IMG/VR virus record: IMGVR_UViG_3300045988_173816
Span: 192,001-256,000 of that record
Direction: 5' to 3' (one strand)
Source of the DNA: a virus
Length of the DNA stretch: 64,000 nucleotides
Part shown: positions 1 through 64,000 of the stretch, in pieces
Layout of the letters: the number at the start of each line of letters is the position of its first letter
Position numbering within the stretch: the first letter of the stretch is position 1
Program-made: the position numbers and the translations under genes
The notes under the pieces: model-generated
The model's input: only the letters and a program-made list of their open reading frames with translations
Databases searched by the model: none
Told to the model about the DNA's origin: nothing

Positions 1-1
1 A

Positions 2-1129
2 CCTATTGCTCAATCTCCAAATGAACCAGTTCATACAGTTCCAAATATTGAGGTTCAACCTCAAGGGGAGCAAGAGGGTATAGTTGAACCACTTAGCAGA
101 GTAGTGGATGAAAAAGTAGGGAAACCAGTAACTGTGACTCCTATTGAGAAACCTAAGTCAGACGGAAAACCAACTGTTAAACCTACTGCAACAGATGGTG
201 ATGATAACGCCCCAAGAGCAGGTGGTATTTCTCTAGTAGGTATTATTCAGTCGAATATAAATACTGTTCGAGTATTTAAACGTGGTATTTATTATGATGC
301 GACAAGTATTGCAGGTTATATTTTACGTAATGATGGTGTTGAAGAACTCGAAGTATTTGATGATGTTTTAGTTCCTCAAACTAAACCGAATATAGTTTAT
401 CAACAGAATACTAGTCTTTTATCTACAGCTAAAGATTTAAAGTCTGTACCTAAAGTTCCGTTTGCGATTGGGGAAACTCGCTACTTTACAAAACCGGCTT
501 TACTTGCTTTGAATGAGTCTTGTAAAGAGATTGGCTCTCGTATCGGTATCGGTGAAGCTCTTCCTGTTGTAGTAAGTCAGTTGATGGACTTGCACCCAGA
601 ATTAACTGAGGAGGTGGCGACAGATATTGCAAAAGACTTCAAATTTGCAATTCAAGTTCGTGAAGCAAGAGGTGAGGGTATTCTTGTCCCAGAAAACCCA
701 GAAGGTCTTTTTAGTCGTTTGTCCGTAGCTCTTGGTCTTGCTCTTTCACCAGAGACTTTGAAAGAAGAGGTTGCTCGACAATTATTGAAGAATAAATTAG
801 TAACAGATAAAACTCCAGAAGAGTTATTACTAATGTTGAAAGACCGTCTGAACTTGGCTTTACCTCAAGGTTTGTTACTACCTGTGGATTTGTTTGAAGA
901 GACATTTGAAGTTAAAGGTGCTCATAAAGCGGTTAAAGGTTCCAAAGTAAAACCTGAGTTTGAGCGTGTATTTGGTGTTTATAATGAGTACAACCAACCG
1001 AAGTCAAAACGCACACCAAGAGCGCAAACTCCTAAATCTGACAAAGAAACTAAAGGTTCAACCAAACTAGCGGTATCTTCACAAGTCAATTTGGCGAATT
1101 ACTTTGCACATTATACACAAGGGAAATAA
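2..1129 (+). CDS. hypothetical protein, N-terminus upstream of the window
   Basis: The frame is open from base 2 (no stop before the GTG at 104 used by the ORF track) to TAA 1127-1129. Pro/Lys/Thr-rich linker followed by a globular-looking C-terminal part. A terminator follows. Confidence 0.6.
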   Translation, partial: PIAQSPNEPVHTVPNIEVQPQGEQEGIVEPLSRVVDEKVGKPVTVTPIEKPKSDGKPTVKPTATDGDDNAPRAGGISLVGIIQSNINTVRVFKRGIYYDATSIAGYILRNDGVEELEVFDDVLVPQTKPNIVYQQNTSLLSTAKDLKSVPKVPFAIGETRYFTKPALLALNESCKEIGSRIGIGEALPVVVSQLMDLHPELTEEVATDIAKDFKFAIQVREARGEGILVPENPEGLFSRLSVALGLALSPETLKEEVARQLLKNKLVTDKTPEELLLMLKDRLNLALPQGLLLPVDLFEETFEVKGAHKAVKGSKVKPEFERVFGVYNEYNQPKSKRTPRAQTPKSDKETKGSTKLAVSSQVNLANYFAHYTQGK

Positions 1130-1143
1130 TTTAAACTTAAGGA

Positions 1144-1168
1144 ACGCACCAAAGAGGTGCGTTTTTGT
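1144..1168 (+). terminator. rho-independent terminator
   Basis: Stem ACGCACC/GGTGCGT (1144-1150 / 1156-1162) followed by a T-run. Confidence 0.7.
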
Positions 1169-1202
1169 CTTGTTTAATTTTTAGCTTAAACCCTTATCAT
1201 TA

Positions 1203-1231
1203 TTGACTTTCTTATACATTTATGATATAAT
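1203..1231 (+). promoter_or_regulatory. sigma-A type promoter
   Basis: TTGACT (1203-1208), 17-bp spacer, TATAAT (1226-1231), with a TG extended -10. Confidence 0.6.
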
Positions 1232-1267
1232 AATTTAAAGTAAATAACAGAAAGTGAGGACTATTTT

Positions 1268-2389
1268 ATGGCAAAGAAACCTAAGAAGAAAAAAGCTGGA
1301 AATAAAAACTCCAAAATTGGTATTGTGTATACTCCATTTTCTATGATAAATCGAGTGAATGATTTATCTAAGTTAGAGGGGAAAGCAGAGCGTACACCGT
1401 TTGAGATGCAAACTCATGGTTTGATTACTGCTTTTGAATTTTTACATTTGTGGAAAGATGGCAAAATTGATGCTTCGTCATCTAGTCGTATTGGTTTGCA
1501 ACCGTATTTAGACCATTATGTAGGGGTGGCAGGGAGAATTACAGATGTTCGGAAGAGTAAAGAAGGGGTATCTCTCTTAATTTTAGACCCTTCATTAGTT
1601 GGTACGTTTGGAGTTCGAACCAAAGAAGAGGTGAAGACTTTAATTCAGGATTCTAAAGGGCAAACAAGTAAGAAGTTTCAAGAGTTTTCAACCCAATCTA
1701 TTTTTTCAAGTCATATTTGGTTATTTTTACCAGAAGTAGATGCTTCTTTATGTGATGACTTAGCTTTATATTTAGGTTCAGTGATTACATTTTACGCTAA
1801 GGTTGAGTTATATAAAGGTCGGGTTTCGACTTCGCACTTGAAGAAAGCTCCAAAATATGGTCTAGGTTCGATTATTTTGAATACTGGGTATATGCCTTAT
1901 ATGGTTCAGAAAATGAAAGAGGACAACTTTAAACCAGCTCGTAGTGGTCGTAGGATGCAGATGATGTTTGGTAATTTTAGAGTTGGTTCTACGAAAGATT
2001 TTGATTTACGTTATGCAGTTGGTTTGATTGAAGGTTCTAAGGTAGAACCTTATGTTGATTGGTATATGAAACTTCGAAAATTAAGCCAAAAAGGTCATTG
2101 GAATTGGATTTATAATTACATGATGGATAATGATCCAGAAGTAACAAAGGGTTTGACAAAATATACCAATTTTAAACCTTTAATGTTAAAGAATAAGGCT
2201 TCTTTACCAACTGGTATAGAAGCTCTTAAACGTAGGAAATATTTACGAGATGCTGCAATAGCAGAGGGTTCTATAGATATTTATAGCAAACCAACTGAGG
2301 ACTTTGATATGTTTTGTAATTTCTCAGATTGTGTGGAATATTTAGAAAAGCTAGGCATTAAAGACATTCCTACGGATGATTATATTTAA
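1268..2389 (+). CDS. hypothetical protein with Lys-rich N-terminus
   Basis: ATG preceded by a GTGAGGA RBS. N-terminus MAKKPKKKKAGNK. No family recognised. Confidence 0.7.
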   Translation: MAKKPKKKKAGNKNSKIGIVYTPFSMINRVNDLSKLEGKAERTPFEMQTHGLITAFEFLHLWKDGKIDASSSSRIGLQPYLDHYVGVAGRITDVRKSKEGVSLLILDPSLVGTFGVRTKEEVKTLIQDSKGQTSKKFQEFSTQSIFSSHIWLFLPEVDASLCDDLALYLGSVITFYAKVELYKGRVSTSHLKKAPKYGLGSIILNTGYMPYMVQKMKEDNFKPARSGRRMQMMFGNFRVGSTKDFDLRYAVGLIEGSKVEPYVDWYMKLRKLSQKGHWNWIYNYMMDNDPEVTKGLTKYTNFKPLMLKNKASLPTGIEALKRRKYLRDAAIAEGSIDIYSKPTEDFDMFCNFSDCVEYLEKLGIKDIPTDDYI

Positions 2390-2401
2390 TTAAATTTGAG
2401 T

Positions 2402-2429
2402 GAGATACTTGACAAAGTATCTCATTTTT
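2402..2429 (+). terminator. rho-independent terminator
   Basis: Stem GAGATAC/GTATCTC (2402-2408 / 2417-2423) then TTTTT. Confidence 0.65.
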
Positions 2430-2437
2430 GGTATAAT
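2409..2437 (+). promoter_or_regulatory. sigma-A type promoter overlapping the terminator loop
   Basis: TTGACA (2409-2414), 17 bp, TATAAT (2432-2437). Confidence 0.6.
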
Positions 2438-2473
2438 TAAAACAGTTAATCGGAAATAATTGGAGGACTAAAA

Positions 2474-3184
2474 ATGCACAATATCGTTTATATGACTGAG
2501 AATCAAGAACGTAGCACTCAGTTAGAAGTAGAGAGTAACTTAGCGAGTTTGTTTAGAGAACGTGTTGAAACGAAAGGAAAACAAGTTCGTTCATTCTGTC
2601 GTAATATTGCCCTTTGGGGAACCCTTGCGGTATCTACATGGTTTTTAGCAGATATGGGGTTTAAAGTTTATCAACAGCAATTACTAGAGTCTACTTATAT
2701 GGTGAGATTTTTGGTTTCTGCGTTGAATTTACTAGTTTTCTTAGGTGGGTTTGCTATTTTTTATACTGTTCTTTATCATGTAAGTCGCACAGTTGTAGGG
2801 TATAGTTTGTTTAGCAAAGGGGAGTATTATGAGCGTAAGGACTCGACTTACTTACCTTTGTTTGATAAAATTGAGCGTGGGTACTATACCGATATGTATT
2901 TCCAGTCGAATGGTTACATTTCTAAGGTTTCTGTACCAAATCATTACGCACAACGTTTTGACTTAGGTGCAAGTGTACCGGTAGATGTAGCGATTTTAAT
3001 GTACAAACAATCAGGTAGAGTTCGTTTGGTAACAAATTGCGTTGGTTCACGTGCTAACAATGAACAAGAGTTTCAAGAAACTTTGTGGAGACATAATGGC
3101 AACTTAAAAGCTCCACAATCCATGTATCAACAAGCAGTATCAGGCTCGGTATCCTCTACTCAAAAACAAATTGGATGGAAATAA
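2474..3184 (+). CDS. membrane protein (2 predicted TM helices), function unknown
   Basis: GGAGGA RBS. Hydrophobic stretches IALWGTLAVSTWFLADMGF and FLVSALNLLVFLGGFAIFYTVLY. Confidence 0.7.
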   Translation: MHNIVYMTENQERSTQLEVESNLASLFRERVETKGKQVRSFCRNIALWGTLAVSTWFLADMGFKVYQQQLLESTYMVRFLVSALNLLVFLGGFAIFYTVLYHVSRTVVGYSLFSKGEYYERKDSTYLPLFDKIERGYYTDMYFQSNGYISKVSVPNHYAQRFDLGASVPVDVAILMYKQSGRVRLVTNCVGSRANNEQEFQETLWRHNGNLKAPQSMYQQAVSGSVSSTQKQIGWK

Positions 3185-3193
3185 AATTTTATA

Positions 3194-3222
3194 TTGCATT
3201 TGCTAAACTTTTATGATAAAAT
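3194..3222 (+). promoter_or_regulatory. sigma-A type promoter driving a short non-coding transcript
   Basis: TTGCAT (3194-3199), 17 bp, TAAAAT (3217-3222), with a TG extended -10. Confidence 0.5.
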
Positions 3223-3228
3223 ATTAGC

Positions 3229-3301
3229 GTACTCAAATGAGTACCTAATCGTCTAAACTGCGGGAGAATAGTGGGGTTTACCTACTATTTTCTTTTCTTT
3301 T
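3229..3301 (+). ncRNA. candidate small RNA (about 70 nt) between its own promoter and terminator
   Basis: Hairpin GTACTC-AAAT-GAGTAC (3229-3244). Second hairpin AATAGTGGG/CCTACTATT (3267-3289) followed by a T-rich run. No ORF. A separate promoter for the next gene follows. Confidence 0.35.
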
Positions 3302-3330
3302 GTTTAGATTACTTTATTTGCTCCAAAATC

Positions 3331-3359
3331 TTGCTATTTACCTTAATTTGTGATATAAT
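3331..3359 (+). promoter_or_regulatory. sigma-A type promoter
   Basis: TTGCTA (3331-3336), 17 bp, TATAAT (3354-3359). Confidence 0.55.
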
Positions 3360-3387
3360 AAAGAAAATTAGAAACGAGGATTTTCAA

Positions 3388-4005
3388 ATGGATTTATTAA
3401 ATGCACGTCCTTACCCAGTAGGTAAGCAAACAACTTTGTTTTACATTGATGAACATTACAAAGTTCAACCTTTTACATTAACAAAAGAAATGGTCGAAAG
3501 TGGTTCTGTAAAACTCCCTCGCTTACCTTATGACAAAGCAGACTATGAGCTATTTATCAAAGACGGACAAGTATTCACAGACCATTTTGATGGAGTTATT
3601 GTTACTTACACAGAAAAAGAGACTGGTGAGGTTCATGAACCTTTTGCTTGTGGTTTTCTATCTTGGGGGTTGAGAGACATTTTCCCTAAACTCGGCAAGA
3701 TTTTGAGAGACAAGATTAAGCAAGAAAATAAAGAGCGGTATCCTCTCATTCGTTTTGTAGATGCGAAGAATTCTGAGGTCTTGACTGAGTTCCCTTATGA
3801 GAACTACTACAAAGAGAATTTTGCTTTAAATGAAATGGGCAAATATATTGAAAAAGGTCACTCAGATATTTTAGTTCAAGCTTACGATAACGAAACAGAC
3901 GGGTGGATTTCATTTGAATTGAGACGTTTGAATTATTGGAAAGCTCTAGATGATACAAAAGCGCAAGTACAAGAAGAAGTACAACGTTGGAAAGAAGACT
4001 TGTAA
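3388..4005 (+). CDS. hypothetical protein
   Basis: The internal ATG at 3388 (MDLLNARPY...) lies downstream of the 3331-3359 promoter and an ACGAGGA RBS. The track's start at 3271 would run through the terminator and promoter. Confidence 0.65.
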   Translation: MDLLNARPYPVGKQTTLFYIDEHYKVQPFTLTKEMVESGSVKLPRLPYDKADYELFIKDGQVFTDHFDGVIVTYTEKETGEVHEPFACGFLSWGLRDIFPKLGKILRDKIKQENKERYPLIRFVDAKNSEVLTEFPYENYYKENFALNEMGKYIEKGHSDILVQAYDNETDGWISFELRRLNYWKALDDTKAQVQEEVQRWKEDL

Positions 4006-4006
4006 A

Positions 4007-5323
4007 ATGGCAGAGAATTTTGCAACGAAATATAGGTCAAAAGATGTAGACCGCTATATTGGGAATGAATTGGCAGTTCAAAAGTTGCTAAATCGTTTCT
4101 CTTCAAAAGATGGTGAAGACTATCCAGCTTGTGTGATGATTTCAGGAGCAAGTGGGTGTGGGAAAACAACAATGGCTCGTATGTCTACGAAGTTGGTGTT
4201 GTGTGAAAATAAGCAACTTCGTAAGTGGAAGAACAGAGAGTACTTATTGCCTTGTAACCAATGTAAGATGTGTCAAGACTTAAATGAGTATATTGAGACG
4301 GCAGATGCTACTAAACTTTTCTCAGTAAAAGAATTAGACTCTTCTAAAACAGGGAATGTAGATGCAGTACGACAATTTGTAGAGTCTGCTTCTATGCCTA
4401 AACTCTTTGCAGGCTATTCTATTTTTATCTTTGACGAGTGTCATTTGATTTCTAAGATGGGTCAAGAAAGCATGTTGAAGTTTACTGAGGATGCTCCTCC
4501 TAAGTCTATCTTTTTCTTCTGTACAACAGACCCTCAAAAAATGTTAGAACCTTTGACAACTCGAATGGACTTGAAGATTGAGATTGAACTTCCAAGTGTC
4601 GCAGATAATGTGGAACTTATGAAATGGGTATCGACTGAGGAAGGTTTTGCTTTTGACAAACCAGCTTTAGAGTTAATTGCAGTTCGTTCAAATTGCGTCT
4701 TTCGTCAGTCATTGAAACAACTTGAGAATGTTTACCGTTCTTATGGTTCTGTACGTTATGATGATGTTGTTAAGGTTCTTGATGTAAATAAGCATAGAGG
4801 TTTATACTTTGACTTCTTAGATTTTCTAAGAACAAAGAACACGGTTCTTTATACAAAGACCGTACACACTGCTATGTTGGAAGTAGGGTTGAAGAATTTT
4901 GTTGAAGGTTTGAGAGAGTTTGTTAAACGGGGTCTTTACATTTCGTTAGGTCTTCATGTACTTGGTATAACAAAAGATGAGATTAAGTTATATAAAGACT
5001 TATTTGACAAGTTCAACAATGAAGAGATTTTGGCTTTGCTAGAGTTTTTGAATAACTTAGGTAGAGGTGATATAGAAACTCAACTGCTTTTATTGGGGTA
5101 TCGAGGTCTTTTAGCATCTCAACCTTCTCCTTCTTCTGTTTCTTCTGTAGGAGTTGAAGTCAATGAAATTAAAGGAAATGAGCGTGTGTTGGAAAGCAAA
5201 CAAATGTCTCAAAAGCATAAGGAAGATAAAGCAGCACACCATGAAAATACGGTTGTAAAAGCGCAGTTAGATTTAAAACCTATGTCTACTGATCAAATGG
5301 CAGATATGTTTGAAAGTTTATAA
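4007..5323 (+). CDS. AAA+ clamp-loader subunit, DNA polymerase III gamma/tau (DnaX)-like
   Basis: KYRSKDVDRYIGNE N-terminal box. Walker A GASGCGKTT. Cys cluster CNQCKMC. Walker B IFIFDECH. Sensor FFFCTT and LTTR. The ATG at 4007 sits 1 nt after the preceding stop. Confidence 0.8.
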   Translation: MAENFATKYRSKDVDRYIGNELAVQKLLNRFSSKDGEDYPACVMISGASGCGKTTMARMSTKLVLCENKQLRKWKNREYLLPCNQCKMCQDLNEYIETADATKLFSVKELDSSKTGNVDAVRQFVESASMPKLFAGYSIFIFDECHLISKMGQESMLKFTEDAPPKSIFFFCTTDPQKMLEPLTTRMDLKIEIELPSVADNVELMKWVSTEEGFAFDKPALELIAVRSNCVFRQSLKQLENVYRSYGSVRYDDVVKVLDVNKHRGLYFDFLDFLRTKNTVLYTKTVHTAMLEVGLKNFVEGLREFVKRGLYISLGLHVLGITKDEIKLYKDLFDKFNNEEILALLEFLNNLGRGDIETQLLLLGYRGLLASQPSPSSVSSVGVEVNEIKGNERVLESKQMSQKHKEDKAAHHENTVVKAQLDLKPMSTDQMADMFESL

Positions 5324-5349
5324 ACAATACAATAAAGTGAGGTACTTTT

Positions 5350-5616
5350 ATGTTAGAAAAAGTTTTAAAGCGCAGAGTTACGAAAGACTTTGCTGAGACG
5401 TATGAGGTTGTTCCTAGTCGGAACGGTTTTAGAGAATTTTATATTCTCTTTCCATGGGAAGAGCAAGACCCACTTATCGGTGATTACTTCACCTTAGTGA
5501 ACAAATTAGAGGAACAAAACATTTTATTTAGTGTCTACCCTATGCCTTCAGATAGACCTGAGGTCAAAGAACGCTTTTTGAAACATAGTCCGATTATTCG
5601 TGAGGTTATTTTATGA
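5350..5616 (+). CDS. 88-aa protein, paralog A of a duplicated pair
   Basis: GTGAGG RBS. Clearly homologous along its full length to the 6087-6353 product (MLEKVLKRRVTKDFAETYE...VYPMPSDRPE). Confidence 0.7.
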   Translation: MLEKVLKRRVTKDFAETYEVVPSRNGFREFYILFPWEEQDPLIGDYFTLVNKLEEQNILFSVYPMPSDRPEVKERFLKHSPIIREVIL

Positions 5617-6050
5617 TAAATTTAGCAGAATTTCCTTCTTTGGGTTTAACTGATCTTGCAGTAAATGATTTAGCTTTGTTTTATGAGTTGGTTGATAATA
5701 AACTACTATTAAGAGTAAATCTATACTGGCTTTTGGAAATACAGGTTAAGAAATTAAATTCTGTTTATTTTCCTAATAAATTTAAGTCCTCTAAAGGTTC
5801 ACATAATGTTGTTGGTTCTATTTACTTGTTTAAGGATGTTGTACCTAACTTAGCAGAATTTATCCGTAGGTTAGATGTTGAGGAAAGTAACTTTCACGGT
5901 CGTTTGCAGGCTATACAAACTTTCAATTATGTCTCTGCAAGGTATTCTAGTGCATTAGAAGTGTTTCGAGCAGATTTACCCTTAGTTGAAGATTTATTCG
6001 AACTTTATTGGATTCTATCCAACCACCTAAGACAGTTAGGTTTTAGTTAA
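5613..6050 (+). CDS. hypothetical protein
   Basis: ATGA start/stop overlap with the upstream gene. No family recognised. Confidence 0.6.
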   Translation: MINLAEFPSLGLTDLAVNDLALFYELVDNKLLLRVNLYWLLEIQVKKLNSVYFPNKFKSSKGSHNVVGSIYLFKDVVPNLAEFIRRLDVEESNFHGRLQAIQTFNYVSARYSSALEVFRADLPLVEDLFELYWILSNHLRQLGFS

Positions 6051-6086
6051 TTGAGTATTTACTAGAGTAGATGTGAGGGTGATTTT

Positions 6087-6353
6087 GTGTTAGAAAAAGT
6101 GTTGAAACGTAGAGTCACTAAGGACTTTGCTGAGACTTATGAGGCAGTCTCTTATAAAAAGGGGTATCGAGAGTTTTATATTGTCTACCCTATTGAGAAA
6201 GATGACCCTTTGTTGGTTGATTACTTTGACTTAGTGGATAGATTAGAAAAGAAACATATTATCTTTAGCGTTTATCCGATGCCTTCAGATAGACCAGAAA
6301 TTAAAGAACAGTTTTTAGCTAACAATCCAATAATCAAAGAAGTTATTTTATAA
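6087..6353 (+). CDS. 88-aa protein, paralog B of a duplicated pair
   Basis: GTG start after a GTGAGGG RBS. Paralog of the 5350-5616 product. Confidence 0.7.
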   Translation: MLEKVLKRRVTKDFAETYEAVSYKKGYREFYIVYPIEKDDPLLVDYFDLVDRLEKKHIIFSVYPMPSDRPEIKEQFLANNPIIKEVIL

Positions 6354-6370
6354 AGAAAGCGAGAAAATAA

Positions 6371-6643
6371 ATGTCAAAAGAAGTTGTAGTATTTACAAAA
6401 CGCCCAGAAGATGGTGTTTGTCCTGGGTGTAAAATGTTGAAGCGTAAATTAGACGCAGAGGGTATCCCGTACAAGGAAATTCCTTACGACCCAAGCAATG
6501 AAGAACATGTTAGCATTGTTAAGGGTGCTAAATTTAGCGCACTTCCAGTAACTTTCCCAAATGGTTTGGAAGATCCTTCTTCTGCCTTTAGTGGATTCGC
6601 ACCTAATAAGGTAGCAGAAATCAAGCGTAGCTTGGCTTTATAA
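6371..6643 (+). CDS. glutaredoxin-like / NrdH-like redoxin
   Basis: VVVFTKRPEDGVCPGCKMLKRKLDAEGIPYKEI: thioredoxin-fold start with a CPGC redox motif, about 90 aa. Confidence 0.6.
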   Translation: MSKEVVVFTKRPEDGVCPGCKMLKRKLDAEGIPYKEIPYDPSNEEHVSIVKGAKFSALPVTFPNGLEDPSSAFSGFAPNKVAEIKRSLAL

Positions 6644-6650
6644 CAAATGG

Positions 6651-6682
6651 CAAGAGGAGTTAGTATGCTTCTCTTGTTTTTT
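6651..6682 (+). terminator. rho-independent terminator
   Basis: Stem CAAGAGGAG/GCTTCTCTTG followed by TTTTTT. Confidence 0.7.
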
Positions 6683-6694
6683 GTGAAGAAATGC

Positions 6695-6723
6695 TTGTCA
6701 AGTAAAACGATTTTTGGTAAAAT
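6695..6723 (+). promoter_or_regulatory. sigma-A type promoter
   Basis: TTGTCA (6695-6700), 17 bp, TAAAAT (6718-6723). Confidence 0.55.
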
Positions 6724-6754
6724 AAATAAAATGATGAGAAAGTAGGTACAAGTT

Positions 6755-7690
6755 TTGGGGAGAATTTCAGAGTTAGTCCTAAATACTCAGTTTAAGGGAA
6801 GAAGGTTTGCATTAGAGAGTATTGTCTTTCTGAATACGTTAGCTCTACTTCCTACAACTGCTTTTGCAAATACAGATTCATTAGGTGGGGTACCCGAAAC
6901 TTCCTCTTCGGTATCCGATGCAGTTGACACAACAAATACAATTACAAGAGAACAAGCCAATAACATTTTACAAAATGTTCGAGATGCAATTCCGGATGCT
7001 TCTAAAGATTCAGCTTTGGAGCATATTAACAAAGCAGTAAATACAAGCCGAGACTCAAGCTTTGATACAGCTATGCAGGCTTTGGCTCCAGTTGGTTATG
7101 GGTTGATGTTCTTAGCTAACTTCTTGTGGGGTTTGGCTACATTTGGTTATTTTTTCCAAACTTCGGTTGATGTTTTGTGTTTGGTATGGTCGGGTCCCCG
7201 CGAGTATTTCATGAACAAACCTCAGAGCCAAGATCAAGGGTTTAGTTTGAAAGGTTTCATTGGTTCTTTCTTCACTTTATCTTATGATGCTCGTCAAATT
7301 ATTGAGAGTGCAGGGTTAAGTACAGGTTCTCAACAAATGCAAGGTGCTGGTGGCATGGGTATGAATCGTGGTGGCATGGGAATGGGCGCTTCAATGGGTT
7401 CCCCTATGGGTGGCATGGGTTCTCCGATGGGGATGAATCGTGGTATGGGCATGGGTGGAATGAACCAAGGGATGCAGAATAAACCTATGGTTTCAACAGG
7501 TAACTTATTGAGTCGTTATGTGTCACTTCACATGAAAACTTTGGTTGCTTTAGGTGTTGCCTTTGTTATTTTTGGAACTTCGTTTGCAACTGAGTTCCAA
7601 GGTCAAGCGGTATCTTTGATTATTGCTTTGATTAAAGGTGCTTGGAATTTGATTTGGCAATTCTTCCAATTTATTTCAGGTAATAGCTAA
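6755..7690 (+). CDS. secreted/membrane protein with Gly-Met-rich repeat; member of a 3-paralog family
   Basis: Signal-like N-terminus (...LALLPTTAFA). TM hairpin. GMGMNRGGMGMGASMGSPMGGMGSPMGMNRGMGMGGMNQGMQ low-complexity region. C-terminal TM helices. Same architecture as 11988-12893 and 12916-13788. Confidence 0.6.
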   Translation: MGRISELVLNTQFKGRRFALESIVFLNTLALLPTTAFANTDSLGGVPETSSSVSDAVDTTNTITREQANNILQNVRDAIPDASKDSALEHINKAVNTSRDSSFDTAMQALAPVGYGLMFLANFLWGLATFGYFFQTSVDVLCLVWSGPREYFMNKPQSQDQGFSLKGFIGSFFTLSYDARQIIESAGLSTGSQQMQGAGGMGMNRGGMGMGASMGSPMGGMGSPMGMNRGMGMGGMNQGMQNKPMVSTGNLLSRYVSLHMKTLVALGVAFVIFGTSFATEFQGQAVSLIIALIKGAWNLIWQFFQFISGNS

Positions 7691-7701
7691 GAGGTAAAAT
7701 T

Positions 7702-7998
7702 ATGGCATTCTTAGACTTAAAAGTTTTCAATAACTTGAAGAATAAAGGTGATGCTAGGTATAGCAGTCACCACGTCCACTTAATGAAACGAAGACTTGAA
7801 GCTGATTTATTGGAGTTAGCAGAGAAGACTTTAAAAGGTCGTGTGACTCATTGTTGTGTTGAGGTTTCTGAGAGAGACTTACCTTTAATGTTAGAGGTTC
7901 TATCGAGTAGTAAGATTCAGTCTCGGTTGCAGTTTCAACAATTAGAAGTACCTACTCAGTTTTTAATTGGCTTTAGAAGTTTGGATGTTTTTAGTTAA
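7702..7998 (+). CDS. hypothetical protein
   Basis: AGAGG RBS. No family recognised. Confidence 0.55.
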   Translation: MAFLDLKVFNNLKNKGDARYSSHHVHLMKRRLEADLLELAEKTLKGRVTHCCVEVSERDLPLMLEVLSSSKIQSRLQFQQLEVPTQFLIGFRSLDVFS

Positions 7999-8028
7999 GT
8001 TTAGTAGTTTAGATGATTGAGGTATTGT

Positions 8029-8511
8029 ATGGGTGCAAAAACTCGATTACCTTATGTTGAGGTGATTCGTGAAGTTAGTAAACAATTACACTTGAAGTAT
8101 GAAACAGTTGAAAACATTGTTTCCTACTATCGAGAAGTTTGCTTTGATTCAATTACCAAAGGGTATTCTTTCGATGTGTTTGAGGGTTTATTTCTAAAGG
8201 TAACAAGTCAAGATGAGCAAACTCGCAAGGTTTTACCTCAGACTTATTTGTTAAAACGTGTGAGTGAGTCTTTAGATTTATCGCTCACAGTTGTGCAGTC
8301 GGTACTACAAAAGTTCCAAGAGTTAACTTATCAAGAAGTTGCAAAAGGTTCAGCGGTATCCTACATCAACTTAGTTTCTTTTAACCCAAGAGCTACTAGG
8401 TCTTGGAATAAAGTGAAGGTTGGTTCAGCAGTTTTAACACTTAAGAAAGAGGTTGGAGTACAAGTTCGCTTGGTGTGTACTAAGGAATTTAAAGAATTGG
8501 TGGGTAAATAG
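8029..8511 (+). CDS. possible tandem HU/IHF-like DNA-binding protein
   Basis: ATG at 8029 after a GAGG RBS. Two consecutive segments with an HU-like pattern: EVIREVSKQLHLKYETVENIV...ITKGYSFDVFEGLFLKV and LLKRVSESLDLSLTVVQSVL...VAKGSAVSYINLVSFNP. Confidence 0.4.
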   Translation: MGAKTRLPYVEVIREVSKQLHLKYETVENIVSYYREVCFDSITKGYSFDVFEGLFLKVTSQDEQTRKVLPQTYLLKRVSESLDLSLTVVQSVLQKFQELTYQEVAKGSAVSYINLVSFNPRATRSWNKVKVGSAVLTLKKEVGVQVRLVCTKEFKELVGK

Positions 8512-8514
8512 CCA

Positions 8515-8658
8515 ATGGAAGGTAAAACTCACAGATTAGGTGGTACGGTGTGTGCAATGGCGGGTTTCATAACCTTGAAGGACTCAGGTTACTTGATTCA
8601 GAGTGATTTGATTTCTCCAGCGTTACAGTTTCTAGTCATTTACACAGCGGGGATTTAT
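8515..8658 (+). CDS. YdjM/DUF457-family membrane hydrolase, exon 1 (interrupted by an IStron)
   Basis: MEGKTHRLGGTVCAMAGFI... is the typical family N-terminus. As read, the frame hits TAA at 8662-8664, just inside the insert. Confidence 0.75.
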
Positions 8659-9140
8659 GGGTAACGAACCTGTTACAATAAATTTATAAAAATGTATAAG
8701 AACATAGAAAAATTTATATAGAACAGAACGCCCTTCGTATCTAGTGATAGGTGCGAACTCAACGTTAAATGCTTTGAACTCCTAAAGCCTTGTAGCCTAA
8801 ACAGTAGATGGAAACGTCAAGCTGAGTGGAACGAAAGTAGAAAAAAGTACAAGGATAGCATAAGGTGAAATAAAAGCTAATCAGTGCTTAAGTGAATAAA
8901 ATAGTGACCCTTAAGAAACGTTAGTCCTACGTGCAGTAATAATGGATGTTTAGCAGGGAAAGTCCTACGGTCATAAGACTATGGAAGACCTCCAACGACT
9001 ATCTCCTAGAGGGAGAGTAAAACCGCAAGCTAATGGCGGAGGAAAAATGTTGCACCTAATTTTGATTAGGTGAAGATATAGTCTGCGCTCATGTGAAAGC
9101 ATGAGAGGTCTGCTGGTGACAGTAAGACTGCATCAAGGGT
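8659..9140 (+). ncRNA. group I intron catalytic core (5' part of the IStron)
   Basis: No ORF. P7 pairing GACTAT (8997-9002) with ATAGTC (9078-9083), inside an R-like CAACGACTATC and an S-like AAGATATAGTCTGC. Hairpins TCTCC/GGAGA (9002-9016), CCGC/GCGG (9023-9039), CACCTAAT/ATTAGGTG (9053-9072) and CTCATG/CATGAG (9088-9105). U at 8658 precedes the insert and G at 11256 ends it. Confidence 0.7.
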
Positions 9141-9197
9141 TGCGCCTTGGTGTGAACAAGAAAAATACAGATTTTTAGAAAACTTTTATATTTTTAC

Positions 9198-9226
9198 TTT
9201 ACAAAATACCTTCAGTATGATAAACT
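9198..9226 (+). promoter_or_regulatory. internal promoter for tnpA
   Basis: TTTACA (9198-9203), 17 bp, TAAACT (9221-9226). Confidence 0.45.
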
Positions 9227-9254
9227 TAATGTAAGAATTAAGTGAGGTGTACTT

Positions 9255-9881
9255 ATGGTATTGATGTCTATAGGAAAATTTGCGAAGGAGTTAGGTGTTA
9301 CGCCTGAACATGTTCGCACAATGCACAGAACAGGTGAGGTAATCCCTGCTCGTATTTCAGAAAAAGGAACTAGATATTACTCTGAGGATCAACTAAGAGA
9401 GTTGAAAAACACTCAGTTTTCTCAAAGAGAAGAAAAAGTAGTAGCTTATTGCAGAGTTTCTAATAAGTCACAAAAAGATGATTTGGAGAAACAAGTTGAG
9501 AACGTAAAAGCGTATATGTGCGCTAAAGGTTACTCATTTGAAGTTATTACAGATATTGGTTCCGGTATCAATTATAAAAATAAAGGTTTGCAAGAGTTGA
9601 TTTCTTTAATTGATTCAAACCAAGTTACTAAAATTGTTATTCTTTATAAGGATAGATTAGTACGATTTGGTTTTGAGTTGATTCAATTACTTTGTGAATT
9701 GCATGATGCTGAAATTGAAATCATTGACAATTCAAAGTATAGTAAAGATGAAGAATTAACTGAGGATTTAATTCAAATTGTTACACTATTTGCAAATAGA
9801 CTTTATGGTTCACGGTCTAAAAAGACTAAGACACTAATTGAGAGGGTTTCTGATGTTACGAGGAATGAAAATCGCACTTGA
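9255..9881 (+). CDS. tnpA: IS607-family serine recombinase transposase
   Basis: MerR-like HTH (IGKFAKELGVTPEHVRTMHRTGEV) followed by a resolvase catalytic domain (AYCRVSNKSQKDDLEKQ, GSGINYKNKGL, ILYKDRLVRFGFE). Confidence 0.85.
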   Translation: MVLMSIGKFAKELGVTPEHVRTMHRTGEVIPARISEKGTRYYSEDQLRELKNTQFSQREEKVVAYCRVSNKSQKDDLEKQVENVKAYMCAKGYSFEVITDIGSGINYKNKGLQELISLIDSNQVTKIVILYKDRLVRFGFELIQLLCELHDAEIEIIDNSKYSKDEELTEDLIQIVTLFANRLYGSRSKKTKTLIERVSDVTRNENRT

Positions 9882-11040
9882 TTTAACTGGTGAGCAAGAA
9901 CAACAGATGTGGAAGTCTGTAGGGGTTGCTCGTTGGTCATATAACTACGCTATAACTAGATGTAAAGAACAATATTTAAAACACTTAAAAAATCCTACTT
10001 TACCTAAAACATTAACCGCAGGTGAAATTTTAAAAGAGTTGACTGTATTGAAGAGGACAACCCATCCTTGGTTGAAAGAGGTTGGTTCTAATGTTGTCAA
10101 ACAAGCAGTTAAAGATTGGAACGATGCTCGTAATCGGTTCTTTAAGGGGTTAGGTAAGGCTCCAAACTATAAATCTAAGAACAACTCTAAACCTAGCTTT
10201 TATGTAAACTATGAGACTTTAAGAAGAGTAAGTGGTGGTTTTAGAGGTGAGAAGTTAGGTTTTATAAAAACCACCCAACCTCTACCTAAAATACCAAAAG
10301 GAACTCATTACAAAAACCCAAGAATTTCTTTTGATGGAAAATTTTGGTATTTGTCTGTTTCTTATGAAGTTCAAGAGGTTTCAGTAGAGTTGACAGATTT
10401 AGTTATAGGTGTAGATTTAGGGATAAACACTTTAGCAACATTATCTACAGGTGAATTTATTGGGAACATCAATAAAAGTCGCAGAGTAAAACAGTTGGAG
10501 AAACAATTACGACGGGAACAACGTCACCTTGCGCGTCAGTTGCAAGCCAACACCAAAGGGTATCTCACAACTGAAAACGGTGGTAGAAAGCCGATTTATA
10601 AGCGACCTTTAGAGTTATGTTCTAATATTCAAGAAACCAAACGTAAGATTAAATTGCTATACCGTAAATTATCATCCATTCGTTTGAATCATATTCACCA
10701 ACTAACTTCTTATCTTGTAAACCAATTACCAAAAGGCATTGTAATTGAAGATTTGAATGTTAGAGGGATGATGAAAAACAGACACTTAGCGAAACACATT
10801 CAAAATGCAATGTTCTACGAAATTCGTAGACAGTTAGAATATAAGTGTTTACAGTACGGTATCTATTTAGTTGTTGCAGATCGTTTTTATCCTAGTTCTA
10901 AAACGTGCAGTTATTGTGGTAATATTAAGTCTGATTTGAAATTAAAGGACAGAGTTTACAAATGTGGCTCTTGTGGTTTAAAGAAAGATAGAGACTTAAA
11001 TGCAGCGGAAAATTTAGCTTATTATTTCTATAGAGGTTAA
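9865..11040 (+). CDS. tnpB: TnpB RNA-guided nuclease (IS605 OrfB family)
   Basis: MKIALDLTGEQEQ...ARWSYNYA N-terminus. RuvC motifs GVDLGINTLA, VIEDLNVRGM and DRDLNAAENL. Zinc ribbon CSYCG...CGSCG. Overlaps the tnpA end. Start at 9865 preferred over 9838. Confidence 0.85.
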   Translation: MKIALDLTGEQEQQMWKSVGVARWSYNYAITRCKEQYLKHLKNPTLPKTLTAGEILKELTVLKRTTHPWLKEVGSNVVKQAVKDWNDARNRFFKGLGKAPNYKSKNNSKPSFYVNYETLRRVSGGFRGEKLGFIKTTQPLPKIPKGTHYKNPRISFDGKFWYLSVSYEVQEVSVELTDLVIGVDLGINTLATLSTGEFIGNINKSRRVKQLEKQLRREQRHLARQLQANTKGYLTTENGGRKPIYKRPLELCSNIQETKRKIKLLYRKLSSIRLNHIHQLTSYLVNQLPKGIVIEDLNVRGMMKNRHLAKHIQNAMFYEIRRQLEYKCLQYGIYLVVADRFYPSSKTCSYCGNIKSDLKLKDRVYKCGSCGLKKDRDLNAAENLAYYFYRG

Positions 11041-11256
11041 TACCTTATGTACCCATCGCTACTGGGGAATTTAAGCCTATTGAGTGTTATATCAAATGAT
11101 AGTAGACACATGAGCTTTGCTCATGTGTCGAGGTCAGACACGTTGATGTAGGAAGTGAAAAACGAAACGGATAAGTCTATAAGTTTAAAACTTATAGCAA
11201 CATGAGTTTTCACAAAGTAAAGATATAGGTGTAAAAATCTATATTTTTCGTAGCGG
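11041..11256 (+). ncRNA. TnpB omega-RNA scaffold / intron 3' terminal segment
   Basis: Non-coding 3' end of the element. The block GTTATATCAAATGATAGTAGAC (11086-11107) is shared 21/22 with the second IS607 copy. Perfect 11-bp hairpin at 11105-11129. Hairpin CTATAAGTT/AACTTATAG. The true 5' end probably lies inside the tnpB 3' end. Confidence 0.6.
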
Positions 11257-11832
11257 GGTATGTGGTCGGATAATGACCATCATTGGGAGTCGAGTCCTTT
11301 AAAAGACCCAGCTTCTTGGTTACAGAATAAGCTTTTGCACATAGCAAATAGTCCGTACAAGAGGTTGGATGAGCGATTAAGTAGCAAACAGAAGAAAAAC
11401 TCTGTTCTGTATAAAACTTTGAAATTCATGAGGTGTATCCATCGGTCGTGGCAAACACATAGCGAGTTCACACTTCTCATGATATTGTGGTTGATGTTCA
11501 GCCCAACTTTCTTAGGATTTACAGGTAGGTTTGACCCTCTGTTATGGTTACTAATAGTCACAGGGTTTGGACTTGGAGTGATTTCCCATTTAGTGTTAGA
11601 TATGTTGACTACGGAGGGAATACGTTTCGCTCTTGGTGTTTTCATCAAAATATTCTTTCCGAACATTCCTATGTTCACAACTATTCGCTTGGTTCCCGGT
11701 ATCTCAGCCTTTAAAACAGGTTCTGAGTGGGAAATGGCAATTAGAAAAGCCTTATCTATCATACAATATGGTATGTTAGTTTTGGTATTGTTGGACTTAG
11801 GTGGCATATCTGTGTTACATTATTTTAGTTGA
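11257..11832 (+). CDS. YdjM/DUF457-family membrane hydrolase, exon 2
   Basis: GMWSDNDHHWESS (family D-x-DH..S block), HRSWQTHS, GVISHLVLDMLTTEGI, and several TM helices. In frame with exon 1 once 8659-11256 is removed. Confidence 0.75.
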   Translation, partial: GMWSDNDHHWESSPLKDPASWLQNKLLHIANSPYKRLDERLSSKQKKNSVLYKTLKFMRCIHRSWQTHSEFTLLMILWLMFSPTFLGFTGRFDPLLWLLIVTGFGLGVISHLVLDMLTTEGIRFALGVFIKIFFPNIPMFTTIRLVPGISAFKTGSEWEMAIRKALSIIQYGMLVLVLLDLGGISVLHYFS

Positions 11833-11987
11833 GGGTGCATGTGCATACTTCAAACCGTTGTCTTATTGTTATTGGCAGTAGCAATAAGAGAGCAGAACGA
11901 AAATATTTCGTATTGTAGTAGGATAAACTAATAAAAATATAAGGTAAAGTTGCTCCAACAACTTTATACAAGATTTGAGGTTTATCT

Positions 11988-12893
11988 ATGAATATTTCAA
12001 AATTTGCAAGAGGTGGTTTAGCTACCTTATTAGCTTCTGCAACTTTATTGGGTGCAGGTTATGTTTCAGAGGTTAGTGGTATCACTAACTTCACACAAGC
12101 AACTGAGGTTCAAGCTTTAGGTGGTGCAGGTAACTTTGACTCTAATTCTGAGTCTATGGAGCGCTTGCAAGATAAAGTGTATAGCGAAGTTGCTGATAAC
12201 ACTTATCGTACAACTACGGGTGATGGTATTTCTGGTTCTAAGGTTTATAATCAGAAAGGTGAAGTCACAAGTACCTTCGATAAGTTAACTGAGGGTGACA
12301 AGAATAAAGTTATTCAAGACATCAACAGGGCAGTTAAGAAAGCAGCTGATAAAGATGCTGCTGCGATTGAGTCTGGTGATACAGTGCAAAATGCTGTAAC
12401 TGAAGGAACTGTAAATCGTTTTTGGAAAGACATGAAAGAAGTTCGTAGTTCTACCGCTGGTTATTTGATTTCAGTAGTTACTGCTGACGTTGCACCAGAC
12501 TGGGCAGGAGCTTCAAACTTCCTATCTCCATTCTACCCATTCTTTAACACTGCTATTGCGGTATTCTTGATTTTGGCTTCATTCTCATTCTTCTTCCACC
12601 TTGCAGTGGCAATCTTCTATTTTATGACTCCTTCATTCCAATACTTTGTTAAAGGTTCTGAGGGAACTAAAGGTGGTTTCCATGGTTATGTAGCTAGTAT
12701 TATTCCAAAACAAGCTGTTTTGGCTAATGATCAGGCTATGGATAAAGGTGGTAATCCTCTCCTTATTTACATTGGTAAAACATGGATTATGATGTTAGCG
12801 TATGCTTTAATTTTGGTCTTCTTTGCAACGAACTCTATGTTAGTTCTAGTCGGCCCGATTTCATCATTATTCACTTCATTGGTGGGGCTTTAA
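11988..12893 (+). CDS. secreted/membrane protein, paralog family with 6755 and 12916 (T4SS-associated?)
   Basis: Signal peptide (LATLLASATLLGAGYV), a soluble domain, then a TM hairpin ...FFFHLAVAIFYFMTPSFQYFVKGSEG and C-terminal TM helices. Confidence 0.65.
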   Translation: MNISKFARGGLATLLASATLLGAGYVSEVSGITNFTQATEVQALGGAGNFDSNSESMERLQDKVYSEVADNTYRTTTGDGISGSKVYNQKGEVTSTFDKLTEGDKNKVIQDINRAVKKAADKDAAAIESGDTVQNAVTEGTVNRFWKDMKEVRSSTAGYLISVVTADVAPDWAGASNFLSPFYPFFNTAIAVFLILASFSFFFHLAVAIFYFMTPSFQYFVKGSEGTKGGFHGYVASIIPKQAVLANDQAMDKGGNPLLIYIGKTWIMMLAYALILVFFATNSMLVLVGPISSLFTSLVGL

Positions 12894-12915
12894 TTTAAGA
12901 TAGAGAGGTTCTAGG

Positions 12916-13788
12916 ATGGCTCAGTTAAAATTCGTTAGAGTTTTACAAGTGCTATTGTTATCTTTCTTACTAACTTTTAGTGTTGGGGGTTTGTTAACTT
13001 CTGAACACGGACTTGTAGAGAGGGTTCAAGCTAGAGCGAAGTTTGACCCTACTACAGTTTCAGAGAATAGTTTACCTTTTGTCATTGTAGACAGTGAGTC
13101 AGGGGTATCCTCAGTTGTGGACAATATTAACAATGAGATTCGAGTTCAATTATCAGTTCGTTCTGATTTAGTTTCGGATGGTTGGAAGTTTGTTTATTAC
13201 AATGAGGGTAAAAAGAGAGTTTCTATTGATAGAAAGAACTTTTTAGAATACCCTATGAACACGAGACAAAAGATTATGAATATAGCATTAAGTAATTTGA
13301 AAGAGGAACGCTCAGGTGGCTTATCTGCTAGAGATCGTGCACGTCTTTACAAGTTTGTAGAGGATCAAGATAAGAACATTTCTAGTGTCTTGCAAGCAGT
13401 GAATACTGATGTAACGGCTGATATTAACGAAGCTAGAAATATTTTGAAATTCTTTACAACACCAGTAGGTACAGGTTTGGGTATTTTAACGATTCTAATT
13501 TGTGCGACTGTTGGTATTTCTATGGCGATGGATGTCTTTGCTATGATGACTCCTATGTTGATGTACCACTTTATGAAGAAGGGTGATAAACGCCCAATGT
13601 TAATTTCACCAGAAGCTTGGTACTCTTACAAGGATGGTTTATCTAAAGGTGCTCATTCAAATTATATGCTAACCTACCTTGCTAGGTCTATTCCTAAGTT
13701 AGTGGTAACAGGTGCATGTTTAGCCTACATTATGGTTGGTAATACAGTGGCTCTTGCGATTTTCTTTGCCAATCTATTTAACCGATGA
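12916..13788 (+). CDS. secreted/membrane protein, paralog family with 6755 and 11988
   Basis: Signal/anchor (VLQVLLLSFLLTFSVGGLL), a soluble domain, then a TM hairpin ...ISMAMDVFAMMTPMLMYHFMKKGDKRP and a C-terminal TM helix. Confidence 0.65.
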   Translation: MAQLKFVRVLQVLLLSFLLTFSVGGLLTSEHGLVERVQARAKFDPTTVSENSLPFVIVDSESGVSSVVDNINNEIRVQLSVRSDLVSDGWKFVYYNEGKKRVSIDRKNFLEYPMNTRQKIMNIALSNLKEERSGGLSARDRARLYKFVEDQDKNISSVLQAVNTDVTADINEARNILKFFTTPVGTGLGILTILICATVGISMAMDVFAMMTPMLMYHFMKKGDKRPMLISPEAWYSYKDGLSKGAHSNYMLTYLARSIPKLVVTGACLAYIMVGNTVALAIFFANLFNR

Positions 13789-13841
13789 GGTACCTAGGGT
13801 ATCTATCTGTTTTGTAGGTAGCTCACACGTAAGTAGAAGAG

Positions 13842-13879
13842 CCTTAGTGTTGATTTGAGGACACTAAGGTTTCTTTTTT
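13842..13879 (+). terminator. rho-independent terminator
   Basis: Stem CCTTAGTGT/ACACTAAGG (13842-13850 / 13861-13869) followed by TTTCTTTTTT. Confidence 0.7.
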
Positions 13880-13901
13880 AGAGAAAGGGTTTTTTTAATT
13901 C

Positions 13902-16900
13902 ATGTTTAAACCTAATAAGATTAAAGATATGAGTAAGTTTTCACGTTTGTGGGGTTCGTTGCGTGAAGATTCGATTTTGCTCTTTGGAGGAAAATCGTTA
14001 AATAAAGAAAAATCAACGAGTCCTTATATTCCGATGACTTTAGAGCAAGTTGCAATAGAAAATCGAAGAACTAAGGTGCGTAGAGGGTTTACTAGGTTTG
14101 TAGCTTTAGGTTCGGTATCCCTTTTATTGGGTTCTATTTCTTTGCAAGTAGGCAGTTCTGTTTTAGGATTAAAAGCAGATTATACGGTTGCTCACGCTGA
14201 TAATGCTCAAGGTAAGAAGAGTTCTGCTATGGAACGCTCTATTGACCAATTGAAGATTGCAGCAGGTGAAGCTGATGGTTCTTTATCGAGTGGTGCAAAA
14301 GCTTTGTCTCCTTCTGAGGTTAAGACCGTTGGGTTCTTTGTTTCTAACTGGTATTCTCCTTTTGTAACACAGGTTAAGACAAGCACAGGTGGTGTTGTTG
14401 GTGATTATCAATCAGATATTCAAAAACTGCTTACAACACATGCAGGTTTAGCTGAGGATCCAGCTGGTGAATTAGCGAAGATGGTTGCAGAAGTGGGAGC
14501 TAAGACAACTGAGAAGTTGTATTTGGCTAAGTCCGATGATGGTGGTCAAACGTGGACTGCTCTAAGTGAAGAAGCAACATATTATGAAGTATTATTGGGT
14601 TCAGTTGGTATTTTTCCAGAGTCTTTATTTACCACAGATGATGAGATCTCCTTGAAGAAGCGGTATCAGTATGATGAGAGCAAAGGCACAATCTTAGGGT
14701 TGGTTCGTGAAGCTTTAAAAGATGAGAAGTCCATTCAAAGACAATCTGTTGTTTATGAGTGGAACCCAAACCCAAGTAAAGAGCCGACAATTGCTCAAGC
14801 TACATTCTATACGAACTTTTCTTCGGTAGATAGTTCTAAATCTTGGGGTTCTACGGTATTGTCTTTAGACGGTCAAGACCCTTTGATTGCTAAGTGGTTT
14901 AAAGAACAACCATCAGATTTAACTGAACGTTTAAACGGTTATTTAAATGGTTTTATGGGTTCTGACGGTAAGTACACAAGTGTAGATAGTAGTTCAGGCT
15001 CCTTGAAAGGTTTTTATGATCGTTCTATTTATTCGGCTTCTATGTATGTGGATGGTTTCGGTAACTTAATTTCTGATACAGGTGCGAATAGCTTAGCTAG
15101 TTATGTCATTATGCCAGCTTCTCAAAACCCTATGATGTATGCTAGAAAGGTTACTGGAAATTCTTCATCTTCTGACTCTTCTAGTGATAAAGACAAGTCT
15201 AAGGATAAAGGGAAGGATAAAGAGACTTCTAACAGTAAAGAGAAATCTAAGACTTCTGAGACTGGTGTAGATGCTAAGATGTCTGCTATTTATAACGCTA
15301 AAGAGACTGGTGTAGGTCGTTCTATCGCTTCAAATAACTTGAACTCTGTTGCTTTGAATAAAGGTAAAGGGTATTTGAAAGTTGATGGAGAAAACGCTAC
15401 TCTTGGGGGTTCAGTAGATAAGAGCTTGACTTTTTACTCTGCTTTGACATCAGGTGAGAACTTAACTCATGATAGTGCAGATACAACAAAATTGATTTTC
15501 GGTATCTTCCCAGTTAACGTTTCTGACTTAGGTTCTGTGGTTGCAAGCTCATTGTATACACAGTGGTTGATTCGTAACGGTAACGAAAGTGAGACTTACA
15601 AAGGAGACGCAGGTAAGATTTTCGAGAATAAATCAGGGGGTTGGAACTATGGTGCTCCTTACTCTGAGATTCGTTCAGGTTCAGGTGATTTAGGGTTACC
15701 CCAAGGGAAACCTAAAGACTCTTACTATGTCTTTGGTGGAGGTGGTTCTGCCTTCGACTTATTAGCACATGCTAAAGGTGCTGATTCTTGGTCTGTATTC
15801 ACTTCTAAAGCTTTTTCAGATGATGTGTACAAGTGGAAGTCTAGTATGAGTGTCACTAAGCCAGTCATTGATGATATGATTACCTTCGATAGTGAGGGGT
15901 ATGGTTCAGGTAATTCTAAGTTTAAAAAACTTGGAGATAATGGTACTTTGCTTATAGGTAAAGCACAAGAGATTGAACTTCAATCTTCTCGCTTAGATGG
16001 CGGTGGGTATTGGAGAGGTCAAGGTTTAGCAGGTGGTTTGGTAGATACTGCAGGTGACGCTCCTAAAGACACTTCTGATAAGAAATACGCTGCGAATTTA
16101 TATGCTTCTACGGTGTTGGTTCGTGCAAACCCTTTGAATAAGGATATTCCTTACGTTATTAACTTAGATAATTCTTCTGTTATTGATGAAGATGCTTTGA
16201 AGTCTGCTTCTGATGGTGATGAGGAAGATTTAGACCATGTATTAAAGAATATGGCTTACTTTATGTTGAACCCAACTAAAGGTCGCGAGTATAAACAACG
16301 TTGGTCTAAGACCTTTATGAACCAAGCTTTATTGAGTTCATTAGAAGATATGATTGGTGCAAACACGGCTTCAAGTTATTCAGGTACAACTCGTTATTTG
16401 GAGTTGACAGGTTTTGCAACTATTCCAAGAATGAACGAGATTAAGTTTACAGACTACTTGTACTCTAAGTTTGCTTCTTGGGGTGTTACGATTTTAATTG
16501 TAGCTTCATTCTTGATGTTGATTTTCTTGTTTGTAGGTCAAATTCGAGTAGTACCGGCAGTTTTATCTATCTTAGCCTTTGGGTATCTGTTGTACAGCCC
16601 ACCTAAGATGATTGATGCTTCAACTCATTTGAGTAATCAGATTACTTCTTATTTCTTTAAGGATAAGTTCTTATTCTGGGTGATGGCGACACACCAAAAC
16701 TATTCAGATTCCGTAGCTCAGTTACAAAAAGCAGCAGAAGCTGGAAACTATGATAACTACACTGCTTTGCTAGTGAAACTACAAGGTGGTTGGGGTGGTT
16801 CTGAAAACGAAGGTGAAACTGATGTGTATGAGTGGCAACAAACCCTTGGTGCATCGGTTAAAGTTCGTTGGATGGCTCCTAAGAAGGATGGCTATATTCA

Positions 16901-17003
16901 ACAAGTGAAACGTGACTTGAAACAAGTAACCTCTGAGTCTGAGGACAAAGCGAACAAAGATAAAGAAGCAGATAAGTCTGCTGAGACTAAACAAGGAGAG
17001 TAG
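13902..17003 (+). CDS. 1033-aa surface/membrane protein of the secretion block
   Basis: N-terminal anchor/signal (FVALGSVSLLLGSISL...AHA). Low-complexity SSSSDSSSDKDKSKDKGKDKE. Two C-terminal TM helices. Lys/Asp-rich tail. Confidence 0.7.
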   Translation: MFKPNKIKDMSKFSRLWGSLREDSILLFGGKSLNKEKSTSPYIPMTLEQVAIENRRTKVRRGFTRFVALGSVSLLLGSISLQVGSSVLGLKADYTVAHADNAQGKKSSAMERSIDQLKIAAGEADGSLSSGAKALSPSEVKTVGFFVSNWYSPFVTQVKTSTGGVVGDYQSDIQKLLTTHAGLAEDPAGELAKMVAEVGAKTTEKLYLAKSDDGGQTWTALSEEATYYEVLLGSVGIFPESLFTTDDEISLKKRYQYDESKGTILGLVREALKDEKSIQRQSVVYEWNPNPSKEPTIAQATFYTNFSSVDSSKSWGSTVLSLDGQDPLIAKWFKEQPSDLTERLNGYLNGFMGSDGKYTSVDSSSGSLKGFYDRSIYSASMYVDGFGNLISDTGANSLASYVIMPASQNPMMYARKVTGNSSSSDSSSDKDKSKDKGKDKETSNSKEKSKTSETGVDAKMSAIYNAKETGVGRSIASNNLNSVALNKGKGYLKVDGENATLGGSVDKSLTFYSALTSGENLTHDSADTTKLIFGIFPVNVSDLGSVVASSLYTQWLIRNGNESETYKGDAGKIFENKSGGWNYGAPYSEIRSGSGDLGLPQGKPKDSYYVFGGGGSAFDLLAHAKGADSWSVFTSKAFSDDVYKWKSSMSVTKPVIDDMITFDSEGYGSGNSKFKKLGDNGTLLIGKAQEIELQSSRLDGGGYWRGQGLAGGLVDTAGDAPKDTSDKKYAANLYASTVLVRANPLNKDIPYVINLDNSSVIDEDALKSASDGDEEDLDHVLKNMAYFMLNPTKGREYKQRWSKTFMNQALLSSLEDMIGANTASSYSGTTRYLELTGFATIPRMNEIKFTDYLYSKFASWGVTILIVASFLMLIFLFVGQIRVVPAVLSILAFGYLLYSPPKMIDASTHLSNQITSYFFKDKFLFWVMATHQNYSDSVAQLQKAAEAGNYDNYTALLVKLQGGWGGSENEGETDVYEWQQTLGASVKVRWMAPKKDGYIQQVKRDLKQVTSESEDKANKDKEADKSAETKQGE

Positions 17004-17019
17004 AAAGGGGTTTAGCTAA

Positions 17020-19539
17020 ATGGAAACAACAAAGTTAAAACGATGGACTTTAGCAGGGGTATCATTAGTTACCCTTCTTTCTCCTAGTTTTTTATCAAGT
17101 GTAAGTGTCTTTGCACCTAGTATTGTTCATGCAGAGGAGGGTAAAGATAAAGAGAAAGATAAAGAGAAGGATAAGGATAAAGACAAAAAGTCTGATAAAG
17201 GTGAGAAGAGAAAAGACAATGCTCCGGGTGGTAAAAACTTAATTGACTCTCCTTTGACTTCTGCTTTGCTTGCAAATGGTCTTTCAAATGAGGATTATAC
17301 AGGGTTAGATACTAACTATCTTTACCGAGGGTATCCAGATATTGCAGACTATTCTCGAATTTACTACGGAAATATTATGGGTGATAATATTTCGACAAAT
17401 GGAGCCATTGTATTTAATATTGGCTCTTGGTCTGAGGGTCTTGCAACTATGTTCCCTAAGGTAGATAAGGTTAAAAACGTATCTACAAATGTTTCACCGT
17501 CTGATATTCGTTCTTCTATGCAAGATTATTTGAGTTTAGAGAAGTCTGAGAATGTAAGTCATCAAACTCTGTTACAAAGGTCTAAGTTAGGCTTTATAAA
17601 TGACCGTAAAGGTACATCTTCAACAGGCGCAGTTGACCAAAAGACTATGAAGCGTATATTCGCTCCTATTTCTTCAAATACGGTAGCAAAAGCTTCAACA
17701 CAAGATTTGAGCCAAGTTAAAGTAGGTGATGAAGTAGGGTTGAATGAAGATTACTTCATTCTTTCTAAGCGAAACTTCAACAACCATAAAGAGACTTTAC
17801 AAGACCAAATGGCTAAAGCTAATAAGTCCACAACAGGAACGGCAATACCACAAGAGGATGCGGTATCCTTATCTGCATTTGCTTTGTATACTGAGTCTCC
17901 GTTCTATTACCTCTCTTGGGGGTTGTATGATAATGGGTTGAGTACCAAAGCAGGTTCAAGTGGTGAGTTTAAGAAAATGTTGTTAGAGAAAAACGATGCT
18001 TTCTTTTACAATTACCAAATTGAAGCTGGAAAACCAGGTTATGGAGCTATGAAAGACTTCCTTGATTTTGGTTCTTTGTTCACAGTGATTATTCCTTATT
18101 TACGGGAGTCTAATAAGACTTTGTTACAATGGAGTGATACTTATGGAACTAAACCTTATGAGGGTTATGGAACTAAGCGTTCAGACTTAGATACGATTAC
18201 AGATAAAGAGTCTGAGGCTTATTATAAGACTTGGTTTAACTACTCGTCAGATAATGCGTATAGAACTTATACTGCTTGGGTTGACTACTTGTATGAGTTG
18301 GATATTGCAAGACCAGAGACTATTGAGTACGCAGGTCAGAAACAAACTGTTGTAGAGCCTATGAATCCGGCATCTTATACCATTCGTCCAATGGTTTTCT
18401 CTGAAAGTGAAATGTTGTATTATGGTTTGAAAGAATCTGATTTAACTCAAGTAGAGAAGAAAATTCAAGAGGTTTCAAAAGAGGTTCGTAATGATTGGTT
18501 AAACGTTATGAACTATTACACTCTTGATGATGTGGTTTTAAATACTGCGAGTTCTATGATTGCGACATTCGATTTCAACCGTATCTTCTCACAAAGTGGG
18601 TTTAACCAAAAACAAGTAGTATTTGAACCACAAGGGTTTGAGTTGAAGGCTTTTGGTTGGGATGCTTTCCTTCGTATGATTTTGCAAAATGCGACAGGTG
18701 AGAGTTTGGTTTATAACCAAACCTTGAAATCCGATATTTATGAGATTGTAGCTGAGAAAGACGGGTTTGTCACACTTTTTATGATGTGGTTTAACTCCTT
18801 CGTAGTTGTTTATTTGGTTCCAGCCTTGTTGATTTTAATATTGTGTTGCTTACCGATTGCTATGATGTTGTCTGTATTTGCTTCCTTCATTCGTCAAGAT
18901 AAGACTATGCTTAAAGCTTTTGCAACTGAGTGTATGATGCCTTTCCTAACGGTGTTGATTGTGAACATTATGTTAGCCTTTACGGTATCCATTCTTATGG
19001 GTGACGGTGGTTATCAGTTGGTTACAGGTAGCTTAGGTGAGAGTCAGTCTTTCAATTCTCCTAGGTCAACTATGGTTGTTCTAATATTTGTAACTACGGT
19101 TGCTTGTGGTATGTATTGGTACGCTGTGTTAAATTTATTTAAAGGTTTATATCGAAACGCTCGCGTTGTTGCAATTCCACTTAAAGCAGGGGTTCAAATG
19201 GCTGCAAGTATGGTTGTTGGTAACTTTGATAAGGCTAAAGCTATTTTAGACGGTTCTGCAAGTCAAGGTGGTGGTTCTACTTCTGGTCGATTTAGAGATA
19301 CAAATCCTACTGGTGGAAATAGAACAAGTGCTGATTATAGTAAGTCTAACTTAGGTGGTGCTAAGTTTAAACTTAAGAAGGTATTTAGGAGAAGAGGTCG
19401 CTCTATGGAACCTTCTGAAGCTTCTAAACGTGCAAATCGTGTAGCAGAAGAGACTTTAAATGATGTATTTAATAAGAAAGAGACAACGCAGTCTAAATTT
19501 GATGCGTTGGATAAAGAAATGAACAAATCCGAAGACTAG
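17020..19539 (+). CDS. 839-aa polytopic membrane protein (VirB6/TcpH-like topology)
   Basis: Signal peptide ending SIVHA. KDKEKDKEKDKDKDKK repeat. Large exposed domain. At least 5 TM helices in the C-terminal third. Confidence 0.65.
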   Translation: METTKLKRWTLAGVSLVTLLSPSFLSSVSVFAPSIVHAEEGKDKEKDKEKDKDKDKKSDKGEKRKDNAPGGKNLIDSPLTSALLANGLSNEDYTGLDTNYLYRGYPDIADYSRIYYGNIMGDNISTNGAIVFNIGSWSEGLATMFPKVDKVKNVSTNVSPSDIRSSMQDYLSLEKSENVSHQTLLQRSKLGFINDRKGTSSTGAVDQKTMKRIFAPISSNTVAKASTQDLSQVKVGDEVGLNEDYFILSKRNFNNHKETLQDQMAKANKSTTGTAIPQEDAVSLSAFALYTESPFYYLSWGLYDNGLSTKAGSSGEFKKMLLEKNDAFFYNYQIEAGKPGYGAMKDFLDFGSLFTVIIPYLRESNKTLLQWSDTYGTKPYEGYGTKRSDLDTITDKESEAYYKTWFNYSSDNAYRTYTAWVDYLYELDIARPETIEYAGQKQTVVEPMNPASYTIRPMVFSESEMLYYGLKESDLTQVEKKIQEVSKEVRNDWLNVMNYYTLDDVVLNTASSMIATFDFNRIFSQSGFNQKQVVFEPQGFELKAFGWDAFLRMILQNATGESLVYNQTLKSDIYEIVAEKDGFVTLFMMWFNSFVVVYLVPALLILILCCLPIAMMLSVFASFIRQDKTMLKAFATECMMPFLTVLIVNIMLAFTVSILMGDGGYQLVTGSLGESQSFNSPRSTMVVLIFVTTVACGMYWYAVLNLFKGLYRNARVVAIPLKAGVQMAASMVVGNFDKAKAILDGSASQGGGSTSGRFRDTNPTGGNRTSADYSKSNLGGAKFKLKKVFRRRGRSMEPSEASKRANRVAEETLNDVFNKKETTQSKFDALDKEMNKSED

Positions 19540-19633
19540 TTTTCGGTCGTAGAGAGTTTTTATTTTCTGCGTAGGTGCAAAGTCTGGAAGAATTGGCTTT
19601 GTACTTTTTAACAAAATTGAAAGTTGGATAGCT

Positions 19634-21811
19634 ATGTTTATAGAGCCTATGTTGAGGTATATTCTACTTCCTTTCATCATATTGATAGCAAGTTTGTTAG
19701 TACCTTTGATTTTAAAGTTCTATCGAAAGCGAGCTAAGAAGAAGATTAAGCAGAGGAAGTCTGAGTTAAGGAATTTAAAACAAGATAGGGTATCCCTACA
19801 AAATCAAGTTAAGTCAAAAGATTTAACAGACTTTGAGAAAGAGGAAACTCAAAAAGAGTTAGCAAACACGTTAGAGGATGAAGCAAAAGCTCGATTTAAG
19901 TTGTTAACTCAAAGAGCATCTTTAGCGTTTGCGAACTTTGTAACATGGATAGCTCGCTTAGTTTCTATTCTGATGCTTACTTTTGGTTGGACATTTACGG
20001 TTGCTATGGTAGGTGCTTCAACTGCGGTTATTTATGTATCAGTTATGTCTACTGTGGATTGTAGTGCTGATGGTACTGTTAAACAACACAAACATAAAGA
20101 TGAGAATAACAAGTCTGAAAAAGGTGAGTATAAAGGTGGTGAGGGTGAACTACCTAAAGCAGAAGGTATTAAACCTCACGTTGAAGATTTCCGACAGATT
20201 ATCTATAAGAAATTTGGTATTGATGATATTGGAGGTTATCGACCCGGTGACCCACAAGACCATGGACAAGGTTTGGCTTTGGACGTTATGGTTCCTGATG
20301 GTTCTAAGTTAGGTGATGATGTTGCTCAGTTTGCTATTGATAATATGGAAGCAGCAGGTATTACCTACATTATTTGGAAACAACGCTTTTATAGGGGTGT
20401 TGATAACAAATATGGTGCAGCTAACACTTGGAACAAAATGGAAGATCGAGGTAGTAAGACTGAGAACCATTTTGACCATGTACATATTAGCTTTGGAGCT
20501 AGTAAAGGTAGTGGAGAGATTAAAGATGGAGGTAGTTCATCTAGTTCTTCAAGCTATTCTAAGAAGTCTGTGGATAGCTCCACTTATGGTTTTGGTGACT
20601 TAACCGATGAAGTTACAGGTTGGGCGAAGTCTTATAGTGGTTTCACTTTTATTGGGGACTCCCTAGGAGTTGGTGTTGAGCCTAAACTAAAAAGTTATTT
20701 CCCTAACTCAACCTTTGATAGTAAAGTTTCAAGAGCATTTGAACACTCAGACAGTACACTTAGCGGTATCGAAACTGCTAAAAAGTTAGAGTCTGAAAAG
20801 AAAGTCAAAGACATTGTAGTTATAGCATTAGGTACAAACCAAATGCCTACACCACTACTTATGGACTCTATGGTTGATGCTCTACCTAGTGCTAAGAAAA
20901 TTATTTGGGTGACTACGGCTTCACAAGGGGGTGGAGGTTCTTACAATACTGTCGAGCATGATAAGATTGCTGAAGTGATTAAGTCTTATGTAGGTAGTCG
21001 TTCAAATATGGCTTACCTAGACTGGAACCGATATGTTGAAGAGAAGTTTAATTGGTCAGAATTGACCTCAGATTCGGTTCACATGAATGATAAGGGGTAT
21101 GTCTTATACTCTAAGTTCCTTACTCGTGGTATTTATGATGTTGTTGAGGGTGGCTCAAGTGACTCTTCTGAGGATAGCTTACTTACAAAAGCTATTAAGA
21201 AGATTAAATGCAAACCGAAGCATCATCATCACGGTACTTCTACGAAGTCTAAACCTAGTGGTCTTTCTTCAACAGATGGTCAAGACAATCCACCAGCAGA
21301 TGCGTTTACTTCTTGGGCTTATCGTCCAGAAGATTTACCGGCAGGGTTGAAACCTTATATTCTTGACCCTAAAAATTACGGTATGGACTTTGGTTTACCA
21401 GGTAATGGATGGTTTCAGACTTCTAACCCTGAGTTAAATGGTCAGTGTGTCGCTTTGACTATTTCACTTGGTGATTGTGTTTGGGGTAGACCTCATGCGA
21501 ATGTTCAAGGTAATGGTATTGATCAAGCAAATGCTTGGGCGAGTATTTTTGGAAACTCTGTAACTACAACTCCAAGACGAGGTGCTATTTTCTCAAGTAA
21601 AGAACACCCTGTATATGGTCACACAGGTATTGTATGTACGGTGTTTAAAGATGGTTCAATTTTAACTTGTGAGCAAAACTTACCACTTGCAGGTTGGAAT
21701 TATCGTGGTGAGCAGTATGTTTGGTGTTTCCGTATGTATCGCGAAGAGCAGTGGAAGGCAGTTGGGATGACTTTTGCGTATGATGATACAAAAACACCGA
21801 TTTTAAAATAA
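19634..21811 (+). CDS. three-domain cell-wall hydrolase: LAS/M15-like peptidase + SGNH esterase + CHAP
   Basis: N-terminal TM helices. DHGQGLALDV ... HFDHVHISF (H-x6-D and H-x-H). FIGDSLGVG, ALGTNQ and DSVHMND (SGNH blocks). NGQCVALT ... GHTGIVC ... EQN (CHAP Cys/His). Confidence 0.75.
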   Translation: MFIEPMLRYILLPFIILIASLLVPLILKFYRKRAKKKIKQRKSELRNLKQDRVSLQNQVKSKDLTDFEKEETQKELANTLEDEAKARFKLLTQRASLAFANFVTWIARLVSILMLTFGWTFTVAMVGASTAVIYVSVMSTVDCSADGTVKQHKHKDENNKSEKGEYKGGEGELPKAEGIKPHVEDFRQIIYKKFGIDDIGGYRPGDPQDHGQGLALDVMVPDGSKLGDDVAQFAIDNMEAAGITYIIWKQRFYRGVDNKYGAANTWNKMEDRGSKTENHFDHVHISFGASKGSGEIKDGGSSSSSSSYSKKSVDSSTYGFGDLTDEVTGWAKSYSGFTFIGDSLGVGVEPKLKSYFPNSTFDSKVSRAFEHSDSTLSGIETAKKLESEKKVKDIVVIALGTNQMPTPLLMDSMVDALPSAKKIIWVTTASQGGGGSYNTVEHDKIAEVIKSYVGSRSNMAYLDWNRYVEEKFNWSELTSDSVHMNDKGYVLYSKFLTRGIYDVVEGGSSDSSEDSLLTKAIKKIKCKPKHHHHGTSTKSKPSGLSSTDGQDNPPADAFTSWAYRPEDLPAGLKPYILDPKNYGMDFGLPGNGWFQTSNPELNGQCVALTISLGDCVWGRPHANVQGNGIDQANAWASIFGNSVTTTPRRGAIFSSKEHPVYGHTGIVCTVFKDGSILTCEQNLPLAGWNYRGEQYVWCFRMYREEQWKAVGMTFAYDDTKTPILK

Positions 21812-21834
21812 TACAGAAAGTGGTTTAGATAGAT

Positions 21835-22392
21835 TTGAAAATGATGAAGTGGTTTATTTATATTTTAGTAAGTGTTAGTTTAGGTGGGTTAGTTGCTTTG
21901 GGTATCCTCTATTTCCGTGGTAGTTCTAATTCAGAAAGTGGGGAAACTTCTTCTACGGTTACTTCTTCTACTAAGCAAGAAGAAACTAAAGGTGTAGAAG
22001 ATAAGGTTCAGAGTAATTTGGAGGTAAATTTAGCAAGAGCACGTGGTTATTTGTCTGAAGGGTACCAAGTAGCAGAAACAAGTGGGATTAACGAACAAAG
22101 AGAGCAGTTAGAAAGTTTGTTTACAAATTTCAGAAACGGTAAAAGTGATACTCGTTTGAAAGAGGACTCCAGTGGTATCTCCTTACGCTACGCGATTGAA
22201 AAGCAAGGGTACAAGTTAAAAGGAGATAGTTTTGAAGTTTGGACAACTAAAGACTCTGATGTATATAATTTGTTGTTTATCTTGAACGAAGGTAAAAATG
22301 ATGATATGTATTTAGTCTTGTCTTATGAGAAGCAAGCAAATGTTTATCACATCTTGTATTTATATGGGGGTCGTCCAGATGTATTTGGTTAA
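21835..22392 (+). CDS. membrane-anchored protein
   Basis: N-terminal TM helix WFIYILVSVSLGGLVALGILYF, then a Ser/Thr-rich linker. The start could be the ATG at 21841. Confidence 0.6.
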   Translation: MKMMKWFIYILVSVSLGGLVALGILYFRGSSNSESGETSSTVTSSTKQEETKGVEDKVQSNLEVNLARARGYLSEGYQVAETSGINEQREQLESLFTNFRNGKSDTRLKEDSSGISLRYAIEKQGYKLKGDSFEVWTTKDSDVYNLLFILNEGKNDDMYLVLSYEKQANVYHILYLYGGRPDVFG

Positions 22393-22510
22393 AATACCTC
22401 TCAGAAGTCTCAAATTGCCCCAGATTCTATTTTAAATTGTAAGTGGTAAATTTCTACGTTATTAACTTAAACTTGAACAGAGAGCAAATTAGAGCTTTAA
22501 AATAAGATTG

Positions 22511-22548
22511 CCAAGTAAACGAAAAGTTTGCTTGGTTTTATTATTTTA
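22511..22548 (+). terminator. rho-independent terminator
   Basis: 10-bp stem CCAAGTAAAC/GTTTGCTTGG followed by a T-rich run. Confidence 0.7.
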
Positions 22549-22560
22549 GTAAATGGTTTC

Positions 22561-22589
22561 TTGCGTAAATTTAAAAAATGTTGTAAAAT
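22561..22589 (+). promoter_or_regulatory. sigma-A type promoter
   Basis: TTGCGT (22561-22566), 17 bp, TAAAAT (22584-22589). Confidence 0.5.
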
Positions 22590-22629
22590 AAAACTAATAA
22601 TTAAATTTGAGATTTTAGGAAGTGAAACT

Positions 22630-22857
22630 ATGTTAAAAGATTCTCGAACAGGTTGGATTGCAGACCTTGTAGTAGGTAGTAAAGTGGGTGTTTCTCATAA
22701 AGGTAGTCTTTATGAGGGTACTGTTTCTTTAATTACTGCTTTAGGGGTGTTGTTGGTTCGATGTGAGAATAATTTAAAATTTAAGATTATGTCGGATGGT
22801 TACAGTTCCACTAAAGAATCGGAGATTTTACCGTATGAAGATTTGGAGAAAAGCTAA
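22630..22857 (+). CDS. small hypothetical protein (75 aa)
   Basis: ATG at 22630 after an AGGAAG RBS. The track's start at 22528 lies upstream of the promoter. Confidence 0.55.
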   Translation: MLKDSRTGWIADLVVGSKVGVSHKGSLYEGTVSLITALGVLLVRCENNLKFKIMSDGYSSTKESEILPYEDLEKS

Positions 22858-23407
22858 AGTATTTGGTGGGGTGTTATTATCAGCTTCGATTATCGGAACA
22901 GGGGTATCCACTTATTTGTTGAAAACTTCTGAGGGTGAAAACCAAGTGATTTCTTTGAGTCGAGTTCAATCCGTACTAACGGGTGAAAAAAGTAAAGGTC
23001 AAATTCAGTATGAAAATGCTTGGTCTGAGCAGATAGAGTTGGAGTCTAAGGTAAAACCTTATGAAAACTATCTGATAAATTGGCTCTCTACTTATGTTGG
23101 TCGTAAAGGTTTTCAAGGTCAAAACACAGGAAGTTTAAAATTTGGTGATTTAGAGAACAAAGGTTCTTATACCAATATGGAGGATTTAGTTGCTTTATAT
23201 CCTAATTTGAGTGGTGTTATTGAAAGAGTTGATATTCAATATAGCTATGACTCAGTAAGTAAGCAGTTAGTTCAAAAGATTTCTTTGTATAAAAGGGGTG
23301 TAGAGGGGTATCGCCAAGCCACTGTCATTTATGACTCAGTGGGTTCTGTGGTTGATTATACACTAGGTAGTTTTGTAAAAGTAGGTGGTTCTAATGAAAA
23401 AGATTAA
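22835..23407 (+). CDS. membrane-anchored protein (single N-terminal TM, VirB8/PrgL-like topology)
   Basis: ATG at 22835 after GGAG. TM helix VFGGVLLSASIIGTGVSTYLL followed by a soluble domain of about 160 aa. Confidence 0.5.
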   Translation: MKIWRKAKVFGGVLLSASIIGTGVSTYLLKTSEGENQVISLSRVQSVLTGEKSKGQIQYENAWSEQIELESKVKPYENYLINWLSTYVGRKGFQGQNTGSLKFGDLENKGSYTNMEDLVALYPNLSGVIERVDIQYSYDSVSKQLVQKISLYKRGVEGYRQATVIYDSVGSVVDYTLGSFVKVGGSNEKD

Positions 23408-24032
23408 AGCGAAGGTGCTTTTGTGGTTTTTACACCTACTTGATTTAAGATTATCAAATAAAGCGAAAAGGATTTTAGGTTTTGGGTCTCTAATTATTGT
23501 ATTTCTTGGGTTTATATTTTTCGTAGTTTCAAACACTTTGCAGTCTCATAGTGAAGGTGAGAGATTAAAAAGGGAGAGTCGAGTTACTAAAGCAACTAAA
23601 GAGGTTGTTTCAGATTATGCAGAGGAAACATTTGCGACTAATCATTTGAGTTTAAGTGCTACTCAATGGGAGATTAAGGAGTCAAATTTCGATTATTCTT
23701 TAGCTAAGACTTATATGACTTATTTAGCTTCTGTGGAAGATAGTAAGAGTGCAGAAAGAGCTTATTCTGCTTTACCTTGGGTATCCTCAGAGGTGAGTGA
23801 GCCTTTATTACATTGGTCTAATGAAACACCAAGTACAGTAACTAGGTTATTGTCTTTAAGAACTTTATCGAGAGTTTACACTTTTAAAGAGTTTGATAAA
23901 TGGTTTGGTTTATTTGATGTCTCTTCTACAAACACAGTAGGTACTGAAGTGCGTTCGTTGGTTTCTGTTGAAATGGTCGTAAAAGGTGGGAAAGTGTCAT
24001 ATTGGAAGATTGAAGAAGGGGGATTCAGATAA
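23394..24032 (+). CDS. membrane-anchored protein (single N-terminal TM)
   Basis: ATG at 23394 after AGGTGG. TM helix ILGFGSLIIVFLGFIFFVV followed by a soluble domain. Confidence 0.5.
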   Translation: MKKIKAKVLLWFLHLLDLRLSNKAKRILGFGSLIIVFLGFIFFVVSNTLQSHSEGERLKRESRVTKATKEVVSDYAEETFATNHLSLSATQWEIKESNFDYSLAKTYMTYLASVEDSKSAERAYSALPWVSSEVSEPLLHWSNETPSTVTRLLSLRTLSRVYTFKEFDKWFGLFDVSSTNTVGTEVRSLVSVEMVVKGGKVSYWKIEEGGFR

Positions 24033-25258
24033 TGTCTGATTCAAATTCAAATTCTAAAAGGAATTATTCGGATGGTTATTGGTTGGTAAAGCCTCAATTG
24101 GGGAAATTAACGGTAACAAACTTAGTAAACTTTGCAGAAGCAGAAGGGGCGTATGGAGTAGCTTCAAAGGGTATCCTCAGACTCGGTAAGTCTGCTATGT
24201 TCTTTGGAGTTTATATTGTTCTTTGTTTATTATTATCTTTGATTGTTAAGAATTGGTTTGTTAGTTTGTGTATTTGGGTTCTATTTTTCCCATTGCCTTT
24301 TAGACTGATTTCTCTTTTTGTTTTTGATGAGCGAAGAGTTCGTAAAGAGTTTAAATTGCGTGAAGAACTAAAATCTAAAACAGATACTTCTTTATACTCA
24401 ACTTTCTTTGGTATTTATGACATAGATAATAACTTTCCTTATGTAACCTATATGTTGGATGGAAGTTTGGGTATTTTCCTTCGTTGTGTGCGTAAGACGC
24501 AGGTAGGAAATATTCAAGAGAAAGCTTTTAATCACAGTCAAGGTTTGGCTGATTTTTATAATCGTTGTGCTCAGTTGGGAATTAAACCTGAGTTGATTGA
24601 TATTCAAGCTTCAAACTCTTATGATGAGCGTTTTGACGATTTGTACAATCACTTAAATGAGGTTTCTTCTCCTACGATGCAGAAGATTTTAGCTTCCATG
24701 TACCATCATTGGGAAGATAATGCCAATAATTCTCAGTTGACTTATGAGTATTTTTTGGTTCGTGGGGTGGGTGACCCAACTGTCTTTTGGGACAGAGTTA
24801 CAAACTTGATGTCAGCTCTTATGGGTGCCAGTTATAAACGTATTCAAGTATTGAACCAAGATCAAATTGCAACATTGATTAGTGATTTATACGGTTTAGA
24901 AGAATTTCCAATTACAGATGCGATGGATCAAGCAGTTAAAAAATCTGATGCTTCTAGTTTGCGTTTGCTTTGGGTAGGTGACGCACAAAACCGTAAGAAA
25001 CAAGTAAATCGTTCTATGTATGATAATAGACAACAAAAGGTTCAAACAACTGAGTCTAGGGCATCAGGTAAAACAAATAAACAAAAATCAGAGAAACAAA
25101 GTAGTTCTGAGGTATTAGATTTGTTTGCAGATTCACCTAGAGGTGTAGCTTCTGGAATGACTGGTTTGTTAGAACCTTCAAAAGAAGATAAGCAAAAGGT
25201 ATCTTCAAATCGCAGTGGTTCTTTAAACGGTTCAGATGAGTTAGATTTGTTTAGTTAA
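24032..25258 (+). CDS. membrane protein of the secretion block
   Basis: ATAATG overlap with the upstream stop. Two TM helices, then a soluble domain. Ser/Lys-rich tail. Confidence 0.6.
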   Translation: MSDSNSNSKRNYSDGYWLVKPQLGKLTVTNLVNFAEAEGAYGVASKGILRLGKSAMFFGVYIVLCLLLSLIVKNWFVSLCIWVLFFPLPFRLISLFVFDERRVRKEFKLREELKSKTDTSLYSTFFGIYDIDNNFPYVTYMLDGSLGIFLRCVRKTQVGNIQEKAFNHSQGLADFYNRCAQLGIKPELIDIQASNSYDERFDDLYNHLNEVSSPTMQKILASMYHHWEDNANNSQLTYEYFLVRGVGDPTVFWDRVTNLMSALMGASYKRIQVLNQDQIATLISDLYGLEEFPITDAMDQAVKKSDASSLRLLWVGDAQNRKKQVNRSMYDNRQQKVQTTESRASGKTNKQKSEKQSSSEVLDLFADSPRGVASGMTGLLEPSKEDKQKVSSNRSGSLNGSDELDLFS

Positions 25259-25273
25259 GATAGGTGGTTTTAG

Positions 25274-25924
25274 ATGATTGGTTTGATTTTTGGTTCAAGT
25301 AGTGAGAGTTTAGTAAAAACTTTAAATGAGTCTCATGGTTTGAAAGATATTGAGGGTTTTAATTCGATTGGTTCATTTTTAAGTGCTGCTAATCGAAAAG
25401 CTCTTCGTTGTGAACGGTTGGTGATTAACTGTGTAGCAGTAGGTTCCCCTCAAGAATTTCGAAATTTGCGTAATTATTTGTTGAATCATTTAAGGACAAC
25501 AGAAGTTGTTTTATTTGGTCGCTATTTTGAACCTATGGATTTAGAGGTTGTAGATTCCTTTTATGCTGAGTTTTCAGAACCTATTTATACAGATTACTTA
25601 TTACAAGCAGACGAACAAGCGAATGTAGACTTAGTAGCAAATACCTTATGTAAAGGTTCTTTAGATGATATCCGTTTGAATCATTCAAGTCGCAAAGGTA
25701 AGAAAGCAGTTGTTCGGTATGGTTCAGAACCTACAAGCTCTAAACAAAAGGTAGACATGGGGTTCACTCCACCTAAACCGATAACTGCAAATGGTGGAGT
25801 AGTTAAAACTTTTAGTTTTGGTGGGCGATTCTTTGGAAAGAATAAGTTAACTAAAGCAGAACTCCAAAGGGTATCTTTACTAGAAAGGGAAGCTTCTGTA
25901 GTGTTGCAGTTGCTAAACGGTTGA
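25274..25924 (+). CDS. hypothetical protein
   Basis: AGGTGG RBS. No family recognised. Confidence 0.6.
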   Translation: MIGLIFGSSSESLVKTLNESHGLKDIEGFNSIGSFLSAANRKALRCERLVINCVAVGSPQEFRNLRNYLLNHLRTTEVVLFGRYFEPMDLEVVDSFYAEFSEPIYTDYLLQADEQANVDLVANTLCKGSLDDIRLNHSSRKGKKAVVRYGSEPTSSKQKVDMGFTPPKPITANGGVVKTFSFGGRFFGKNKLTKAELQRVSLLEREASVVLQLLNG

Positions 25925-25930
25925 TAAAGA

Positions 25931-27142
25931 GTGGATTATATTTTAACGACAAAACCTGTGAAATATTCAGGTTATGAAGTTGTTTCGAGCATTTCAGACA
26001 TAGGTCGTTTAACCATGAAGTCTGTATTGATTGTTGAGTCTTATACAGATAGGGATTTTGATTTTGCAGTATTTCTGTTAAATGCTTTAAGAGACACATC
26101 ATTAACTAAGTTGGCTTACATATCGGAGAACCCCAGTCGTATCCTTTTAGAGATTATGCGAACAGTTGGTGCTTTTGTAACTCAAGACAGTAGTTTAATT
26201 GATACAACTGAGCAATTTTCTGAGTTATTGGAATATTTGATGACGAATAAGGTTTCAACTTATTCTGAGGAGTTGGATGATTTAGCAGATAGTTTCACCA
26301 CACAAGATACTTATATTCGGGAGAAATTAGAGAGTGAGCCTAAGATTGTACAGCGTAAAATTTTGATGGCTCATGAGAAAGTAAGTGATGCCTTACAGAA
26401 CGTTGTTTTTTCTGAGGATTTGAATAGAGAGTTACAAAGTTTTTTACTAACGGCTTCAAGTAAGATTAAGGTTGGAGAAGAAGAGTTAGAAAAGAAAGAG
26501 AAAGAGTTAGACTCTGTTAGAAACTCTGGTTTTGGTGGGTTTGGTTCGATTAACGCTTATACTCAGTTTAGTTACACAGGTAACTCTAAAGTCTTGATTA
26601 TTAAAGAAGAGTCTCCAACTCGTTATCTCACTTCGTTTTTGGTTAGTTATATTGATTGGCTCACTAGAGTGCCAGAGTTGAATGCAAAGCTTTTAATTAT
26701 TGATAAGGATAGTGACTTTATTGATACTCGGTATAAGTCTTTGAAGAAGGCAGACTCTCAAACAATTGTAAGTAACTCTTCTACCTTGTATTTGGTTCCA
26801 GTCATTTATACAACAACACCTACTCAGAGTGTGATGAGTAATTTAATGTCACCAGTAACTGATTTATATGTCATTTTAGATAGAACCTACAAAAGAACTT
26901 TACCGGTATCTGGTCGTGGAATTTCTACCGTTTATAGTTTATCGAGCAGACGGCTGATGCGAGAGTTAGGTTTAAACTCTGAAGATGTAATTGTAAATGA
27001 TTTAGGGGAGCAGACTCAGTTGGGTGTATTAGCTCAGATTGAAGGTTACGCTATTGATGAGGGTTCTCGAATTTTGCAACAACAAAGTGCTTTTGAACCA
27101 ATTATGAAGCGTTTAACTGTTAAAGCAGGTTTTAACATTTAG
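25931..27142 (+). CDS. hypothetical protein
   Basis: GTG start (alternative ATG at 26015). No Walker motif seen. Confidence 0.55.
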   Translation: MDYILTTKPVKYSGYEVVSSISDIGRLTMKSVLIVESYTDRDFDFAVFLLNALRDTSLTKLAYISENPSRILLEIMRTVGAFVTQDSSLIDTTEQFSELLEYLMTNKVSTYSEELDDLADSFTTQDTYIREKLESEPKIVQRKILMAHEKVSDALQNVVFSEDLNRELQSFLLTASSKIKVGEEELEKKEKELDSVRNSGFGGFGSINAYTQFSYTGNSKVLIIKEESPTRYLTSFLVSYIDWLTRVPELNAKLLIIDKDSDFIDTRYKSLKKADSQTIVSNSSTLYLVPVIYTTTPTQSVMSNLMSPVTDLYVILDRTYKRTLPVSGRGISTVYSLSSRRLMRELGLNSEDVIVNDLGEQTQLGVLAQIEGYAIDEGSRILQQQSAFEPIMKRLTVKAGFNI

Positions 27143-27156
27143 GTGAGGGTTAGGTT

Positions 27157-29337
27157 ATGTTTACAAAAAAAGATAAAAAGGTGACGAACCTTTCCCAAAG
27201 TTCGTTAGAAAGTCAGAAGACAAAAGAAAATCAAGAAAAACGTAAGGGTTTTCTTGATAAGTACATTGATTTGATTAAGATGTGGGACTCGGTCTACGAC
27301 GAGTACCGTTCTCGTTACAATCCAGAGCGAGCTTTAGCTTCAAATAGGCGCTTGTACATGGACTCTAACTTCACTTATAGTAAGACTCAAAATGTAACTG
27401 CTTATTATGTCATTGAGGAGTTACCTCCAGAGTTTGAGTTGGGGTATCGAGCTTCACTGCGTTCGATTGTACCAGAAGGTATTTCCATGAACTTCATTGA
27501 AGATAATGAGCCTTATGAAATTAACTGGGACGACCCTAAAGTAAAAACTCGTTTGTCGGTACTGGATGAAGTAAGTGTGAAGAACCAAGAAGAGTCTAGT
27601 AAGGGTTCTAGGTTTACTCAACATAAGTATGTAAAAACAGCTCAAAAAGATGAGCGTTTATCGATTTCTGTGGAATATGCTAATGATGCGACTTTGAGTG
27701 ACCAAGATAAGCGTTACTTATACAAGGTTCGTATTATGGTTATTATCACAGGTCGAAGAGGTCCAGAGTTTACAGATGTGTTGAAAGACTTTGAGCACAT
27801 GTGTGACCAACGAACTGGGTTTAGAGTTCGTAGGGTAACTGGCACTATTGCAGATACTATGGGGGATTTCTCACCTTTTAACTCAGAAATGTCTAAGGAG
27901 AGTAAACGTAAAATTCGCTCTACTTTCACTTCTGATGAGTTAAGAGCACAGTGGCACCCATTTGAGCAGGGTATCGTTGGTTTTGGTACGACTTACTTAG
28001 GTACAAATATTGAAACTCACTCTCCAGTTTTCCACCAATTTAAACGTGACGTTACAGATGCTGAGATTGTAATTGTAATTGGTATGTCTGGGTCTGGTAA
28101 GTCGTTTGAAATGAAGATGTTAGCTACACAGTTTGCAGCTAATGATAATATGATTATGACTATCAATGACTATGAAGGTGGAGAATACAAAGGTCTAGGT
28201 CAATTGCTTGCTGAAGATTTCCAAGTTGTTTCGTTGGATTTGGGAATGGGTTCAGGTCGTTACCTCGACCCAGTTCCGATTGTTCCAACTGGTGATGAAG
28301 AAATGGACAATACCTTGTTTACTCGTTCTCGTAAGAATATTATTGACTTGTTCAGAGCAGTAGCTGGTTTGGAAACCTTGAAGAAGTACGCTTGGATTCC
28401 TTTAATTATTGAGCGTGGGGTTGACTTGTTTTATAGTAACTATGGGGTATCGATTGACCCTCAAACGTGGCACGCGCTAGAGGGTTGCTCTATTTATACA
28501 GTATATGAGTATTTGAAAAAATATCGTCCGAATTTAGATGATGTTTTAAACTCTATTACTGAGGAAGATAAAAATATTTTAAGTGAAGAAGATATTAAAG
28601 AGTTGTACAAAGACGCTTTAAAAGACTTTCAAAAAGACTATCTTTATTTCTTGGAAACCTTTGGTTCTTATTTTGAAAAAAGTAAGAAGTTGAACAACTA
28701 CTTTAAATATCCGATTTACTTAAAGGATATTATTGATGCAAAATTAGTTATTTGTGACTATAACATGCGTGGGGTTCCAGAAAGTCAGTTGTCTGAATTG
28801 GATGCTATTCTTATTCCTATGAATGCAGCAACTGTAGCTTATTACCGTACTGTGTATCCTTTCTCACGTGGTCTTTACAATGTGAAGATTTGGGAGGAGT
28901 TGCAACGTTTCAGCTCTCTTCCAAATGCAGTAGAGATTTTGAAAACTCCAATCACAGGGGGTCGTAAAGCAGGTGATATTAACATTGTTGCTTCCAATGA
29001 TCCAGTTAAATTGGTTGAAAAAGATGAGTTCTCCTTGTTTGCTAACTACACATTAGCAATGGTTGGTAAGATTAAGTCCCCAGTTTATCAAGAGATTGTA
29101 TGCAAGGCTCTCGGTATCACTGATTTAGCTGATGAATTAGCCGAGATTGGTTCTGTTATCGAAGAGGATGAGGGTTTGACTGCGGGTTATGATGAGGTTC
29201 ATGCAGAACCTTATAAGAAAGCCTTTGTTTTGAAATTGAACTCTGGGGAATCTTCAGTTGTAAAAGCAGACTTACCTCGTGCTTTAAGTGATACTCCACT
29301 CTTCAAGACCGGTGTGATTGCGCAAGACAAACAGTAA
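27157..29337 (+). CDS. VirB4/TraE/TcpF-like type IV secretion ATPase
   Basis: 726 aa. Walker A IVIGMSGSGKSFEM in the C-terminal half, with a downstream KIWEELQRF segment. The size and position next to the coupling ATPase are typical. Confidence 0.7.
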   Translation: MFTKKDKKVTNLSQSSLESQKTKENQEKRKGFLDKYIDLIKMWDSVYDEYRSRYNPERALASNRRLYMDSNFTYSKTQNVTAYYVIEELPPEFELGYRASLRSIVPEGISMNFIEDNEPYEINWDDPKVKTRLSVLDEVSVKNQEESSKGSRFTQHKYVKTAQKDERLSISVEYANDATLSDQDKRYLYKVRIMVIITGRRGPEFTDVLKDFEHMCDQRTGFRVRRVTGTIADTMGDFSPFNSEMSKESKRKIRSTFTSDELRAQWHPFEQGIVGFGTTYLGTNIETHSPVFHQFKRDVTDAEIVIVIGMSGSGKSFEMKMLATQFAANDNMIMTINDYEGGEYKGLGQLLAEDFQVVSLDLGMGSGRYLDPVPIVPTGDEEMDNTLFTRSRKNIIDLFRAVAGLETLKKYAWIPLIIERGVDLFYSNYGVSIDPQTWHALEGCSIYTVYEYLKKYRPNLDDVLNSITEEDKNILSEEDIKELYKDALKDFQKDYLYFLETFGSYFEKSKKLNNYFKYPIYLKDIIDAKLVICDYNMRGVPESQLSELDAILIPMNAATVAYYRTVYPFSRGLYNVKIWEELQRFSSLPNAVEILKTPITGGRKAGDINIVASNDPVKLVEKDEFSLFANYTLAMVGKIKSPVYQEIVCKALGITDLADELAEIGSVIEEDEGLTAGYDEVHAEPYKKAFVLKLNSGESSVVKADLPRALSDTPLFKTGVIAQDKQ

Positions 29338-29358
29338 GATAGTTTAGGTGATTTGAAC

Positions 29359-29532
29359 ATGATATTATTAAGTTTAGTGCTTTTTCTAGGAGGTATCCTT
29401 TGGGGAGTTTCAAACTCTATAACCTCTGAGAAGTTAAAAGAAGAGGTTAAGAAGAGTCGTTTCCTCGTAATTGGGGTAGGTGTGGTCTATGTTTTAGTAG
29501 TCCTTGCAACAACGTTAGAAGGGAAACACTAA
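29359..29532 (+). CDS. 57-aa two-TM membrane protein (not in the ORF track)
   Basis: MILLSLVLFLGGILWGV...FLVIGVGVVYVLVVLATTLEGKH. GGTG RBS. TAATG overlap with the next gene. Confidence 0.5.
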   Translation: MILLSLVLFLGGILWGVSNSITSEKLKEEVKKSRFLVIGVGVVYVLVVLATTLEGKH

Positions 29533-32021
29533 TGGATTGGCGAAATTCAAATGATGATTTAACGAGACAATCAGATGCTCGAAGGGAGCGAGAAAATCAA
29601 CCTTTTGAAAATGGGATTAGAGATAGAGACTCAGGGGGTTTCGGCGGTATGCGCCAAGGTCCAGGTGGCGACCCTTTAGCTCGTATGAGAGGTGCGCAAC
29701 CTGACCCTTTTGCAAATCGAGTAGGTGGAGGTTTACCTCCTAGACAACCGTTTGGACAACCTCAAGGGTATCCACAACAAAACCAACCCCCTCAACATTT
29801 GAGTCAACATGAAGATTGGATGGATAAAACTTTTAAAGTAGTTACAGGTTTGTGGAAACATTTAACTTCTTATGTGTGGCCTGTCTTGTCTGAGTCTGAT
29901 GATATGTTCAGAAGTGACTACAAACTAAGAAAAGGGTTAACTGCTGCTCTCTTCTATTATGGTGCAGTAGGTGGGTTCTCTTTCTTGTTTGGTTTGTTTA
30001 CGAAGTTTGCAACTGCACCAGTTATTTTCGTATCTCTTGTAGGCGGTGGAGCGAGTGGTGGTATTTTCTTGTATAAGAACTCTCAGAATAAGGAGTGGGG
30101 GTTGATTGATGACTCTCCAAAGGAAGAGACTTACCCTCAAGCACCTCAACCGTCAGAGTTTGGCGCTCCAAGGGGTTTTATGGATGATGGTTTTGGTTCT
30201 CCAAATTCTAATCCTATGGGTGATTTTGGACAACCTCCAAGAAGAGAAATTCCAAATGAATTTAGAAACTTTGGTTCAAGTGGTGGTTGGGATGATGAAG
30301 AGGAAGAACCTCCATTTCCCAAAAGACAAGGTTTTGAACCTATGATGAAACCAAATCCTACTCCATTTGATGATTTGGAAGAAGATGATTTAGAAACTCC
30401 TTCCAAGGGTATCCCCTTAAAAGGCGCAAGCGCTAAGGATATTTGGGGGAGCATAGACGATTCTGAAGATGATTTAGAAGATGAAACAGAAGAGACAGAG
30501 GGTAATTCAAATAGTTCCAGAGAAGAATTAGAGAATCCTAAAGTTGAAGAAGTTTCCGAAAGTGCATTTAGTGCAGATTTAGCAGGTGGTATCGTTGAAC
30601 CAGAGTTAGTTTCCCGTAGACTTCTTGTAGATAAGTATTTATCTCTTTTAGACGGTTCTAGCTTAAAACCTGATTGGTCTCGTGAGGTTCCAGAAGATAG
30701 TGTAGAGTTTAAACAATTAGAAACATTCCTTCGAGACGCCCAAACAGGTGGAGTTAAAGGTTTGTCTGAGATGGATTGGGTTAATGTGAAGTCTATTACA
30801 GAGCGAGTGTCTGTATTTGAGATTATTACTGATCGTCCAGAGAAATTAAAAGGTAAAGAAACTCTCTTTGCAAAAGAGATTACAGAGTTGCTGAAAGACC
30901 AAATGAAGGGTTATTTTGGAGATAATGTAACCACTACTGCAGTTGGTAAAGGTAGTCGTATTGCAATTACTATCTTTAAGCAAACAGGTACTTCCTTTAT
31001 GTTGAGAGATTTGATTGAGTCGAGTAAAGATTTCTTCTTAGACACGAAAAATGAACTTCCAGTTGTATTCGGAGCTGATGAATATGGAGAACCGATTCTT
31101 CTTGATTTAGCAAAACACACAGGTACAATTATTGCAGGGATGGCTCGAACAGGGAAGTCTGTTCTTGCTACGGGTATCGTTAATCAAATGATGGCTTTAA
31201 ACTCTCCTCGTAAGGTTCAAGTCGTAGCTGGTGATATGAAAAACAAAGACTCTGACTGGTATCAGATTACCTTACCTCACTTGCGTAAGTTTGCAACAGG
31301 TACAAAAGCGATTATGGACTTGCTTGATTGGGTTGTATCTGAGGAAGCCCCAAGAAGAAAGAGATTGATTGGTGACCAGTTGAAAATTCAAAACTACAAT
31401 GCGAATTGTTCGGATGAGTCTGAGCAGTTGCCTTACTTATTTGTAGTGTTGGATGAAATTATTTCTTTTGCTGAGAAGTTAGACAAAGATGAAAAAGCAG
31501 TGTATAAAGCTTATTTGAGTGAAATTTTAACTGCTTTCCCTAATGTCGGTATCTTCTTAATTTTCGTACCTCATCAACTACACAATGATTACTTCCCTAA
31601 AACGGCTTCTCGTATGGTGGGGAATAGATTTGCAGTTAAGGCAGGTCAACCAATTCAGAAAACGATTTGGGAAGACTCTTATCGTCAAATTGACTTCCCA
31701 ACCACCAACACAGGTGACTTTGCTTACACTCTCGCTGGGTCTGATGAGCCTAAGTTCGGTCACGCTCCTTTGATTATGAGCATGAGTGGTGGTAAAGAGC
31801 GTTTAGATAAGTTGTATGAAACTCAGCGTAAAATGTGGACGAAGTTATACCCAGAAGAAGCAGCTACATCTGCTTATGTCACTCGTTTGAAAAATGAGCA
31901 GGCAAGTGCAACGTTAGGTAAGCTCGGTATTCCAGTTTCGGACACGGATTTCGCAGAAGAAGACTCTTTACGTTTTCCTAAGTCTAATACAAGTAATGTA
32001 GACTTTATTCGAGACATTTAA
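29532..32021 (+). CDS. FtsK/SpoIIIE-family DNA translocase / type IV coupling protein (TcpA / Tn916 Orf21 type)
   Basis: Gly/Pro/Gln-rich disordered N-terminus, TM helices and an acidic linker. Motor domain with Walker A IIAGMARTGKSVL and Walker B LFVVLDEIISF. Confidence 0.8.
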   Translation: MDWRNSNDDLTRQSDARRERENQPFENGIRDRDSGGFGGMRQGPGGDPLARMRGAQPDPFANRVGGGLPPRQPFGQPQGYPQQNQPPQHLSQHEDWMDKTFKVVTGLWKHLTSYVWPVLSESDDMFRSDYKLRKGLTAALFYYGAVGGFSFLFGLFTKFATAPVIFVSLVGGGASGGIFLYKNSQNKEWGLIDDSPKEETYPQAPQPSEFGAPRGFMDDGFGSPNSNPMGDFGQPPRREIPNEFRNFGSSGGWDDEEEEPPFPKRQGFEPMMKPNPTPFDDLEEDDLETPSKGIPLKGASAKDIWGSIDDSEDDLEDETEETEGNSNSSREELENPKVEEVSESAFSADLAGGIVEPELVSRRLLVDKYLSLLDGSSLKPDWSREVPEDSVEFKQLETFLRDAQTGGVKGLSEMDWVNVKSITERVSVFEIITDRPEKLKGKETLFAKEITELLKDQMKGYFGDNVTTTAVGKGSRIAITIFKQTGTSFMLRDLIESSKDFFLDTKNELPVVFGADEYGEPILLDLAKHTGTIIAGMARTGKSVLATGIVNQMMALNSPRKVQVVAGDMKNKDSDWYQITLPHLRKFATGTKAIMDLLDWVVSEEAPRRKRLIGDQLKIQNYNANCSDESEQLPYLFVVLDEIISFAEKLDKDEKAVYKAYLSEILTAFPNVGIFLIFVPHQLHNDYFPKTASRMVGNRFAVKAGQPIQKTIWEDSYRQIDFPTTNTGDFAYTLAGSDEPKFGHAPLIMSMSGGKERLDKLYETQRKMWTKLYPEEAATSAYVTRLKNEQASATLGKLGIPVSDTDFAEEDSLRFPKSNTSNVDFIRDI

Positions 32022-32057
32022 AGGCGCACAGCAGAAAGATAGGAGTTGTACAAGAAC

Positions 32058-33089
32058 ATGGAAATTACATATCCAATTAGTAGTTCTAGGTTTCTGCTTG
32101 CAATGCAAGTATACGCTAGAAAAATGGCTTCTTATGAAACTTATGAAGAGGTTAAAAAGAGGGAGTTTGAAAGAATTTCTCTCTTCCGTCCTCTCCCTAC
32201 AATTTCAAGAGAAAGCATTAAGACAGAGGTTGTAGAAGAGAGTCCTCGGTATCTTCTCGATACTGAAGGTTCTGAAAATGAGACAGTTGATTTAGATTCT
32301 CTGTTTGAAGGTTTTGAAGATATTCAAGATTCAGATTGGTTAACTTCTATGAAGAGTAAAGAGGAAGTTGAGGTTAGAGATGAGGAAGAAGAGCAAGACC
32401 CATTACAAGGAGTTTCTTTTGCAAGTTTAGGTTTGAGTAGTAGTTCGTCTGATGATGAGCAAGAGTTGGAGCTACAAGAGTTTGAGGTAGACCCTTCAGA
32501 GGATGAAGATGAATTTTCCGACCCTTTTTCAAACTCTCCAAAATCGTCTCTAACCAATCTTGGTTTAGACGTGGATAAACTATCGACCTCAGAAGAAAAA
32601 TCAAATCTGAGCCAATCTGAAACTTCTGAGAGTGATTTTGAGAACGAACCAACTAGGGTAGAGTTCAAAGAAGAGATTTTCCGTTCGGACTATGTGGGTA
32701 AGAGAGAGCCTTGGACTTATGTTGCAAAAGAAAAAGAGGTTGTAAAATCTCCACAAACCCAACCAAGGGTATCCGCACCAGAGGTTGCACCTCGTCAAGT
32801 TCAAGAGCCTAAACCAACTCCAATACCTCAAGTTGTTTCTGCTCCTCAACCAAAACCAGTTGTTCGACCTAAACAGGTTGCGGAAAGACCTCAAATTCAA
32901 CCTCAACCGCAAGTACAAGATAAAACAGTTCGCATGGTAAATGAGGATTTCGTGTCTTACTGTCGTAGAAACTTGAGAGTTTCAGAGAAAGTTGCTTTAG
33001 GTTATTTCTCTCCTAGTGAGATAGAGTCTGCAGTAAGACAAGGTAAGGTTTTGCGTAAAGGTGGTCTTTTAATCTTTGCTCATTCTTGA
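32058..33089 (+). CDS. acidic / Pro-Gln-rich low-complexity protein
   Basis: ATG at 32058 after AGGAG. Asp/Glu/Ser-rich middle. PQTQPRVSAPEVAPRQVQEPKPTPIPQVVSAPQPKPVVRPKQ segment. Confidence 0.6.
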   Translation: MEITYPISSSRFLLAMQVYARKMASYETYEEVKKREFERISLFRPLPTISRESIKTEVVEESPRYLLDTEGSENETVDLDSLFEGFEDIQDSDWLTSMKSKEEVEVRDEEEEQDPLQGVSFASLGLSSSSSDDEQELELQEFEVDPSEDEDEFSDPFSNSPKSSLTNLGLDVDKLSTSEEKSNLSQSETSESDFENEPTRVEFKEEIFRSDYVGKREPWTYVAKEKEVVKSPQTQPRVSAPEVAPRQVQEPKPTPIPQVVSAPQPKPVVRPKQVAERPQIQPQPQVQDKTVRMVNEDFVSYCRRNLRVSEKVALGYFSPSEIESAVRQGKVLRKGGLLIFAHS

Positions 33090-33107
33090 TTTAGAAAGGT
33101 TTCGGTT

Positions 33108-33383
33108 GTGAAATTAGTTGAAAACATTCGCTTTGTGAAAGTCAATGCAGAGGGTATCCCAAACGGCATCTGCGGAATTTGTTCTGCTTTGGTAGGTGGT
33201 TGGCTTGTGGTTCACGGAATTAAAGTGAAGCGCCAAGGGTCTCAATACAGAGTTTTATTCCCAGAGCGTAAATTATATGCAGAGGTTTATAAACCAGTAG
33301 TAACTGCTTTAAATCCAGAGTTTAAGAAAGAAGTAGATGCTCTTATTTTAAGTGAGTTTTACAAAGCATTAGAAAATCAATAA
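33108..33383 (+). CDS. SpoVG-like small nucleic-acid-binding protein
   Basis: VENIRFVKVNAEG...LVVHGIKV...YRVLFPERK resembles the SpoVG pattern V.D.R...VN..G...FVVHDIRV...FVAMPS.R, as remembered. Confidence 0.45.
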   Translation: MKLVENIRFVKVNAEGIPNGICGICSALVGGWLVVHGIKVKRQGSQYRVLFPERKLYAEVYKPVVTALNPEFKKEVDALILSEFYKALENQ

Positions 33384-33399
33384 AGTTAAGGGAAATCCC

Positions 33400-33428
33400 T
33401 TGACTTTTTTCGTTTAGTTTGATAAAAT
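33400..33428 (+). promoter_or_regulatory. sigma-A type promoter
   Basis: TTGACT (33400-33405), 17 bp, TAAAAT (33423-33428). A short AGGG/CCCT hairpin lies just upstream. Confidence 0.5.
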
Positions 33429-33461
33429 TAGGTATAAAAACAACAAGAAAGGCGAAAATTT

Positions 33462-35189
33462 GTGGCAGTAACAGAAGTTTCTTTGTACAAAGGTGGTTTT
33501 ATTGATAAGTCTGCACCAATACAACGTTATAGGTTATTGGATAGTATTATTCAGAAAGCAAATGAGGATAAAGACCAAGTTGGTTTTCCAGAGTTAGCAG
33601 ATAGTTTACTAGACTTAACTCCAGAGCAAATAGACCAAGTAATTGCTACAAAAAGTTCGTTAAAAGAGGGAGTAGCAAAAGGTTCACTTCGGTGGTATCA
33701 GACTTATGGAGTTCATTTTATTTTAGCAGCTCGTTCTGCTTTAATTATGGATAGTGTGGGATTAGGAAAAACTGCTACAGTAGCTTCGGTTATTAACCAT
33801 GTAGGAGCTTTAAAACAGAGAACTAAAGGTAAACCTTTGCGTTATTTGTTTTTAACTGAGGTTGGTTTGGTCGCACAAGCTCGTAGAGAGCTAATTCGTT
33901 TTACAGGAGATTATGTAGCTACAACTACGGGGGATTCAAACCAAGTAAGTGCTTTTATCAAAGAGCAAAAAGAGTTAGGGTATCCTAGTGGTGTAGTTGC
34001 TTCGTATTCAGCAGTGTCTTCAAGTCATGAGTTTATGTTGTGGCTTGCGCACACTGTGAAGTTGCATGGTAAATTTGATTATTTCTTTATTGATGAGGGT
34101 TCGGTGTTAGGTTCTACTAAGTCTGATATTTATAAAGCTTGTAAAACTGTACGGACAAAGTTTGCAAACCATGTGGTTGTAATGAACGCTACTCCTTTTG
34201 AGAAGTCTATTGAGGGAATGTACAATCAGTTGAACTTTTTATTTCCAGATGTGATGCCTTTAAAGACTAAGTTTGAAGAGTTGTTTGTGAAGAAGTCATT
34301 TCAAACTCATCAAATTTTAGGCTATAAAGACCCAGAGTTGTTTAAGGTTTGTACTCGATTTATGGCTTTTGGAACGGCTCGTCAAGAGCTAGGGGTATCC
34401 GTTAAAAACTCGACTTGTGAATTGGTCTTATACAAGCCTTCACATTACCAAAACCAACTGTTTAGTAAGACTAGATACAAGCGTTATGTTTGGGACGAAC
34501 CGACTTGGTTCGATCCAGATTTGGAGGTAACTCCAGAGGTTTTACCTAAGTTACAAGTGATAGAGGACTTATTTCAGTATAGGATAGGTCAAGATAAAGC
34601 TTTGATTTACGTTCACTCGGTAGAAGCTCAGAACATTTTAGTTCGGTTCTTAGAGGGGTTGGGTATAAAAGCTCTTACTATTAACGGTGAAGATAATACC
34701 CCTAAGAAGAAGGAAGCGAAGTTAAAAGAGTTCCATGAAGGTGATTATAGAGTGATTGTAACTAACTTGAAGAAGGGTTTGAATTTAGGTTTTATCAACC
34801 ATTTAGTTTTTTATTCTTTCACAGGAAACTCAGGAATTACGAATCAGATTGAAGGTCGTATTGTTCGTAGTCAAGATATTCATGATAAGCATATTTACTT
34901 AGTTTTAGCTAGAAGAGAAGAGTATAAAGTTTTAGAAGATGCTTGTGTGAGTACAAAAGATAGATTAGCTCATACAAAACATGAGGTCAGTTTGTTGAAC
35001 AACTTCTTTTTAAATCCAGACTTAGTAAACATAGTGGTAGAAGTTACCAAGCAAGAGATTTCGGAAGGTGCAAATTCTTCCATTGTAGCGGTATCTTATT
35101 CGAACCAAGATATGAATGGGGTTATATCCTACCCTAAGTGGTCGGATGATTTAGAACAAACGAAAGCAGGTTTAACTTTACATGGCTAA
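33462..35189 (+). CDS. SNF2/SWI2-family helicase
   Basis: LRWYQTYGV, motif I DSVGLGKTAT, motif II FFIDEGSVLG, motif III MNATPFEKSIEGMYNQLNFL, and C-terminal helicase lobe KGLNLGFINHLVFYS...QIEGRIVRSQD. Confidence 0.8.
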   Translation: MAVTEVSLYKGGFIDKSAPIQRYRLLDSIIQKANEDKDQVGFPELADSLLDLTPEQIDQVIATKSSLKEGVAKGSLRWYQTYGVHFILAARSALIMDSVGLGKTATVASVINHVGALKQRTKGKPLRYLFLTEVGLVAQARRELIRFTGDYVATTTGDSNQVSAFIKEQKELGYPSGVVASYSAVSSSHEFMLWLAHTVKLHGKFDYFFIDEGSVLGSTKSDIYKACKTVRTKFANHVVVMNATPFEKSIEGMYNQLNFLFPDVMPLKTKFEELFVKKSFQTHQILGYKDPELFKVCTRFMAFGTARQELGVSVKNSTCELVLYKPSHYQNQLFSKTRYKRYVWDEPTWFDPDLEVTPEVLPKLQVIEDLFQYRIGQDKALIYVHSVEAQNILVRFLEGLGIKALTINGEDNTPKKKEAKLKEFHEGDYRVIVTNLKKGLNLGFINHLVFYSFTGNSGITNQIEGRIVRSQDIHDKHIYLVLARREEYKVLEDACVSTKDRLAHTKHEVSLLNNFFLNPDLVNIVVEVTKQEISEGANSSIVAVSYSNQDMNGVISYPKWSDDLEQTKAGLTLHG

Positions 35190-35301
35190 GAAGAGCGCGG
35201 TTAGGATTTTTAGTAGGTACTCTATTAGGCTAGTGGAGGGTGTTTTGGGTTAGATTTTAATTGGTTTGAGGTTGTTTATGTTATACTAGATTTAGAAAGA
35301 G

Positions 35302-36723
35302 GTGAGAGAAATAGGCAAAAATGTTAAAAAGAATTTTACTGTTGTTAAATACATTGTCAAAAATACTGATATGAATGCATATTTCATGAGGTTGGCAATT
35401 TTAAGTACTAATTTAACAAATACACTTCTTTATTATCATAGACAGTGGTATTTTTATACTCAAAATGTATATTATACAGAACATCCAAATGAAAGTTTTA
35501 GACCTTACCGGTATAATGAAGAAGTTATTGATGAATTGAAACGTTATATGTATGAGTATAATCAGAATAAGATTTTGTATGGGAAGAGACCTACTGATTT
35601 TATCACTTTTGGGTTAGATGCTTACTTCTTACATTTTTATTTTAAGAAAATTTGTCAATCCGATTATACAAATGATGACTTACCAGCTCAAGTGGCTCAA
35701 CAAGTTACTCAAAAGGTTTCACAATCCTTTAAATCTTTTAAACAAGCTCGAAAAGGCTTTTTTAAAAATCCAGATAAGTATGATACTTGTCCGCAATTAC
35801 CTAGATATAATAAAGGTAGTAAAATTTCTCCTTTATATTTTACAAATCAAGCTACTAAAATTAAAAACGGTGTTTTAAAATTCCCTAAGACCAAATTGAC
35901 ACTTCCCTTCACATATAAACCAAAAGGTAAATATACAAGGATGGAAGTCATTCATAGCTATGGGCAATTTGAATTACGTTTGGTTTTCGAAGAGACCGAA
36001 AACCTTAAATTTAGAGAAACAGATGTAGTGGCAGCTATTGATCCGGGCATAAGTAATCTTATAGCTATTACGACTAATAAAGGTCAGTCCTTATTAGTCA
36101 AGGATAAGACTGTAAAATACATCAATCAATATGCAAATAAAGAAATTGCTAGAATAAAGTCAGCTCAAATGACAACTGGTGGTTGTGATAAAGTTCAAAT
36201 GTCGAAACAATTATCAAAAATCTATCAAAAAAGACAAAGACGAATTGAACATTTGTTTTATGTGCTTGCTAAACATGTGTTAGCCTTTTGCTTAGAAAAT
36301 AATGTTTCAAAATTAGCTCTTGGTAAAAATAAAGGGTGGAAACACACTTATAACAAAGGTAAAACTAATAATCAAAACTTTATTCAAATTCCTTATACTA
36401 GTCTCTATCGAAAAATACAAGATTTGTTAACTAAGAACGGAATTGAAGTAATAGAACAAGAAGAATCGTATACATCAAAAGCTTCTGCGATAGATTTAGA
36501 TGAACTTCCAGTATTTGGAGAAGGAGACCTTAATGTTAGTTTTACAGGTATACGGTTTGGAACGCATAGTCGATTGTATAAAACCGGAAAGGGAAATACC
36601 ATAAACGCTGATATGAATGGTGCTTTAAATATTTTAAGGAAAGCTTTCCCAGATGTTGAAATTGAACTAAACGATTTACAATATTTAAAGAATCCGAAAG
36701 TTTTAAGAAACATGCAAGCCTAA
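35302..36723 (+). CDS. tnpB: TnpB-like protein lacking the zinc-ribbon cysteines
   Basis: RuvC-I AAIDPGISNLIAI and RuvC-III NADMNGALNILRKA. The GKNKGWKH / EQEESYTSKAS region replaces the usual xEDL and CxxC...CxxC segments. Confidence 0.7.
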   Translation: MREIGKNVKKNFTVVKYIVKNTDMNAYFMRLAILSTNLTNTLLYYHRQWYFYTQNVYYTEHPNESFRPYRYNEEVIDELKRYMYEYNQNKILYGKRPTDFITFGLDAYFLHFYFKKICQSDYTNDDLPAQVAQQVTQKVSQSFKSFKQARKGFFKNPDKYDTCPQLPRYNKGSKISPLYFTNQATKIKNGVLKFPKTKLTLPFTYKPKGKYTRMEVIHSYGQFELRLVFEETENLKFRETDVVAAIDPGISNLIAITTNKGQSLLVKDKTVKYINQYANKEIARIKSAQMTTGGCDKVQMSKQLSKIYQKRQRRIEHLFYVLAKHVLAFCLENNVSKLALGKNKGWKHTYNKGKTNNQNFIQIPYTSLYRKIQDLLTKNGIEVIEQEESYTSKASAIDLDELPVFGEGDLNVSFTGIRFGTHSRLYKTGKGNTINADMNGALNILRKAFPDVEIELNDLQYLKNPKVLRNMQA

Positions 36724-36850
36724 TCAGTAATAACTGTATAGGTGATGGGCGCATTTATGGGTATGCGCGGAGCATCTTTGTAGAGGTTCCGAAAGTACAT
36801 TTATATAAACTGAATGTACTAATTCATTGGTCGAACAACTGGAGAAAGGC
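36724..36850 (+). ncRNA. candidate omega-RNA / right-end structured region of the solo TnpB element
   Basis: Hairpins GCGCAT-N8-ATGCGC (36749-36768) and AGTACAT-N12-ATGTACT (36794-36820) immediately 3' of tnpB. Confidence 0.4.
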
Positions 36851-36994
36851 TCACGGGTATCCACTCTTGCGAAAGAAAACTAAAAAGCTTGCGGTTTATG
36901 TGAAACCTGAGTTACAGTCCGTTGAACGCACTAAACGACTTCGTTCAGCAAAAGCAGAAGTAGATGAGATTTTAGAACGTCGAGGTTACTTCAA

Positions 36995-37204
36995 ATGAGG
37001 TTAGGTGACTTTTTAAGCCTTTCAGATTTGCCTTTAGATAGTGAGTCTAAGGTTGAATTTTATGAGATGAAGAACTTTAAAGAAGACATTTTAGCTAATA
37101 AATTCTCAAACTTGTATATGATGGGTGACGGGGTTGGAGATAAAACTCACGCACCTTACGGTTTGTTGATTAACAGTTCTAACTTGATTGTTTTCTTTGA
37201 ATAA
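36995..37204 (+). CDS. hypothetical small protein
   Basis: The ATG overlaps the TGA of an upstream open frame (ATGA). No family recognised. Confidence 0.5.
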   Translation: MRLGDFLSLSDLPLDSESKVEFYEMKNFKEDILANKFSNLYMMGDGVGDKTHAPYGLLINSSNLIVFFE

Positions 37205-37242
37205 ACAGTAGGAAAAGAAGAAGTAAATAAGGAGATTGTGCT

Positions 37243-38061
37243 TTGAAGTCGTATTTATATCTATCTGATATTCACGCAAATTTTGAGGTATTAAAACAGT
37301 TGGAAACTTTACCAGAGTTCACAGATGAGAATTGTGAAATTCGCTTTGGTGGTGACTATATTGACGGTTTCGAACTAAAACCAAATGCTACCTTAGATAC
37401 CCTTCATTTTGTGAAGGGTTTGTGCGATAATGGAAAAGCAAGAGCGATTGTAGGAAATCATGATATTTTCTTGTTAGATAGCGCTTTTCGTCCTTTTACG
37501 ACTAATTGGTGGTGTTATAATGGTCGAGAGGAAACTCTTGCTAATTTGGGTATTCCTTTTGCTTCTGAGAGCGATTTAAGAGAGCAGTTGTTGTTTTACT
37601 TATATGATGAACTAGTTTGGTTGCGTTCCTTGCCTTATTATATAGAAGACGGTTCTAATATTCTAGTTCACGCAGGTTTTGAGTTAGATTTACCTTTGGA
37701 CAAACAAGATACTGAGGGTATGGTTTGGACTCGTGAGTTTTACATTGACTCTTTAAACCATTTAACTGATGTAGATTTGCACCCAGACTTTAAAGGGAAA
37801 ACAATTATTTCAGGACATACACCAACTTGCACGATGAGTGAATACGAACACCCAGTTAATCCTTGTCAAATCTTGAAAGATAGTTTAGAATTGGATGGTA
37901 AACCTTTGATTACACGTTACTTTATTGATGGGGGTTCTAAGTCCGGTTCTGAGTTTTCTCGTATCAACTTATTAAAATTAGATGAAAATGGAAATGAAAT
38001 TTGGCAAGGATATCTTAATGAGACAGGTTTTCATTTATACTCAGAGCCAACGAACGGGTAA
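37243..38061 (+). CDS. calcineurin-like metallophosphoesterase (PrpA/ApaH/lambda phosphatase type)
   Basis: LSDIHANFE, GGDYIDG, VGNHD, VHAG and SGHTP occur in canonical order. TTG start. Confidence 0.75.
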   Translation: MKSYLYLSDIHANFEVLKQLETLPEFTDENCEIRFGGDYIDGFELKPNATLDTLHFVKGLCDNGKARAIVGNHDIFLLDSAFRPFTTNWWCYNGREETLANLGIPFASESDLREQLLFYLYDELVWLRSLPYYIEDGSNILVHAGFELDLPLDKQDTEGMVWTREFYIDSLNHLTDVDLHPDFKGKTIISGHTPTCTMSEYEHPVNPCQILKDSLELDGKPLITRYFIDGGSKSGSEFSRINLLKLDENGNEIWQGYLNETGFHLYSEPTNG

Positions 38062-38063
38062 CT

Positions 38064-38342
38064 TTGTTAGTAGAAAGTAGTGAAAAGAACATGAATACAC
38101 ACTCAAATTTATTAGGTTTTGACCTCGAAGGTAATTGGACTGGGATGGACTCTCAAACCTTGAGAGACTTTGCAGACTCTTTTATTGATGTAGTTAATTT
38201 TGTGAGTGAAGAAGCTATTGTCTCAGCTATTTCTGTAATGACTCTTTCCCTCATTTGGATAGGATATCCTCAAAACTGGGTGTATTCTGAGTTCAAAGTA
38301 GTTTTTGAAGGTTTACTTAGACGTTACAACAGAGATTTATAA
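38064..38342 (+). CDS. hypothetical protein
   Basis: TTG start in the track. ATG at 38091 is an alternative. Confidence 0.5.
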   Translation: MLVESSEKNMNTHSNLLGFDLEGNWTGMDSQTLRDFADSFIDVVNFVSEEAIVSAISVMTLSLIWIGYPQNWVYSEFKVVFEGLLRRYNRDL

Positions 38343-38365
38343 AAACAGAAAGAGTAGTTTAGACA

Positions 38366-38767
38366 ATGAAAACACCAATGATTTTAACCGACTTAGAAAA
38401 GTTGGTAACAGAGTATACTAGTAAAGACCATAGTTCACAAGGTTTCAATTTCAAATCAAGTGAATTTGATTATGAGTGGGAAGTAAGCAAATTGAATTGG
38501 TACTTTTACTTTAACAGAGAAGATGCAGGTCTTTTTGCAGCCGATTTTCAAGTTGTTCGAGATTATGCTTACTTCCGTATCGAGTTCCCACTTTATCTTT
38601 ATCGTGGCAGTGAATTTTGCTCAGAAGATTCAGAGGTGTTTAAAGATGTAGACTTGGAGTTTTCTTTCCGCAACGGTTGGCTCAAAATAACTACGATTGT
38701 AACTGAGGAAACAGACTTACACCATGTTTTTGATGTTCTGTTTTCTATTCTAAAAGACTATAATTAA
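38366..38767 (+). CDS. hypothetical protein
   Basis: Clean ORF. No family recognised. Confidence 0.6.
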   Translation: MKTPMILTDLEKLVTEYTSKDHSSQGFNFKSSEFDYEWEVSKLNWYFYFNREDAGLFAADFQVVRDYAYFRIEFPLYLYRGSEFCSEDSEVFKDVDLEFSFRNGWLKITTIVTEETDLHHVFDVLFSILKDYN

Positions 38768-38782
38768 ACTGGAGATTATGAA

Positions 38783-39679
38783 ATGAAATTGTGTAAATCC
38801 ACAGAGTGTTCAGATGGTTTAGTTTTTGATACAGTTGTGAATAAATTGGTTCCTTGTCCTTTGTGTGAGGAATTAAGAACAAAACAAGTTATTGAAGGTG
38901 TACAGTCGCAAGAAGGTGTAACTCAAGGTCTATCTGAGAAATTAGGTCTTCGAAGGGTATTCTCTCGTTTGTTTGTAGATTTAAAACAAGTGTTAGGAGA
39001 CTTAACTACTGAGAGTTTAGATATTGAACAGTTTAACTCGATTGAAGATTCAATTGGAGCTTTAGTAGGTTCTCTGTCTCTAGGTAAGAAACCCAAAACT
39101 TCTGTCCTTTTTTACTTAGGTGTGCGAGCCGATATTGAAATGTTAGCCTTTTGGTTATTAGGTTCTGCTTATAAGGCTGGTTTGAGTGTTCATCCTTTTA
39201 TCACACCGTTTCGTTTGCAGGGTATCAAACAAAAGCGTGAGGACTATGAAAACTTAATGTTGAGTGAAGTAGTGGTAATTGCTTATAGTCCTTCTATGCG
39301 TGAAGATGGTTATATGGTGGAGGACTTTGTAAGACAACGCGCTTTTGAAGGGAAATCTACTTATGTAATTTTGACTGATGGTTCTCAAATAAATAACGTT
39401 CTTCAACGGTTGGGTTCTGAGGATAGTTATTCACCTAGACAGTATTTGTATATCGGTATCCCTCGTCAGAATAGTACCGATGAAGAAAAAGTAGCAAGGA
39501 CAAACCGAGTAATTCGTAATTCTAATAAAGTGTTAGGTCTGAGTATGTCTGAGGTTACTTTAGATGAAGTTCAACCACAAAACAGTAATATTAAGAGCAA
39601 GTCTAAATCACAAAGTAAACGGACAAATAAATCAGTTGCAACACTAAGTTCTTCTGAAGCTTCGTTATATAAACTTTAA
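38783..39679 (+). CDS. hypothetical protein with N-terminal zinc-ribbon-like CxxxC...CxxC
   Basis: CKSTEC...CPLCEE at the N-terminus. GGAG RBS. A possible degenerate loader-like ATPase fold was not established. Confidence 0.55.
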   Translation: MKLCKSTECSDGLVFDTVVNKLVPCPLCEELRTKQVIEGVQSQEGVTQGLSEKLGLRRVFSRLFVDLKQVLGDLTTESLDIEQFNSIEDSIGALVGSLSLGKKPKTSVLFYLGVRADIEMLAFWLLGSAYKAGLSVHPFITPFRLQGIKQKREDYENLMLSEVVVIAYSPSMREDGYMVEDFVRQRAFEGKSTYVILTDGSQINNVLQRLGSEDSYSPRQYLYIGIPRQNSTDEEKVARTNRVIRNSNKVLGLSMSEVTLDEVQPQNSNIKSKSKSQSKRTNKSVATLSSSEASLYKL

Positions 39680-39680
39680 T

Positions 39681-40895
39681 TTGCAATTAGGAAAGATAGG
39701 TAAGATTTTGGAATTAGTTAGAAGTAATCAATCAGAGGTTCAAACAAGTAATGGTTATACGACTACCTTACTTGCACAAATCACCTTTGACTCACAAGAT
39801 AAAACGAGTCGTATTGTAGAAGACCCTAATTTACATGGGGATGAAGTTTTTGTAAAGTTAGTCGTAGCACCAGGGAGTACAAATAACACTCCTAGTTCTT
39901 CTATTTCGTTGATTAGAAATGTAGTAGATGTAGCAAGTGGTTTAGAAAAACCGTTTTATGATACATACCCAGTTACGATTGCAGAAGATGGTTCAATATT
40001 GTTGGATTCAAGCTATTATTTAGAAGATACGGCTTTGTTAACCGTTACTCCATTTATGGAAGAGTGGTTAAAAGAGCTTTATAGATTAGCTAGAGAGACT
40101 TTGGCTAGTATGTATTCAGAGAGTGTATCTATTTCAGAAAGTTTGTCCTTATCTGAATCTGAGTCTTTGAGTATTTATCAATCTGAGTCTTTATCCGAGT
40201 CAGAAAGCTTGGCTTTTTCTGAGTCGCAAAGTATTTCAGAGTCGTTCTCTATGTCTACCTCTGCTTCTTTGGATAGTCATAGTCACAGTATGTCTACTTC
40301 GGTTTCAGAACATATAGCTAGTGTTTCCACTAGTGTTTCTAAGTCTTTATCTTTGATTGAGAGTGAAGCTTTACATTCACTCTCGGCATCTATGTCTGAA
40401 CTAGCTTTAAGTGAAGAAACAAAAGTGTTTGATAGTCTTTCTGCTTATGCAGAGAGCGAGCGTTCTAGTTATGAAGTTTTAGAAAGTTTAGCTTTGCAGT
40501 TAGAACCTATTCGATTAGCTTATGAATTAGGTGAGGTTTCTACAGGTGATTTGTTAGAGCAAATGAATCGAGAAGTTTCCTTACCTACCTTGAAGACAGA
40601 TATTTCAAGTGCTTTAGATTATGAAGAAGAGTCTACGGAAGCTGTTGAGGGTATCCTTGTAGATGAAATCCTTGTAGATGAAGAAGATACACCAAGCTCT
40701 TCAAATTCTAAACCTAACCACGGGGGTTTGTTTAGTAGTTTGTTTGGTAAAAAACGAGATTCATATACTGATTTGGTTGCAAAAGAAACGAGTAAACAGA
40801 TTAGTGCTGTAAATAGTCCTGCAAATGTTTCGGTAAAACAACCTACTGAAATTGAAATTGGTGGGGGAGCTTATAAGATTGAGATTGAAGATTAG
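39681..40895 (+). CDS. protein with long Ser-Glu/Ser-Leu repeat region
   Basis: SESVSISESLSLSESESLSIYQSESLSESESLAFSESQSISESFSMSTS... TTG start. Confidence 0.55.
   Translation: MQLGKIGKILELVRSNQSEVQTSNGYTTTLLAQITFDSQDKTSRIVEDPNLHGDEVFVKLVVAPGSTNNTPSSSISLIRNVVDVASGLEKPFYDTYPVTIAEDGSILLDSSYYLEDTALLTVTPFMEEWLKELYRLARETLASMYSESVSISESLSLSESESLSIYQSESLSESESLAFSESQSISESFSMSTSASLDSHSHSMSTSVSEHIASVSTSVSKSLSLIESEALHSLSASMSELALSEETKVFDSLSAYAESERSSYEVLESLALQLEPIRLAYELGEVSTGDLLEQMNREVSLPTLKTDISSALDYEEESTEAVEGILVDEILVDEEDTPSSSNSKPNHGGLFSSLFGKKRDSYTDLVAKETSKQISAVNSPANVSVKQPTEIEIGGGAYKIEIED
40116..40400 (+). repeat. degenerate in-frame tandem repeat (TCTGAGTCT-like units) encoding a Ser-rich region
   Basis: Repeated tctgagtct / tcagagtc units are visible in the DNA. 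Confidence 0.6.
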
Positions 40896-40928
40896 CTTTC
40901 TGCTTTTCTTCTTTTATTTAAAATAGTC

Positions 40929-40957
40929 TTGATTTATTGACTTTATTGTGTTATAAT
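40929..40957 (+). promoter_or_regulatory. sigma-A type promoter
   Basis: TTGATT (40929-40934), 17 bp, TATAAT (40952-40957). Confidence 0.55.
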
Positions 40958-40991
40958 AAACTTATTAAAAAAGAATGCGAGATATTTAAAA

Positions 40992-41930
40992 ATGAAAAAA
41001 TTAACTTTGACAAAAGATCTAGTAGAGAAATATGCACCTTATGTTCGTATCACAACGGACTCTAAACCAAATGTAGGTTCTATTCGTGTAAGTAATAATA
41101 ACTTCCGTTGGAGTGCTTCTAGTGAAGATTTTGAGTATTTGTTTGGTTTGTCTATTGTTATGATGGCTTACTCTTCAGATGTTGTAAATAAGATTAAAGA
41201 GAAATACGGTTTCAAACAACCTTACTTTGACTTCACATTTGAGGGGTATACTCCAATTGAGTTGGTTCAATTGGTTGAGTCTACAGTAGGTCGTAAACTA
41301 CCTAAAGGTGGTCGTCCAAAACCTCAATTTGCAAACTTTAAAGGTACTTTGATTGAGTATGGTACAAAACCACGTGAGGTTGGTTCAACTAAAAAGGATG
41401 AACAAGTGGATACTCCTAAAGTTGAGTCTATTGATGAAGCTAAAGGGTCAAAAACTTCTTCTAAGTCTAAACCTAAAGGTAAAGGTAAGTCTAAGTTAAA
41501 GAAGACTGAGGTAAAATCAAAAGAGTCCACAGAAGCGGTATCTGAGGTTGTAGCTTCAACTACTCAGGAGTCTAGTAAGGTTGTTGAATTCGAAGAGGTA
41601 GTTGTTCCTAAATCTGAAAGTGAGGGTTCAGACGTAGAGTCTGATCGATTTCCCGATTCAACTTCAACTGTGGAAACAGAGCATTTGGAAGTAACTGAAG
41701 TTGAAGAGGTGAATGTTCAAGAACTATTAAATAATTTGGACACGTTGACTGCTGAGTTAGATAGTCTATCTAAAGAATTGGATGAACATAAGTCTAAAAT
41801 TGAAGTTTTAGCAAATGAAAATAAAGTATTGAAAGAGAAGGTAGATACGGCTCTTAAAGGTGTATTCTCTGCTTTGCGTTATACACTTAAAGAGAGTTTT
41901 AATCGTCTTTTTGGTCGTAAACAGAAATAA
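40992..41930 (+). CDS. hypothetical protein with Lys-rich, acidic and coiled-coil segments
   Basis: KSKPKGKGKSKLKK, then an acidic stretch, then a heptad-like LDSLSKELDEHKSKIEVLANENKVLKEKV. Confidence 0.6.
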   Translation: MKKLTLTKDLVEKYAPYVRITTDSKPNVGSIRVSNNNFRWSASSEDFEYLFGLSIVMMAYSSDVVNKIKEKYGFKQPYFDFTFEGYTPIELVQLVESTVGRKLPKGGRPKPQFANFKGTLIEYGTKPREVGSTKKDEQVDTPKVESIDEAKGSKTSSKSKPKGKGKSKLKKTEVKSKESTEAVSEVVASTTQESSKVVEFEEVVVPKSESEGSDVESDRFPDSTSTVETEHLEVTEVEEVNVQELLNNLDTLTAELDSLSKELDEHKSKIEVLANENKVLKEKVDTALKGVFSALRYTLKESFNRLFGRKQK

Positions 41931-41932
41931 GC

Positions 41933-42211
41933 TTGGTATACGTCATGTTTGCAGTTGTAGAATTGATTTTAACGAACAGTCAGAAGATTACATTGAGTGC
42001 TGGAGATCAAATTACGATTGGTGCAGTTGGTGAGGACTACAAAGGGAGTTGGTGTTGTTTATCAAAGACTTCAGATAGTTCTTACCTTCGAAGGTTTTTA
42101 ATTGGAGTGCCAGATGATGCACTGATTAGTGTCGGTCGTAATAGGGTATCCTTTAAGCGTTCTGAGGTTTTCTCAATTAAGGATGTAACTTCTAATTCTG
42201 ATGAAAAGTAG
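41933..42211 (+). CDS. hypothetical small protein
   Basis: TTG start. ATG at 41945 is an alternative. Confidence 0.5.
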   Translation: MVYVMFAVVELILTNSQKITLSAGDQITIGAVGEDYKGSWCCLSKTSDSSYLRRFLIGVPDDALISVGRNRVSFKRSEVFSIKDVTSNSDEK

Positions 42212-42242
42212 CGAGAAATAGGTTGATAAGGTGGATTGAAAA

Positions 42243-43067
42243 ATGGTACATCCCTATTATACAGAGAAGATACTTCCATTCTTGGAACAAAATAAAATTG
42301 TCAATAAGTTGGTGAAAACTCCTTTCTTTGGTACAGGTTTTGAGTTGAAGGAGTTAGCTAAGACCTTGAGAGCAGATGAAGAAATTCGCTATATTACTGC
42401 TTGTAAAAGTGGTGAAGCACGAGTTTTAGTTTGTGTTACCAATTTGCGCTTGCATATTTTGGATAAAGGTTTAATTTTAAATAAATATCAATTAACTGTA
42501 AACTTACCTCAGATTGCAAGTGTGCAAAGAGGTAGAGGTATCTTCTTTGGTTCTGTGGTTATTTCAGTCTTAGGTTTTGATGATAATATTTACCTTACTG
42601 ATTTTTGGGGTAAGGACACCGAAGACTTTCAACGAATTTTGCAAGATGCCATAACTGATTATGGTTTGGGTCGTAGTCAATTCACTCAATCTAATTATTA
42701 TCAACCAAATATAGATTTCAGTGTATATCCAACTAGAGAGGAAATAGCTTCAATGGATCAAGATTATAGACGCAACAATTACCAAATGAATAACCCAGCC
42801 TATAATTATTTAACTGGAGAACCTTTTACAGAAGCAGAACTATTAGAGATGGGTCTTGACCGTTTTGGTCAACCTTTGGAAAAGAAACAAGCGCCTAGTC
42901 AAACTCAAGCTCAACCTAGTCGAAGTGTTTCAAGACCAACTCAACCTAGGGTATCTCAAAATCAACGACAGTCTTTGCAACCTAGAGTTCCAAGACCTCC
43001 AAAGGATGTTTCAAATATGACGACACAAGAAAAGTTTGATGCGCTTGAACGTGGTGGTTGGTTTTAA
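42243..43067 (+). CDS. bacterial PH-domain-like protein with Gln/Pro-rich tail
   Basis: LRADEEIRYITACKSGEARVLVCVTNLRLHILDKG...IASVQRGRGIFFGSVVISV is a YokE/bPH-like pattern. Confidence 0.4.
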   Translation: MVHPYYTEKILPFLEQNKIVNKLVKTPFFGTGFELKELAKTLRADEEIRYITACKSGEARVLVCVTNLRLHILDKGLILNKYQLTVNLPQIASVQRGRGIFFGSVVISVLGFDDNIYLTDFWGKDTEDFQRILQDAITDYGLGRSQFTQSNYYQPNIDFSVYPTREEIASMDQDYRRNNYQMNNPAYNYLTGEPFTEAELLEMGLDRFGQPLEKKQAPSQTQAQPSRSVSRPTQPRVSQNQRQSLQPRVPRPPKDVSNMTTQEKFDALERGGWF

Positions 43068-43107
43068 TTAGATTAAACTAAAAATTAGAGAGGAGACGTT
43101 GTCATAA

Positions 43108-44700
43108 GTGTTTGAAGATAAAGAGCTTTGGGAGTTGATGTCTGAAGCAGAAGATACTGAGTCTGCTTATGTGTCAGATATTACACCTTCTGAGATTTCA
43201 GATAAAAGCCCAGAGGTTCAACTTGAATATTATGAAAATCAAGTGATGGGGTATCTTCTTAGGGATTTCGACTCTCTAAGAGGTCAGATGGGGCGCTTGC
43301 AGAACGATTATTTCCGCAATGAGAATTATGTGCTTTATTCTATGTTGAAGAAAGTACAGATGGAAAGAGGTTTGTTGCTTGATTTAGACTACTTGAAAGT
43401 TTACTTGCAAGCAAACGCTTCTGAGATTGCGCAAGATACTGACCGTATTCAATTTGAATCTTATGTAAGTGAAGGTTCAACTGCTATTGAAGGTTTATTA
43501 GTTTCGGTAGTAGAGGTTTACCAAAAATATCGTAATCCTTCCTTCTTGAAAGAACCAACTTTTGAAGATGCTTTAACTCGTTTTAAATTGGTTTATGCTA
43601 AATTAGCATTTAACGATTCTTTGCAACAGGCTTCGATTGCACTTACTAACCCTATTCGTTCGCAGAGAAAAACATTCTTTGGTATCGAAGGTGCACTTGA
43701 TTTCCTTTCACAGAAAGTAAATAGTATTAAGGCTTCCCTAGGTAAAGAGAACTCTTACCAATTGGTTTGTGCATCTGATATTGACTTTGAAGAGGAAGAA
43801 TCTCGTAGACCTACTTTACTTTCCAACTTGCAACACTTACCAACTTTGAGTGAGACTATTGGAGGTATTTACACCAATACTTTTGCAGTCTTTGCAGCAC
43901 CAGAAAAGGGGATGAAGTCAAAATTTGCAGTTCGCTTGTCTCATGAAATTCTCTTAAATGGTTTTGGTATTTGTTTTTGGGGTAAGGAAGGTGGAGCTGG
44001 AAAGGTAATGGCTGAGTTGCGTGCAACTCACTTTGATTACTACTACAACGTACAAAGAGGTCAAAACTACGAAAAGATTGCTGGTATCGACATTCAACGT
44101 GGTACTTTAGATAGTTCTGTTGCAGAGTTAGAAAAAATTTCTCGTATGGACTTGGTAAGTAACCCAAATTATGGTAAAATATATTTACCAGATTATCCGT
44201 TTGAGTTGGAATCGGTTGAAACGGTTCTCCGAGTTGCAGCAGAGGAAAAAGAGTGTAAGTTTGTTGTCATTGACTACGCACAAGCGATGGATAGCAGTCA
44301 ATACCCAGATAAGAAAACCATGTTAGAGAAATTGTCTATACGTTTAGAGACTTTGAAAGGGTTGTTGGACATTTGTGTTTGGCTACCTTCTCAGTTAGCG
44401 ACTGATGTTATTCAAGACTTAGGTAAGGGTATCCACCGTGAGTTGCGAAATGTTACGGCTGACTCGAAAGAGTTGACAAAATCGGCAGACTTAAACTTAA
44501 TGTTGTATACAAATGATGCTATGTCTGCAAAGAATATAGCGAAAATGTACTTACTTCCTTCACGTTTAGCCGGAGAAATGGCTCCAATTTCAGTTTTTAC
44601 GGATAAAGTGGCAAATAATGTGATTGAGATGAAAGACCAAGTGATAGAAATGCGGAACGGTGAAGCTGTCGTCTTGGACGTTGAGGATATAAATGTCTAA
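43108..44700 (+). CDS. DnaB-like replicative helicase
   Basis: N-terminal QLEYYENQVMGYLLRD. P-loop-like FAAPEKGMKSKF. Walker B/H2 FVVIDYAQAMD is very DnaB-like. GTG start after GAGAGGAG. Confidence 0.7.
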   Translation: MFEDKELWELMSEAEDTESAYVSDITPSEISDKSPEVQLEYYENQVMGYLLRDFDSLRGQMGRLQNDYFRNENYVLYSMLKKVQMERGLLLDLDYLKVYLQANASEIAQDTDRIQFESYVSEGSTAIEGLLVSVVEVYQKYRNPSFLKEPTFEDALTRFKLVYAKLAFNDSLQQASIALTNPIRSQRKTFFGIEGALDFLSQKVNSIKASLGKENSYQLVCASDIDFEEEESRRPTLLSNLQHLPTLSETIGGIYTNTFAVFAAPEKGMKSKFAVRLSHEILLNGFGICFWGKEGGAGKVMAELRATHFDYYYNVQRGQNYEKIAGIDIQRGTLDSSVAELEKISRMDLVSNPNYGKIYLPDYPFELESVETVLRVAAEEKECKFVVIDYAQAMDSSQYPDKKTMLEKLSIRLETLKGLLDICVWLPSQLATDVIQDLGKGIHRELRNVTADSKELTKSADLNLMLYTNDAMSAKNIAKMYLLPSRLAGEMAPISVFTDKVANNVIEMKDQVIEMRNGEAVVLDVEDINV

Positions 44701-46105
44701 GTTTGAAATATGTGTGAGTGTCGAGGATTTAGCGCAGTTCTTTAAGGTGTCTGAGGACTATGTTCGTTCTCAGGCTCAGTATGAAGTCATGAAAGTAAAA
44801 GGGGATTTAGAAGTTATTTCTAAAGAGACTTACCCACGATTAAGTAAGGTGTTGTTTTCACAAGCACCTTCTTTGTGCGTTTATACTTTGGAGTCTGTGA
44901 CTGGGGTTTTGAAGTCTATTTATGATAAGCGTGAATTTATAGATAAGTTTTTAGATTCTGAACCTAAGTCTATTGTGAAAGATTTATTCACAGGAGTATT
45001 GTATTATTGGTCAGATAGTATTATTTCTGAGTATTATCAGTTTGTAAAAGACTTACAAAAGCAATTATTATTTACATTAGAGAAGGTTGCTTTAGATTTT
45101 GATTTAGAACCCGTTCAACTCTATTCTTTGATACGTTACCTAGATTTACGTTTAGTTCCGTTGGTGGGTTCTAAAACTCAGCGCAAGGTTTATATTTTAC
45201 CTAGTGTAACTTATGCTACTATTTGTGCTTATTTAACTCAAAATCAGTTAGTTGATTTGACTTTAACTGAGAGAGGTCGTTTAACTTCTATGGGAGTTAA
45301 ACCAGAATATGTTAAAAGTGCAGGTACGTTTTTAAATAAAACAGTCTTGGACTATTTAAGGAGTTCAAACTCTCAAGGTTCGGTTGAAATTGAAGGTAAA
45401 TTTTATGTTCCTTACACGACATTTTTAGCACAACTAGGTTTGAAACCTATGGATATTTCTAGTGGGTTGAAAACTTTGTTAGTGGATACTTCGGTATCTG
45501 AGGGTGAATTTGTTTCTTATGATTTTGTTCGAGAGGTTGACACCTATAAACAGAACAATGCAGCTTTAGATATTCGGTTGTGTTTACTTTGTTGTTTAGA
45601 TTTATTAGATAAAGATACGGCTTTAACATTGATTTCTAGCTATGAGTTTAGAGGGTACTATAATCAAATTTTATCTCGTAAATTTGTACCTCTAAGCAAG
45701 TCTAGTTATAAGTATGTTGCAGAAAATTCTAAACCTTTAGTGTGTCAACAGTTACAGTTACCTTTTTATTCCAAAGAATTATTTTTACAGACTCTACGTG
45801 TTGTAGTAAGAGGTTTACCACTAGACACTACCTACACAGGGTATCTAAGTGTTTATCGTCTTGCTGAGTTTTTAACACAGTCAAGTGAAACTTATAAAGT
45901 ACCTATATTTTTAACTAAACGTGATAGTGGATTTGAGGTTGCAGCCAATAAGAAGAGTTGGAACTCTTTAATTTCTGTCTCTTCAAGTATTATTCTAGCA
46001 CCAGAGTCTTTAGTTTCCGAGGGTTTGTTACAAGCTTATTATGATTGGGAAACTAAGGAATATGAGTATATTAGTAAAGGGGTTGAGGAAATTTTAAATG
46101 GTTAA
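44693..46105 (+). CDS. hypothetical protein (repeated HTH-like modules?)
   Basis: The start overlaps the helicase stop. VEDLAQFFKVSEDYVRSQ and LEKVALDFDLEPVQLYSLIRYL look like repeated small DNA-binding modules. Confidence 0.55.
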   Translation: MSKFEICVSVEDLAQFFKVSEDYVRSQAQYEVMKVKGDLEVISKETYPRLSKVLFSQAPSLCVYTLESVTGVLKSIYDKREFIDKFLDSEPKSIVKDLFTGVLYYWSDSIISEYYQFVKDLQKQLLFTLEKVALDFDLEPVQLYSLIRYLDLRLVPLVGSKTQRKVYILPSVTYATICAYLTQNQLVDLTLTERGRLTSMGVKPEYVKSAGTFLNKTVLDYLRSSNSQGSVEIEGKFYVPYTTFLAQLGLKPMDISSGLKTLLVDTSVSEGEFVSYDFVREVDTYKQNNAALDIRLCLLCCLDLLDKDTALTLISSYEFRGYYNQILSRKFVPLSKSSYKYVAENSKPLVCQQLQLPFYSKELFLQTLRVVVRGLPLDTTYTGYLSVYRLAEFLTQSSETYKVPIFLTKRDSGFEVAANKKSWNSLISVSSSIILAPESLVSEGLLQAYYDWETKEYEYISKGVEEILNG

Positions 46106-46763
46106 ACAACAGTTTACAAAAGAGATATTAGATCAATTTGTAGAAGATTTCTACGACCTCTTTATGGAGGGTATTTTAGAGTTTACGAATAAGTACACAA
46201 TTGTATATAAAGAAGAGTTAAACAGTAGTGAAGCTCGTTCGGTGATTGATTTAGGTTTGGCTTATGATTGGTTATGGATTGCTGAGATTGAAGGGACTCC
46301 ACTTGTTTATATTGAAGTTGTGGATTTAGTAGTTCAAGAGTGTCTATTAGTTCACTATACAAAACAGTTGGGGTATTCAGATTTGCAAGCTGAAACTACA
46401 ATCAAAGAGTTGAAAGATTTATATTTAGCTGAAGTGGTGCGTTTTTTGCACGAGTTGACGAATTTGATTGGTGAACAAGATAATTTGAGATCTTTTGCAG
46501 TTGCAAGTTTAGTAGATGAGCATCATTTACGTTTAGATAAAAAGTTGGTTCCTACTTTCCATTTATCTTTAACTGAGATGTTTAAATTGTTGGAAAGTTT
46601 ACAACTTCGTCCTTATGGTTTTTGGGAGGGTCAAGAACATCATCAGTTCAAAGAACCTAAAGGGTATTTCGAAAAACCTCTTAAGGGTGTTCGTGTAGAT
46701 GAGTTAGTTTCTGCAATTTTTATCAGAGGTGTTTATCCAAAAAGAAAGTCGGTGCATGATTAG
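46098..46763 (+). CDS. hypothetical protein
   Basis: Overlapping start. No family recognised. Confidence 0.55.
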   Translation: MVKQQFTKEILDQFVEDFYDLFMEGILEFTNKYTIVYKEELNSSEARSVIDLGLAYDWLWIAEIEGTPLVYIEVVDLVVQECLLVHYTKQLGYSDLQAETTIKELKDLYLAEVVRFLHELTNLIGEQDNLRSFAVASLVDEHHLRLDKKLVPTFHLSLTEMFKLLESLQLRPYGFWEGQEHHQFKEPKGYFEKPLKGVRVDELVSAIFIRGVYPKRKSVHD

Positions 46764-47032
46764 TGAGTTATGAATATTCTAAATTGAAACAACCTTATTT
46801 GTTAGATATTTTGGAGTCTTATGTAGGTTCTAGGGAAATAACTTTCTTAGAAGGTTCAGAATCTACTATGCTTTACATTGGTGACTCTATGTTATTTTTA
46901 ATAACAGATGGTTTTGTGCAATATGTTAGTGGTGCTCCGAGTCATTTATCGAGACGCAATATAGATATGATTAGAGATAAGGTACAGTCAGCAGTTACTT
47001 TGTATTGTACAGTAGTAGGTGGTTCTACATGA
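46763..47032 (+). CDS. hypothetical small protein
   Basis: GTG start overlapping the upstream TAG. Confidence 0.5.
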   Translation: MSYEYSKLKQPYLLDILESYVGSREITFLEGSESTMLYIGDSMLFLITDGFVQYVSGAPSHLSRRNIDMIRDKVQSAVTLYCTVVGGST

Positions 47033-47655
47033 TTGGTACTTCAAGAGTAAAAAGACGAACGGTTAAAGCTTCTTACCGTCAGTTAGAAGAGCAGTTGCTT
47101 TATCATAGAAACTTTATGGGTCATTATGATATAACCATTTCAAACTATTGGGATGTGGTTGTTTGCAAACATCAACCTAGATATTCTAGTTACAGATTTA
47201 GTGCTGGTAATAGTCGTGTCGTTTGTCCTTTCCATGAGGATTTGAAACCCTCCCTCGGTATCGTCAAAGATGGTGAAACTGGCATTGAAATTTTTAACTG
47301 CTTTGGTTGTGGTGTAAAAGGTACAATTATTGGTTTTCATAAGTTGTTTGCAGAGCAATACTTAGGAGAGCGGTATCCGAATGGTTTTGGCTACTTACAA
47401 AGTTTAGCTAAACTATACGGTATTGAACTAAGTGATACTATTGTAGAGGTTCAAGAAGAGAAGTCTAAATTTGACTTTTCAAAAGCTCCACCTTATACAG
47501 TTGCTATTCATAGAGAAAATGTGGAGACTTTAAAAGAGAAGTTCAACCAAGGTTCTTTATCTCTAAATGGATTGAAAGAGCAGTTGACCTTAATTACCAA
47601 TAAGGTTCTCGAAGTAAAATCGTCTAAGAAAAGTACAGAAGGAGGAACAGTTTAA
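47029..47655 (+). CDS. primase zinc-binding domain protein (zf-CHC2), no TOPRIM seen
   Basis: VVCPFHEDLKPSLGI...FNCFGCGVKGTIIGF. ATGA overlap with the upstream gene. The remaining ~100 aa show no E...DxD signature. Confidence 0.7.
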   Translation: MIGTSRVKRRTVKASYRQLEEQLLYHRNFMGHYDITISNYWDVVVCKHQPRYSSYRFSAGNSRVVCPFHEDLKPSLGIVKDGETGIEIFNCFGCGVKGTIIGFHKLFAEQYLGERYPNGFGYLQSLAKLYGIELSDTIVEVQEEKSKFDFSKAPPYTVAIHRENVETLKEKFNQGSLSLNGLKEQLTLITNKVLEVKSSKKSTEGGTV

Positions 47656-48587
47656 TGTTTACATTCGATATGGAAGACTTTGGTGGCTCTCTTTGTTTTA
47701 CTTACTTAGATTACTTCAAAGAGGGTTCTGAGCGTTTTGGTTTAAACCGTATTCTGGCTTTAGACTTGTCTAAAACTTCCACGGGTATCGCCTATTGGAA
47801 CGGTCAAACTTTGGAAACCTTTAATTTAAAGAGTTCAATTAAAGATTTAGACAGTCCTTACTCAGTAGGTCTTCGAATGCAAGAGTTGAAAGATTTCTTG
47901 CTTGTGAAGGTTTTAAAAGGAGAAGTGGAGCTTGATATGTTGTGTGTGGAAGAAGCTTTGCTCGGAAACAACGCTAAGACCTCTTCTGTAGCTTACGCAC
48001 TCAACTTCACACTTGATTACTTGTTGGCAGAAGGTGTCTTAAAGACTAAGCGGTTCTTTAGGGTATCCAACAAAACGTGGAAAGCTACCTTGCGCTCAGA
48101 AACAGGTTTAGCACCATTGAAGAAAGCAATTTGGTCGAAAGATAGTGCTGAAAAAGAAGAAATTCTCTTGTGTTTACAAGAACTAGCACATCCTTGGGCG
48201 AACAAATGGAGAGAATATGACTCCTTTGAGGTATATTTGAAGAGTGGCTACCAAGACCAACTAGATGCAGTCGGTTTAGCACTTCATTGTGTGAAGATTT
48301 ATGGTTTAGACGAGAAACCGCAAGTGTTAAGTAGAAAAGCTACTGTTAAGGTTTATACAGATAAGGAAAAAGCTGAAAAATATGCTAAATTCCCAGTAGA
48401 ACACATTAGTGGTATCCCCAAAAATCAAATTCACACGTGGGTTGATACTTGTGGGAAAGAAGAAGTTGAGTCTAAGTCTTACATTTTAGAAACTCCTCAC
48501 CTTGGACGCTTTGGTGTGAAAGCAGAGGTCTTTGAAGAGTCTGATATGTATTACATTGTGGTCAATGTAGCTTTAGTTACAGTTTAG
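47655..48587 (+). CDS. RuvC-like (RNase H fold) nuclease
   Basis: ILALDLSKTSTGIAYW (D), LCVEEALLG (E), DQLDAVGLALHCV (D..D), in RuvC order. C-terminal extension. Confidence 0.6.
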   Translation: MFTFDMEDFGGSLCFTYLDYFKEGSERFGLNRILALDLSKTSTGIAYWNGQTLETFNLKSSIKDLDSPYSVGLRMQELKDFLLVKVLKGEVELDMLCVEEALLGNNAKTSSVAYALNFTLDYLLAEGVLKTKRFFRVSNKTWKATLRSETGLAPLKKAIWSKDSAEKEEILLCLQELAHPWANKWREYDSFEVYLKSGYQDQLDAVGLALHCVKIYGLDEKPQVLSRKATVKVYTDKEKAEKYAKFPVEHISGIPKNQIHTWVDTCGKEEVESKSYILETPHLGRFGVKAEVFEESDMYYIVVNVALVTV

Positions 48588-48645
48588 AAATAATAGCAGT
48601 TTAGTCCATTAGGGTACAACGCTTTGAGCTAGAAAGTAGGTCTAT

Positions 48646-48990
48646 ATGGCACTTGGTTCTAAGACAGAGTTGATAAGACAAGCTTTTCTCTATTTATTTG
48701 GAGAAGGTTATGAGAATAAATTAACAAAGTTCCCAGAAGATGAGGTCTTTCCTCAGACGATTAAGCATTTTGACCAACATGGTCTCCACTATTTACCTTC
48801 TGAGATACATACAGTTCAAGTTTCTAATGGTCAAAGTGAAGCACAAGTAACAGTTTCTTGTGCTATGTGTCATTTGTGTAGGTCTTTGTATGGTAAAGTA
48901 GAAGATATTCATTATGTTCTTGAATATCAACCAACACAATCAGGTCAAGCCTTGATTCATGGTTTGAATTTGAATGCAACAGAATTTTAG
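48646..48990 (+). CDS. hypothetical protein
   Basis: Clean ORF with a CAMCHLC cluster. Confidence 0.55.
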   Translation: MALGSKTELIRQAFLYLFGEGYENKLTKFPEDEVFPQTIKHFDQHGLHYLPSEIHTVQVSNGQSEAQVTVSCAMCHLCRSLYGKVEDIHYVLEYQPTQSGQALIHGLNLNATEF

Positions 48991-49009
48991 AAAGAAGTAG
49001 GTTTCTTAA

Positions 49010-49591
49010 ATGGAGCAACATGTTTCCAGTATTAGAGCAGAGGTTTTACGACAACTCATAGGGGTCTCCGGAGGTTGGTTCGTTCGTATTATCCTTGTTT
49101 CGCTTATGTTTTGGTTTGCTTTTTATGTATATGAGTCTTTGGTAGATGGTACACTTAGTGGTCGTTTATCTTTGCTGAAGCAAGCTCTCTTCAATGGTGT
49201 GAAAGAATTTAAAGTAAAAACGATTTCAACTGCACCTTTCTTGTATTTTCTAGTCGGTATGATGTTGCTAACTGCAGGTTACACGTTAGGTTACAACATT
49301 TCGACTAACTATATTAGTGGAGAGATTACCTTGATTACAACAGTCGCAAGAATTACCAATTTCTATGCTTTGACTGTTTCGGTTATTGAAATGATTTTAA
49401 CGGCATGTACGGCTTTGGTGTTCTTGTCTGCTGCAAGTTCTATTCGTAGAAATGGTAGAGAAGCTTATCAAGTAAGTACATTAGCTAAGTTAAACTTAAA
49501 TCTCTTAAAGTTTTTTAGATTATTTGGTATCTTAGCAGTTATTTCGCTTGGTATTGCTTCAATGGTCTTTTGTTATTTGGTGATTAAATAG
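49010..49591 (+). CDS. polytopic membrane protein (about 4 TM)
   Basis: Four long hydrophobic segments. A terminator follows. Confidence 0.65.
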   Translation: MEQHVSSIRAEVLRQLIGVSGGWFVRIILVSLMFWFAFYVYESLVDGTLSGRLSLLKQALFNGVKEFKVKTISTAPFLYFLVGMMLLTAGYTLGYNISTNYISGEITLITTVARITNFYALTVSVIEMILTACTALVFLSAASSIRRNGREAYQVSTLAKLNLNLLKFFRLFGILAVISLGIASMVFCYLVIK

Positions 49592-49625
49592 TAAGTGGTA
49601 GGCGCTTACTATTTTTCTTTTTAGT
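49590..49625 (+). terminator. rho-independent terminator
   Basis: Stem AGTAAGTG/CGCTTACT followed by ATTTTTCTTTTT. Confidence 0.65.
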
Positions 49626-49637
49626 TTATTTTAGTTC

Positions 49638-49666
49638 TTGCAAATTGCTATAAAAAATGATAAACT
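49638..49666 (+). promoter_or_regulatory. sigma-A type promoter
   Basis: TTGCAA (49638-49643), 17 bp, TAAACT (49661-49666). Confidence 0.5.
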
Positions 49667-49690
49667 AACAAAAAGTAAGTATATGAGAGG

Positions 49691-51079
49691 GTGGGTTTTA
49701 ATTTGCAAACAAAATTGGAAGTTTCCCCATTTCTAGGTATAGTACCTAATGCAATTGATATAGGTACTCGACTTAAAGAATTATTAGAGAAAAAAGAGCA
49801 ATTAGTAAGTAAACTGGATCGAGAGTTAGCCGAAGGTTCTTATACACAAAACCTTGTGGTATCGTATTATTTGTTGGAAAAAGAGTTACAATTTTTACGA
49901 GAACAGTTGTTACTTAGGTCTGAGGATACGTTATTAGGGAAGGATTACATTAAGTATCAAGATACTTTAAAAGCTCGTTTACCTAAAGGTGATTTGTATT
50001 TATTAGAAGAGAGTCAAAAGTCTACAGTTCTCCCATATTTAATGAGGTCAGAACCTTTTTACGAAGATTATGTGAAGTTGTTAGAATTAGCGGCACAAGA
50101 TAATGTAGAGTTATACTTGGAAGTATTTTTAAGTAATAACAAAGTCACTTTGGTTTATGAGTTTGGTTCATTTCAACGAGCTATTTCTTTAGAGGAAGGT
50201 AGAGAAGGTGTAGATTGTACACAATTGGTATTGCCTTACTTGGAACGTAGAGGTTTGACGAACTTAGTTGCTTTGTCTAAAATACCTAAGAGCGCAATTT
50301 GTGGATATATGTATACTTCCATTGTGGATGAGCATTTAACACCAAATATGAGTTATACAAAGTTAAACTTAACACCTCAGTTGATTTCAACTATTCGTTT
50401 CTATGCTTCTGATTATGTTGAATTTGGTTTGGACTTCCCAACTAGGGAAGTTGAGTGTAAATTCTTGGTTGATTTAGGTTTTGTTACTTTACCTTATATT
50501 CGATATAATTTAGAGTCAGGGCAAACCATTCACACCATCGTGGAGGACTGGGTATCCTCGCTTGAAGATTTAGCTGATGTTAGTGCATTGTCTACAAATT
50601 TACGAGTGAGTGTAGTTAGTCATCATAGCAGTCGCTTTAAAGAGTTTGGTTTTGATAGTGTGGTTGTAAATCCAATTTTGTGGTCTATAAATCCTCAGAA
50701 AGCGAAGTTACAATACATTCATTGGAAACAGACTTTAGAAGGCTTGAGACCTTTTGCAGTAGTTTCTTATCTTGATGTAACTTCTCAATTAGAAGTACAA
50801 GGGAAATTGTATAGAGGGTTTTATGAGTTTGCGACAAGTCAAGAGACGTTGTTGAGTAAAGCTTTAGACTTAGGTGTATATATAAAAAATAATGAAGACT
50901 TAGGGGTAGAGGTTTTAGGTGATAAAGTGTTAGAATTGCCTTTAGATAGCCCATTGGACATTCTAGTGCTAGGTTTAAAACCAGAGAGTTCGATTTACTT
51001 TTGGTCAGCGCCAGAGTTAGGTATAACTACGGTGTGTGACTCATTAGGTAGAACTGTAAGTCAATTGTTAAGAAAGTAG
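49691..51079 (+). CDS. NAD-dependent DNA ligase (LigA)-like protein with degenerate catalytic motifs
   Basis: By-eye alignment to E. coli LigA as remembered. LEVFLSNNKVTLVYEFGSFQRAISLEEGREGVDCTQ aligns with [37 protein letters not shown], so KxDG is lost. IRFYASDYVEFGL...FLVDLGFVTLPY aligns with LTFFCYGVGV...LLQFKKWGLPV. An OB-like region follows. No Zn finger, HhH or BRCT. Confidence 0.45.
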   Translation: MGFNLQTKLEVSPFLGIVPNAIDIGTRLKELLEKKEQLVSKLDRELAEGSYTQNLVVSYYLLEKELQFLREQLLLRSEDTLLGKDYIKYQDTLKARLPKGDLYLLEESQKSTVLPYLMRSEPFYEDYVKLLELAAQDNVELYLEVFLSNNKVTLVYEFGSFQRAISLEEGREGVDCTQLVLPYLERRGLTNLVALSKIPKSAICGYMYTSIVDEHLTPNMSYTKLNLTPQLISTIRFYASDYVEFGLDFPTREVECKFLVDLGFVTLPYIRYNLESGQTIHTIVEDWVSSLEDLADVSALSTNLRVSVVSHHSSRFKEFGFDSVVVNPILWSINPQKAKLQYIHWKQTLEGLRPFAVVSYLDVTSQLEVQGKLYRGFYEFATSQETLLSKALDLGVYIKNNEDLGVEVLGDKVLELPLDSPLDILVLGLKPESSIYFWSAPELGITTVCDSLGRTVSQLLRK

Positions 51080-51085
51080 GTTCAT

Positions 51086-52726
51086 GTGGATAAAGATAAT
51101 TTGTGGGGAGATTTGGATGACTTAGAGGTTGGTGTATCTTTGAGTCAAGAACAAGCTCCAGTAGGAGAAGAAGTAGCACCTTATTCAGAAGTTGGAGAAG
51201 AAGTTGTAGAGTGGTCACCAGAAGTCTCAAAATCGCCCAGTTTCGATTTAGAAGAAGTAGGTGGGGAAAATATAACCTCAGAAGAAGAACGCGATACAGA
51301 GCAAAGAGGAGCTTCTGAGAGCATTTCTGATTTAGATGAACTAGAGGTAGAAATACCAGTAGATATTGTAGGGGTCTCAGAAACTTCTTCGGTACTTAGT
51401 CCATTTGAGGATATTGATAAGATTTTAAGTGGGTTGAAGTACGACCGAGAGTTGCGTATGGACTTACCGATTGAGTCTATTGTAATTACGGAGTTTGATA
51501 AGAAAGCTCGTTTTGCAACTAAGAATGGTTTGACTGCATCGATTGAAGACTTTGGTAGGGTTTTAAATCCTATTGATGTCTTGGCTTTGCCCTCGGTAGA
51601 TGGCGAAGAAATCGAAATGTATACATTGATTTCAGGTCTTCGTCGCGTTTATGGGGCTTCAAGAAATGGTTACAAGACTATACCAGCTTTTGTGTGGCAC
51701 TTTGCAGACTATGAGAAAGCACAACGTTTAGTTCCTTTACTTGGTTTGATTTTAAATAAGCAGCAACAACATAGTTATCAAGAAATTTGGAACGGACTGT
51801 CTACCTTGGAACATGAGTATGGTTTAAAATTCTCTCAAATTGAGCGCTTGTACCCTTATTTGGAGAGTGGAGATATTCTGAAATTGAAAGAGGTCTGCAG
51901 TGAGTCAGATACTTACCCAGAGCCTATGACTGAGTTGTTTGCAGGTAAGTACACTTTAGATAAGGCTTACAAGGAGTTGGTAAAACAACGAAAAGAGCGT
52001 GATGTACTTGAGGAAGAAGACCATAAAGGTATCCTTTCTTCGACTGAGCTTGGTAAAGAAGCAGTAGTCTCTGGGGAAGATGGAGGTTCAAGCTCTGAGA
52101 GTGGTTCAGAAGAGAGTGAAAACTCAGGTAACAACAAACTGAGCGCCCAAGAAGTAGATGAACTTCTTGAATTGGCTGATAACTCTATGGATAATTTAAC
52201 TTTGGAAAGTGCTTTAGAACAAGCAGATGCAGTCGATAAGGGTATTGTTCAAGACCGTAAAGGTGACGGAGATGATGATTTAACACCAGAGGTTAAGAAC
52301 AAGATTAAAGCTCGCGATAAAATGGTTTGTCAGTGCTGTTCTAAAGACAAGGTTGAAAACCAAGGTGCTTTCTTATCTCAGTTGGTTGTTCACCACAAAG
52401 TACCTGTTCACGCTGGTGGAACAGATGATGAAAAGAACTTGATTACCTTGTGTATTGGTTGCCACCACTTATTGCACACTATGGAGAAAATGGGTACTTT
52501 GACTACAGACAAAGAGCATTTAGACACTATGGATGAAGAGTTCCGTAGACGGATTTTAAATGCTTGGTCTCTTGCTTATATTGCGATTAAAGCAGGTGAG
52601 AAGAAAGGTTATTCTCGTAAGGAAAGAGCTAAGAAAGCTCAAGAAAGTCTAGGTCATAAATTCCCCGGACAAGATATTAAGAATGACTTAGCTTTAAGAA
52701 CTGCGTTAGATGTAAGTTCTAAATAA
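51086..52726 (+). CDS. ParB-like nuclease domain / HNH endonuclease fusion protein
   Basis: Acidic N-terminus. ParB-like LPIESIVITEF...LISGLRRVYGA. C-terminal HNH CQCC...VVHHKVPVHAGGTDDEKNLITLCIGCHHLLH. Confidence 0.75.
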   Translation: MDKDNLWGDLDDLEVGVSLSQEQAPVGEEVAPYSEVGEEVVEWSPEVSKSPSFDLEEVGGENITSEEERDTEQRGASESISDLDELEVEIPVDIVGVSETSSVLSPFEDIDKILSGLKYDRELRMDLPIESIVITEFDKKARFATKNGLTASIEDFGRVLNPIDVLALPSVDGEEIEMYTLISGLRRVYGASRNGYKTIPAFVWHFADYEKAQRLVPLLGLILNKQQQHSYQEIWNGLSTLEHEYGLKFSQIERLYPYLESGDILKLKEVCSESDTYPEPMTELFAGKYTLDKAYKELVKQRKERDVLEEEDHKGILSSTELGKEAVVSGEDGGSSSESGSEESENSGNNKLSAQEVDELLELADNSMDNLTLESALEQADAVDKGIVQDRKGDGDDDLTPEVKNKIKARDKMVCQCCSKDKVENQGAFLSQLVVHHKVPVHAGGTDDEKNLITLCIGCHHLLHTMEKMGTLTTDKEHLDTMDEEFRRRILNAWSLAYIAIKAGEKKGYSRKERAKKAQESLGHKFPGQDIKNDLALRTALDVSSK

Positions 52727-52744
52727 AATTTAAACATAGAATAG

Positions 52745-52775
52745 GGTATGCGGGATTTTTCTGCGTACCTTTTTT
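52745..52775 (+). terminator. rho-independent terminator
   Basis: Stem GGTATGC/GCGTACC (one G-U pair) followed by TTTTTT. Confidence 0.55.
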
Positions 52776-52813
52776 GATAAGTGGTAGATTAAATCGAAAG
52801 GTTTTACTTAGTC

Positions 52814-55507
52814 ATGAAATTACATAAAAATTTACTGCGAGAGCGTTTTGCAAATGGTGTTGGGGTATCATTGACTTACAACCCAACTAACGGTGAGCGT
52901 TTTATCAAGTCTTTGTTTAATGCTTTAAATAAGACAAATACTGACAGAGCTTTTGTAATCGATGATGTTATGCAAAAGTTAGTCACTTACTTTGATAAGA
53001 AAAACTTGGATTTTTTCAGCACTGAAACAGGTGGGAAACAACCAGACTTGGAACTCCGCCAGATTGGTGTAGTGTATCGTCATTCTCCAAATGAAGTTCC
53101 TACTATGGAGTTGAACTCTGATGAGAAAGTTTGGAGTGAAGAAAAACGTGAGTCTTATGTAGGACAGATGAAGAAATTTGCCATGAATGCATATTACAAT
53201 TGTGAAAATGGCATTTTCTATACTTATGTTTATGGCTGGTTCAATAAAGAGAAAGAAGACTACAATCATATTTTCTTTATTAGTAATGATGCAGAACCAA
53301 AAACTCGCTCTTCTCACTATAAAACGCTTGTCCAAAAACTTTCTATCACTCGTTCAACTGGTTTTAATTACTTCTTTAAGTATAGGTTTAGTATTTACTA
53401 TGCCCCACAACTGTCCTCAGTTTTGGACTTCTTAGATCTGATTACAAAAGAAGTTGTAGCTACAAAGTTGAAGAGTTGGGTAGATTTTAACTCACAACAA
53501 TTTATAGCAGGCTATGATGCTTCTAAAAACAAAGCTAGTTACACAACTCGGTATCCAAACTTACCTCAAGACCGTCAAAGTAAAGAGTTTAAAGAGGTTG
53601 TTAACCAGAGTTCGCTTGACTTGATTTATAAAGCATTTATGCGTAGTTTGGCAAATTATTTGATGGGTTCCCCTGCTAAGAACAAAACCATGCTTAAAGT
53701 CATGGCAGAGTATTTATATGAGTTATACTTAGATGACTTTAATATTACTCTTATGGAAGAGTATGATAGAGTTCAAAAGTCGGACTACGCTAAGTCTTTT
53801 GAAACAAAGCGTAACATCCCAACTAAAATTCAAGCTGCTATGGATTCAACGAAGTTCTTAGAGTATGGTTTCGGCTTTGTGGAGTTCGATGAACAGTTTG
53901 ACTTAGAGAAATTACCTGATATTGAAGAACAATGGGGTTTAATTCACAAAGCTTTACCACATTCAGAACAAAAACCAGAGTTACGTTTCCGTAAGATTGA
54001 GCATCGGAAAGCTCACGGTGTCTATTTCCCAGCTTTTGACTGTATTACGATTAGTGTTCGTAATGTAAATTCTATGCTTCACGAATATGGACACCATATT
54101 GATTTTACTTACGATAAAGACCAAAACTTATCTATGTCTGACGAGTTCCGTCCACTCCTTAAAGGGTATCAGAAAAATCTCTCGGACGGTGGAGTTTATA
54201 AAGGTTCTATGTTGAATTACTTCTTAACTCCTACTGAGGTTTTCGCACGTGCTTTTGAAATTTACTGTGTGACGGTACTGCCTAGAGTGAGCTTTACTGA
54301 GAGTTTAGCTGACTATGACCATAAATTTGAATACCAATGGTTGATTCTACATACGGAAGAAGTATTGACTTACTTTGATAGTAAGTTCCCACACATAAGA
54401 GAAGAAGTAGCTAACATTCAACAAAATGAAAAATTTTCTACTTTAACGTATTTAACTGAGGGTACAAAAGAAGAAGAGCTTGCACCAAATCAAGTAAAAG
54501 CAGGTGGTTTTACTATTACGATTGAAGAGGGTGCAGGTAAGTCTGCTCTTGAAGGTAAAGAGTTAATTCCAATAGGTCGAGATAGTAACGGTATTTTAAC
54601 ACATGCAGTTGTAGATAAACCAAGTAAACAAGCAGAGGACTTATACAACGGTATCTCTATCTCAGATGAGATTTTAGATGAGGACATGTTTGAAGAAGTA
54701 GCTTTCCTACTTGACCCAGTCTCTTTTTCTGATGGAACTACCTTTGGTGGGGTTGTTTATTTAGTTAAACAAGATAAAGGTGTTGTTTATCAAACATTTA
54801 GAGCAACTGATAGAGATTTTGCAACTATTGAGAATTTCATTACTGTATTGCATGAAGATAATGATTATTCTGCTGAAAAGAGTTACTTGGTTGTTAGAAG
54901 TCTATTGACTGAAAAAGCTCAGAAACATGGACTTAAGGTTCAATCAGTAACTAAAGGTATCGCTTCTCTACGTTTTTCTGATTTTAAGGATGTAGACTTT
55001 GGCACAAGTCCAGAGGATAGAGTTACAGCAGTAAATAAGTTAATGGGTAATTTAGTTAAGTCTTATGCAACTTACTTAGAGAAGAAGTCACAACGAGCTA
55101 ATGATAGAAAGTTGAAAGACTTATTCAAGAAGAAAGCTCATGAAGAGATTGCGAAAGACAGAGATATTTTCGGAGAATCTTGGAATTTTGACTTTGTACT
55201 TTCAGAGTACGATGAAGCAATTTTTGTAGAACAATTACCTAATAATAAAGAATTGGTTAAGAAACATGCTCAACTTGTAGATGAACTATTTATTTATTTG
55301 TACCCAGATTTGGGTGGTTCTCACTCGGACTATATGAGTAGTGCAGTATACAAAGCTTTGGTCGATAATGATTTGTGTGTGCATCTTTATTTAGAGGGTG
55401 AATTACGAGAATTGGTTAAAGCTAAAATTAACGAAACGGCTTTAAATCCAGGAAGAACATTTAGTAGACTAGCTGAGTTAGGTTTAGACTTAACTGTTGG
55501 GGTGTGA
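52814..55507 (+). CDS. 897-aa multidomain protein with zincin (HExxH) metallopeptidase-like domain
   Basis: NSMLHEYGHHIDF plus a downstream TPTEVFARAFEIY. The size and context resemble polyvalent proteins of conjugative elements. Confidence 0.5.
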   Translation: MKLHKNLLRERFANGVGVSLTYNPTNGERFIKSLFNALNKTNTDRAFVIDDVMQKLVTYFDKKNLDFFSTETGGKQPDLELRQIGVVYRHSPNEVPTMELNSDEKVWSEEKRESYVGQMKKFAMNAYYNCENGIFYTYVYGWFNKEKEDYNHIFFISNDAEPKTRSSHYKTLVQKLSITRSTGFNYFFKYRFSIYYAPQLSSVLDFLDLITKEVVATKLKSWVDFNSQQFIAGYDASKNKASYTTRYPNLPQDRQSKEFKEVVNQSSLDLIYKAFMRSLANYLMGSPAKNKTMLKVMAEYLYELYLDDFNITLMEEYDRVQKSDYAKSFETKRNIPTKIQAAMDSTKFLEYGFGFVEFDEQFDLEKLPDIEEQWGLIHKALPHSEQKPELRFRKIEHRKAHGVYFPAFDCITISVRNVNSMLHEYGHHIDFTYDKDQNLSMSDEFRPLLKGYQKNLSDGGVYKGSMLNYFLTPTEVFARAFEIYCVTVLPRVSFTESLADYDHKFEYQWLILHTEEVLTYFDSKFPHIREEVANIQQNEKFSTLTYLTEGTKEEELAPNQVKAGGFTITIEEGAGKSALEGKELIPIGRDSNGILTHAVVDKPSKQAEDLYNGISISDEILDEDMFEEVAFLLDPVSFSDGTTFGGVVYLVKQDKGVVYQTFRATDRDFATIENFITVLHEDNDYSAEKSYLVVRSLLTEKAQKHGLKVQSVTKGIASLRFSDFKDVDFGTSPEDRVTAVNKLMGNLVKSYATYLEKKSQRANDRKLKDLFKKKAHEEIAKDRDIFGESWNFDFVLSEYDEAIFVEQLPNNKELVKKHAQLVDELFIYLYPDLGGSHSDYMSSAVYKALVDNDLCVHLYLEGELRELVKAKINETALNPGRTFSRLAELGLDLTVGV

Positions 55508-56178
55508 AGATGAGAATTTATAAAACTTATAGAAATAGCAGTGGTGAAGTTTTAAAGATTGTTTACGATGAAGATGCAAGTAACCCTTTATCGAATGCAG
55601 ACACTTTGTTCAACTTATATACTTGGTCTCGTAAATATAATTCTATTCAAGTTAATCCATATCGTACTATGGAAGAGTTTATAGATACTTATTTAGGTGA
55701 AGGTTCTTTTGCTAGATACAGAGAGAAGTGTATTGACTCAGGTTTAAATTCCGTAGGATTTGCGAAAGTCCTTTGTGAGCAACTAAGACAGCGTAAGGGT
55801 ATCCTCGCTTTTCCTATTCTTTCTTACAATCATGGTGATATTCAATACTATTTAGGTGATAATATTGACCGTTGGGATGGTGCAGTTTCAGGCTTTGCTT
55901 GGGTTGCTAAATATAAGGTTTATCAAGAGTTTGGTGTCTCAAAGATTAGCTCTAAATTAACAGAGCATTTAAAATCGCACATTACTAGTGATTTAGACTT
56001 TTACAATAAATATGTTAGAGGTGATTCTTATGGTTTTGAACTTTATGGTTCTGATGGTAAGTTCTTAGACTCAGGTTATGGTATATATGATCAAGAAGAT
56101 GAACCAGACTATCTGTTCAACACAATTTTAAGTTTTTTGAGTACAAAAGATAAGTCTTTTGTTGAAGTTAATGATTAA
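55504..56178 (+). CDS. hypothetical protein
   Basis: GTG at 55504 overlaps the upstream stop. ATG at 55510 is an alternative. Confidence 0.55.
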   Translation: MKMRIYKTYRNSSGEVLKIVYDEDASNPLSNADTLFNLYTWSRKYNSIQVNPYRTMEEFIDTYLGEGSFARYREKCIDSGLNSVGFAKVLCEQLRQRKGILAFPILSYNHGDIQYYLGDNIDRWDGAVSGFAWVAKYKVYQEFGVSKISSKLTEHLKSHITSDLDFYNKYVRGDSYGFELYGSDGKFLDSGYGIYDQEDEPDYLFNTILSFLSTKDKSFVEVND

Positions 56179-56208
56179 AGAGAGGTTTACCTCTCTTTCT
56201 TTTTCTTA
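56179..56208 (+). terminator. rho-independent terminator
   Basis: Stem AGAGAGG-TTTA-CCTCTCT followed by TTCTTTTTC. Confidence 0.7.
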
Positions 56209-56223
56209 CATTCAAGAAAGTTA

Positions 56224-56252
56224 TTGCAAATACTTTTTAGTTTTGTTATAAT
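56224..56252 (+). promoter_or_regulatory. sigma-A type promoter
   Basis: TTGCAA (56224-56229), 17 bp, TATAAT (56247-56252). Confidence 0.6.
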
Positions 56253-56287
56253 AACTCTATTATGAAAATTTAGGAGGTCTTGATTTT

Positions 56288-57022
56288 ATGAAATCCAGAC
56301 AAGAAATTAAAAAGCAAGCAAGAGATTTGATTGCAAAAGACAACTTATGGTTAGCTTTAGGGTTGCCGTGTTTGATACTTGTTTTAGTGGATTTAGCTTT
56401 TGCATTTAGTGAAAGTGCCACAGGGGTATCTTCAGTTATCTCTGGACTAACTTTGCTCTATGAACTATGTGCAAGTCTTTATGTCTTTGACCTTTTAACG
56501 AAACAACATCCAGTAGGAAAACAGTTAGGTCGTAAGATTTCGGACATGTTTAGTAGTCTAACTGCTCATACTTTTAAAACAGGCTTACTAGTTGGTTTTA
56601 TGATTGGTTTGTGGTTCTTCTTACCTTATGTAATCGGTATCGGTCTAATTGTCGCTGCTTTGGTGTCGAATGGTTTTGGTCTACTCTTTTGGTTTGGAGT
56701 TGCTTTATTACTCTTTGGTGGCTTTATCGGTTTGATAAAAACTTACGAATACACTTTAGCAGTTTATCTAGCAAAAACAAATGAGGAGCTTGGTTTGTTT
56801 GCACTACTTAAAGAAAGTAAGCAGAAGATGAAAGGTCATAAAATGACTTTGTTCGTACAGAACTTGAGTTTCTTTTGGTGGGGTCTAGGAGTATTTGCAA
56901 CAGGTGGTTTGCTTGGACTTTATGTTACTCCGTATGTAGTTGCTTCAACAACCTTTTTCGCAGTAGAAGTCTTGGGTATCCACAATTCTGATGAACCTCA
57001 AAAAGATTTAGAAATCTTTTAA
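56288..57022 (+). CDS. DUF975-like integral membrane protein
   Basis: MKSRQEIKKQARDLIAKDNLW start typical of the family as remembered. Several TM helices. AGGAGG RBS. Confidence 0.5.
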   Translation: MKSRQEIKKQARDLIAKDNLWLALGLPCLILVLVDLAFAFSESATGVSSVISGLTLLYELCASLYVFDLLTKQHPVGKQLGRKISDMFSSLTAHTFKTGLLVGFMIGLWFFLPYVIGIGLIVAALVSNGFGLLFWFGVALLLFGGFIGLIKTYEYTLAVYLAKTNEELGLFALLKESKQKMKGHKMTLFVQNLSFFWWGLGVFATGGLLGLYVTPYVVASTTFFAVEVLGIHNSDEPQKDLEIF

Positions 57023-57034
57023 TAACAGAGTGAA

Positions 57035-57057
57035 AGAGAGCTAAAGCTCTCTTTTTA
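57035..57057 (+). terminator. rho-independent terminator
   Basis: Stem AGAGAGC-TAAA-GCTCTCT followed by TTTT. Confidence 0.7.
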
Positions 57058-57058
57058 C

Positions 57059-57087
57059 TTGATTTAATAGGGTTTTTGTGATATAAT
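57059..57087 (+). promoter_or_regulatory. sigma-A type promoter of the 57113-59632 operon
   Basis: TTGATT (57059-57064), 17 bp, TATAAT (57082-57087). Confidence 0.6.
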
Positions 57088-57112
57088 AGAGAAAATTTAG
57101 GAGGTTTTGTTT

Positions 57113-57622
57113 ATGAAAGTCAGTAAAGAAAAAGCAATAGTAACATTTAATTATCCGTATCAGTTGTATGGAATTAGTTTTGCTCTTGATGAGGTTAACT
57201 ATGAGCATCTGTATAAAATGTTTATTAGGTATTGTTCTCGTTATGATGGTTTTGCCTTTAGCGTTTTAAGTAAAAACCCCGATTTCAGCTATTTCACCAA
57301 AGATAAACAGACGGTGCGAAGCCAGATAGATTTGATTTTCAATGAAGTATTAGCTCTGGACTTAGATGCTGAAGGGTTTTGTGAATTTGGTACGATTGAG
57401 TCCGACAACGGTGTTAAAGTACATGTTTGTTTTAGCAAGCTTTCCGATACAAGTGGTAGAGTGACTAAAGAAAATTCTTTTGCAGCACCTGTAATTCTGT
57501 TTGAGTTTAAACTTTCAGTACGTGGTGAAGATCGTCCAAAAGCTCGATTTCTAATGACCATTACAAAAGAAAAAGACTTGAAGCAAGGTTTACCTGATTG
57601 GGGTATTCAGTATGAAGATTAG
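57113..57622 (+). CDS. 169-aa protein, tandem paralog 1
   Basis: ATG at 57113 after AGGAGG. Homologous throughout to the next gene (KE.AIVTF.YPYQ...VRSQIDLIFNEVLALD...TKEKDLKQGLP.W). Confidence 0.65.
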   Translation: MKVSKEKAIVTFNYPYQLYGISFALDEVNYEHLYKMFIRYCSRYDGFAFSVLSKNPDFSYFTKDKQTVRSQIDLIFNEVLALDLDAEGFCEFGTIESDNGVKVHVCFSKLSDTSGRVTKENSFAAPVILFEFKLSVRGEDRPKARFLMTITKEKDLKQGLPDWGIQYED

Positions 57623-58106
57623 TAAAGAAACCGCAATAGTAACGTTCACTTATCCGTATCAGTCTCATGGGGATAGCTACTTTCTTGACGAAATTAACTA
57701 CGAAGATCTGTACAAGTTTTTCATTGATTATTGTACTTACTTTGACGGATTTGCCTTTAGTGCTTTAACTTCTAACACAACATTTGCTGATTTTACGGAA
57801 AACAAAGAGACAGTGAGAAGTCAAATTGATTTGATTTTTAATGAAGTATTAGCCTTAGATACAGATGCTAAGGGTTTTTACAAATACGGTACTGTAAAGT
57901 CTGAGAGAGGTCTTACTGTAGATGTTTGTTTTAGTAAGTTTTCGGATACAGAACCTAGAGTCGTTGATTATGGTTCTCATATTTCTCCTTTGATTGTCTT
58001 TAAGTTTGAACTTTCTTTTCTTGGTGAGAAACGCCCAGAATCTCGTTTTATGATGACAGTTACGAAAGAAAAAGACTTGAAACAAGGTTTACCTAATTGG
58101 AGGTAA
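57612..58106 (+). CDS. 164-aa protein, tandem paralog 2
   Basis: The start overlaps the end of paralog 1. See paralog 1. Confidence 0.65.
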   Translation: MKISKETAIVTFTYPYQSHGDSYFLDEINYEDLYKFFIDYCTYFDGFAFSALTSNTTFADFTENKETVRSQIDLIFNEVLALDTDAKGFYKYGTVKSERGLTVDVCFSKFSDTEPRVVDYGSHISPLIVFKFELSFLGEKRPESRFMMTVTKEKDLKQGLPNWR

Positions 58107-58112
58107 TATTAT

Positions 58113-58442
58113 ATGTTTAAATTATCAAACGGAAAAACATATTCCCGTTTAGAGATTTACTGCTTTGATGACTCGCTAGGTTATATAACGAAAACCCCAC
58201 AAGGGTATCATTTTACACTCGTCAAGTCTGAAAACCTCCGCCACAAGTTCACTTTGCTTAATTTGAGTGAACAATCTACCTCAGAAGAAATAAGAAACTG
58301 GATGAAGGGGTGCTTAACTATAACCGATTCACGCGCTAATAGAAGTGAATGTTATCCAAGCTGGTGTCGTACAATGGAAGATGAGATTTCGGTTTATTCT
58401 CACTTTCTTGATTGTGATATGAGGAGGTGGGAATATGTTTAA
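58113..58442 (+). CDS. HipA N-terminal-subdomain-like protein (HipS-like)
   Basis: 109 aa. SLGYITKTPQGYHFTL and EEIRNWMKGCLTITDSRAN resemble the HipA N-terminal pattern (vG.L....g.y.F.Y ... fF.nLLP). GGAGG RBS. Overlaps the kinase gene start. Confidence 0.45.
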   Translation: MFKLSNGKTYSRLEIYCFDDSLGYITKTPQGYHFTLVKSENLRHKFTLLNLSEQSTSEEIRNWMKGCLTITDSRANRSECYPSWCRTMEDEISVYSHFLDCDMRRWEYV

Positions 58443-59241
58443 ACCTACCTCAAGTTTAGGGTATCAACCAAAATACACTTCTCCTAATGGTGGTTATTGG
58501 TACAAAGAAGATTTTAAAGGTGGGGAAGCTTTTGTGGAAGTTTTAGTTTCTACTTTTCTAAGGTCTTGTAATTATATGACTTCTAAAGATTTTGTACCTT
58601 ACTACTTTAAACACACTTCAGTTGATTCTTTTGATTTAAGAACTTGTGTGTCTTCAAACTTCTTACAAAAAGGAGAGCAGTTCATTTCATTTAAAAACCT
58701 TTTGTCTTTAGTGCATCCTCCTACGGATACTTTAGTAGGTTTCGACTCTAAATTAGACTATATTAGTTCTGTTTTCCAACAAACGGTCGGTCAGTCTTTC
58801 CGAGAAGAACTGTTAAGGTTGTTGACGCTAGATGTTATGTTTAGAAACACAGATAGACACCTCTCCAATTTCGGTATTATTTTAACTCCTAACTGCTCTA
58901 TTCGGTTCGCCCCTATATTTGATAACGGACTTGCTTTAGGGGTCTCAGAAGGTGCTTATTTTGATTTAGACAACCTTATAAAAGGTTTCGGTTATAAAAT
59001 TAAACCTTATGAACTTGCGGTATCCACTTTATCTCCAAAAATTGATACTTCTTATTTTCCGTTTGATGTCCTTTATTTTGTTGAGGTAGTGGATAAAAAT
59101 ATTCCTAAGTCCAATCTATTGTTAGGTTTCTTAAATTTGTTGGTTTTGTATTATCCGACTGATTGCAAGGGTAGAGACACTAAAGAGGTTTTAGAGTCCG
59201 TATTTGGCGAATTTAGTAGAAAGAGATTTTTAAATGACTGA
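58435..59241 (+). CDS. HipA-family Ser/Thr kinase core (HipT-like, N-terminally truncated)
   Basis: SLGYQPKY (GxQxK loop). Catalytic MFRNTDRHLSNFGIIL and RFAPIFDNGLAL (D.H..N ... aP.yD). Confidence 0.7.
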   Translation: MFKPTSSLGYQPKYTSPNGGYWYKEDFKGGEAFVEVLVSTFLRSCNYMTSKDFVPYYFKHTSVDSFDLRTCVSSNFLQKGEQFISFKNLLSLVHPPTDTLVGFDSKLDYISSVFQQTVGQSFREELLRLLTLDVMFRNTDRHLSNFGIILTPNCSIRFAPIFDNGLALGVSEGAYFDLDNLIKGFGYKIKPYELAVSTLSPKIDTSYFPFDVLYFVEVVDKNIPKSNLLLGFLNLLVLYYPTDCKGRDTKEVLESVFGEFSRKRFLND

Positions 59242-59632
59242 TCAAGCTATGTCTAACGCTCAAGGTTTCAAAGTTTGGTACAACAATAGAAAACGAAGTA
59301 GTGTGGTGCTTTTAACTTTAGTTCTTATCTTTTTATTGACTAGTTTCTTACCTAGTTTTATTAAGAACTTCCCAACTTTAATTACCTATGTTTTTGGATT
59401 TTCGAAGGTTAATGCTTTTGTTCCTTTAAAGTTTACTTATTTTATACGTTTTAGCTTTATTTACTTGGTATCCGTTGGTTTTACTGCACTTATTGAAACA
59501 AATGAACTAGAACCTTATGACAATTTGACCTTTTTAATCTTCTCATTATTTATGGTTTTAGTAGTTGTAGTTGTTTCTTTAATAGGTTTCCTTTTTATTT
59601 CTGCAACGGTTCCAACTAATTTAATTAAATAA
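59234..59632 (+). CDS. small polytopic membrane protein (3-4 TM) coupled to the kinase gene
   Basis: The start overlaps the kinase stop. Hydrophobic segments VVLLTLVLIFLLTSFL, FIYLVSVGFTALI and FLIFSLFMVLVVVVVSLIGFLFI. Confidence 0.6.
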   Translation: MTDQAMSNAQGFKVWYNNRKRSSVVLLTLVLIFLLTSFLPSFIKNFPTLITYVFGFSKVNAFVPLKFTYFIRFSFIYLVSVGFTALIETNELEPYDNLTFLIFSLFMVLVVVVVSLIGFLFISATVPTNLIK

Positions 59633-59647
59633 GAAAGTGGTATTTAA

Positions 59648-59927
59648 AATGTTAACGAAGATTTAGACGAACTAATTGAAGACTACAACGAACGCTATCG
59701 CAACGCAAACGATTGGGTATTCTACGCTACAACAGAACTTGAACTAGAAGAAGCAAAAGCAAATAAAGCTCAATTAGTTCACGATTACTCTCAAGCTCTT
59801 TACGACTTCTTATGGGACAAACTTCCTCAACTAACTGCAAAAGATTGCATTGCTTTTGATTTAGTGCCTTATGGGGTGTGGAAACGGTTTAGTGGAAAAT
59901 TTGGTTTGATTTTAAAGAAAATTAAGG
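59648..59927 (+). pseudogene. 5' part of a gene split by the second IS607 copy (also lacks a usable start)
   Basis: Open frame NVNEDLDELIEDYNERYRN...GLILKKIK with no ATG/GTG/TTG start. The nearby ATG at 59649 is in another frame and stops after 5 codons. Fuses in frame to 61966-62330 if the IS is removed. Confidence 0.55.
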
Positions 59928-59951
59928 AGTAATCTCCTGTAAATAAATTTG

Positions 59952-59980
59952 TTGACAAAGATAATAACTTGTGCTAAAAT
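59952..59980 (+). promoter_or_regulatory. tnpA promoter, probably giving a leaderless mRNA
   Basis: TTGACA (59952-59957), 17 bp, TAAAAT (59975-59980). The ATG at 59987 lies 7 nt after the -10, and there is no RBS. Confidence 0.5.
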
Positions 59981-59986
59981 ATACTC

Positions 59987-60610
59987 ATGATTAAATTACA
60001 AGACATGGCTAACCGATTAGGTGTCAGCATAAAAACATTACAAAGATGGGATCGTGAGGGTATTTTAGTAGCTAAACGAACCCCAACTAATAGACGTTAT
60101 TACACAGAAGACCAATACTTGTCTTATGTAGGTAAATCTCAACCTAAAGGTTTAATTTTGGCTTACACAAGGGTATCCAGTAGAGGTCAAATAGATGATT
60201 TAATTTCACAAACAGAGTTTTTAAAGCAATTTGTAAATGCCAAAGGTGAGATTTTAGATGAAGTTATTTCAGATATAGGTTCTGGTCTTAACTATAACCG
60301 TAAGAATTGGAATAAATTACTTTTAGATTATGTAGCTAAAGGTTTGGTGAGTAAAATCTATATCACTTATAAAGACCGATTTGTTCGTTTTGGTTTTGAT
60401 TGGTTTGAGCGCTTTTGTAATTACTATAACTGTAAAATTGTAGTAGTGAAAAATGAAACTACCTCACCACAACAAGAATTGGTAGATGATTTAATTTCGA
60501 TTATCCATGTGTTTTCTTGTCGTATTTATGGTTTGAGAAAGTACAAGAAGGAGTTGAAGGACGATGAGAGCGTACAAGACAGAAATAGACCCAACTCCAA
60601 GTCAAATTGA
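59987..60610 (+). CDS. tnpA: IS607-family serine recombinase transposase
   Basis: MerR-like HTH LQDMANRLGVSIKTLQRWDREGIL. Catalytic AYTRVSSRGQIDDLISQ. YKDRFVRFGFDWFE. Confidence 0.85.
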   Translation: MIKLQDMANRLGVSIKTLQRWDREGILVAKRTPTNRRYYTEDQYLSYVGKSQPKGLILAYTRVSSRGQIDDLISQTEFLKQFVNAKGEILDEVISDIGSGLNYNRKNWNKLLLDYVAKGLVSKIYITYKDRFVRFGFDWFERFCNYYNCKIVVVKNETTSPQQELVDDLISIIHVFSCRIYGLRKYKKELKDDESVQDRNRPNSKSN

Positions 60611-61745
60611 GTTGATACATAAGACTTTTGGGTGTACTCGATATATTTACAACCAATTTGTATCTGAGAACTTAGAGAATTTAGCTTCGGATAAAGACTT
60701 TATTTCTGCTTTTGACTACTCAAAAAGAGTCAATAACGATCCTACTACACCTACTTGGTTAAAAGAAGTACCAAGTAAAGCAGTAAAACAAGCTTTAATT
60801 TATGCAGATAGGGCTTTTAAAGACTATTTTTATAAACGCAATGGTAAACCTAAGTTTAAAAAGAAAGGTTTAAGTGAGAGTTTCTACCTCATAGGAACTA
60901 TAAAAGTTGAGCGCCATCGTATATTTGTACCTGTTTTAAAGTGGCTTCGTTTGAAGGAGTTTGGCTATATTCCTAAGAACATCACCTCTGTAACAATTTC
61001 CATGAAAAATGGCAGATATTACATTTCTTGCTTATGTAAAGATGAAATTGATGAACGTATTCCTTTGTCTGACTACAATATGGGTATCGATTTTGGTCTG
61101 AAAGACCAATTTATTACAGAAGATAGAATTATACCTTCTATCAATAAGTCTTTGCGTATTAGAAAATTGGAACAACGTTTACGAAGAGAACAAAGAAAGT
61201 TGTCTCGTAAATATGAAGCAAATATGGTCGATAAGGTTTACTATCAATCCGGGGCTAAGAAAGGTCAACTTAAGTCTTATAAGTGGTTGAAACCTTTATC
61301 TGAGTGCAAGAATATTCAAAAGCAGAAATTGAAAGTAGCTCGTATCCGTGAGCGTTTAACTCGTATTCGAACGGAATATAATCGAAAAGCATTGCGTTCT
61401 TTAGTTTTAGAGCGAAAACCAAGCTCTATTACTATTGAAGACTTAGCAGTGTGTAATATGATGAAAAACCGTCATTTGAGTAAAACGATTTCAAAAGCGC
61501 AGTGGTATCAGTCTCGACTTTACTTAGAAAATTTGTGTAAAAAGCTAGGTATAAAATTGAGATTAGTAAGTAGATTTTATCCATCTAGTAAACTATGTTC
61601 GGATTGTGGTTTTAAGTATAAAGACTTGAAACTAAACGAAAGAGCTTGGACTTGTTCTAATTGTGGTAGTAAACATGATAGAGATGTTAATGCAGCCATC
61701 AATTTAGGACAATGTAAAGAATATACTGTATTGACTGCAGTTTAA
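60564..61745 (+). CDS. tnpB: TnpB RNA-guided nuclease
   Basis: MRAYKTEIDPTPSQ...TRYIYNQF. RuvC motifs MGIDFGLKD, TIEDLAVCNM and DRDVNAAINL. Zinc ribbon CSDCG...CSNCG. Confidence 0.85.
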   Translation: MRAYKTEIDPTPSQIELIHKTFGCTRYIYNQFVSENLENLASDKDFISAFDYSKRVNNDPTTPTWLKEVPSKAVKQALIYADRAFKDYFYKRNGKPKFKKKGLSESFYLIGTIKVERHRIFVPVLKWLRLKEFGYIPKNITSVTISMKNGRYYISCLCKDEIDERIPLSDYNMGIDFGLKDQFITEDRIIPSINKSLRIRKLEQRLRREQRKLSRKYEANMVDKVYYQSGAKKGQLKSYKWLKPLSECKNIQKQKLKVARIRERLTRIRTEYNRKALRSLVLERKPSSITIEDLAVCNMMKNRHLSKTISKAQWYQSRLYLENLCKKLGIKLRLVSRFYPSSKLCSDCGFKYKDLKLNERAWTCSNCGSKHDRDVNAAINLGQCKEYTVLTAV

Positions 61746-61963
61746 ATAGGTCACTACCGTGGGTTACACGGGAAGTTAAGTTTGTGGACTGTTATATCAA
61801 ATGAAAGTAGACTTTGCAGTTCAAACTGTAAAGACAAAATCAGACAGGATGAAGCAAGAAAAGTTCTAAAATAATTTAGAAAGGTCATGAAATATATGTT
61901 TGAGTATATTTTGTGTAACAGTTGCATAATGTTCGTTAAACATTTAATTTCGTTTTTGGTTTG
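61746..61963 (+). ncRNA. TnpB omega-RNA scaffold region of the second IS607 copy
   Basis: GTTATATCAAATGAAAGTAGAC (61791-61812) matches the IStron copy. Hairpin 61812-61833 lies at the equivalent position with a different sequence. The N-terminal 26 codons of track ORF 61887-62330 lie inside this region. Confidence 0.55.
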
Positions 61964-61965
61964 GG

Positions 61966-62330
61966 TATCCACTATTTTTGTAAGTTTTTCCCATAATCCT
62001 TTTTCAACTCTGACTGTTCCATTAGGAACAAATCCATTAAATGTAGATGATTCTAAGGTTGTAGCTTACTTGAAAGATAATCCAACCGTTGAATATACTT
62101 CTAACGTGGGTTTTGTTGATAAAGATGAAGACTACGACTTAGCTCGTCTTATGGGTAAAGTAGTGGTAGATATTCGGTATCGAGAGAAACACGTAGTTTC
62201 TGAAACAGATTCTTTAGAAGAAGTTCAAGATAAAATCAATAAGATTAAGTCTGTAACCTCTATCGACTCTGACGAAGTAGCTCTTGCACTGCTTGGTAAT
62301 ATGACAGAAACAGTGAAAGTTTCAGACTAG
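61966..62330 (+). pseudogene. 3' part of the gene split by the second IS607 copy
   Basis: The frame VSTIFVSFSHNPFSTLTVPLG...TETVKVSD has no plausible start after the IS junction. It is in frame with 59648-59927 after precise excision. Confidence 0.55.
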
Positions 62331-62343
62331 TAGTTTGATGTCC

Positions 62344-62372
62344 TTGACAATTCTTAATAGTTGTGCTAAATT
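62344..62372 (+). promoter_or_regulatory. sigma-A type promoter (upstream of a structured leader)
   Basis: TTGACA (62344-62349), 17 bp, TAAATT (62367-62372), with a TG extended -10. Confidence 0.5.
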
Positions 62373-62439
62373 ATTTAATAGACCATATAACAAACCTAAG
62401 ATTGAGTGAGTAAATAATATTTCTCGCTTTTTCTTTTTG

Positions 62440-62468
62440 TTGCATAATCTTAGGATTTGTGGTAAAAT
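62440..62468 (+). promoter_or_regulatory. second sigma-A type promoter
   Basis: TTGCAT (62440-62445), 17 bp, TAAAAT (62463-62468). Confidence 0.5.
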
Positions 62469-62512
62469 AATACAAATTAGCAGTTAAAATTATAGTTAGA
62501 AAGGAGAGTGTG

Positions 62513-62764
62513 ATGTCAACAGTAATTACAGTGAAGACCTATACTCAAGCAACGGTTGGTAAACCTATTGCTTTAATTGAAACTTCGTCATTTACAACAG
62601 AAAGTTTGCGTGAAGCTCTATTTTCATATTTCACAAAAATAGATGAAGTTACGTTACGAACATTTATGAGTGAATTAAATCGTTACGGGGTTGCTTATTT
62701 AACACATCAAAATTTGTTGATTCAAATTAGTTATATTGGTGCTTTCCCAGAAGTAGATTGGTAA
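62513..62764 (+). CDS. hypothetical small protein
   Basis: ATG at 62513 after an AAGGAGAG RBS. Confidence 0.6.
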   Translation: MSTVITVKTYTQATVGKPIALIETSSFTTESLREALFSYFTKIDEVTLRTFMSELNRYGVAYLTHQNLLIQISYIGAFPEVDW

Positions 62765-62770
62765 GAATAA

Positions 62771-63373
62771 ATGAGTGTAGTAGAGAATAAATTAAAAGAG
62801 ATAGGGGTATCCTCAGAGGTGTCTTATCTTTTTCCAAAACTTTGTACTTATTGCGATTTGGATTTGGGGTTAAGTTCTGACTTAACTGTTTTAAAATGTC
62901 CAAATCCTTTCTGCAGAGGGTTATACTATCAACGTGCAGTAACTTTTTGCGAGGTGTTAGGTTTAACTCAGTTTAGCTATAGCTTTTTTGAGCGTTTAGT
63001 AACTGAATTTGGTTGGAAGTCGGAGTTTATTTCTGAATTTTACAACCTAGATAAACTCTTGGTTGATATTTCAGATAATGAGTTTCGTTCACGTTTTGAA
63101 GTATTTAAGTCTGAGTTACAGAAGGTAAAAGAGAGTCTAACTTTAGAGCAGTATTTAACTTCATTAGCACTTCCGATGGTTGAGGATATTATTCCTACGC
63201 TTTGTGAACGCTATGATACATTGGACGAGTTTTATTCAGAGCTTGATATTGTATTGGACTTTGATGGTTATTTGACGATTTTTGGTTTGAGTATAGGTTC
63301 TGAGGATTTGATACTACGGTATCTCGAAATTTTCAATATTTATCGAAGAGATTTATTAGGTTATAAATTGTAG
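62771..63373 (+). CDS. protein resembling the LigA zinc-finger / HhH region
   Basis: FPKLCTYCDLDLGLSSDLTVLKCPNPFCRGLYYQRAVTFCEVLGL compares with E. coli LigA [52 protein letters not shown], as remembered. Confidence 0.4.
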   Translation: MSVVENKLKEIGVSSEVSYLFPKLCTYCDLDLGLSSDLTVLKCPNPFCRGLYYQRAVTFCEVLGLTQFSYSFFERLVTEFGWKSEFISEFYNLDKLLVDISDNEFRSRFEVFKSELQKVKESLTLEQYLTSLALPMVEDIIPTLCERYDTLDEFYSELDIVLDFDGYLTIFGLSIGSEDLILRYLEIFNIYRRDLLGYKL

Positions 63374-63405
63374 TTTAGACGGATGAGATTGGTGGTGAGC
63401 ATAAG

Positions 63406-63696
63406 ATGATGCTTGTAGTAGATAAGCGTTTTGTGGTTTTAGAATGGAAAACTACAAACCCAAACGTTTATATCGAGGATACAGTTGATTTTGATACGCG
63501 TATTGAGTTAACAAGAAGATTGAATAAAGATGTTTATGAAGTTGTAGTGGAAGAGATTCCAGATGGTGTTTTAAAGAATTTGGTTCATGAAAAGGTAACA
63601 GTTTTAGTAGTTCCAACGGAGGCTACTTTAACTTACTATGAACGAACAGGTAAAATTCCTGAATTTCTATTTGTGGAGAATATCTTAGGTGGTTAA
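63406..63696 (+). CDS. hypothetical small protein
   Basis: Clean ORF. No family recognised. Confidence 0.55.
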   Translation: MMLVVDKRFVVLEWKTTNPNVYIEDTVDFDTRIELTRRLNKDVYEVVVEEIPDGVLKNLVHEKVTVLVVPTEATLTYYERTGKIPEFLFVENILGG

Positions 63697-64000
63697 GTTA
63701 GGTCAAAAAGGACAAGAATTACTGCAGTATCTAACTGCGTTCTTCGATAAATACGTTGAAGGTGAAGGTTCTCTAAGTGTCCAAGTTAATTCAGAAGAAA
63801 CAACAGAAGAGCAAGCTTTATTTTTAAAGGAGAACAAAAAACTCTTAAAATCGGTTGGGTTACTAGATACAAGTCATTCTGTGAAAGACTTAGGTATGTC
63901 TAAACAAGAGCGAGAATTGGAGGGTTCTTTTTACACTCCTTTAGTTTGGGGTAGAAAAGCTCATGAACTTCTAAGTGACATTCCAAATTTGGAAGACTAT
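63689..64000 (+). CDS. partial CDS running off the window; possible N6-adenine DNA methyltransferase N-terminus
   Basis: GTG at 63689 overlaps the upstream stop, and the frame is open to base 64000. The segment EGSFYTPLVWGRKAHELL resembles the G.FYTP motif of gamma-class methyltransferases. Confidence 0.35.
   Translation, partial: MVKLGQKGQELLQYLTAFFDKYVEGEGSLSVQVNSEETTEEQALFLKENKKLLKSVGLLDTSHSVKDLGMSKQERELEGSFYTPLVWGRKAHELLSDIPNLEDY

Follow-up and report, generated by a model that had tools for sequence, protein, structure and literature searches.

A one-strand, regularly spaced motif in a giant oral element and in plasmid pXO16, possibly a priming signal of the replicon

Census and spacing of GGTATC

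The window (the whole 64-kb stretch of DNA analysed) raises the question of why one short word should be abundant on one strand and nearly missing from the other. It is part of a human oral element of ~280 kb in which all genes lie on one strand. A preliminary description had counted about 100 forward copies of GGTATC against one reverse copy, and about 40 of GGTATCC with no GGATACC. Exact census of both strands returned the same figures, 100 forward and 1 reverse for GGTATC and 40 forward and 0 reverse for GGTATCC (Table 1); 38 of the 40 heptamer coordinates were also correct, two being off by one (34394, not 34395; 39455, not 39454). The base before the hexamer is mostly G or C, as had been noticed (G in 50 copies and C in 33, or 83%), while the base after it is C in 40 copies and T in 27. 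When all hexamers were ranked, GGTATC had the strongest strand skew in the window, and all 18 of its single-mismatch variants occur at observed/expected ratios of 0.2-2.2.

This strand bias and abundance are far beyond chance. From mononucleotide composition, 14.4 forward and 9.3 reverse copies would be expected, and a second-order Markov model predicts 14.6 forward copies. Within-gene shuffling of synonymous codons, the check proposed for the count, did not reproduce it, giving 24.6±4.4 copies with a maximum of 41 (observed 100, z=17.2), and 4.2±1.7 copies of GGTATCC (observed 40, z=21.4); shuffling of codon order gave 14.8±3.7. The forward motif is 4-7 fold above these codon-aware nulls, whereas its reverse complement GATACC falls below its own (one copy, expected 6.4±2.3, z=-2.3). 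All three reading frames are used, as described (37, 24 and 37 copies, plus 2 intergenic), and motif copies often cost amino-acid changes. Of the codons said to be disfavoured, ATC is indeed rare (117 against 767 ATT, with 37 of the 117 lying inside the motif), but GTA, with 489 copies, is not. The earlier argument that selection acts on the nucleic acid, not the protein, is fully supported.

The copies are also more even than random, with a gap CV of 0.58, a value as low as which was reached in 0 of 5000 random placements (CV 0.98±0.09), and a gamma fit of shape 3.4. Only 3 gaps are below 190 bp (25.4 expected) and two below 150 bp (85 and 115 bp), the class that had been called almost absent. 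A copy in nearly every gene over 500 bp had likewise been claimed: of the 46 genes that reach 500 nt, 42 have one, leaving 4 empty where a Poisson model predicts 9.8. There is no preferred place within genes.

Table 1. Positions of the motif and of selected genes and inserts in the window
Feature	Position	Strand	Basis or comment
GGTATC array, n=100	545..63323	+	Consensus S-GGTATC-C/T; mean gap 634 bp
Sole reverse-complement copy, GATACC	37396..37401	+	Exact census
Clamp-loader-like AAA+ protein, DNA polymerase III delta-prime/gamma type	3950..5323	+	Pfam PF13177, E=1.7e-15
IS607-type element (serine recombinase + TnpB)	9255..11040	+	3 motif copies
VirB4-like conjugation ATPase	27157..29337	+	NCBIfam conju_CD1110
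FtsK/SpoIIIE-family ATPase	29532..32021	+	Only Pfam match: FtsK_SpoIIIE motor domain, residues 504-629
Solo tnpB insertion, strain-specific	35215..36826	+	Missing in 9 close relatives; no IMG/VR homolog
DnaB-like replicative helicase	43108..44700	+	Pfam DnaB_C
Hypervariable 470-aa protein, tandem small MerR/BldC/Par-like DNA-binding modules	44693..46105	+	AlphaFold2 fold matches
Stand-alone DnaG-type CHC2 zinc-ribbon protein (ZBD), ~208 aa as called in relatives	47005..47655	+	Pfam PF01807, 32.1 bits (gathering cut-off 24.9)
RuvC-like resolvase, in conserved replication/recombination module	47655..48587	+	Matches phrog_159
ParB_N + HNH nuclease, conserved across family	51086..52726	+	Candidate for nicking alternative
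Second IS607-type element	59987..61745	+	3 motif copies

Conservation of the motif among oral relatives and in pXO16

A regularly spaced motif on one strand is a trait of the family. (G)GGTATC is retained, always with regular spacing, in relatives whose helicase identity is as low as 49%, and in a sister oral lineage the word is (T)CAGGGGTAG(T), at 148:0. The skew is also found where GC skew is weak (70:0 in a relative at GC skew 0.06). Across every motif-bearing lineage the gap CV is 0.42-0.72. The mean gap differs from lineage to lineage, at 285-840 bp, a size comparable to that of Okazaki fragments; the largest gaps are 647-2365 bp in most loci and reach 2.2-3.1 kb in two. Sites turn over by point substitution and are replaced 40-190 bp away, as is expected if spacing, not position, is selected. 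In lineage C the motif is 9-11 nt long (roughly 14 bits). Lineage L109 keeps the replication module including the ZBD, the FtsK-like motor and the HNH protein, and has no dense motif (12:5, gap CV 0.96). No account of such a motif was found in the literature searched.

The cultured 350 kb conjugative plasmid pXO16 of Bacillus thuringiensis sv. israelensis has ~25 collinear genes in common with the oral elements, at 20-50% protein identity. They include the VirB4-like ATPase (33% identity, E=6e-109), the FtsK-like ATPase (30%), the clamp-loader-like protein (36%), an HNH endonuclease matching the ParB_N-HNH protein (34%) and a homolog of the RuvC-like resolvase, in which the D-x-S-x3-T-G, EE and D-x2-D motifs are invariant. 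pXO16 shares the all-one-strand architecture and the one-strand motif, but its word is GGGGTA rather than GGTATC. On the complete circle it occurs at 658:5, uniformly in every 25 kb bin and with no polarity switch. The inverted word is not counter-selected (5 copies, 6.1 expected), as would suit a signal whose presence helps and whose inversion does no harm. The motif is replicon-specific: it is absent from the 360 kb plasmid co-resident with pXO16 in the same cell, and from group D elements, with which the IS607-type element is shared.

A split primase as candidate reader

In the oral element and in pXO16, these hundreds of one-strand copies are most likely start signals for the element's own DNA-copying machinery. 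The reading favoured here, at a probability of about 0.4, is that a split T7-like primase recognises them as priming sites while the plus strand is single-stranded. The preliminary description had offered a translocase guide, a Chi-like signal, evasion of type III restriction and priming or nicking sites, and chose none; priming is preferred because a split primase is encoded by the element, and the translocase guide becomes its main rival.

The gene content of the family amounts to a T7-like replisome in pieces, with separate genes for a DnaB-like helicase, a ZBD, a TOPRIM protein and a family-A polymerase; the clamp-loader-like protein adds to this set. The ZBD protein matches Aquifex primase 2au3 (E=5e-5) and several phage primase PHROGs, and its CPFH...CFGCG signature is invariant across lineages. 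All 17 of its 17 homologs are 188-214 aa long and lack a TOPRIM domain, and the protein is a candidate template-specificity subunit of the split primase. A stand-alone Toprim_2 protein is encoded in pXO16 and in one oral locus (L035). The AlphaFold2 model of the helicase (mean pLDDT 82) combines an all-helical N-terminal domain of the primase-docking type with a RecA-like C-terminal domain, and lacks TOPRIM. Beside this helicase, itself 98% identical, the 470-aa protein has alleles of 41% to 100% identity. It is not a primase. Its model (mean pLDDT 77; local fold matches 8csh and 6ama) consists of small DNA-binding modules, and no Pfam family was detected, PF13814 included; it is possibly an origin or iteron binder.

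The statistics, the conservation, the single polarity and the presence of genes for ZBD, TOPRIM, helicase and polymerase are established; from these we infer that the proteins read the motif, which strand would be single-stranded and when, and the primer sequence. The plus strand would be exposed as the lagging-strand template of unidirectional replication or, alternatively, while being converted discontinuously after transfer; the two are inseparable because the whole replicon has one polarity. The motif strand is G- and T-rich and, as the sense strand of all genes, is the expected lagging-strand template, in which case the helicase would travel 5'->3' along it. The ZBD would scan this strand for 5'-(S)GGTA-TC-3', or for 5'-(A)GGGGTA(G)-3' in the sister lineage and pXO16, and the TOPRIM subunit would start an RNA primer, predicted to be pppACC..., opposite the T of GTA. 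Since random sequence would satisfy a specificity of 6-9 nt no more than once in 4-5 kb, selection would write sites into coding sequence wherever a gap is too long; the outcome would be dense, regularly spaced sites that turn over and are replaced close by.

The closest known system is gp4 of phage T7, with sites 5'-(G/T)(G/T)GTC-3': these too are short G-rich words on the lagging-strand template, read by a zinc-ribbon and TOPRIM primase on a hexameric helicase that works with a family-A polymerase. Template specificity is set by the ZBD in DnaG and T7 primases: DnaG of Firmicutes initiates at d(CTA)/d(TTA), and in mutants of the T7 ZBD the preference moves from d(GTC) to d(GTA) (PMC2978363). 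Sites of the form 5'-(G/T)2GTC-3' yield pppACCC/ACCA primers (PMC12839067). The core shared by the family, GGGTA, differs from the T7 core GGGTC solely in the 3' cryptic base. However, the primase parts are separate genes in the element, and its word has 6-9 nt, compared with 5 in T7. The number of T7 sites is close to that expected by chance (177 in the genome against ~144, our arithmetic from PMC12839067), whereas those of the family are 4-7 fold enriched and regularly spaced over a replicon of 280-350 kb.

The lack of comparable enrichment in T7 itself weighs against priming, and other observations do the same. Transcription polarity, for one, is perfectly confounded with replication polarity. 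The lineage C motif seems long for a primase site, known sites being 3-5 nt. L109 has the module with its ZBD, yet no dense motif, and the mild depletion of inverted sites in the oral window (1 against 6.4) is not predicted by priming.

The FtsK-like ATPase as rival reader

The rival candidate reader is the FtsK/SpoIIIE-family ATPase, presumed to be a coupling or transfer motor. The motif would be its polar guide, as KOPS, SRS or Streptomyces TraB repeats are: in double-stranded form it would load or orient the motor, and the circle would be pumped one way in pXO16-type conjugation. We regard this as unlikely, although real weight is lent to it, at the expense of priming, by pXO16, which has no known relaxase or oriT, depends on its FtsK-like ATPase, moves its 350 kb in ~4 minutes and can also mobilise plasmids that lack oriT, as well as at least 791 kb of the chromosome (PMC9673590). 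The ATPase is conserved beside VirB4 in all lineages and in pXO16, and a single polarity round the complete circle is what a one-way pump needs. The G-rich 7-9-mers of the family resemble KOPS/SRS, strand-polar G-rich 7-8-mers that direct an FtsK-family motor, and the information content of the lineage C motif would suit a double-stranded-DNA-binding domain. The recognition repeats of Streptomyces TraB, also strand-polar G-rich 7-8-mers giving an FtsK-family motor its direction, are clustered at a single locus.

Against such a guide, the C-terminal 203 aa of the motor match no family even at E<=10, and neither a gamma nor a winged-helix domain could be detected in the protein. The published density of KOPS/SRS is ~1 per 16 kb in the dif region, compared with one per 0.3-0.8 kb in the family. 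At 15-50 times the density, each further site adds little benefit, while the cost to coding is real. KOPS change polarity at the origin and dif, whereas one polarity runs round the whole element circle, and KOPS are not characterised by regular spacing. The non-permissive orientation shows no depletion in pXO16 (5 against 6.1), and L109 has the motor without the motif.

Repair, RNA-level, nicking and restriction readings

A Chi-like signal has only a slim chance of being the explanation. Any helicase-nuclease coming from a broken fork or DNA end, be it AddAB/RexAB of the host or an enzyme of the element, would be attenuated at the motif, and a low-copy giant replicon would be protected. Like Chi, the motif is over-represented and would be read as single-stranded DNA, and its orientation matches that of active Chi, which is co-oriented with replication; sensitivity to long gaps would also be favoured, and the element has many repair genes (UvrD-like helicase, DHH protein, RuvC-like resolvase, ligase). 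However, no AddAB/RecBCD-type enzyme or other cognate nuclease was found in the sampled DNA, and a host nuclease is an unlikely reader because the motif varies by lineage and is missing from the co-resident plasmid and group D, being specific to the replicon and not the host. Chi enrichment is modest, regular spacing is not reported for it, and its skews are well below the 98-100% seen here.

The motif also recalls the uptake sequences of Haemophilus (USS) and Neisseria (DUS), which occur at ~1 per kb, in genes in all frames, more evenly than random and with variation among lineages. Uptake sequences are found in either orientation and help competent cells to take up double-stranded DNA, whereas 98-100% of the element motif is on one strand of a conjugative plasmid.

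Every gene is co-oriented, and the motif is always on the sense strand. On the non-template strand, or as GGUAUC in mRNA, it could serve transcription units that are very long and co-directional, by recruiting a processivity or antitermination factor or by tagging RNA that is to be processed or protected. The motif is not enriched in non-coding DNA of group A, and ~90 of the GGGGTA copies in pXO16 double as Shine-Dalgarno-like sites, both as a signal in RNA would have it. In lineage C and pXO16, however, non-coding density is equal or higher, the oral motif is never near start codons, and the lack of positional preference within genes and of a candidate reader also counts against an RNA-level role. 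We know of no RNA signal that requires regular spacing every 300-800 nt, and consider this role as improbable as a Chi-like one.

Strand-specific nicking or modification, on the model of the single-strand interruptions in phage T5-type genomes, is somewhat less probable still. The ParB_N-HNH protein, conserved in all lineages, or a methyltransferase could mark one strand, and a C5 methyltransferase (elsewhere in the element), the family-A polymerase and the ligase are at hand. Yet nicking a genome at hundreds of sites would be hazardous, no observation connects these enzymes with the motif, and L109 keeps the HNH protein without it.

The least probable reading, already disfavoured, holds that the site is kept in one orientation to escape Type III or Type ISP restriction and that its enrichment is incidental. 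Its precedent is T7, a genome with all genes co-directional, in which all 36 EcoP15I sites, a 6-mer, have one orientation (PMC3874151). The oral element clearly avoids palindromic restriction sites as well (GATC 35 against 149-204 expected; GGCC 2 against 14-63). The T7 case is interpreted as avoidance of an orientation, whereas the element shows positive enrichment and control of spacing. The preliminary description had itself remarked that this strategy leaves enrichment unexplained; the same is true of regular spacing and compensatory turnover, and the inverted site of pXO16 is at its expected frequency.

Affiliation and inserts

The element recalls the 'Inocles', giant plasmid-like elements of oral streptococci with VirB4/VirD4 and many IS elements; the 32% GC, InoC marker and ORF-orientation switches of published Inocles are not confirmed for it. 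The solo tnpB insertion was rightly said to lack the motif (0 copies, ~2.5 expected) and looks like a recent arrival in which copies have yet to arise. Within the IS607-type element at 9255..11040, motif positions are conserved between IS copies.

Gene content of the element and its relatives

The window corresponds to positions ~204-268 kb on a contig that is 284 kb long and comes from a human oral metagenome, and dozens of relatives of 200-290 kb were identified in IMG/VR and other assemblies. Its 67 genes, all on the plus strand, are tightly packed and take up 93% of the sequence; most belong to no known family. Those that could be assigned include transfer genes of the Gram-positive type (a CHAP hydrolase, a VirB4-like ATPase and an FtsK-like ATPase) and genes for replication and repair, namely those of a clamp loader, a DnaB-like helicase, a stand-alone DnaG-type CHC2 zinc-ribbon protein (ZBD), a RuvC-like resolvase and a ParB-HNH nuclease. 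A family-A polymerase of 1307 aa is encoded just downstream of the window. The sampled DNA of oral elements also encodes a DHH protein and several further products (see the table below).

Sequence nearly identical to 24 kb of the window was sought in plasmid and phage collections, with no match. No relative of the element's helicase was found among 185,579 species-representative genomes, which fits reports of such oral elements being lost in culture. The P0017 lineage was absent from IMG/VR. In S. halichoeri, for which just 16.6 kb was reached (via Cas9), two forward and two reverse copies of the motif GGTATC(C) were present.

Inocles are giant oral elements of Streptococcus with a GC content of ~32% (24% in the delta group), an ORF orientation that switches at origin and terminus, and a marker protein, InoC, of ~454 aa with an N-terminal PF13814 domain (Kiguchi et al. 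2025; PMC12340149). The present element has a GC content of 36% and no orientation switch was seen; InoC was not found within the ~82 kb read from this contig, and PF13814 had no match in a 470-aa variable protein of the window even at E<=1. It is therefore described as Inocle-like and not as an Inocle.

Coordinates of features in the window and in related loci (L-numbers)
Feature	Window	Related loci	pXO16 (NZ_CP045024.1)	Remark
IS607-type elements	9255-11040; 59987-61745	L033, L034 ~9400-12800		always co-oriented with genes; GGTATC at conserved columns
FtsK-like ATPase	29532-32021
Solo tnpB, motif-free region	35215-36826
470-aa variable protein	44693-46105
ZBD	47005-47655		33700-34272
TOPRIM protein		L035 2619-3359	161609-162394	262 aa in pXO16; L035 homologue 36% identical
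UvrD-like helicase		L037 22-1956
C5 cytosine methyltransferase		L037 6911-8206
Actin-like (ParM/MreB-type) protein		L037 13498-14790
MucBP/LPXTG surface protein		L029 11846-16558		1570 aa
GyrB-like/GyrA-like pair and NAD-dependent ligase		L107 4495-8907; L108 4030-8534	19338-24033	in replication module

A strand-locked word in the window

The preliminary description had put the hexamer GGTATC at about 100 forward copies against one reverse, and the heptamer GGTATCC at about 40 with its inverse never seen. An exact census returned the same figures: 100 GGTATC against a single GATACC (at 37396), and 40 GGTATCC against 0 GGATACC. All but two of the forty heptamer coordinates proved correct, the other two being off by one. 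GGTATC is the most strand-skewed hexamer of the window. Base composition alone predicts 14 forward and 9 reverse copies, a second-order Markov model 14.6 forward copies and codon-order shuffling 14.8. Within-gene synonymous codon shuffling yields 24.6±4.4 (z=17; at most 41 in any of 1000 shuffles), and for GGTATCC an expectation of 4.2±1.7 (z=21).

Copies are evenly distributed along gene bodies and, as had been described, fall in all three reading frames (37/24/37). They also draw on a disfavoured codon, 37 of the 117 occurrences of ATC (the rare isoleucine codon) in the window lying inside the motif. The reported preference for G or C at position -1 was recovered, though it is weaker than the core, and there is a weak preference for C or T after the hexamer. 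All 18 single-mismatch variants of GGTATC occur at or under expectation, which shows that each of the six positions matters.

Spacing, turnover and mobile elements

Spacing had been judged more even than random, and this holds: the coefficient of variation (CV) of the gaps is 0.58 against 0.98±0.09 for random placement, with none of 5000 simulations as low. Random placement would give 25 gaps shorter than 190 bp, but there are only three; the shape parameter from a gamma fit is 3.4. Regular spacing recurs in other independent regions and lineages (CV 0.42-0.72, nearly all significant), with locus L029 borderline (P ~0.06), and across 20 kb in one lineage the largest gap is just 647 bp. Hyper-abundance and even spacing are shared with DNA uptake sequences; those, however, are equally frequent in both orientations, whereas 98-100% of copies here lie on one strand (forward:reverse ratios of 100:1, 361:7, 148:0 and 658:5 across data sets).

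Individual sites turn over between two clades that are ~73% identical at the DNA level: 11 alignable sites are shared, 13 are found in the window only and 5-6 in the other clade only. Save for one single-base indel, these differences are point substitutions, many of which change an amino acid, and lost sites are often compensated by a lineage-specific copy 40-190 bp away. These alignments bear the mark of selection that acts on density and spacing rather than on where any single site lies.

The solo tnpB gene is motif-free, as first reported, with 0 copies in 1.6 kb where ~2.5 would be expected, which makes this weak evidence. It is a strain-specific insertion, missing in nine relatives and lacking a homologue in IMG/VR. 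IS607-type elements, by comparison of their copies, carry GGTATC at conserved alignment columns. Copies of IS607 inside elements of the motif-less group D retain GGTATC and account for most of the few occurrences there; the motif is therefore a property of the replicon lineage, not of the host background. Retention of these sites indicates that IS607 has moved between co-resident giant elements.

The same trait with different words in related lineages

All close relatives carry the motif, with 35-42 forward and 0-4 reverse copies of GGTATC per 21.6 kb. Deeper lineages were reached through homologues of ZBD and the helicase, and enrichment over codon-aware nulls holds in these too. Locus L046 has GGTATC at 71:2 and GGGTATCT at 32:0, and L107 has GGGTATC at 36:0. 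In L108 the motif stands at 70:0 with a GC skew of 0.06; since this locus is nearly free of skew, compositional skew is not what produces the strand lock. Pooling 200 kb of non-redundant DNA gave 361 forward copies (49 expected) and 7 reverse copies (27 expected).

In a sister oral lineage (lineage C, four contigs) the word is another one, (T)CAGGGGTAG(T), with a count of 148:0. It follows the GC skew in sign, and its density in non-coding DNA equals or exceeds that in coding DNA. Stop-codon reassignment was tested as a cause of the frame bias in lineage C and was ruled out.

A dense motif is lacking in groups B and D and in L109 (Logan SRR15409999_361), which has the same gene module. Skewed words in group B and L109, such as ATGGTA, are compositional, with no motif rising above Markov nulls. 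L109 keeps the replication and transfer module, has an extreme GC skew of 0.38 and shows GGTATC at 12:5 with a gap CV of 0.96. When the ZBD of lineages with the motif was compared with that of lineages without it, no informative difference emerged.

Plasmid pXO16 as a cultured relative

The closest plasmid-borne relatives of ZBD are found on ~350 kb plasmids of Bacillus thuringiensis, which are copies of the conjugative plasmid pXO16 (pBTHD789-1, NC_018516; PMC9673590, PMC6199540). All pXO16 figures given here come from one complete copy (NZ_CP045024.1, 349,211 bp). Approximately 25 collinear proteins with 20-50% identity (tblastn) are common to pXO16 and the window with its flanks, and the gene order in L107 to L109 is that of pXO16. 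The pXO16-type backbone found consists of VirB4-like, FtsK-like, SpoVG, SNF2, DnaB-like, ZBD, RuvC-like, ParB-HNH, PolA and clamp loader proteins. This kinship ties uncultured oral elements to a cultured, genetically tractable plasmid and so opens the question to experiment.

On the pXO16 circle the word is GGGGTA, with 658 forward and 5 reverse copies, where 130 (Markov), 61 (composition) or 273±9 (synonymous shuffle) are expected. Its logo is [A/T]GGGGTA[G/T], and AGGGGTA stands at 461:2. When the circle is divided into fourteen bins of 25 kb, each has 37-52 copies, and the GC skew is between +0.14 and +0.24 throughout; gaps average 530 bp with a CV of 0.71 (1.00±0.04 expected), the largest being 2,071 bp. 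All 455 annotated features lie on one strand. One-strand genes over 280-350 kb together with a constant sign of skew imply unidirectional replication or some other whole-replicon asymmetry.

About 90 of the GGGGTA copies lie 3-7 nt 5' of ATG start codons and serve at the same time as Shine-Dalgarno-like sequences, a number comparable to that of genes with a canonical GGAGG. Ribosome binding was rejected as the explanation: it covers only ~14% of the copies in pXO16 and none in the oral elements, and after removal of the start-site copies ~490 coding ones remain against ~105 expected. A signal in transcription or RNA is regarded as less likely than priming, as is a site of nicking or modification. 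A genuine minus-strand gene, which would have separated the polarity of transcription from that of replication, was not found in the >600 kb of sampled group A loci (the window's element and its GGTATC-bearing oral relatives).

At the codon-aware level the inverted word is not depleted in pXO16 (5 copies against 6.1±1.8), and the asymmetry is therefore entirely one of forward enrichment. This bears on evasion of Type III restriction by keeping sites in a single orientation, for which T7 offers a real precedent. Such evasion should leave the inverted word scarce and cannot yield regular spacing. As the preliminary description had objected, it also fails to explain the enrichment, which is 4-7 fold over synonymous-shuffle nulls. 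No Type III enzyme was detected in the sampled DNA, and this reading too is considered less likely.

The 360 kb plasmid p1, resident in the same strain, has GGGGTA at 6:0 where 4.5 copies are expected; because it is at chance level, the motif is replicon-specific. A Chi-like signal should be common to the replicons of one host, whereas p1 and the group D elements are without the motif. No cognate enzyme of the RecBCD/AddAB type was found in the sampled DNA either, and Chi-like function is likewise less likely.

The strongest rival, although an unlikely one, is a reading in which the word acts as a polar guide and directs the FtsK-like transfer motor; it would be comparable to the orienting sequences KOPS and SRS of FtsK and SpoIIIE, whose strong one-strand skew it shares. 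The biology of pXO16 lends this some appeal, as its relaxase and oriT are not known, its transfer is very fast and it mobilises DNA that has no oriT (PMC9673590). If the motor is so guided, the code could be the long-sought cis-acting signal missing from pXO16 conjugation, and it could help to account for the mobilisation of oriT-less DNA. The polarity of KOPS/SRS, however, flips at the origin and converges on dif, whereas no switch occurs anywhere on the complete 349 kb circle of pXO16 or across four separated blocks of a 278 kb oral contig; in the oral element, probing with multi-copy TnpB, looking up exact proteins and taking a single walking step likewise revealed none. Published criteria put KOPS/SRS in the dif region at about one per 16 kb and set one per 40 kb as the lower limit (PMC3384302). 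At one per 285-840 bp, against one per ~10-40 kb for KOPS/SRS, the present motif is 15-50 times denser than the published figures. Moreover, inverted copies are not selected against in pXO16, and no reading domain, which in KOPS systems is the gamma (winged-helix) domain of the motor, was detected in the FtsK-like ATPase, for which Pfam returned the motor domain only, the last 203 aa remaining empty even at E<=10.

Candidate readers of the motif

ZBD scores above the gathering cut-off of PF01807, and its signature CPFH...CFGCG is invariant in all lineages. All 17 homologues are 188-214 aa long and lack a catalytic domain. A separate putative primase catalytic protein (TOPRIM) scores above the threshold of Toprim_2 (PF13155) in both pXO16 and the oral locus L035. 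Judging by these homologies, the primase appears to be split between ZBD and TOPRIM genes ~80-130 kb apart, an arrangement kept from Bacillus to the oral elements. With ZBD, a DnaB-type helicase and a stand-alone TOPRIM protein all present, the family is predicted to carry a T7-like replisome in pieces.

Other candidates for the catalytic subunit were discarded. The N-terminus of the helicase is not a TOPRIM domain, being all-helical in the structural model (mean pLDDT 82) and of DnaB type. The 310-aa protein is RuvC-like. The 470-aa protein consists of tandem MerR/BldC/pSK1-Par-like DNA-binding modules in its AlphaFold2 model; it is hypervariable, with discrete alleles of 41-100% identity beside a helicase that is 98% identical, and it may be an origin binder or an incompatibility determinant.

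It has been described that the template specificity of primases is set by their zinc-binding domain, that DnaG of Firmicutes uses d(CTA)/d(TTA) and begins at the central base of the triplet, and that ZBD mutants of T7 shift recognition from d(GTC) to d(GTA) (PMC2978363). The T7 sites, 5'-(G/T)2GTC-3', give rise to pppACCC/ACCA primers (PMC12839067). The core common to the motif-bearing lineages, GGGTA/GGTA, equals the T7 GGGTC with another 3' cryptic base.

The motif as a possible priming signal

The reading preferred here, with a probability of roughly 0.4, is that the motif is a priming signal private to the replicon. It is favoured as the best account of several findings taken together: strong positive selection confined to one strand, spacing controlled on an Okazaki-fragment scale, turnover in which lost sites are replaced close by, specificity to the replicon, and a T7-like word alongside a T7-like replisome. 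The split primase would read the motif on the single-stranded plus strand, which would be either the lagging-strand template of unidirectional replication or the transferred strand undergoing conversion to duplex; as the entire replicon has one polarity, these two states cannot be separated. The motif is located on the G- and T-rich strand, which is the sense strand for all genes. By convention such a G/T-rich sense strand has the sequence of the leading strand and would hence be the lagging-strand template.

As befits a primase site, a ZBD and a TOPRIM protein are encoded as its candidate readers, albeit as separate genes. Primase sites are words of 3-5 nt, whereas 6-8 positions are informative in group A and 9-11 in lineage C. 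The long word of lineage C, and L109 with its gene module but no motif, are the weak points of a priming reading that is itself drawn from sequence.

A broader proposal is somewhat more tentative still: that one family of giant one-stranded conjugative plasmids, from pXO16 of Bacillus to oral elements that resist culture, bears a private code of 6-9 nt at intervals of 300-800 bp on one strand of the whole replicon, with a T7-like primase in three pieces as its reader. What the primase recognises and what the genome carries would then have co-evolved, some lineages arriving at GGGGTA(G) and others at GGGTATC. No machinery but the replicon's own could copy it or make it duplex, and newly arrived DNA, of which the solo tnpB is an example, would be visibly 'unwritten'.

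Strand-polar words and primase sites are both of known kinds. What appears to be new is the joint presence of a strand lock of 98-100%, a density of one copy per 0.3-0.8 kb, regularity of spacing, words that differ by lineage and a single polarity over a circle of 280-350 kb. To our knowledge, there is no earlier case of primase specificity visibly shaping a whole large genome. If the priming code is real, control of spacing at the Okazaki scale, changes of word between lineages and a measurable coding cost would all occur on a genome scale, and lagging-strand mechanics could be read directly from sequence. The Inocle paper (PMC12340149) mentions neither the motif nor a primase, and the motif is equally absent from two reviews of pXO16 and the keyword-searched literature, a scope that excludes Makart et al. 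2015 (Plasmid 80:8). As a fingerprint, the motif spots members of the family in metagenomes and flags recently acquired DNA, and it also traces IS607 copies that have entered other elements.

Further sequence features

The second most skewed word in the window, CTGAGG, serves as a negative control: it has 37 copies, each in the same reading frame (xCT-GAG-G), and CTGAGG(A) was dismissed as a second signal, being a codon or dipeptide artefact. The word (C)TGAGGA is strand-skewed in all lineages, with sites also in L046, L049, L108 and L109. The topoisomerase pair found in the replication module of pXO16, L107 and L108 is missing at that position in the window's clade. Palindromic restriction sites are strongly depleted in the window, with 35 GATC (149-204 expected), 2 GGCC (14-63 expected) and 2 GAATTC (15-21 expected), which is a classic signature of restriction avoidance.

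Follow-up and report, generated by a model that had tools for sequence, protein, structure and literature searches.

Group B IStrons are the described elements closest to the one studied here; their published hallmarks are a G at position −1, a TGGG target and TAM and a CGG 3′ end (PMC4227781; 10.1101/2023.11.20.567912), and an AU-rich long-range stem has been described for them (PMC4227781). CboIStron, from the C. botulinum BKT015925 plasmid p1BKT015925 (Zedaveinyte et al., 10.1101/2023.11.20.567912; Mortman & Sternberg, NAR 2026, PMC13521648), has been tested experimentally, and work on this element and on BcISt1 demonstrated that these introns splice with G at −1, that TGGG is the TAM and that excision leaves no scar (10.1101/2023.11.20.567912; PMC4227781; PMC13521648). 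In CboIStron, splicing was also shown to compete with maturation of the guide RNA at their common 3′ end (10.1101/2023.11.20.567912; PMC13521648), and a switch by alternative pairing of the 3′ arm has been described (PMC13521648). Further described group B elements are SrISt1 of the Selenomonas ruminantium plasmid pSRC1 (2583 bp) and CbISt3 of phage c-st (2559 bp; Tourasse et al. 2014, PMC4227781).

We analyzed a stretch of 64,000 nt (in the following called the window), which belongs to a plasmid-like, T4SS-encoding element of ~284 kb from a human oral metagenome. The preliminary description had recognized an IS607-type IStron within a ydjM gene, and this call was right: intron, tnpA, tnpB and omega-RNA are all present, intact and arranged in the published order (Table 1). 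We are highly confident that positions 8662–11256 represent an intact, probably active group B IStron, which lies behind a TGGG in the ydjM gene of this human oral element and has the same orientation as the gene. It is a further case of a known, well-studied class and involves no new principle. Its parts follow the same order as in CboIStron, with which it also shares the TGGG TAM and target, a left end starting with TAA, a right end of the form TTTTTCGTA(N)CGG, the PK-1/PK-2 helix, the AU-rich stem and the location on a large extrachromosomal element. TnpB and TnpA are 55% and 62% identical to those of CboIStron, and the intron ~75% over 500 nt. The two differ in the right end (GCGG in the window, UCGG in CboIStron), in the tip of the RAGATH-18 hairpin, which is longer in the window, and in host (here a human oral element) and target gene; moreover, the window IStron is known from sequence alone, whereas CboIStron has been tested. 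The best DNA match of the window IStron was SrISt1 (76.5%). SrISt1, CbISt3 and the window element (2595 bp) all have both ORFs, a GG-ending target, a CGG end, an exon ending in G and an IA2 intron, but the genera and target genes of the former two are unlike those of the window, and the TnpA of phage c-st carries N at the position of the catalytic Ser, which the window TnpA keeps. Group A (IS200/IS605) elements such as CdISt1 are likewise chimeras, in which a group IA2 intron is fused to an IS that encodes TnpB, and have an omega-RNA overlapping the 3′ splice site; their tyrosine (HUH) TnpA, TTGAT-type target, U at −1 and TCAG 3′ end (PMC4227781) are all absent from the window element.

Table 1. 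Features of the IStron and its host gene (positions in the window; paired strands of helices are separated by a slash)
Feature	Position	Strand	Basis
ydjM exon 1, 49 codons	8515–8661	+	ORF 8515–8664; alignment to intact 240-aa homologs; empty-site DNA
TGGG, TnpA target motif and TnpB TAM; GGG = P1 exon strand	8658–8661	+	left-end alignments, published TAM
Complete IS607-type (group B) IStron, 2595 bp	8662–11256	+	empty-site DNA; left- and right-end alignments; identity drop versus L010 at both ends
Group IA2 intron ribozyme, P1 to P9.2	8662–9160	+	RF00028, RNAalifold consensus structure, covariation
P1	8659–8662/8730–8733		
P2	8734–8743/8748–8757		
P3	8760–8766/9046–9052		
P7	8997–9002/9078–9083		
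P7.1	9003–9007/9011–9015		
P7.2	9023–9026/9036–9039		
P8	9053–9058/9067–9072		
P9	9088–9094/9099–9105		
P9.1	9107–9115/9120–9129		
P9.2	9130–9138/9145–9153		
AU-rich long-range inverted repeat, 5′ arm, closing off the ORF region	9160–9200	+	inverted repeats I6, I21
tnpA, IS607 serine recombinase, 208 aa	9255–9881	+	NF033518, PF00239, PF13411
tnpB, RNA-guided nuclease, 395 aa from ATG 9853	9853–11040	+	NF040570, alignment, gene callers
omega-RNA scaffold	11041–11256	+	RF03064, covarying long-range helix, folds
Pseudoknot, PK-1 CGCUAC with PK-2 GUAGCG	11056–11061/11250–11255		
RAGATH-18 core	11076–11154	+	RF03064
AU-rich inverted repeat, 3′ arm	11214–11249	+	inverted repeats, folds
omega-RNA terminal hairpin	11219–11228/11238–11247		
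Terminal CGG	11254–11256	+	right-end alignments
Predicted omega-RNA guide, ~16 nt, GGTATGTGGTCGGATA	11257–11272	+	directly 3′ of scaffold; guide length from literature
ydjM exon 2, 191 codons + stop	11257–11832	+	homolog alignment

The boundaries of the insert were set at 8662 and 11256 because intact homologs read AGIYGGMW at this point and the empty-site DNA is TTTATGGGGGTATG (the unbroken site is also written TATGGGGGTATG). A comparison of the empty site (TATGGG/GGTATG) with the occupied one (TATGGG/TAAC...GCGG/GGTATG) revealed no target-site duplication; owing to the GG ambiguity, 8660–11254 and 8661–11255 are equivalent boundaries. In alignments with SrISt1, CboIStron and CbISt3 the sequence is conserved from TGGG/TAAC to CGTAGCGG, and 20+ additional relatives have the same left and right ends. 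The conserved left end is directly preceded by a conserved TGGG, which matches the published TAM (10.1101/2023.11.20.567912), and the sequence further upstream is unrelated. A site ending in GG (for group B: TGGG, AGGG or GAGG), an exon ending in G, a CGG end and the missing duplication together place the element in group B. When the left-end 26-mer was searched in the JGI metagenomes nothing was found; an 18-mer occurred at 36 JGI and 10 IMG/VR loci, none with an intron core downstream, and these were discarded as chance matches. Megablast of positions 8400–12000 against the PLSDB plasmids yielded zero matches, and homologous IStrons were retrieved only by the more sensitive blastn.

While the last base of the insert, G11256, was borne out, its left boundary had been placed at 8659 with the upstream exon ending in U8658. 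Splicing after U8658 and G11256 would yield the junction ATTTAT/GGTATG and a YdjM lacking one glycine, which we regard as extremely improbable. U at −1 is the rule in nearly all group I introns and the deletion would be in frame, but the resulting AGIYGMW differs from the AGIYGGMW of 13 of 13 aligned homologs, all of which retain two glycines (IYGGMW, encoded by TAT GGG/GGT ATG), and the empty site reads TGGGGG. In addition, the covariation-supported P1 pairs the exon GGG with CCC, followed by the first U of the intron, and the BcISt1 and CboIStron experiments found G at −1 with scarless junctions (PMC4227781; 10.1101/2023.11.20.567912). The supposed requirement for U at −1 thus does not apply to group B IStrons, which carry G there (PMC4227781), and the exon ends with G8661 within the TGGG motif. 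The expectation that both ydjM halves are contiguous in intact homologs held, but the predicted junction, with the extra glycine kept, is ATTTATGGG/GGTATG.

Group I features had been noted in the ORF-free first ~0.5 kb of the insert, in agreement with a match to the Rfam family Intron_gpI (RF00028) at 8869–9105. In the covariance-model check proposed earlier this match has an E-value of 1.5e-8 (E-value scan), but its 41.7 bits lie below the gathering threshold of 50 bits, so that the scan at gathering level gave no intron match. RF00028 under-scores the IStron subfamily: IStron-B reaches 12.6 bits (E 1.9), yet 103 of its 128 projected pairs are canonical, and its homology was established by alignment and not by the Rfam score. 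The window intron is 75–76% identical to described IStrons over 505 nt. In an alignment of 29 sequences 92.2% of the cells are paired, compared to 38–44% in slid controls, and 60 pairs show compensatory double changes, compared to 15–25 in the controls. The exon GGG of P1 pairs with CCC in 27 of 27, 27 of 27 and 26 of 27 sequences, the next U being the first base of the intron. The R and S elements, P7, P7.1, P8 (9053–9072) and P9 (9088–9105) described before coincide with consensus helices supported by covariation. For P10, inspection by eye of the 3′ exon against the sequence 5′ of GCCC gave one G–C pair, and P10 is not claimed.

Without splicing, translation of ydjM stops at TAA 8662–8664, with which the element begins. 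When the exons are joined in silico, the product is a YdjM of 240 aa that aligns colinearly with its homologs and scores 38.8 bits against PF04307 (cutoff 29) with a match spanning the junction; the gene had therefore been assigned correctly as a split ydjM. The D-x-DH motif, by contrast, is not recreated by the join as was proposed, but lies wholly within exon 2. The exact spliced 240-aa product was absent as an intact gene from a collection of 15 billion proteins. One may ask whether the insertion simply disrupts the gene, with a ribozyme inactive at this site and ydjM a pseudogene in the carriers. Splicing of the window intron is a prediction, in library assays it can be lost depending on the 3′ exon (PMC13521648), and ydjM may be dispensable, a second IStron hitting ydjM in sister elements. 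On the other hand, the window copy retains 136 of 142 consensus pairs and the core elements of the ribozyme are invariant among relatives, the element is sense-oriented with an in-frame join, and the exons of two carrier alleles that are 9% diverged (window and L010) differ by 53 synonymous and 5 non-synonymous changes with no frameshift or stop. We therefore consider a disrupted gene unlikely and favor a spliced one.

Both proteins were identified correctly in the preliminary description. TnpA scores 208.6 bits against NF033518 (IS607 transposase, cutoff 110) and consists of a MerR-type HTH and a resolvase domain with the catalytic Ser69 kept. TnpB scores 286 bits against NF040570, above the cutoff, and matches PDB 8iaz at E 3.9e-59; the RuvC residues D193, E304 and D386 and the zinc-finger residues C357, C360, C376 and C379 are invariant in the alignment. 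A 400-aa version of TnpB starting at TTG found no match in an exact look-up, the called product being the 395-aa one. The internal promoter suggested upstream of tnpA did not stand out: there are two 9/12 consensus matches (9193–9226), and the region contains 9 matches compared to 9.2 expected in shuffles.

The structured 3′ end noted earlier was identified as RAGATH-18, which scores 61.3 bits against RF03064 (gathering score 44.9). At the center of the PK-1/PK-2 helix, 23 right ends covary (AU 12, CG 8, UA 1, GU 1), and the 3′ half of this pseudoknot abuts the splice site, as in group B omega-RNAs. The element also has the group B AU-rich inverted-repeat stem around the ORFs and the 3′ direct repeat that allows local pairing of the 3′ inverted repeat. 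For the duplex of 9155–9205 with 11205–11256 we calculated −27.3 kcal/mol, compared to −9.6 kcal/mol for the local hairpin. Positions 11214–11249 are thus predicted to pair either with 9160–9200 (intron form) or locally (omega-RNA hairpin), the two being mutually exclusive. G11256 is predicted to act as omega-G at the 3′ splice site, to terminate the omega-RNA scaffold and to belong to the dinucleotide at which TnpA crosses over; what the CGG trinucleotide does has been established (PMC13521648). The guide, whose length was taken from the literature (PMC13565253), would consist of the first bases of ydjM exon 2, and the sampled empty alleles contain TGGG and the guide sequence with 1–2 mismatches.

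From homology to the tested elements we infer splicing, transposition and cleavage by the window IStron. The RNA of the 5′ 0.5 kb would fold into a group IA2 ribozyme whose P1 is formed by the exon GGG and the first intron U with GCCC (8730–8733). The AU-rich stem (9160–9200 with 11214–11249) would loop out tnpA and tnpB and thereby move the 3′ end close to the catalytic core, and splicing after G8661 and G11256 would restore TAT GGG GGT ATG and the 240-aa YdjM. At the DNA level the serine recombinase TnpA would excise the element and insert it at GG within TGGG without duplication, while TnpB with the omega-RNA (scaffold 11041–11256, guide 11257–~11272) would cleave the empty site next to TGGG and so cause the element to be copied back in. 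The same 3′ nucleotides would accept the splice, end the scaffold and take part in recombination, and splicing and guide maturation would therefore be mutually exclusive. The idea of such a competition, raised in the preliminary description, is not new.

A sibling element had been described as adjoining the IStron. The second IS607 (59987–61921) lies 50 kb away and, judged by its TnpA and TnpB (36–37% identical), is a distant IS607 relative; an Rfam scan of 59200–62300 found no intron. As a side aspect, we considered whether the host element might be linked to the Inocle giant plasmids of oral Streptococcus, comparing them by published description only: the reported GC content of Inocles is 32% (PMC12340149), that of the host element 36%.

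The IStron forms a polymorphic, mobile population in which occupied and empty ydjM alleles coexist. Across independent oral metagenome contigs we observed two variants, A1 (99.7–99.8% identical) and A2 (99.8–99.9% identical), which differ by 34 synonymous and 14 non-synonymous changes in tnpA and by 32 and 21 in tnpB, both ORFs being open. The backbones and flanks of these contigs are only 78–95% identical, and the backbone does not track the variant. In all seven A1/A2 contigs examined, which derive from separate samples, the element occupies the same ydjM site. Identity falls sharply at both element ends, the break lying at most 18 nt from the left end and within 11–53 nt of the right one (window compared with L010 and L012). 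Related copies with 87–90% identical TnpB lie between gene fragments at other loci, and the one copy checked (L144–L147) follows a TGGG and has flanks that join in frame; the second IStron in the sister elements uses another TGGG of ydjM. A near-identical element at one site in diverged alleles, next to coexisting empty alleles, is also known from homing-endonuclease group I introns (phage T4 td, Twort), which share the IA2 core. Unlike these, the window IStron encodes an RNA-guided nuclease (TnpB) that would retarget itself at each new site, and it would also be able to transpose via TnpA.

The near-identity of IStrons within diverged flanks suggests that they reached this site recently, with homing as the most likely route. 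We tentatively propose, as a reading somewhat less likely than not, that the copies at this one ydjM site are the footprint of allelic homing guided by TnpB and omega-RNA, in effect a gene drive, between conjugative elements that resemble megaplasmids and reside in the human oral microbiome, with resistant TAM- or guide-variant alleles. It is also possible, although we find it somewhat doubtful, that cleavage by TnpB plays no role and that the copies arose by independent TnpA insertions at a strong hotspot, or that elements residing together exchanged them by ordinary homologous recombination. TnpA prefers TGGG, the backbones look mosaic, and the highly conserved region next to the junctions would favor crossovers near the element; yet the window contains 281 TGGG sites (both strands) while all seven contigs use the same one, and general recombination is not expected to end as close to the element as observed. 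Co-conversion of the flanks was uninformative as proof of homing, as ~20–50 nt by the junction are conserved in all alleles, empty ones included.

If homing is true, synonymous TAM variants (TGGT, CGGT) and guide mismatches would act as resistance alleles, and the insertion would stay polymorphic. Spread of the homing kind by OMEGA systems still awaits validation according to reviews (PMC13565253), and allelic homing by TnpB in the wild has so far been addressed mainly with laboratory constructs. The window IStron extends the known elements to a new host context and to a diverged family, whose TnpB shares 55% identity with the one studied. With many occupied and empty alleles, two variants, a second IStron and sister copies, public oral metagenomes offer natural material on whether allelic homing between wild plasmids is driven by RNA-guided TnpB nucleases and whether TAM and guide mismatches confer resistance.

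On the plus strand of the window, a 49-codon ORF (8515-8664) and a 190-codon ORF (11260-11832) flank two ORFs of 208 and 400 aa. The joined product of the outer ORFs gives a single match across the junction to Pfam YdjM (PF04307; 38.8 bits, cutoff 29), and 117 homologs of the joined protein were found. The close homologs comprise 240 aa, one residue more than the join made by deleting 8659-11256 as proposed in a preliminary description: this deletion yields AGIYGMW, whereas all 13 aligned homologs read AGIYGGMW. In syntenic contigs with an intact ydjM allele the DNA reads GGGATTTATGGGGGTATGTGG (L002 and L004) or ...TATGGTGGTATG... (L001 and L003). From the homologs and the empty-allele DNA we therefore place the insert at 8662-11256 (2595 bp), so that the left boundary of 8659 was off by 3 nt; 8660-11254 and 8661-11255 are equivalent limits (GG ambiguity). 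Comparison of occupied and empty sites revealed no target duplication. With the same 3-nt correction, the predicted splice junction changes from TTTAT/GGTATG to TATGGG/GGTATG, and the spliced ydjM RNA is predicted to read ...GGGATTTATGGG joined to GGTATGTGGTCGG....

These boundaries were independently confirmed by alignments with three described IStrons, CboIStron (C. botulinum BKT015925), SrISt1 (Selenomonas ruminantium pSRC1) and CbISt3 (phage c-st), which share 75-76% identity with the initial 505 nt of the insert. Conservation starts exactly where TGGG passes into TAAC and stops exactly behind ...TTTTTCGTA(G/T)CGG; a motif scan of GTDB genomes detected the same two ends in >20 further relatives. 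Group B (IS607) IStrons are known to insert after TGGG, AGGG or GAGG and to end in CGG; their 5' exon has G as its last base and their intron starts with U (PMC4227781; PMC13565253). The earlier statement of a 5' exon ending in U8658, as a requirement of group I splicing, is thus wrong for this class. For CboIStron, TGGG as TAM/target and UCGG as scaffold end have been established experimentally (10.1101/2023.11.20.567912); the window IStron agrees in the TGGG position, while its scaffold end is GCGG. Judged by its sequence, the element is a genuine and complete IS607-type IStron of a well-characterised class, and it is apparently functional. All components named in the preliminary description were recovered with Pfam, NCBIfam and Rfam models: the split YdjM, the IS607 TnpA, TnpB, an intron match and a RAGATH-18 RNA.

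At gathering thresholds, Rfam reported only two RAGATH-18 RNAs in the whole window (11076-11154 and 61781-61860) and no intron match. An E-value scan of 8400-11500 returned a full-length model match to Intron_gpI at 8869-9105 (E 1.5e-8), whose 41.7 bits fall below the gathering score of 50. RNAalifold, applied to the window and the three described IStrons, yielded a group IA2 architecture with compensatory changes in 42 of 145 pairs. For a covariation test this structure was supplemented with P7 as a pseudoknot, projected onto an alignment of 29 relatives and compared with slid controls in which the pairing partners were shifted by 1-3 columns. Standard pairs made up 92.2% of cells (38-44% in the controls), 60 pairs showed changes on both sides (15-25 in the controls) and the covariation score was 0.332 (0.05-0.08 in the controls). 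The P7, P7.1, P8 and P9 helices first recognised by eye all coincide with helices of this covariation-supported structure, and in the window copy 136 of 142 consensus pairs are intact. P1 is formed by exon G8659-G8661 and intron U8662 paired with G8730-C8733; its GGG/CCC pairs are near-invariant across relatives (27/27, 27/27 and 26/27), with A or G as partner of the U, in agreement with the published assignment of the wobble-position U to the intron.

The product of the 208-aa ORF scores 208.6 bits (cutoff 110) against NF033518, which identifies it as an IS607 serine transposase; it combines a MerR-type HTH with a resolvase domain, shares 62% identity with CboTnpA and carries a serine at the catalytic position. 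By comparison, the CbISt3 tnpA of phage c-st (L016 3582-4181) has Asn in place of the catalytic Ser of other IS607 TnpAs (YCRVN vs YCRVS), and this copy may not be capable of autonomous transposition. The 400-aa ORF, which gene callers start at ATG 9853 (395 aa), is a TnpB (NF040570, 286 bits) with OrfB_IS605 and Cas12f1-like TNB domains; its sequence matches TnpBs of known structure and shares 55% identity with CboTnpB. The D/E/D residues of RuvC are retained, together with four cysteines of the zinc finger. An internal promoter had been proposed as well, but the two 9/12 matches upstream of tnpA do not bear this out, since the region contains no more matches than shuffled sequence.

The RAGATH-18 match at 11076-11154 (61.3 bits) covers the core of the omega-RNA. 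Folding of 23 aligned right ends with RNAalifold revealed a long-range helix between CGNUAC (11056-11061), just upstream of RAGATH-18, and GUANCG (11250-11255), directly before the terminal G; its central pair covaries (AU 12, CG 8, UA 1, GU 1). The helix is the counterpart of PK-1/PK-2, a pairing whose 3' half overlaps nucleotides on which CboIStron depends for splicing and excision (PMC13521648). For the AU-rich segment 11214-11249, two pairings are possible: a duplex with 9160-9200 (-27.3 kcal/mol), which as an 'IR stem' would complete the intron with the ORFs looped out, or a local pairing into the terminal omega-RNA hairpin (-9.6 kcal/mol). The two folds are mutually exclusive and thus provide a structural basis for the published conflict between splicing and guide RNA; the suggestion that the two processes may compete was correct, although this had been demonstrated previously. 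The predicted guide comprises the initial ~16 nt of exon 2 (GGTATGTGGTCGGATA). At its 3' end the element has GCGG instead of TGGG; in CboIStron, such a non-TGGG end prevents self-targeting.

In the 8.6 kb that were compared, the window is identical to part of a 284 100-bp human oral metagenome contig (L011), and many syntenic contigs of 250-300 kb occur in human oral metagenomes. All window ORFs of at least 200 aa lie on the plus strand. Neighbouring genes encode a CHAP/GDSL cell-wall hydrolase, a VirB4/TraG-like ATPase and an FtsK/SpoIIIE-type protein, further ones SNF2 and DnaB-like helicases and a clamp-loader-like protein, and this gene content supports the 'conjugative-element backbone' described initially. 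The T4SS-like genes (region 13902-32021) stand among very large proteins without a Pfam match (1033 and 839 aa). The host element may be related to the 'Inocle' giant plasmids known from oral Streptococcus (PMC12340149). A second IS607 in the window is indeed intron-less, as no intron was found in it with Rfam, but it is no close sibling, both proteins being only 36-37% identical to those of the IStron. It possesses its own covarying pseudoknot (GTTACA 61763-61768 with TGTAAC 61914-61919) and a right end at 61921 that reads ...GTGTAACAG, with CAG instead of CGG; TATGGGG occurs ~110 nt upstream of its tnpA.

Host gene exons, T4SS-like genes and second IS607 in the window
Feature	Position	Strand	Remarks
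ydjM exon 1	8515-8661	+	ends in TGGG
ydjM exon 2	11257-11832	+	spliced product 240 aa
CHAP/GDSL hydrolase	19634-21811	+	T4SS-like gene
VirB4/TraG-like ATPase	27157-29337	+	T4SS-like gene
FtsK/SpoIIIE-type protein	29532-32021	+	T4SS-like gene
Second IS607	59987-61921	+	tnpA 59987-60610, tnpB 60564-61745, RAGATH-18 61781-61860 (67 bits)

Related elements occur at other sites. In sister elements (L006 5470-7761, also L005, L007 and L008) a different IStron, IStron-B, occupies another TGGG(G) site of ydjM after codon ~156; it carries an RHH/Arc-like 58-aa ORF and a 413-aa TnpB but lacks tnpA, and it terminates on the right in ...CGACTGACGG. The intron of IStron-B shares 64% identity with that of the window; 103 of the 128 pairs projected onto it are canonical, and it scores only 12.6 bits against Rfam RF00028. 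IStrons with a TnpB 87-90% identical to that of the window lie between fragments of other genes in similar oral contigs: in one group (L144-L147 2309-4904) after GATGGG in a 298+84-aa gene beside a MucBP/LPXTG protein, the flanks joining in frame, and in another (L148-L151) between ORFs of 241 and 82 aa. The TnpB family is diverse (2018 relatives at E<=1e-80), and in the motif scan of GTDB genomes many Bacillota carried the intron subfamily. One goat-rumen MAG labelled Desulfovibrionaceae (JAFTDU01; scan of L017-L092) contains dozens of copies, with no recognisable tnpA or tnpB, and single copies come from MAGs assigned to Treponema, Prevotella, Synergistaceae and Thermotogae; provided that the binning is correct, the subfamily has spread wider than clostridia and bacilli.

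The same IStron is present at the same ydjM site in further oral metagenome assemblies from different samples. Compared in 200-bp windows with one such contig (L010, element at 3408-6002), the backbone is 63-93% identical, while identity reaches 98-100% over 8662-11256 and falls off exactly at the two element ends. The element contains 8 differences in 2595 bp, the adjoining ydjM exons 65 in 726 bp (53 synonymous and 5 non-synonymous codon changes). Copies of this variant, A1 (window, L010 and L012), are 99.7-99.8% identical. A second variant, A2 (TnpB 95% and DNA 94% identical to A1), is found at this site in a further four contigs (L140-L143 2309-4901), its copies being 99.8-99.9% identical to one another. 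Assembly collapse as the cause of this near-identity was ruled out, as the assemblies are independent and come from different samples. Flanks of the carrier contigs are 78-95% identical and do not track the IStron variant; those of the window are nearest to a contig with A2, not A1. Between A1 and A2, synonymous changes exceed non-synonymous ones in tnpA (34 vs 14) and tnpB (32 vs 21), the four intron pairs affected all retain their pairing, and the RAGATH-18 hairpin tip is altered on both arms. This pattern of mostly synonymous changes and kept intron pairs therefore points to selection on all functions of an element that is yet clearly variable, and because A1 and A2 are able to vary, the near-identity within each suggests recent spread and not constraint.

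Empty ydjM alleles are common (L001-L004 6144-6167; L152-L158 444-467). At the TAM position most have TGGG, while L001 and L003 have TGGT and L158 has CGGT; the IStron-B alleles of L005 and L006 also show TGGT there, and all these variants are synonymous changes. Against the predicted guide, each of the empty alleles sampled shows 1-2 mismatches, located at position 3, 10, 12 or 15. In this small sample, the TAM and guide variants may represent resistance variants.

An island of identity of this kind is the pattern that homing produces, and the sequence comparison thus suggests a homing-like signature. Repeated random insertion by TnpA at one and the same site is improbable, given 281 TGGG sites in the 64-kb window alone. 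Plain recombination between co-resident elements is a possible origin of the island. The most economical explanation is that empty alleles undergo a TnpB-guided cut and the element is then copied in from a carrier. Co-conversion of the flanks is uninformative on homing, since conservation of the 20-50 nt nearest the junction extends to every allele. While the mechanism of IStrons, including the conflict between intron and guide, has already been published, it is the identity island at the population level that is the noteworthy part.

Follow-up and report, generated by a model that had tools for sequence, protein, structure and literature searches.

The window, which is the whole 64,000-nucleotide stretch of DNA analyzed here, contains a unit of five open reading frames on the + strand, preceded by a terminator and a promoter. 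The features of this unit are as follows.

57032..57055, + strand: intrinsic terminator of the upstream DUF975 gene, a stem of 10 bp with a T run behind it (from the scan)
57059..57087, + strand: sigma-70-type promoter of the unit, with TTGATT, a 17-nt spacing, and the extended −10 site TGTGATATAAT
57107..57622, + strand: p171, a diverged extra copy of the ~165-aa family, with a TTG start; the probable start is the ATG at 57113, which follows AGGAGG
57612..58106, + strand: p164, the orthologous copy of the ~165-aa family, a soluble acidic alpha+beta protein
58113..58442, + strand: N109, a HipS-like protein of 109 aa (fused to the kinase in a relative; hhalign; Foldseek)
58422..58427, + strand: ribosome-binding site of the kinase, AGGAGG, within the M-R-R-W codons of N109 and 7 nt 5' of the ATG
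58435..59241, + strand: K268, a minimal HipA-family Ser/Thr kinase core (Pfam HipA_C, PADLOC PDC-M03A, motif alignment)
59234..59632, + strand: TM132, a small basic membrane protein of 132 aa, the start of which overlaps the kinase stop

The four junctions between these genes are, in this order, an 11-nt overlap, a 6-nt gap, and two overlaps of 8 nt each, and the p164 and N109 genes embed GGAGG/AGGAGG sites in their last codons. The five frames and their two tandem paralogs had been proposed by an earlier sequence-only reading of this DNA, and a check of the frames and a pairwise comparison of p171 with p164 (64% identity over 163 aa, E 1e-79) agreed with it. The upstream terminator and the promoter at 57059-57087, also proposed there, were recovered by scanning and are kept in relatives. 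The terminator hairpin was maintained via compensatory stem changes in five relatives. The promoter matches 10 of 12 consensus positions and carries the TG motif in addition, in a scan that found promoter-like sites as a class to be no commoner than in shuffled sequences; its −35 and −10 boxes are identical in the window and at the related loci L003, L004, L005, and L033, with dS values of 0.4 to 1.5 in the flanking genes. The terminator and promoter had been thought to frame the five genes as one unit. The terminator-promoter pair and the overlaps stand for this proposal, but neither the terminator scan nor a comparison of the relatives found a terminator 3' of 59632, which indicates that the transcription unit probably continues beyond this position.

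The region had no match at the DNA level in phage or plasmid collections, and the four non-kinase proteins had none in Pfam, NCBIfam, PADLOC, or PHROGs. None of the five proteins matched an HTH family in the family model searches, as expected from the proposed lack of an HTH partner; the sole HTH nearby belongs to an IS607 recombinase. Within the window, the unit is preceded by a ParB/HNH gene and by the gene of an 897-aa zincin protein, part of which is common to an S. equinus plasmid region. The dN/dS ratio was 0.05 to 0.28 in four of the five genes and 0.44 in the membrane protein gene.

The assignment of a HipA kinase core with three motifs to 58435-59241 was confirmed by the match of K268 to Pfam HipA_C (PF07804; E 9.5e-8, residues 60-163), which at 32.4 bits exceeds the curated cut-off of 30.5 bits, and by the PADLOC PDC-M03A models, with PDLC04340 at E 3.6e-16 and seven more models matched. 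Alignment with HipA and HipT identified GYQPKY, FRNTDRHLSNFG, and FAPIFDNG as the Gly-rich loop, the catalytic motif, and the Mg-binding Asp, respectively, and SSLGYQPK, NTDRHLSNF, and IFD of K268 line up with the motifs of both proteins. The Gly-rich loop, S6-S7-L-G9-Y-Q11-P-K13, begins at residue 6 of the 268 aa, five residues after the start, and is followed by the invariant K24, the catalytic residues D140, H142, and N145, and the Mg-binding D163; G9, K13, D140, H142, N145, and D163 are invariant in 30 relatives. The dN/dS ratio of the gene is 0.09 to 0.15. K268 is thus a genuine HipA-family kinase core with a predicted activity. In a comparison of its family profile with the PDB, CtkA was matched with E 1.4e-10 and the HipT of L. 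pneumophila with 7e-5; judged by sequence, K268 is nearer to the small clade XI/PDC-M03A and CtkA-type kinases than to HipT.

Identification of N109 needs to consider how little the sequence databases offer for this protein family. Pfam Couple_hipA (PF13657) found nothing in the whole genome and nothing in nine N-domain variants at E values up to 10, and comparison of the N-domain profiles with the PDB sequences yielded noise only. Its proposed resemblance to the HipA N-terminal subdomain nevertheless held: structural similarity was present, if weakly, with HipS (7ab3_E) as the top Foldseek match of the N109 model (E 0.15, TM 0.40 to 0.43). In the profile comparison by hhalign, N109 matched HipS/HipA-N with P 0.002 and none of 150 column shuffles reached the score, with a template profile that is thin, being built from only six close Enterobacteria-type loci in a scan of genome contigs. 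When more distant N-domains were added to the alignment, the score against HipS fell from about 22 to 14.9, which leaves a single modest comparison and the fold search as the basis for the likeness to HipS. The likeness of N109 to HipS and to N-subdomain 1 of HipA is weak but consistent between the profile comparison and the fold search. A chain of matches connects N109 in addition to the N-extension of a fused paralog of 405 aa in the same element, and the dN/dS ratio of the N109 gene is 0.05 to 0.11. Together with the fused relatives described below, these findings identify N109 as the N-terminal subdomain of the kinase itself, produced as a polypeptide of its own.

Homologs of N109 are encoded directly upstream of the kinase at L003-5, L008 (two pairs), L009, L010, and L024-27, and pairs of N-domain and kinase are also present on megaplasmids of S. 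salivarius and S. equinus. Every short kinase sampled had an N-domain frame beside it upstream. The overlap between both frames is 8 nt in most pairs and a GGAGG or AGGAG-type site is present at most of the junctions read, ahead of the kinase start at L003, L004, L005, L008a, L008b, and L009. This split layout is kept among relatives as distant as ~34% kinase identity. A programmed frameshift fusing the N109 and kinase frames was rejected, the kinase frame being +1 and a slippery site absent; the kinase's own ATG and ribosome-binding site in the relatives examined also contradict it.

Fused forms do exist. At locus L006, N-domain and kinase are joined in one protein of 382 aa (P0142), with a synteny that matches that of a split pair of 110 and 265 aa, and fused and split forms differ by a 20-nt indel. 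The 405-aa paralog in the element analyzed here stands alone, P0296 looks like a split version of this 405-aa type, and a tandem of three fused kinases adjoins DnaD/HTH_36 and ArdC-N/M78 genes; fused relatives, solitary or in tandem, are thus found with no candidate antidote. At L033 and L034, which come from two different assemblies, the kinase core is deleted, and what remains of the kinase is ~11 codons at the start and ~73 residues at the end; the small gene and p164 are intact at both loci. The reverse, loss of the small gene with retention of the kinase, was not seen among the loci examined. Loss of the kinase while the small gene stays is a direction that fits a toxin/antidote pair. The fused relatives, the indel, and the kinase-deleted alleles could also mean that the pair is a decaying, nonfunctional remnant, in which the split is a frameshift-type lesion of a once-fused gene. 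This explanation is close to refuted by a split that keeps its ribosome-binding site and usual overlap down to ~34% kinase identity, by purifying selection on both genes of the pair, with dN/dS ratios of 0.05 to 0.15, and by the invariance of all catalytic residues.

The neighboring genes behave differently from the pair. The ~165-aa family is confined to close relatives, where p171 is 60 to 64% identical to the single copies and p164 shares 87% identity with the single copy in L004/L005 and 55 to 57% with that in L003/L033; among the loci examined, a tandem duplication occurs in this element only. A search of viral contigs with p164 returned three contigs, all already among the known loci. 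The AF2 model of p164 (pLDDT 80) found no match in the PDB, and its matches in BFVD were uncharacterized viral proteins only; HipB-like, HTH, and SecB-like readings of p164 were rejected, with no PDB fold match. TM132, as had been proposed, is a membrane protein overlapping the kinase stop, with three hydrophobic segments and a pI of 9.6, and in the relatives it is present at L005 and L034 only.

All five genes might nevertheless form one system, in which the ~165-aa paralogs replace HipB as a non-HTH sensor, decoy, or regulator and TM132 is an effector or immunity component. A single conserved promoter for all five genes, the coupling of p164 to N109 by the embedded GGAGG, the position of p164 ahead of N109 in every close relative including those with a deleted kinase, and the faster evolution of p164 compared to its neighbors (55 to 87% versus 77 to 87% identity) agree with such a system. 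It is quite unlikely, however, as the ~165-aa family is missing from L006, L008, L009, L024, and the Streptococcus megaplasmids, all of which retain the pair, TM132 is missing from L003, L004, and L033, the duplication is confined to this element, and the fold of p164 had no informative match. The earlier view of the five genes as one module was consequently not upheld, the ~165-aa family and TM132 being absent from distant loci that keep the pair. The ~165-aa paralogs and TM132 share the transcript but are neighbors, not conserved components; as far as gene content across the loci indicates, the conserved unit is the pair of N109 and K268 alone.

To understand its biological meaning, this pair can be compared with known systems. 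Most of what is known so far on split HipA kinases comes from the tripartite HipBST systems of Proteobacteria, as in E. coli O127:H6 and Legionella pneumophila, with TrpS as the target of the kinase, and hipJS pairs are predictions. As in HipBST, the gene of a ~100-aa N-subdomain-1 protein, there HipS, is directly upstream of that of the kinase core, HipT, and Ser residues occupy the autophosphorylation position in the Gly-rich loop of K268; in the window, both genes overlap. In HipBST, HipS neutralizes HipT (PMC6581861, PMC10627512, PMC9325769). Unlike HipBST, the unit has no HipB or HTH gene, and it resides on a giant conjugative plasmid-like element and on Streptococcus megaplasmids instead of a chromosome. 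K268 has 268 aa and no N-terminal mini-domain, unlike HipT with ~335 aa, which places the split point 5 residues before the Gly-rich loop. N109, unlike the HipS of HipBST, is not detected by Pfam Couple_hipA and has no evident counterpart of the Trp65 wedge: the Trp65 region of HipS aligned, weakly, with L-T-I-T-D-S-R-A-N-R of N109, which contains no Trp, and the invariant W63 and W84 of the N109 family sit away from this position. Trp65 is not universal among HipS proteins, either (PMC10627512). The expectation that the layout differs from that of the described HipBST systems was correct with respect to the split kinase with its small gene upstream and no HTH gene, and the split two-gene layout is a new arrangement of a known growth-arrest kinase family.

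The HipN/PDC-M03B partner has a HIRAN domain, and the PADLOC candidate PDC-M03 is composed of HipA and HIRAN. Unlike in hipIN/PDC-M03, a HIRAN domain was not matched by PADLOC or Pfam in any neighbor of K268. The hipJS pairs of Hip clade XI are predicted to consist of a kinase and HipS without a DNA-binding partner (Gerdes et al. 2021, PMC8262856). Like the hipJS/hipIN kinases, K268 is small, consists of the core only, and has its Gly-rich loop close to the N terminus; its HipS-like partner is likewise not DNA binding. Unlike there, the HipS-like gene is upstream and not downstream of the kinase gene, fused and split forms alternate in the K268 family, and K268 with its 268 aa is shorter than the clade XI kinases with 279 to 321 aa (PMC8262856). 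By sequence profile, the solved structure nearest to K268 is that of CtkA (JHP0940) from Helicobacter pylori (PDB 3akj), with a match limited to the central ~130 residues. CtkA is also a stand-alone HipA-fold Ser/Thr kinase of similar size on a conjugative element, the tfs3 ICE. Its signaling activity requires the T4SS of this ICE (PMC5536186). CtkA was reported to be active on eukaryotic host cells, which nothing here suggests for K268, and nothing examined indicated a HipS-like partner of CtkA.

HipA of hipBA from E. coli K-12 has the same catalytic motifs as K268 and an N-subdomain 1 that is co-linear with N109 (hairpin 12-36, then 55-68), but it is a single 440-aa chain that includes an additional N-subdomain 2, and the HTH antitoxin HipB controls it. 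Finally, the HipA-family kinases of the "Gratiaviridae" gut phages are likewise borne by mobile elements of human-associated bacteria without a HipB partner. They are encoded between the portal and capsid genes together with an ATPase and a glycosyltransferase (Benler et al. 2021, PMC8008677), and no split form was described (PMC8008677).

The preferred explanation, to which a probability of roughly 0.5 is assigned, is that the two-gene module encodes one HipA-family Ser/Thr kinase in two polypeptides, restrained in the manner of HipS, as a toxin-antitoxin-like conflict module. N109 and K268 would be made together in a fixed proportion, and N109 would dock onto the K268 core as HipS does onto HipT. 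Bound in this way, it would most likely hold the kinase in check until something disturbs the complex, for instance, loss of the element or an invading phage. Once freed, the kinase may phosphorylate a protein of the host. By analogy, this target would be a translation factor, for example, an aminoacyl-tRNA synthetase, and its phosphorylation would lead to growth arrest. The module may serve in this way to stabilize the element or in abortive defense. Several points need to be considered against this explanation. The alternation of fused and split forms, with fused relatives that have no antidote, indicates that the N-domain may be an integral subunit and not a labile inhibitor. A DNA-binding autoregulator is present in most type II toxin-antitoxin modules, and its absence here counts against the toxin-antitoxin reading. 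The weak likeness to HipS and the blindness of Couple_hipA for the N-domains of this clade would also count against it, and the missing evident counterpart of the Trp65 wedge would count against an inhibitor role of N109. The neighborhood with AcrIIA9, PcfJ, ArdC, SNF2, and zincin genes seems to fit establishment or counter-defense equally well.

This neighborhood leads to the element itself, which is filed as a virus in IMG/VR but looks like a 284-kb giant conjugative plasmid of the pXO16 type, probably from streptococci. The window carries VirB4-like, FtsK/SpoIIIE, and CHAP genes. Over 94% of its length, the VirB4-like protein shares 33% identity with a protein from ~350-kb B. thuringiensis plasmids, and the phage collection had no match to it. 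Three families of phage hallmarks, TerL_ATPase, Phage_capsid, and Phage_portal, were searched for and are absent from the genome; with the search covering these three families, the element may still be a divergent phage. A reading as a "jumbo phage" was dropped on the basis of these missing families and the plasmid-matched VirB4-like protein. The module is accessory cargo of this 284-kb pXO16-type conjugative plasmid-like element.

The toxin-antitoxin or abortive-infection role has a serious rival in plasmid establishment. N109 may be a subunit that is indispensable for structure or substrate recognition and completes an active kinase, just like the N-domain of the fused relatives, and the split enzyme may be an effector of the element in establishment or counter-defense. 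The kinase would be expressed early in a new host and phosphorylate host proteins of defense or translation. This explanation is plausible but less probable than the preferred one. It is favored by the interchangeability of fission and fusion in the family, the lone fused 405-aa paralog in the same element, the tandem of three fused kinases next to the DnaD/HTH_36 and ArdC-N/M78 genes, the gene order AcrIIA9, PcfJ, N-domain, kinase, and giant SNF2 on the Streptococcus megaplasmids, and the position of the unit after the ParB/HNH and zincin genes. The closest solved relative, CtkA, is borne by an ICE and depends in its signaling on the T4SS of this ICE (PMC5536186). On the other hand, lineages with a deleted kinase persist, meaning that the kinase is dispensable and the small gene is kept without it. 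Neither an oriT nor a relaxase was located, so that a placement of the unit in a "leading region" is only putative, and the word "kinase" is absent from a survey of leading-region anti-defense genes (PMC11541004).

A more far-reaching version is unlikely. It states that HipA/CtkA-like kinases, repeatedly split and re-fused, might be counter-defense or host-takeover effectors in the newly entered cell that are carried among the anti-defense and establishment genes of Gram-positive conjugative megaplasmids and ICEs, with the fast-evolving ~165-aa protein as a specificity or decoy partner. If true, a plasmid establishment factor based on a kinase would be described for the first time.

The family reduces the principle of the split HipA kinase to a minimum, with a HipS-like protein of ~110 aa, a core of ~230 to 270 aa, and no DNA-binding partner. 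Its carriers are giant conjugative plasmid-like elements and megaplasmids from oral and gut Firmicutes. The natural series of fused, split, and kinase-deleted forms makes it testable whether splitting off N-subdomain 1 converts a structural domain into an antitoxin. The anti-CRISPR and ArdC surroundings also raise the possibility that HipA-like kinases have a part in plasmid establishment. Pfam does not see the N-domain family, and pairs of this kind are therefore at present annotated as hypothetical proteins. A wider protein search with a broader N-domain profile found five additional distant clusters, none of them annotated.

Five open reading frames of the + strand, which the sequence-only reading had proposed as one operon with a split HipA kinase lacking a helix-turn-helix (HTH) partner, were present at exactly these coordinates, and both signals placed upstream of them were recovered by a signal scan:

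57032-57055, terminator
57059-57087, promoter-like site
57107-57622, + strand, p171, copy 1 of a ~165-aa protein family
57612-58106, + strand, p164, copy 2 of this family
58113-58442, + strand, N109, a 109-aa protein
58435-59241, + strand, the 268-aa kinase
59234-59632, + strand, a membrane protein

The genes were joined, in this order, by an 11-nt overlap, a 6-nt gap, and two 8-nt overlaps, with GGAGG/AGGAGG sites embedded in the final codons of the p164 and N109 genes. The claimed tandem paralogy of the two ~165-aa proteins held, with 64% identity. Promoter-like sites as a class were not rarer in shuffled sequence. When five relatives were aligned, however, this site had identical −35 and extended −10 boxes and the terminator stem carried compensatory substitutions, despite a dS of 0.4-1.5 in the flanking genes; selection therefore acts on both signals. 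Downstream of the membrane-protein gene no terminator was found, so that the transcription unit probably continues past it. All genes were under purifying selection, with dN/dS values of 0.05-0.11 (N109), 0.09-0.15 (kinase), 0.09-0.28 (p164), and 0.44 (membrane protein); that the unit is a decaying remnant has very little probability.

The HipA-family identity claimed for the kinase was borne out. The protein exceeded the Pfam cut-off for HipA_C, was matched by eight PADLOC PDC-M03A models (best E value, 3.6e-16), and kept three motifs, as read from an alignment with HipA of E. coli K-12 and HipT, the HipBST kinase core, of E. coli O127:H6. These were the Gly-rich loop S6-S7-L-G-Y-Q-P-K13, with S6 aligned to HipA S150 and HipT S57, the catalytic motif N-T-D140-R-H-L-S-N145-F, and the Mg-binding Asp in I-F-D163. 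The motif residues did not vary among 30 relatives with identities down to 24%, and the protein is predicted to be a catalytically intact HipA-family core. Since the profile of these relatives matched, among solved structures, CtkA of H. pylori (3akj; E value, 1.4e-10) and then Legionella HipT (8ezr_B; 7e-5), the family is closer to the small "clade XI"/CtkA-type kinases than it is to HipT. Searching exhaustively yielded 768 cluster representatives at an E value of <1e-3, most of them core-only (230-290 aa) and some of 340-423 aa with N-terminal extensions.

N109 was not matched by any Pfam, NCBIfam, PADLOC, or PHROG family model, and its family is narrow (82 clusters; longest contigs, ~190-300 kb). 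It can be regarded with high confidence as the N-terminal subdomain of the kinase because it occurs fused to a kinase, is linked to a paralog in the same element, and resembles HipS, the HipA N-subdomain-1 protein of HipBST. The fusion (P0142, 382 aa), which is the closest kinase representative outside the near-identical cluster, starts with a full N109 copy, followed by a ~10-residue linker and the kinase; its locus shares the gene order of a split 110+265 pair on another contig, from which it differs at the junction by an indel of 20 nt, the DNA being 73% identical. The paralog is a further HipA-like protein, 405 aa long and fused, whose gene lies outside the window at 167423-168640 of the genome (G000; L002:778-1995) and has no adjoining partner gene. 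Its residues 134-403 aligned with the 268-aa kinase, and its N-extension was connected to the N109 family by an intermediate N-domain, the two links having E values of 1e-4 and 2e-7. A 98-aa stand-alone protein on another contig of ~218 kb (P0296), nearly identical to this N-extension, suggests that the 405-aa type also occurs in split form.

The likeness to HipS was modest. HipS of HipBST was the top PDB match of the AF2 model of N109 (pLDDT, 73.6) but was not significant (E value, 0.15; TM, 0.40-0.43), and HipS and HipA N-termini occupied much of the fold-match list, none of them significantly. With hhalign, columns 11-64 of the N-domain alignment were placed on columns 3-57 of a HipS/HipA-N profile of only five sequences (P = 0.002), and none of 150 column shuffles reached the real score of 21.6 (shuffle mean, 11.0; sd, 2.2). 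This score dropped once more distant N-domains were added, and the Pfam Couple_hipA model detected none of the N-domains of this clade. Homology of the N109-type subdomain to HipS or HipA N-subdomain 1 may thus be assigned with moderate confidence.

A small N-domain gene was located directly upstream of every short kinase of the clade sampled. This sample comprised loci with kinase identities of 77-82% (L003-L005), 50% (L024/L025), 45% and 30% (two tandem pairs in L008), 40% (L009), 35% (L010), 34-43% (L026, L027), and 35% (megaplasmids of Streptococcus salivarius and S. equinus). Most pairs overlapped by 8 nt, and a GGAGG or AGGAG-type site preceded the kinase start in most junctions read. 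The ~165-aa family was restricted to close relatives (L003-L005, L033/L034), where it was single-copy, and the membrane-protein gene occurred among relatives only in L005 and L034, so that the conserved module contains two genes and not the five originally proposed. Copy 2, 87% identical to the single copy of L004/L005, is the ortholog, and copy 1, 60-64% identical to the single copies of relatives, is a diverged extra copy. The family is fast-evolving: it was 55-65% identical between lineages compared to 77-87% for flanking genes. A larger system that takes in p164 is improbable: in this clade (window, L003-L005, L033), the ~165-aa protein was always positioned just upstream of the HipS-like gene, but it was absent from the other sampled loci, and searches with the p164 model (pLDDT, 80; alpha+beta fold) gave no informative match and no HTH.

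The kinase core and its own N-terminal subdomain are products of two overlapping genes under purifying selection. By analogy to HipS-HipT, both would form a 1:1 complex in which N109 may be the inhibitory, antitoxin-like counterpart of HipS restraining the kinase. This role is favored by the HipBST precedent (PMC6581861, PMC10627512, PMC9325769), by the hipJS prediction (PMC8262856), and by kinase-deleted alleles. In two loci from different assemblies (L033:4320-4580 and L034:4320-4565), the same internal deletion joined about eleven start codons to the last ~73 residues, removing all catalytic motifs, with the p164 and 109-aa genes intact beside it. The deleted allele has persisted, since the two loci differ in the presence of the membrane-protein gene; these alleles show that the element can do without the kinase. 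For a toxin and its antidote, this is how loss would be expected to run, with the kinase gone and the small gene kept, in a small sample of two loci. Against an antitoxin-like N109, fused and split forms interchange easily, fused relatives have no partner, and neither an evident equivalent of the Trp65 wedge nor a DNA-binding regulator is present. A HipS-restrained growth-arrest kinase serving as a stabilization or abortive-defense module has a probability of about 0.5.

Less probable is a split holoenzyme that serves as an effector of establishment or counter-defense. The pair was found in these neighborhoods:

L023:1412-8486, S. salivarius plasmid pIKMIN-B501, and L022, S. equinus plasmid: N-domain and kinase (115 aa + 231 aa) between AcrIIA9-family anti-CRISPR/PcfJ and SNF2

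The gene order on the S. salivarius megaplasmid was AcrIIA9-family anti-CRISPR, PcfJ, N-domain, kinase, and a giant SNF2 protein; on both isolate megaplasmids, the pair was annotated as hypothetical proteins. Genes for a ParB/HNH protein, a zincin protein of 897 aa, and a DUF975 membrane protein precede the unit in the window, and part of the zincin protein recurs in the region of the S. equinus plasmid. A short metagenomic contig carried a tandem of three diverged, fused HipA-like kinases (L028:495-4155; 385, 426, and 384 aa) ahead of DnaD/HTH_36 and ArdC-N/Peptidase_M78 genes, an arrangement that resembles an array of kinases on a conjugative element. Accessory "conflict" regions of conjugative elements typically look like this; the word "kinase" is absent from the paper on leading-region anti-defense genes (PMC11541004).

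IMG/VR lists the 284-kb record as a virus that has terminal repeats. The window encodes an AAA_10/TraG-like ATPase, an FtsK/SpoIIIE ATPase, a CHAP/GDSL hydrolase, and SNF2 and DnaB helicases:

27157-29337 and 29532-32021, VirB4-like ATPase region with FtsK/SpoIIIE ATPase and CHAP hydrolase nearby

The VirB4-like (AAA_10/TraG-like) ATPase shared 33% identity, over 94% of its length, with a protein encoded on ~350-kb B. thuringiensis plasmids, which have the size of pXO16, and had no match in 50,697 phage records. Because three common phage hallmark families searched for in the genome were also absent, the element is read as a probable giant conjugative plasmid-like element of the pXO16 type rather than a phage. 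Streptococci are the probable hosts, given the YSIRK-type signal of a neighboring adhesin and the relatives on Streptococcus megaplasmids.

Split HipA kinases and HipS-like partners without HTH proteins have already been described or predicted, as have HipA-family kinases on mobile elements, phages included (PMC8008677). PDC-M03 has been described as a HipA plus HIRAN pair (PMC13245101), which is equivalent to hipIN as defined by Gerdes et al. (PMC8262856). New are the gene order with the small gene first and no HipB, the HTH component of HipBST; the very short kinase core split at the Gly-rich loop; an N-domain family undetected by Pfam; the location on giant plasmids of Gram-positive bacteria; and a natural series of fused, split, and deleted alleles.

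Downstream of the unit, the stretch 59648-59930 is homologous to a gene of ~95-99 aa that lies close to the pair in relatives. It differs from L003-L005 by one base at the third codon, with the result that the ATG at 59650 is not in frame with the conserved reading frame; the gene may have become a pseudogene or be translated from a different start. Just beyond follows an IS607-type element (59987-61745) with a MerR+resolvase serine recombinase (207 aa) and TnpB/OrfB (393 aa); since neither had a blastp match in L003-L005, it appears to be a private insertion.
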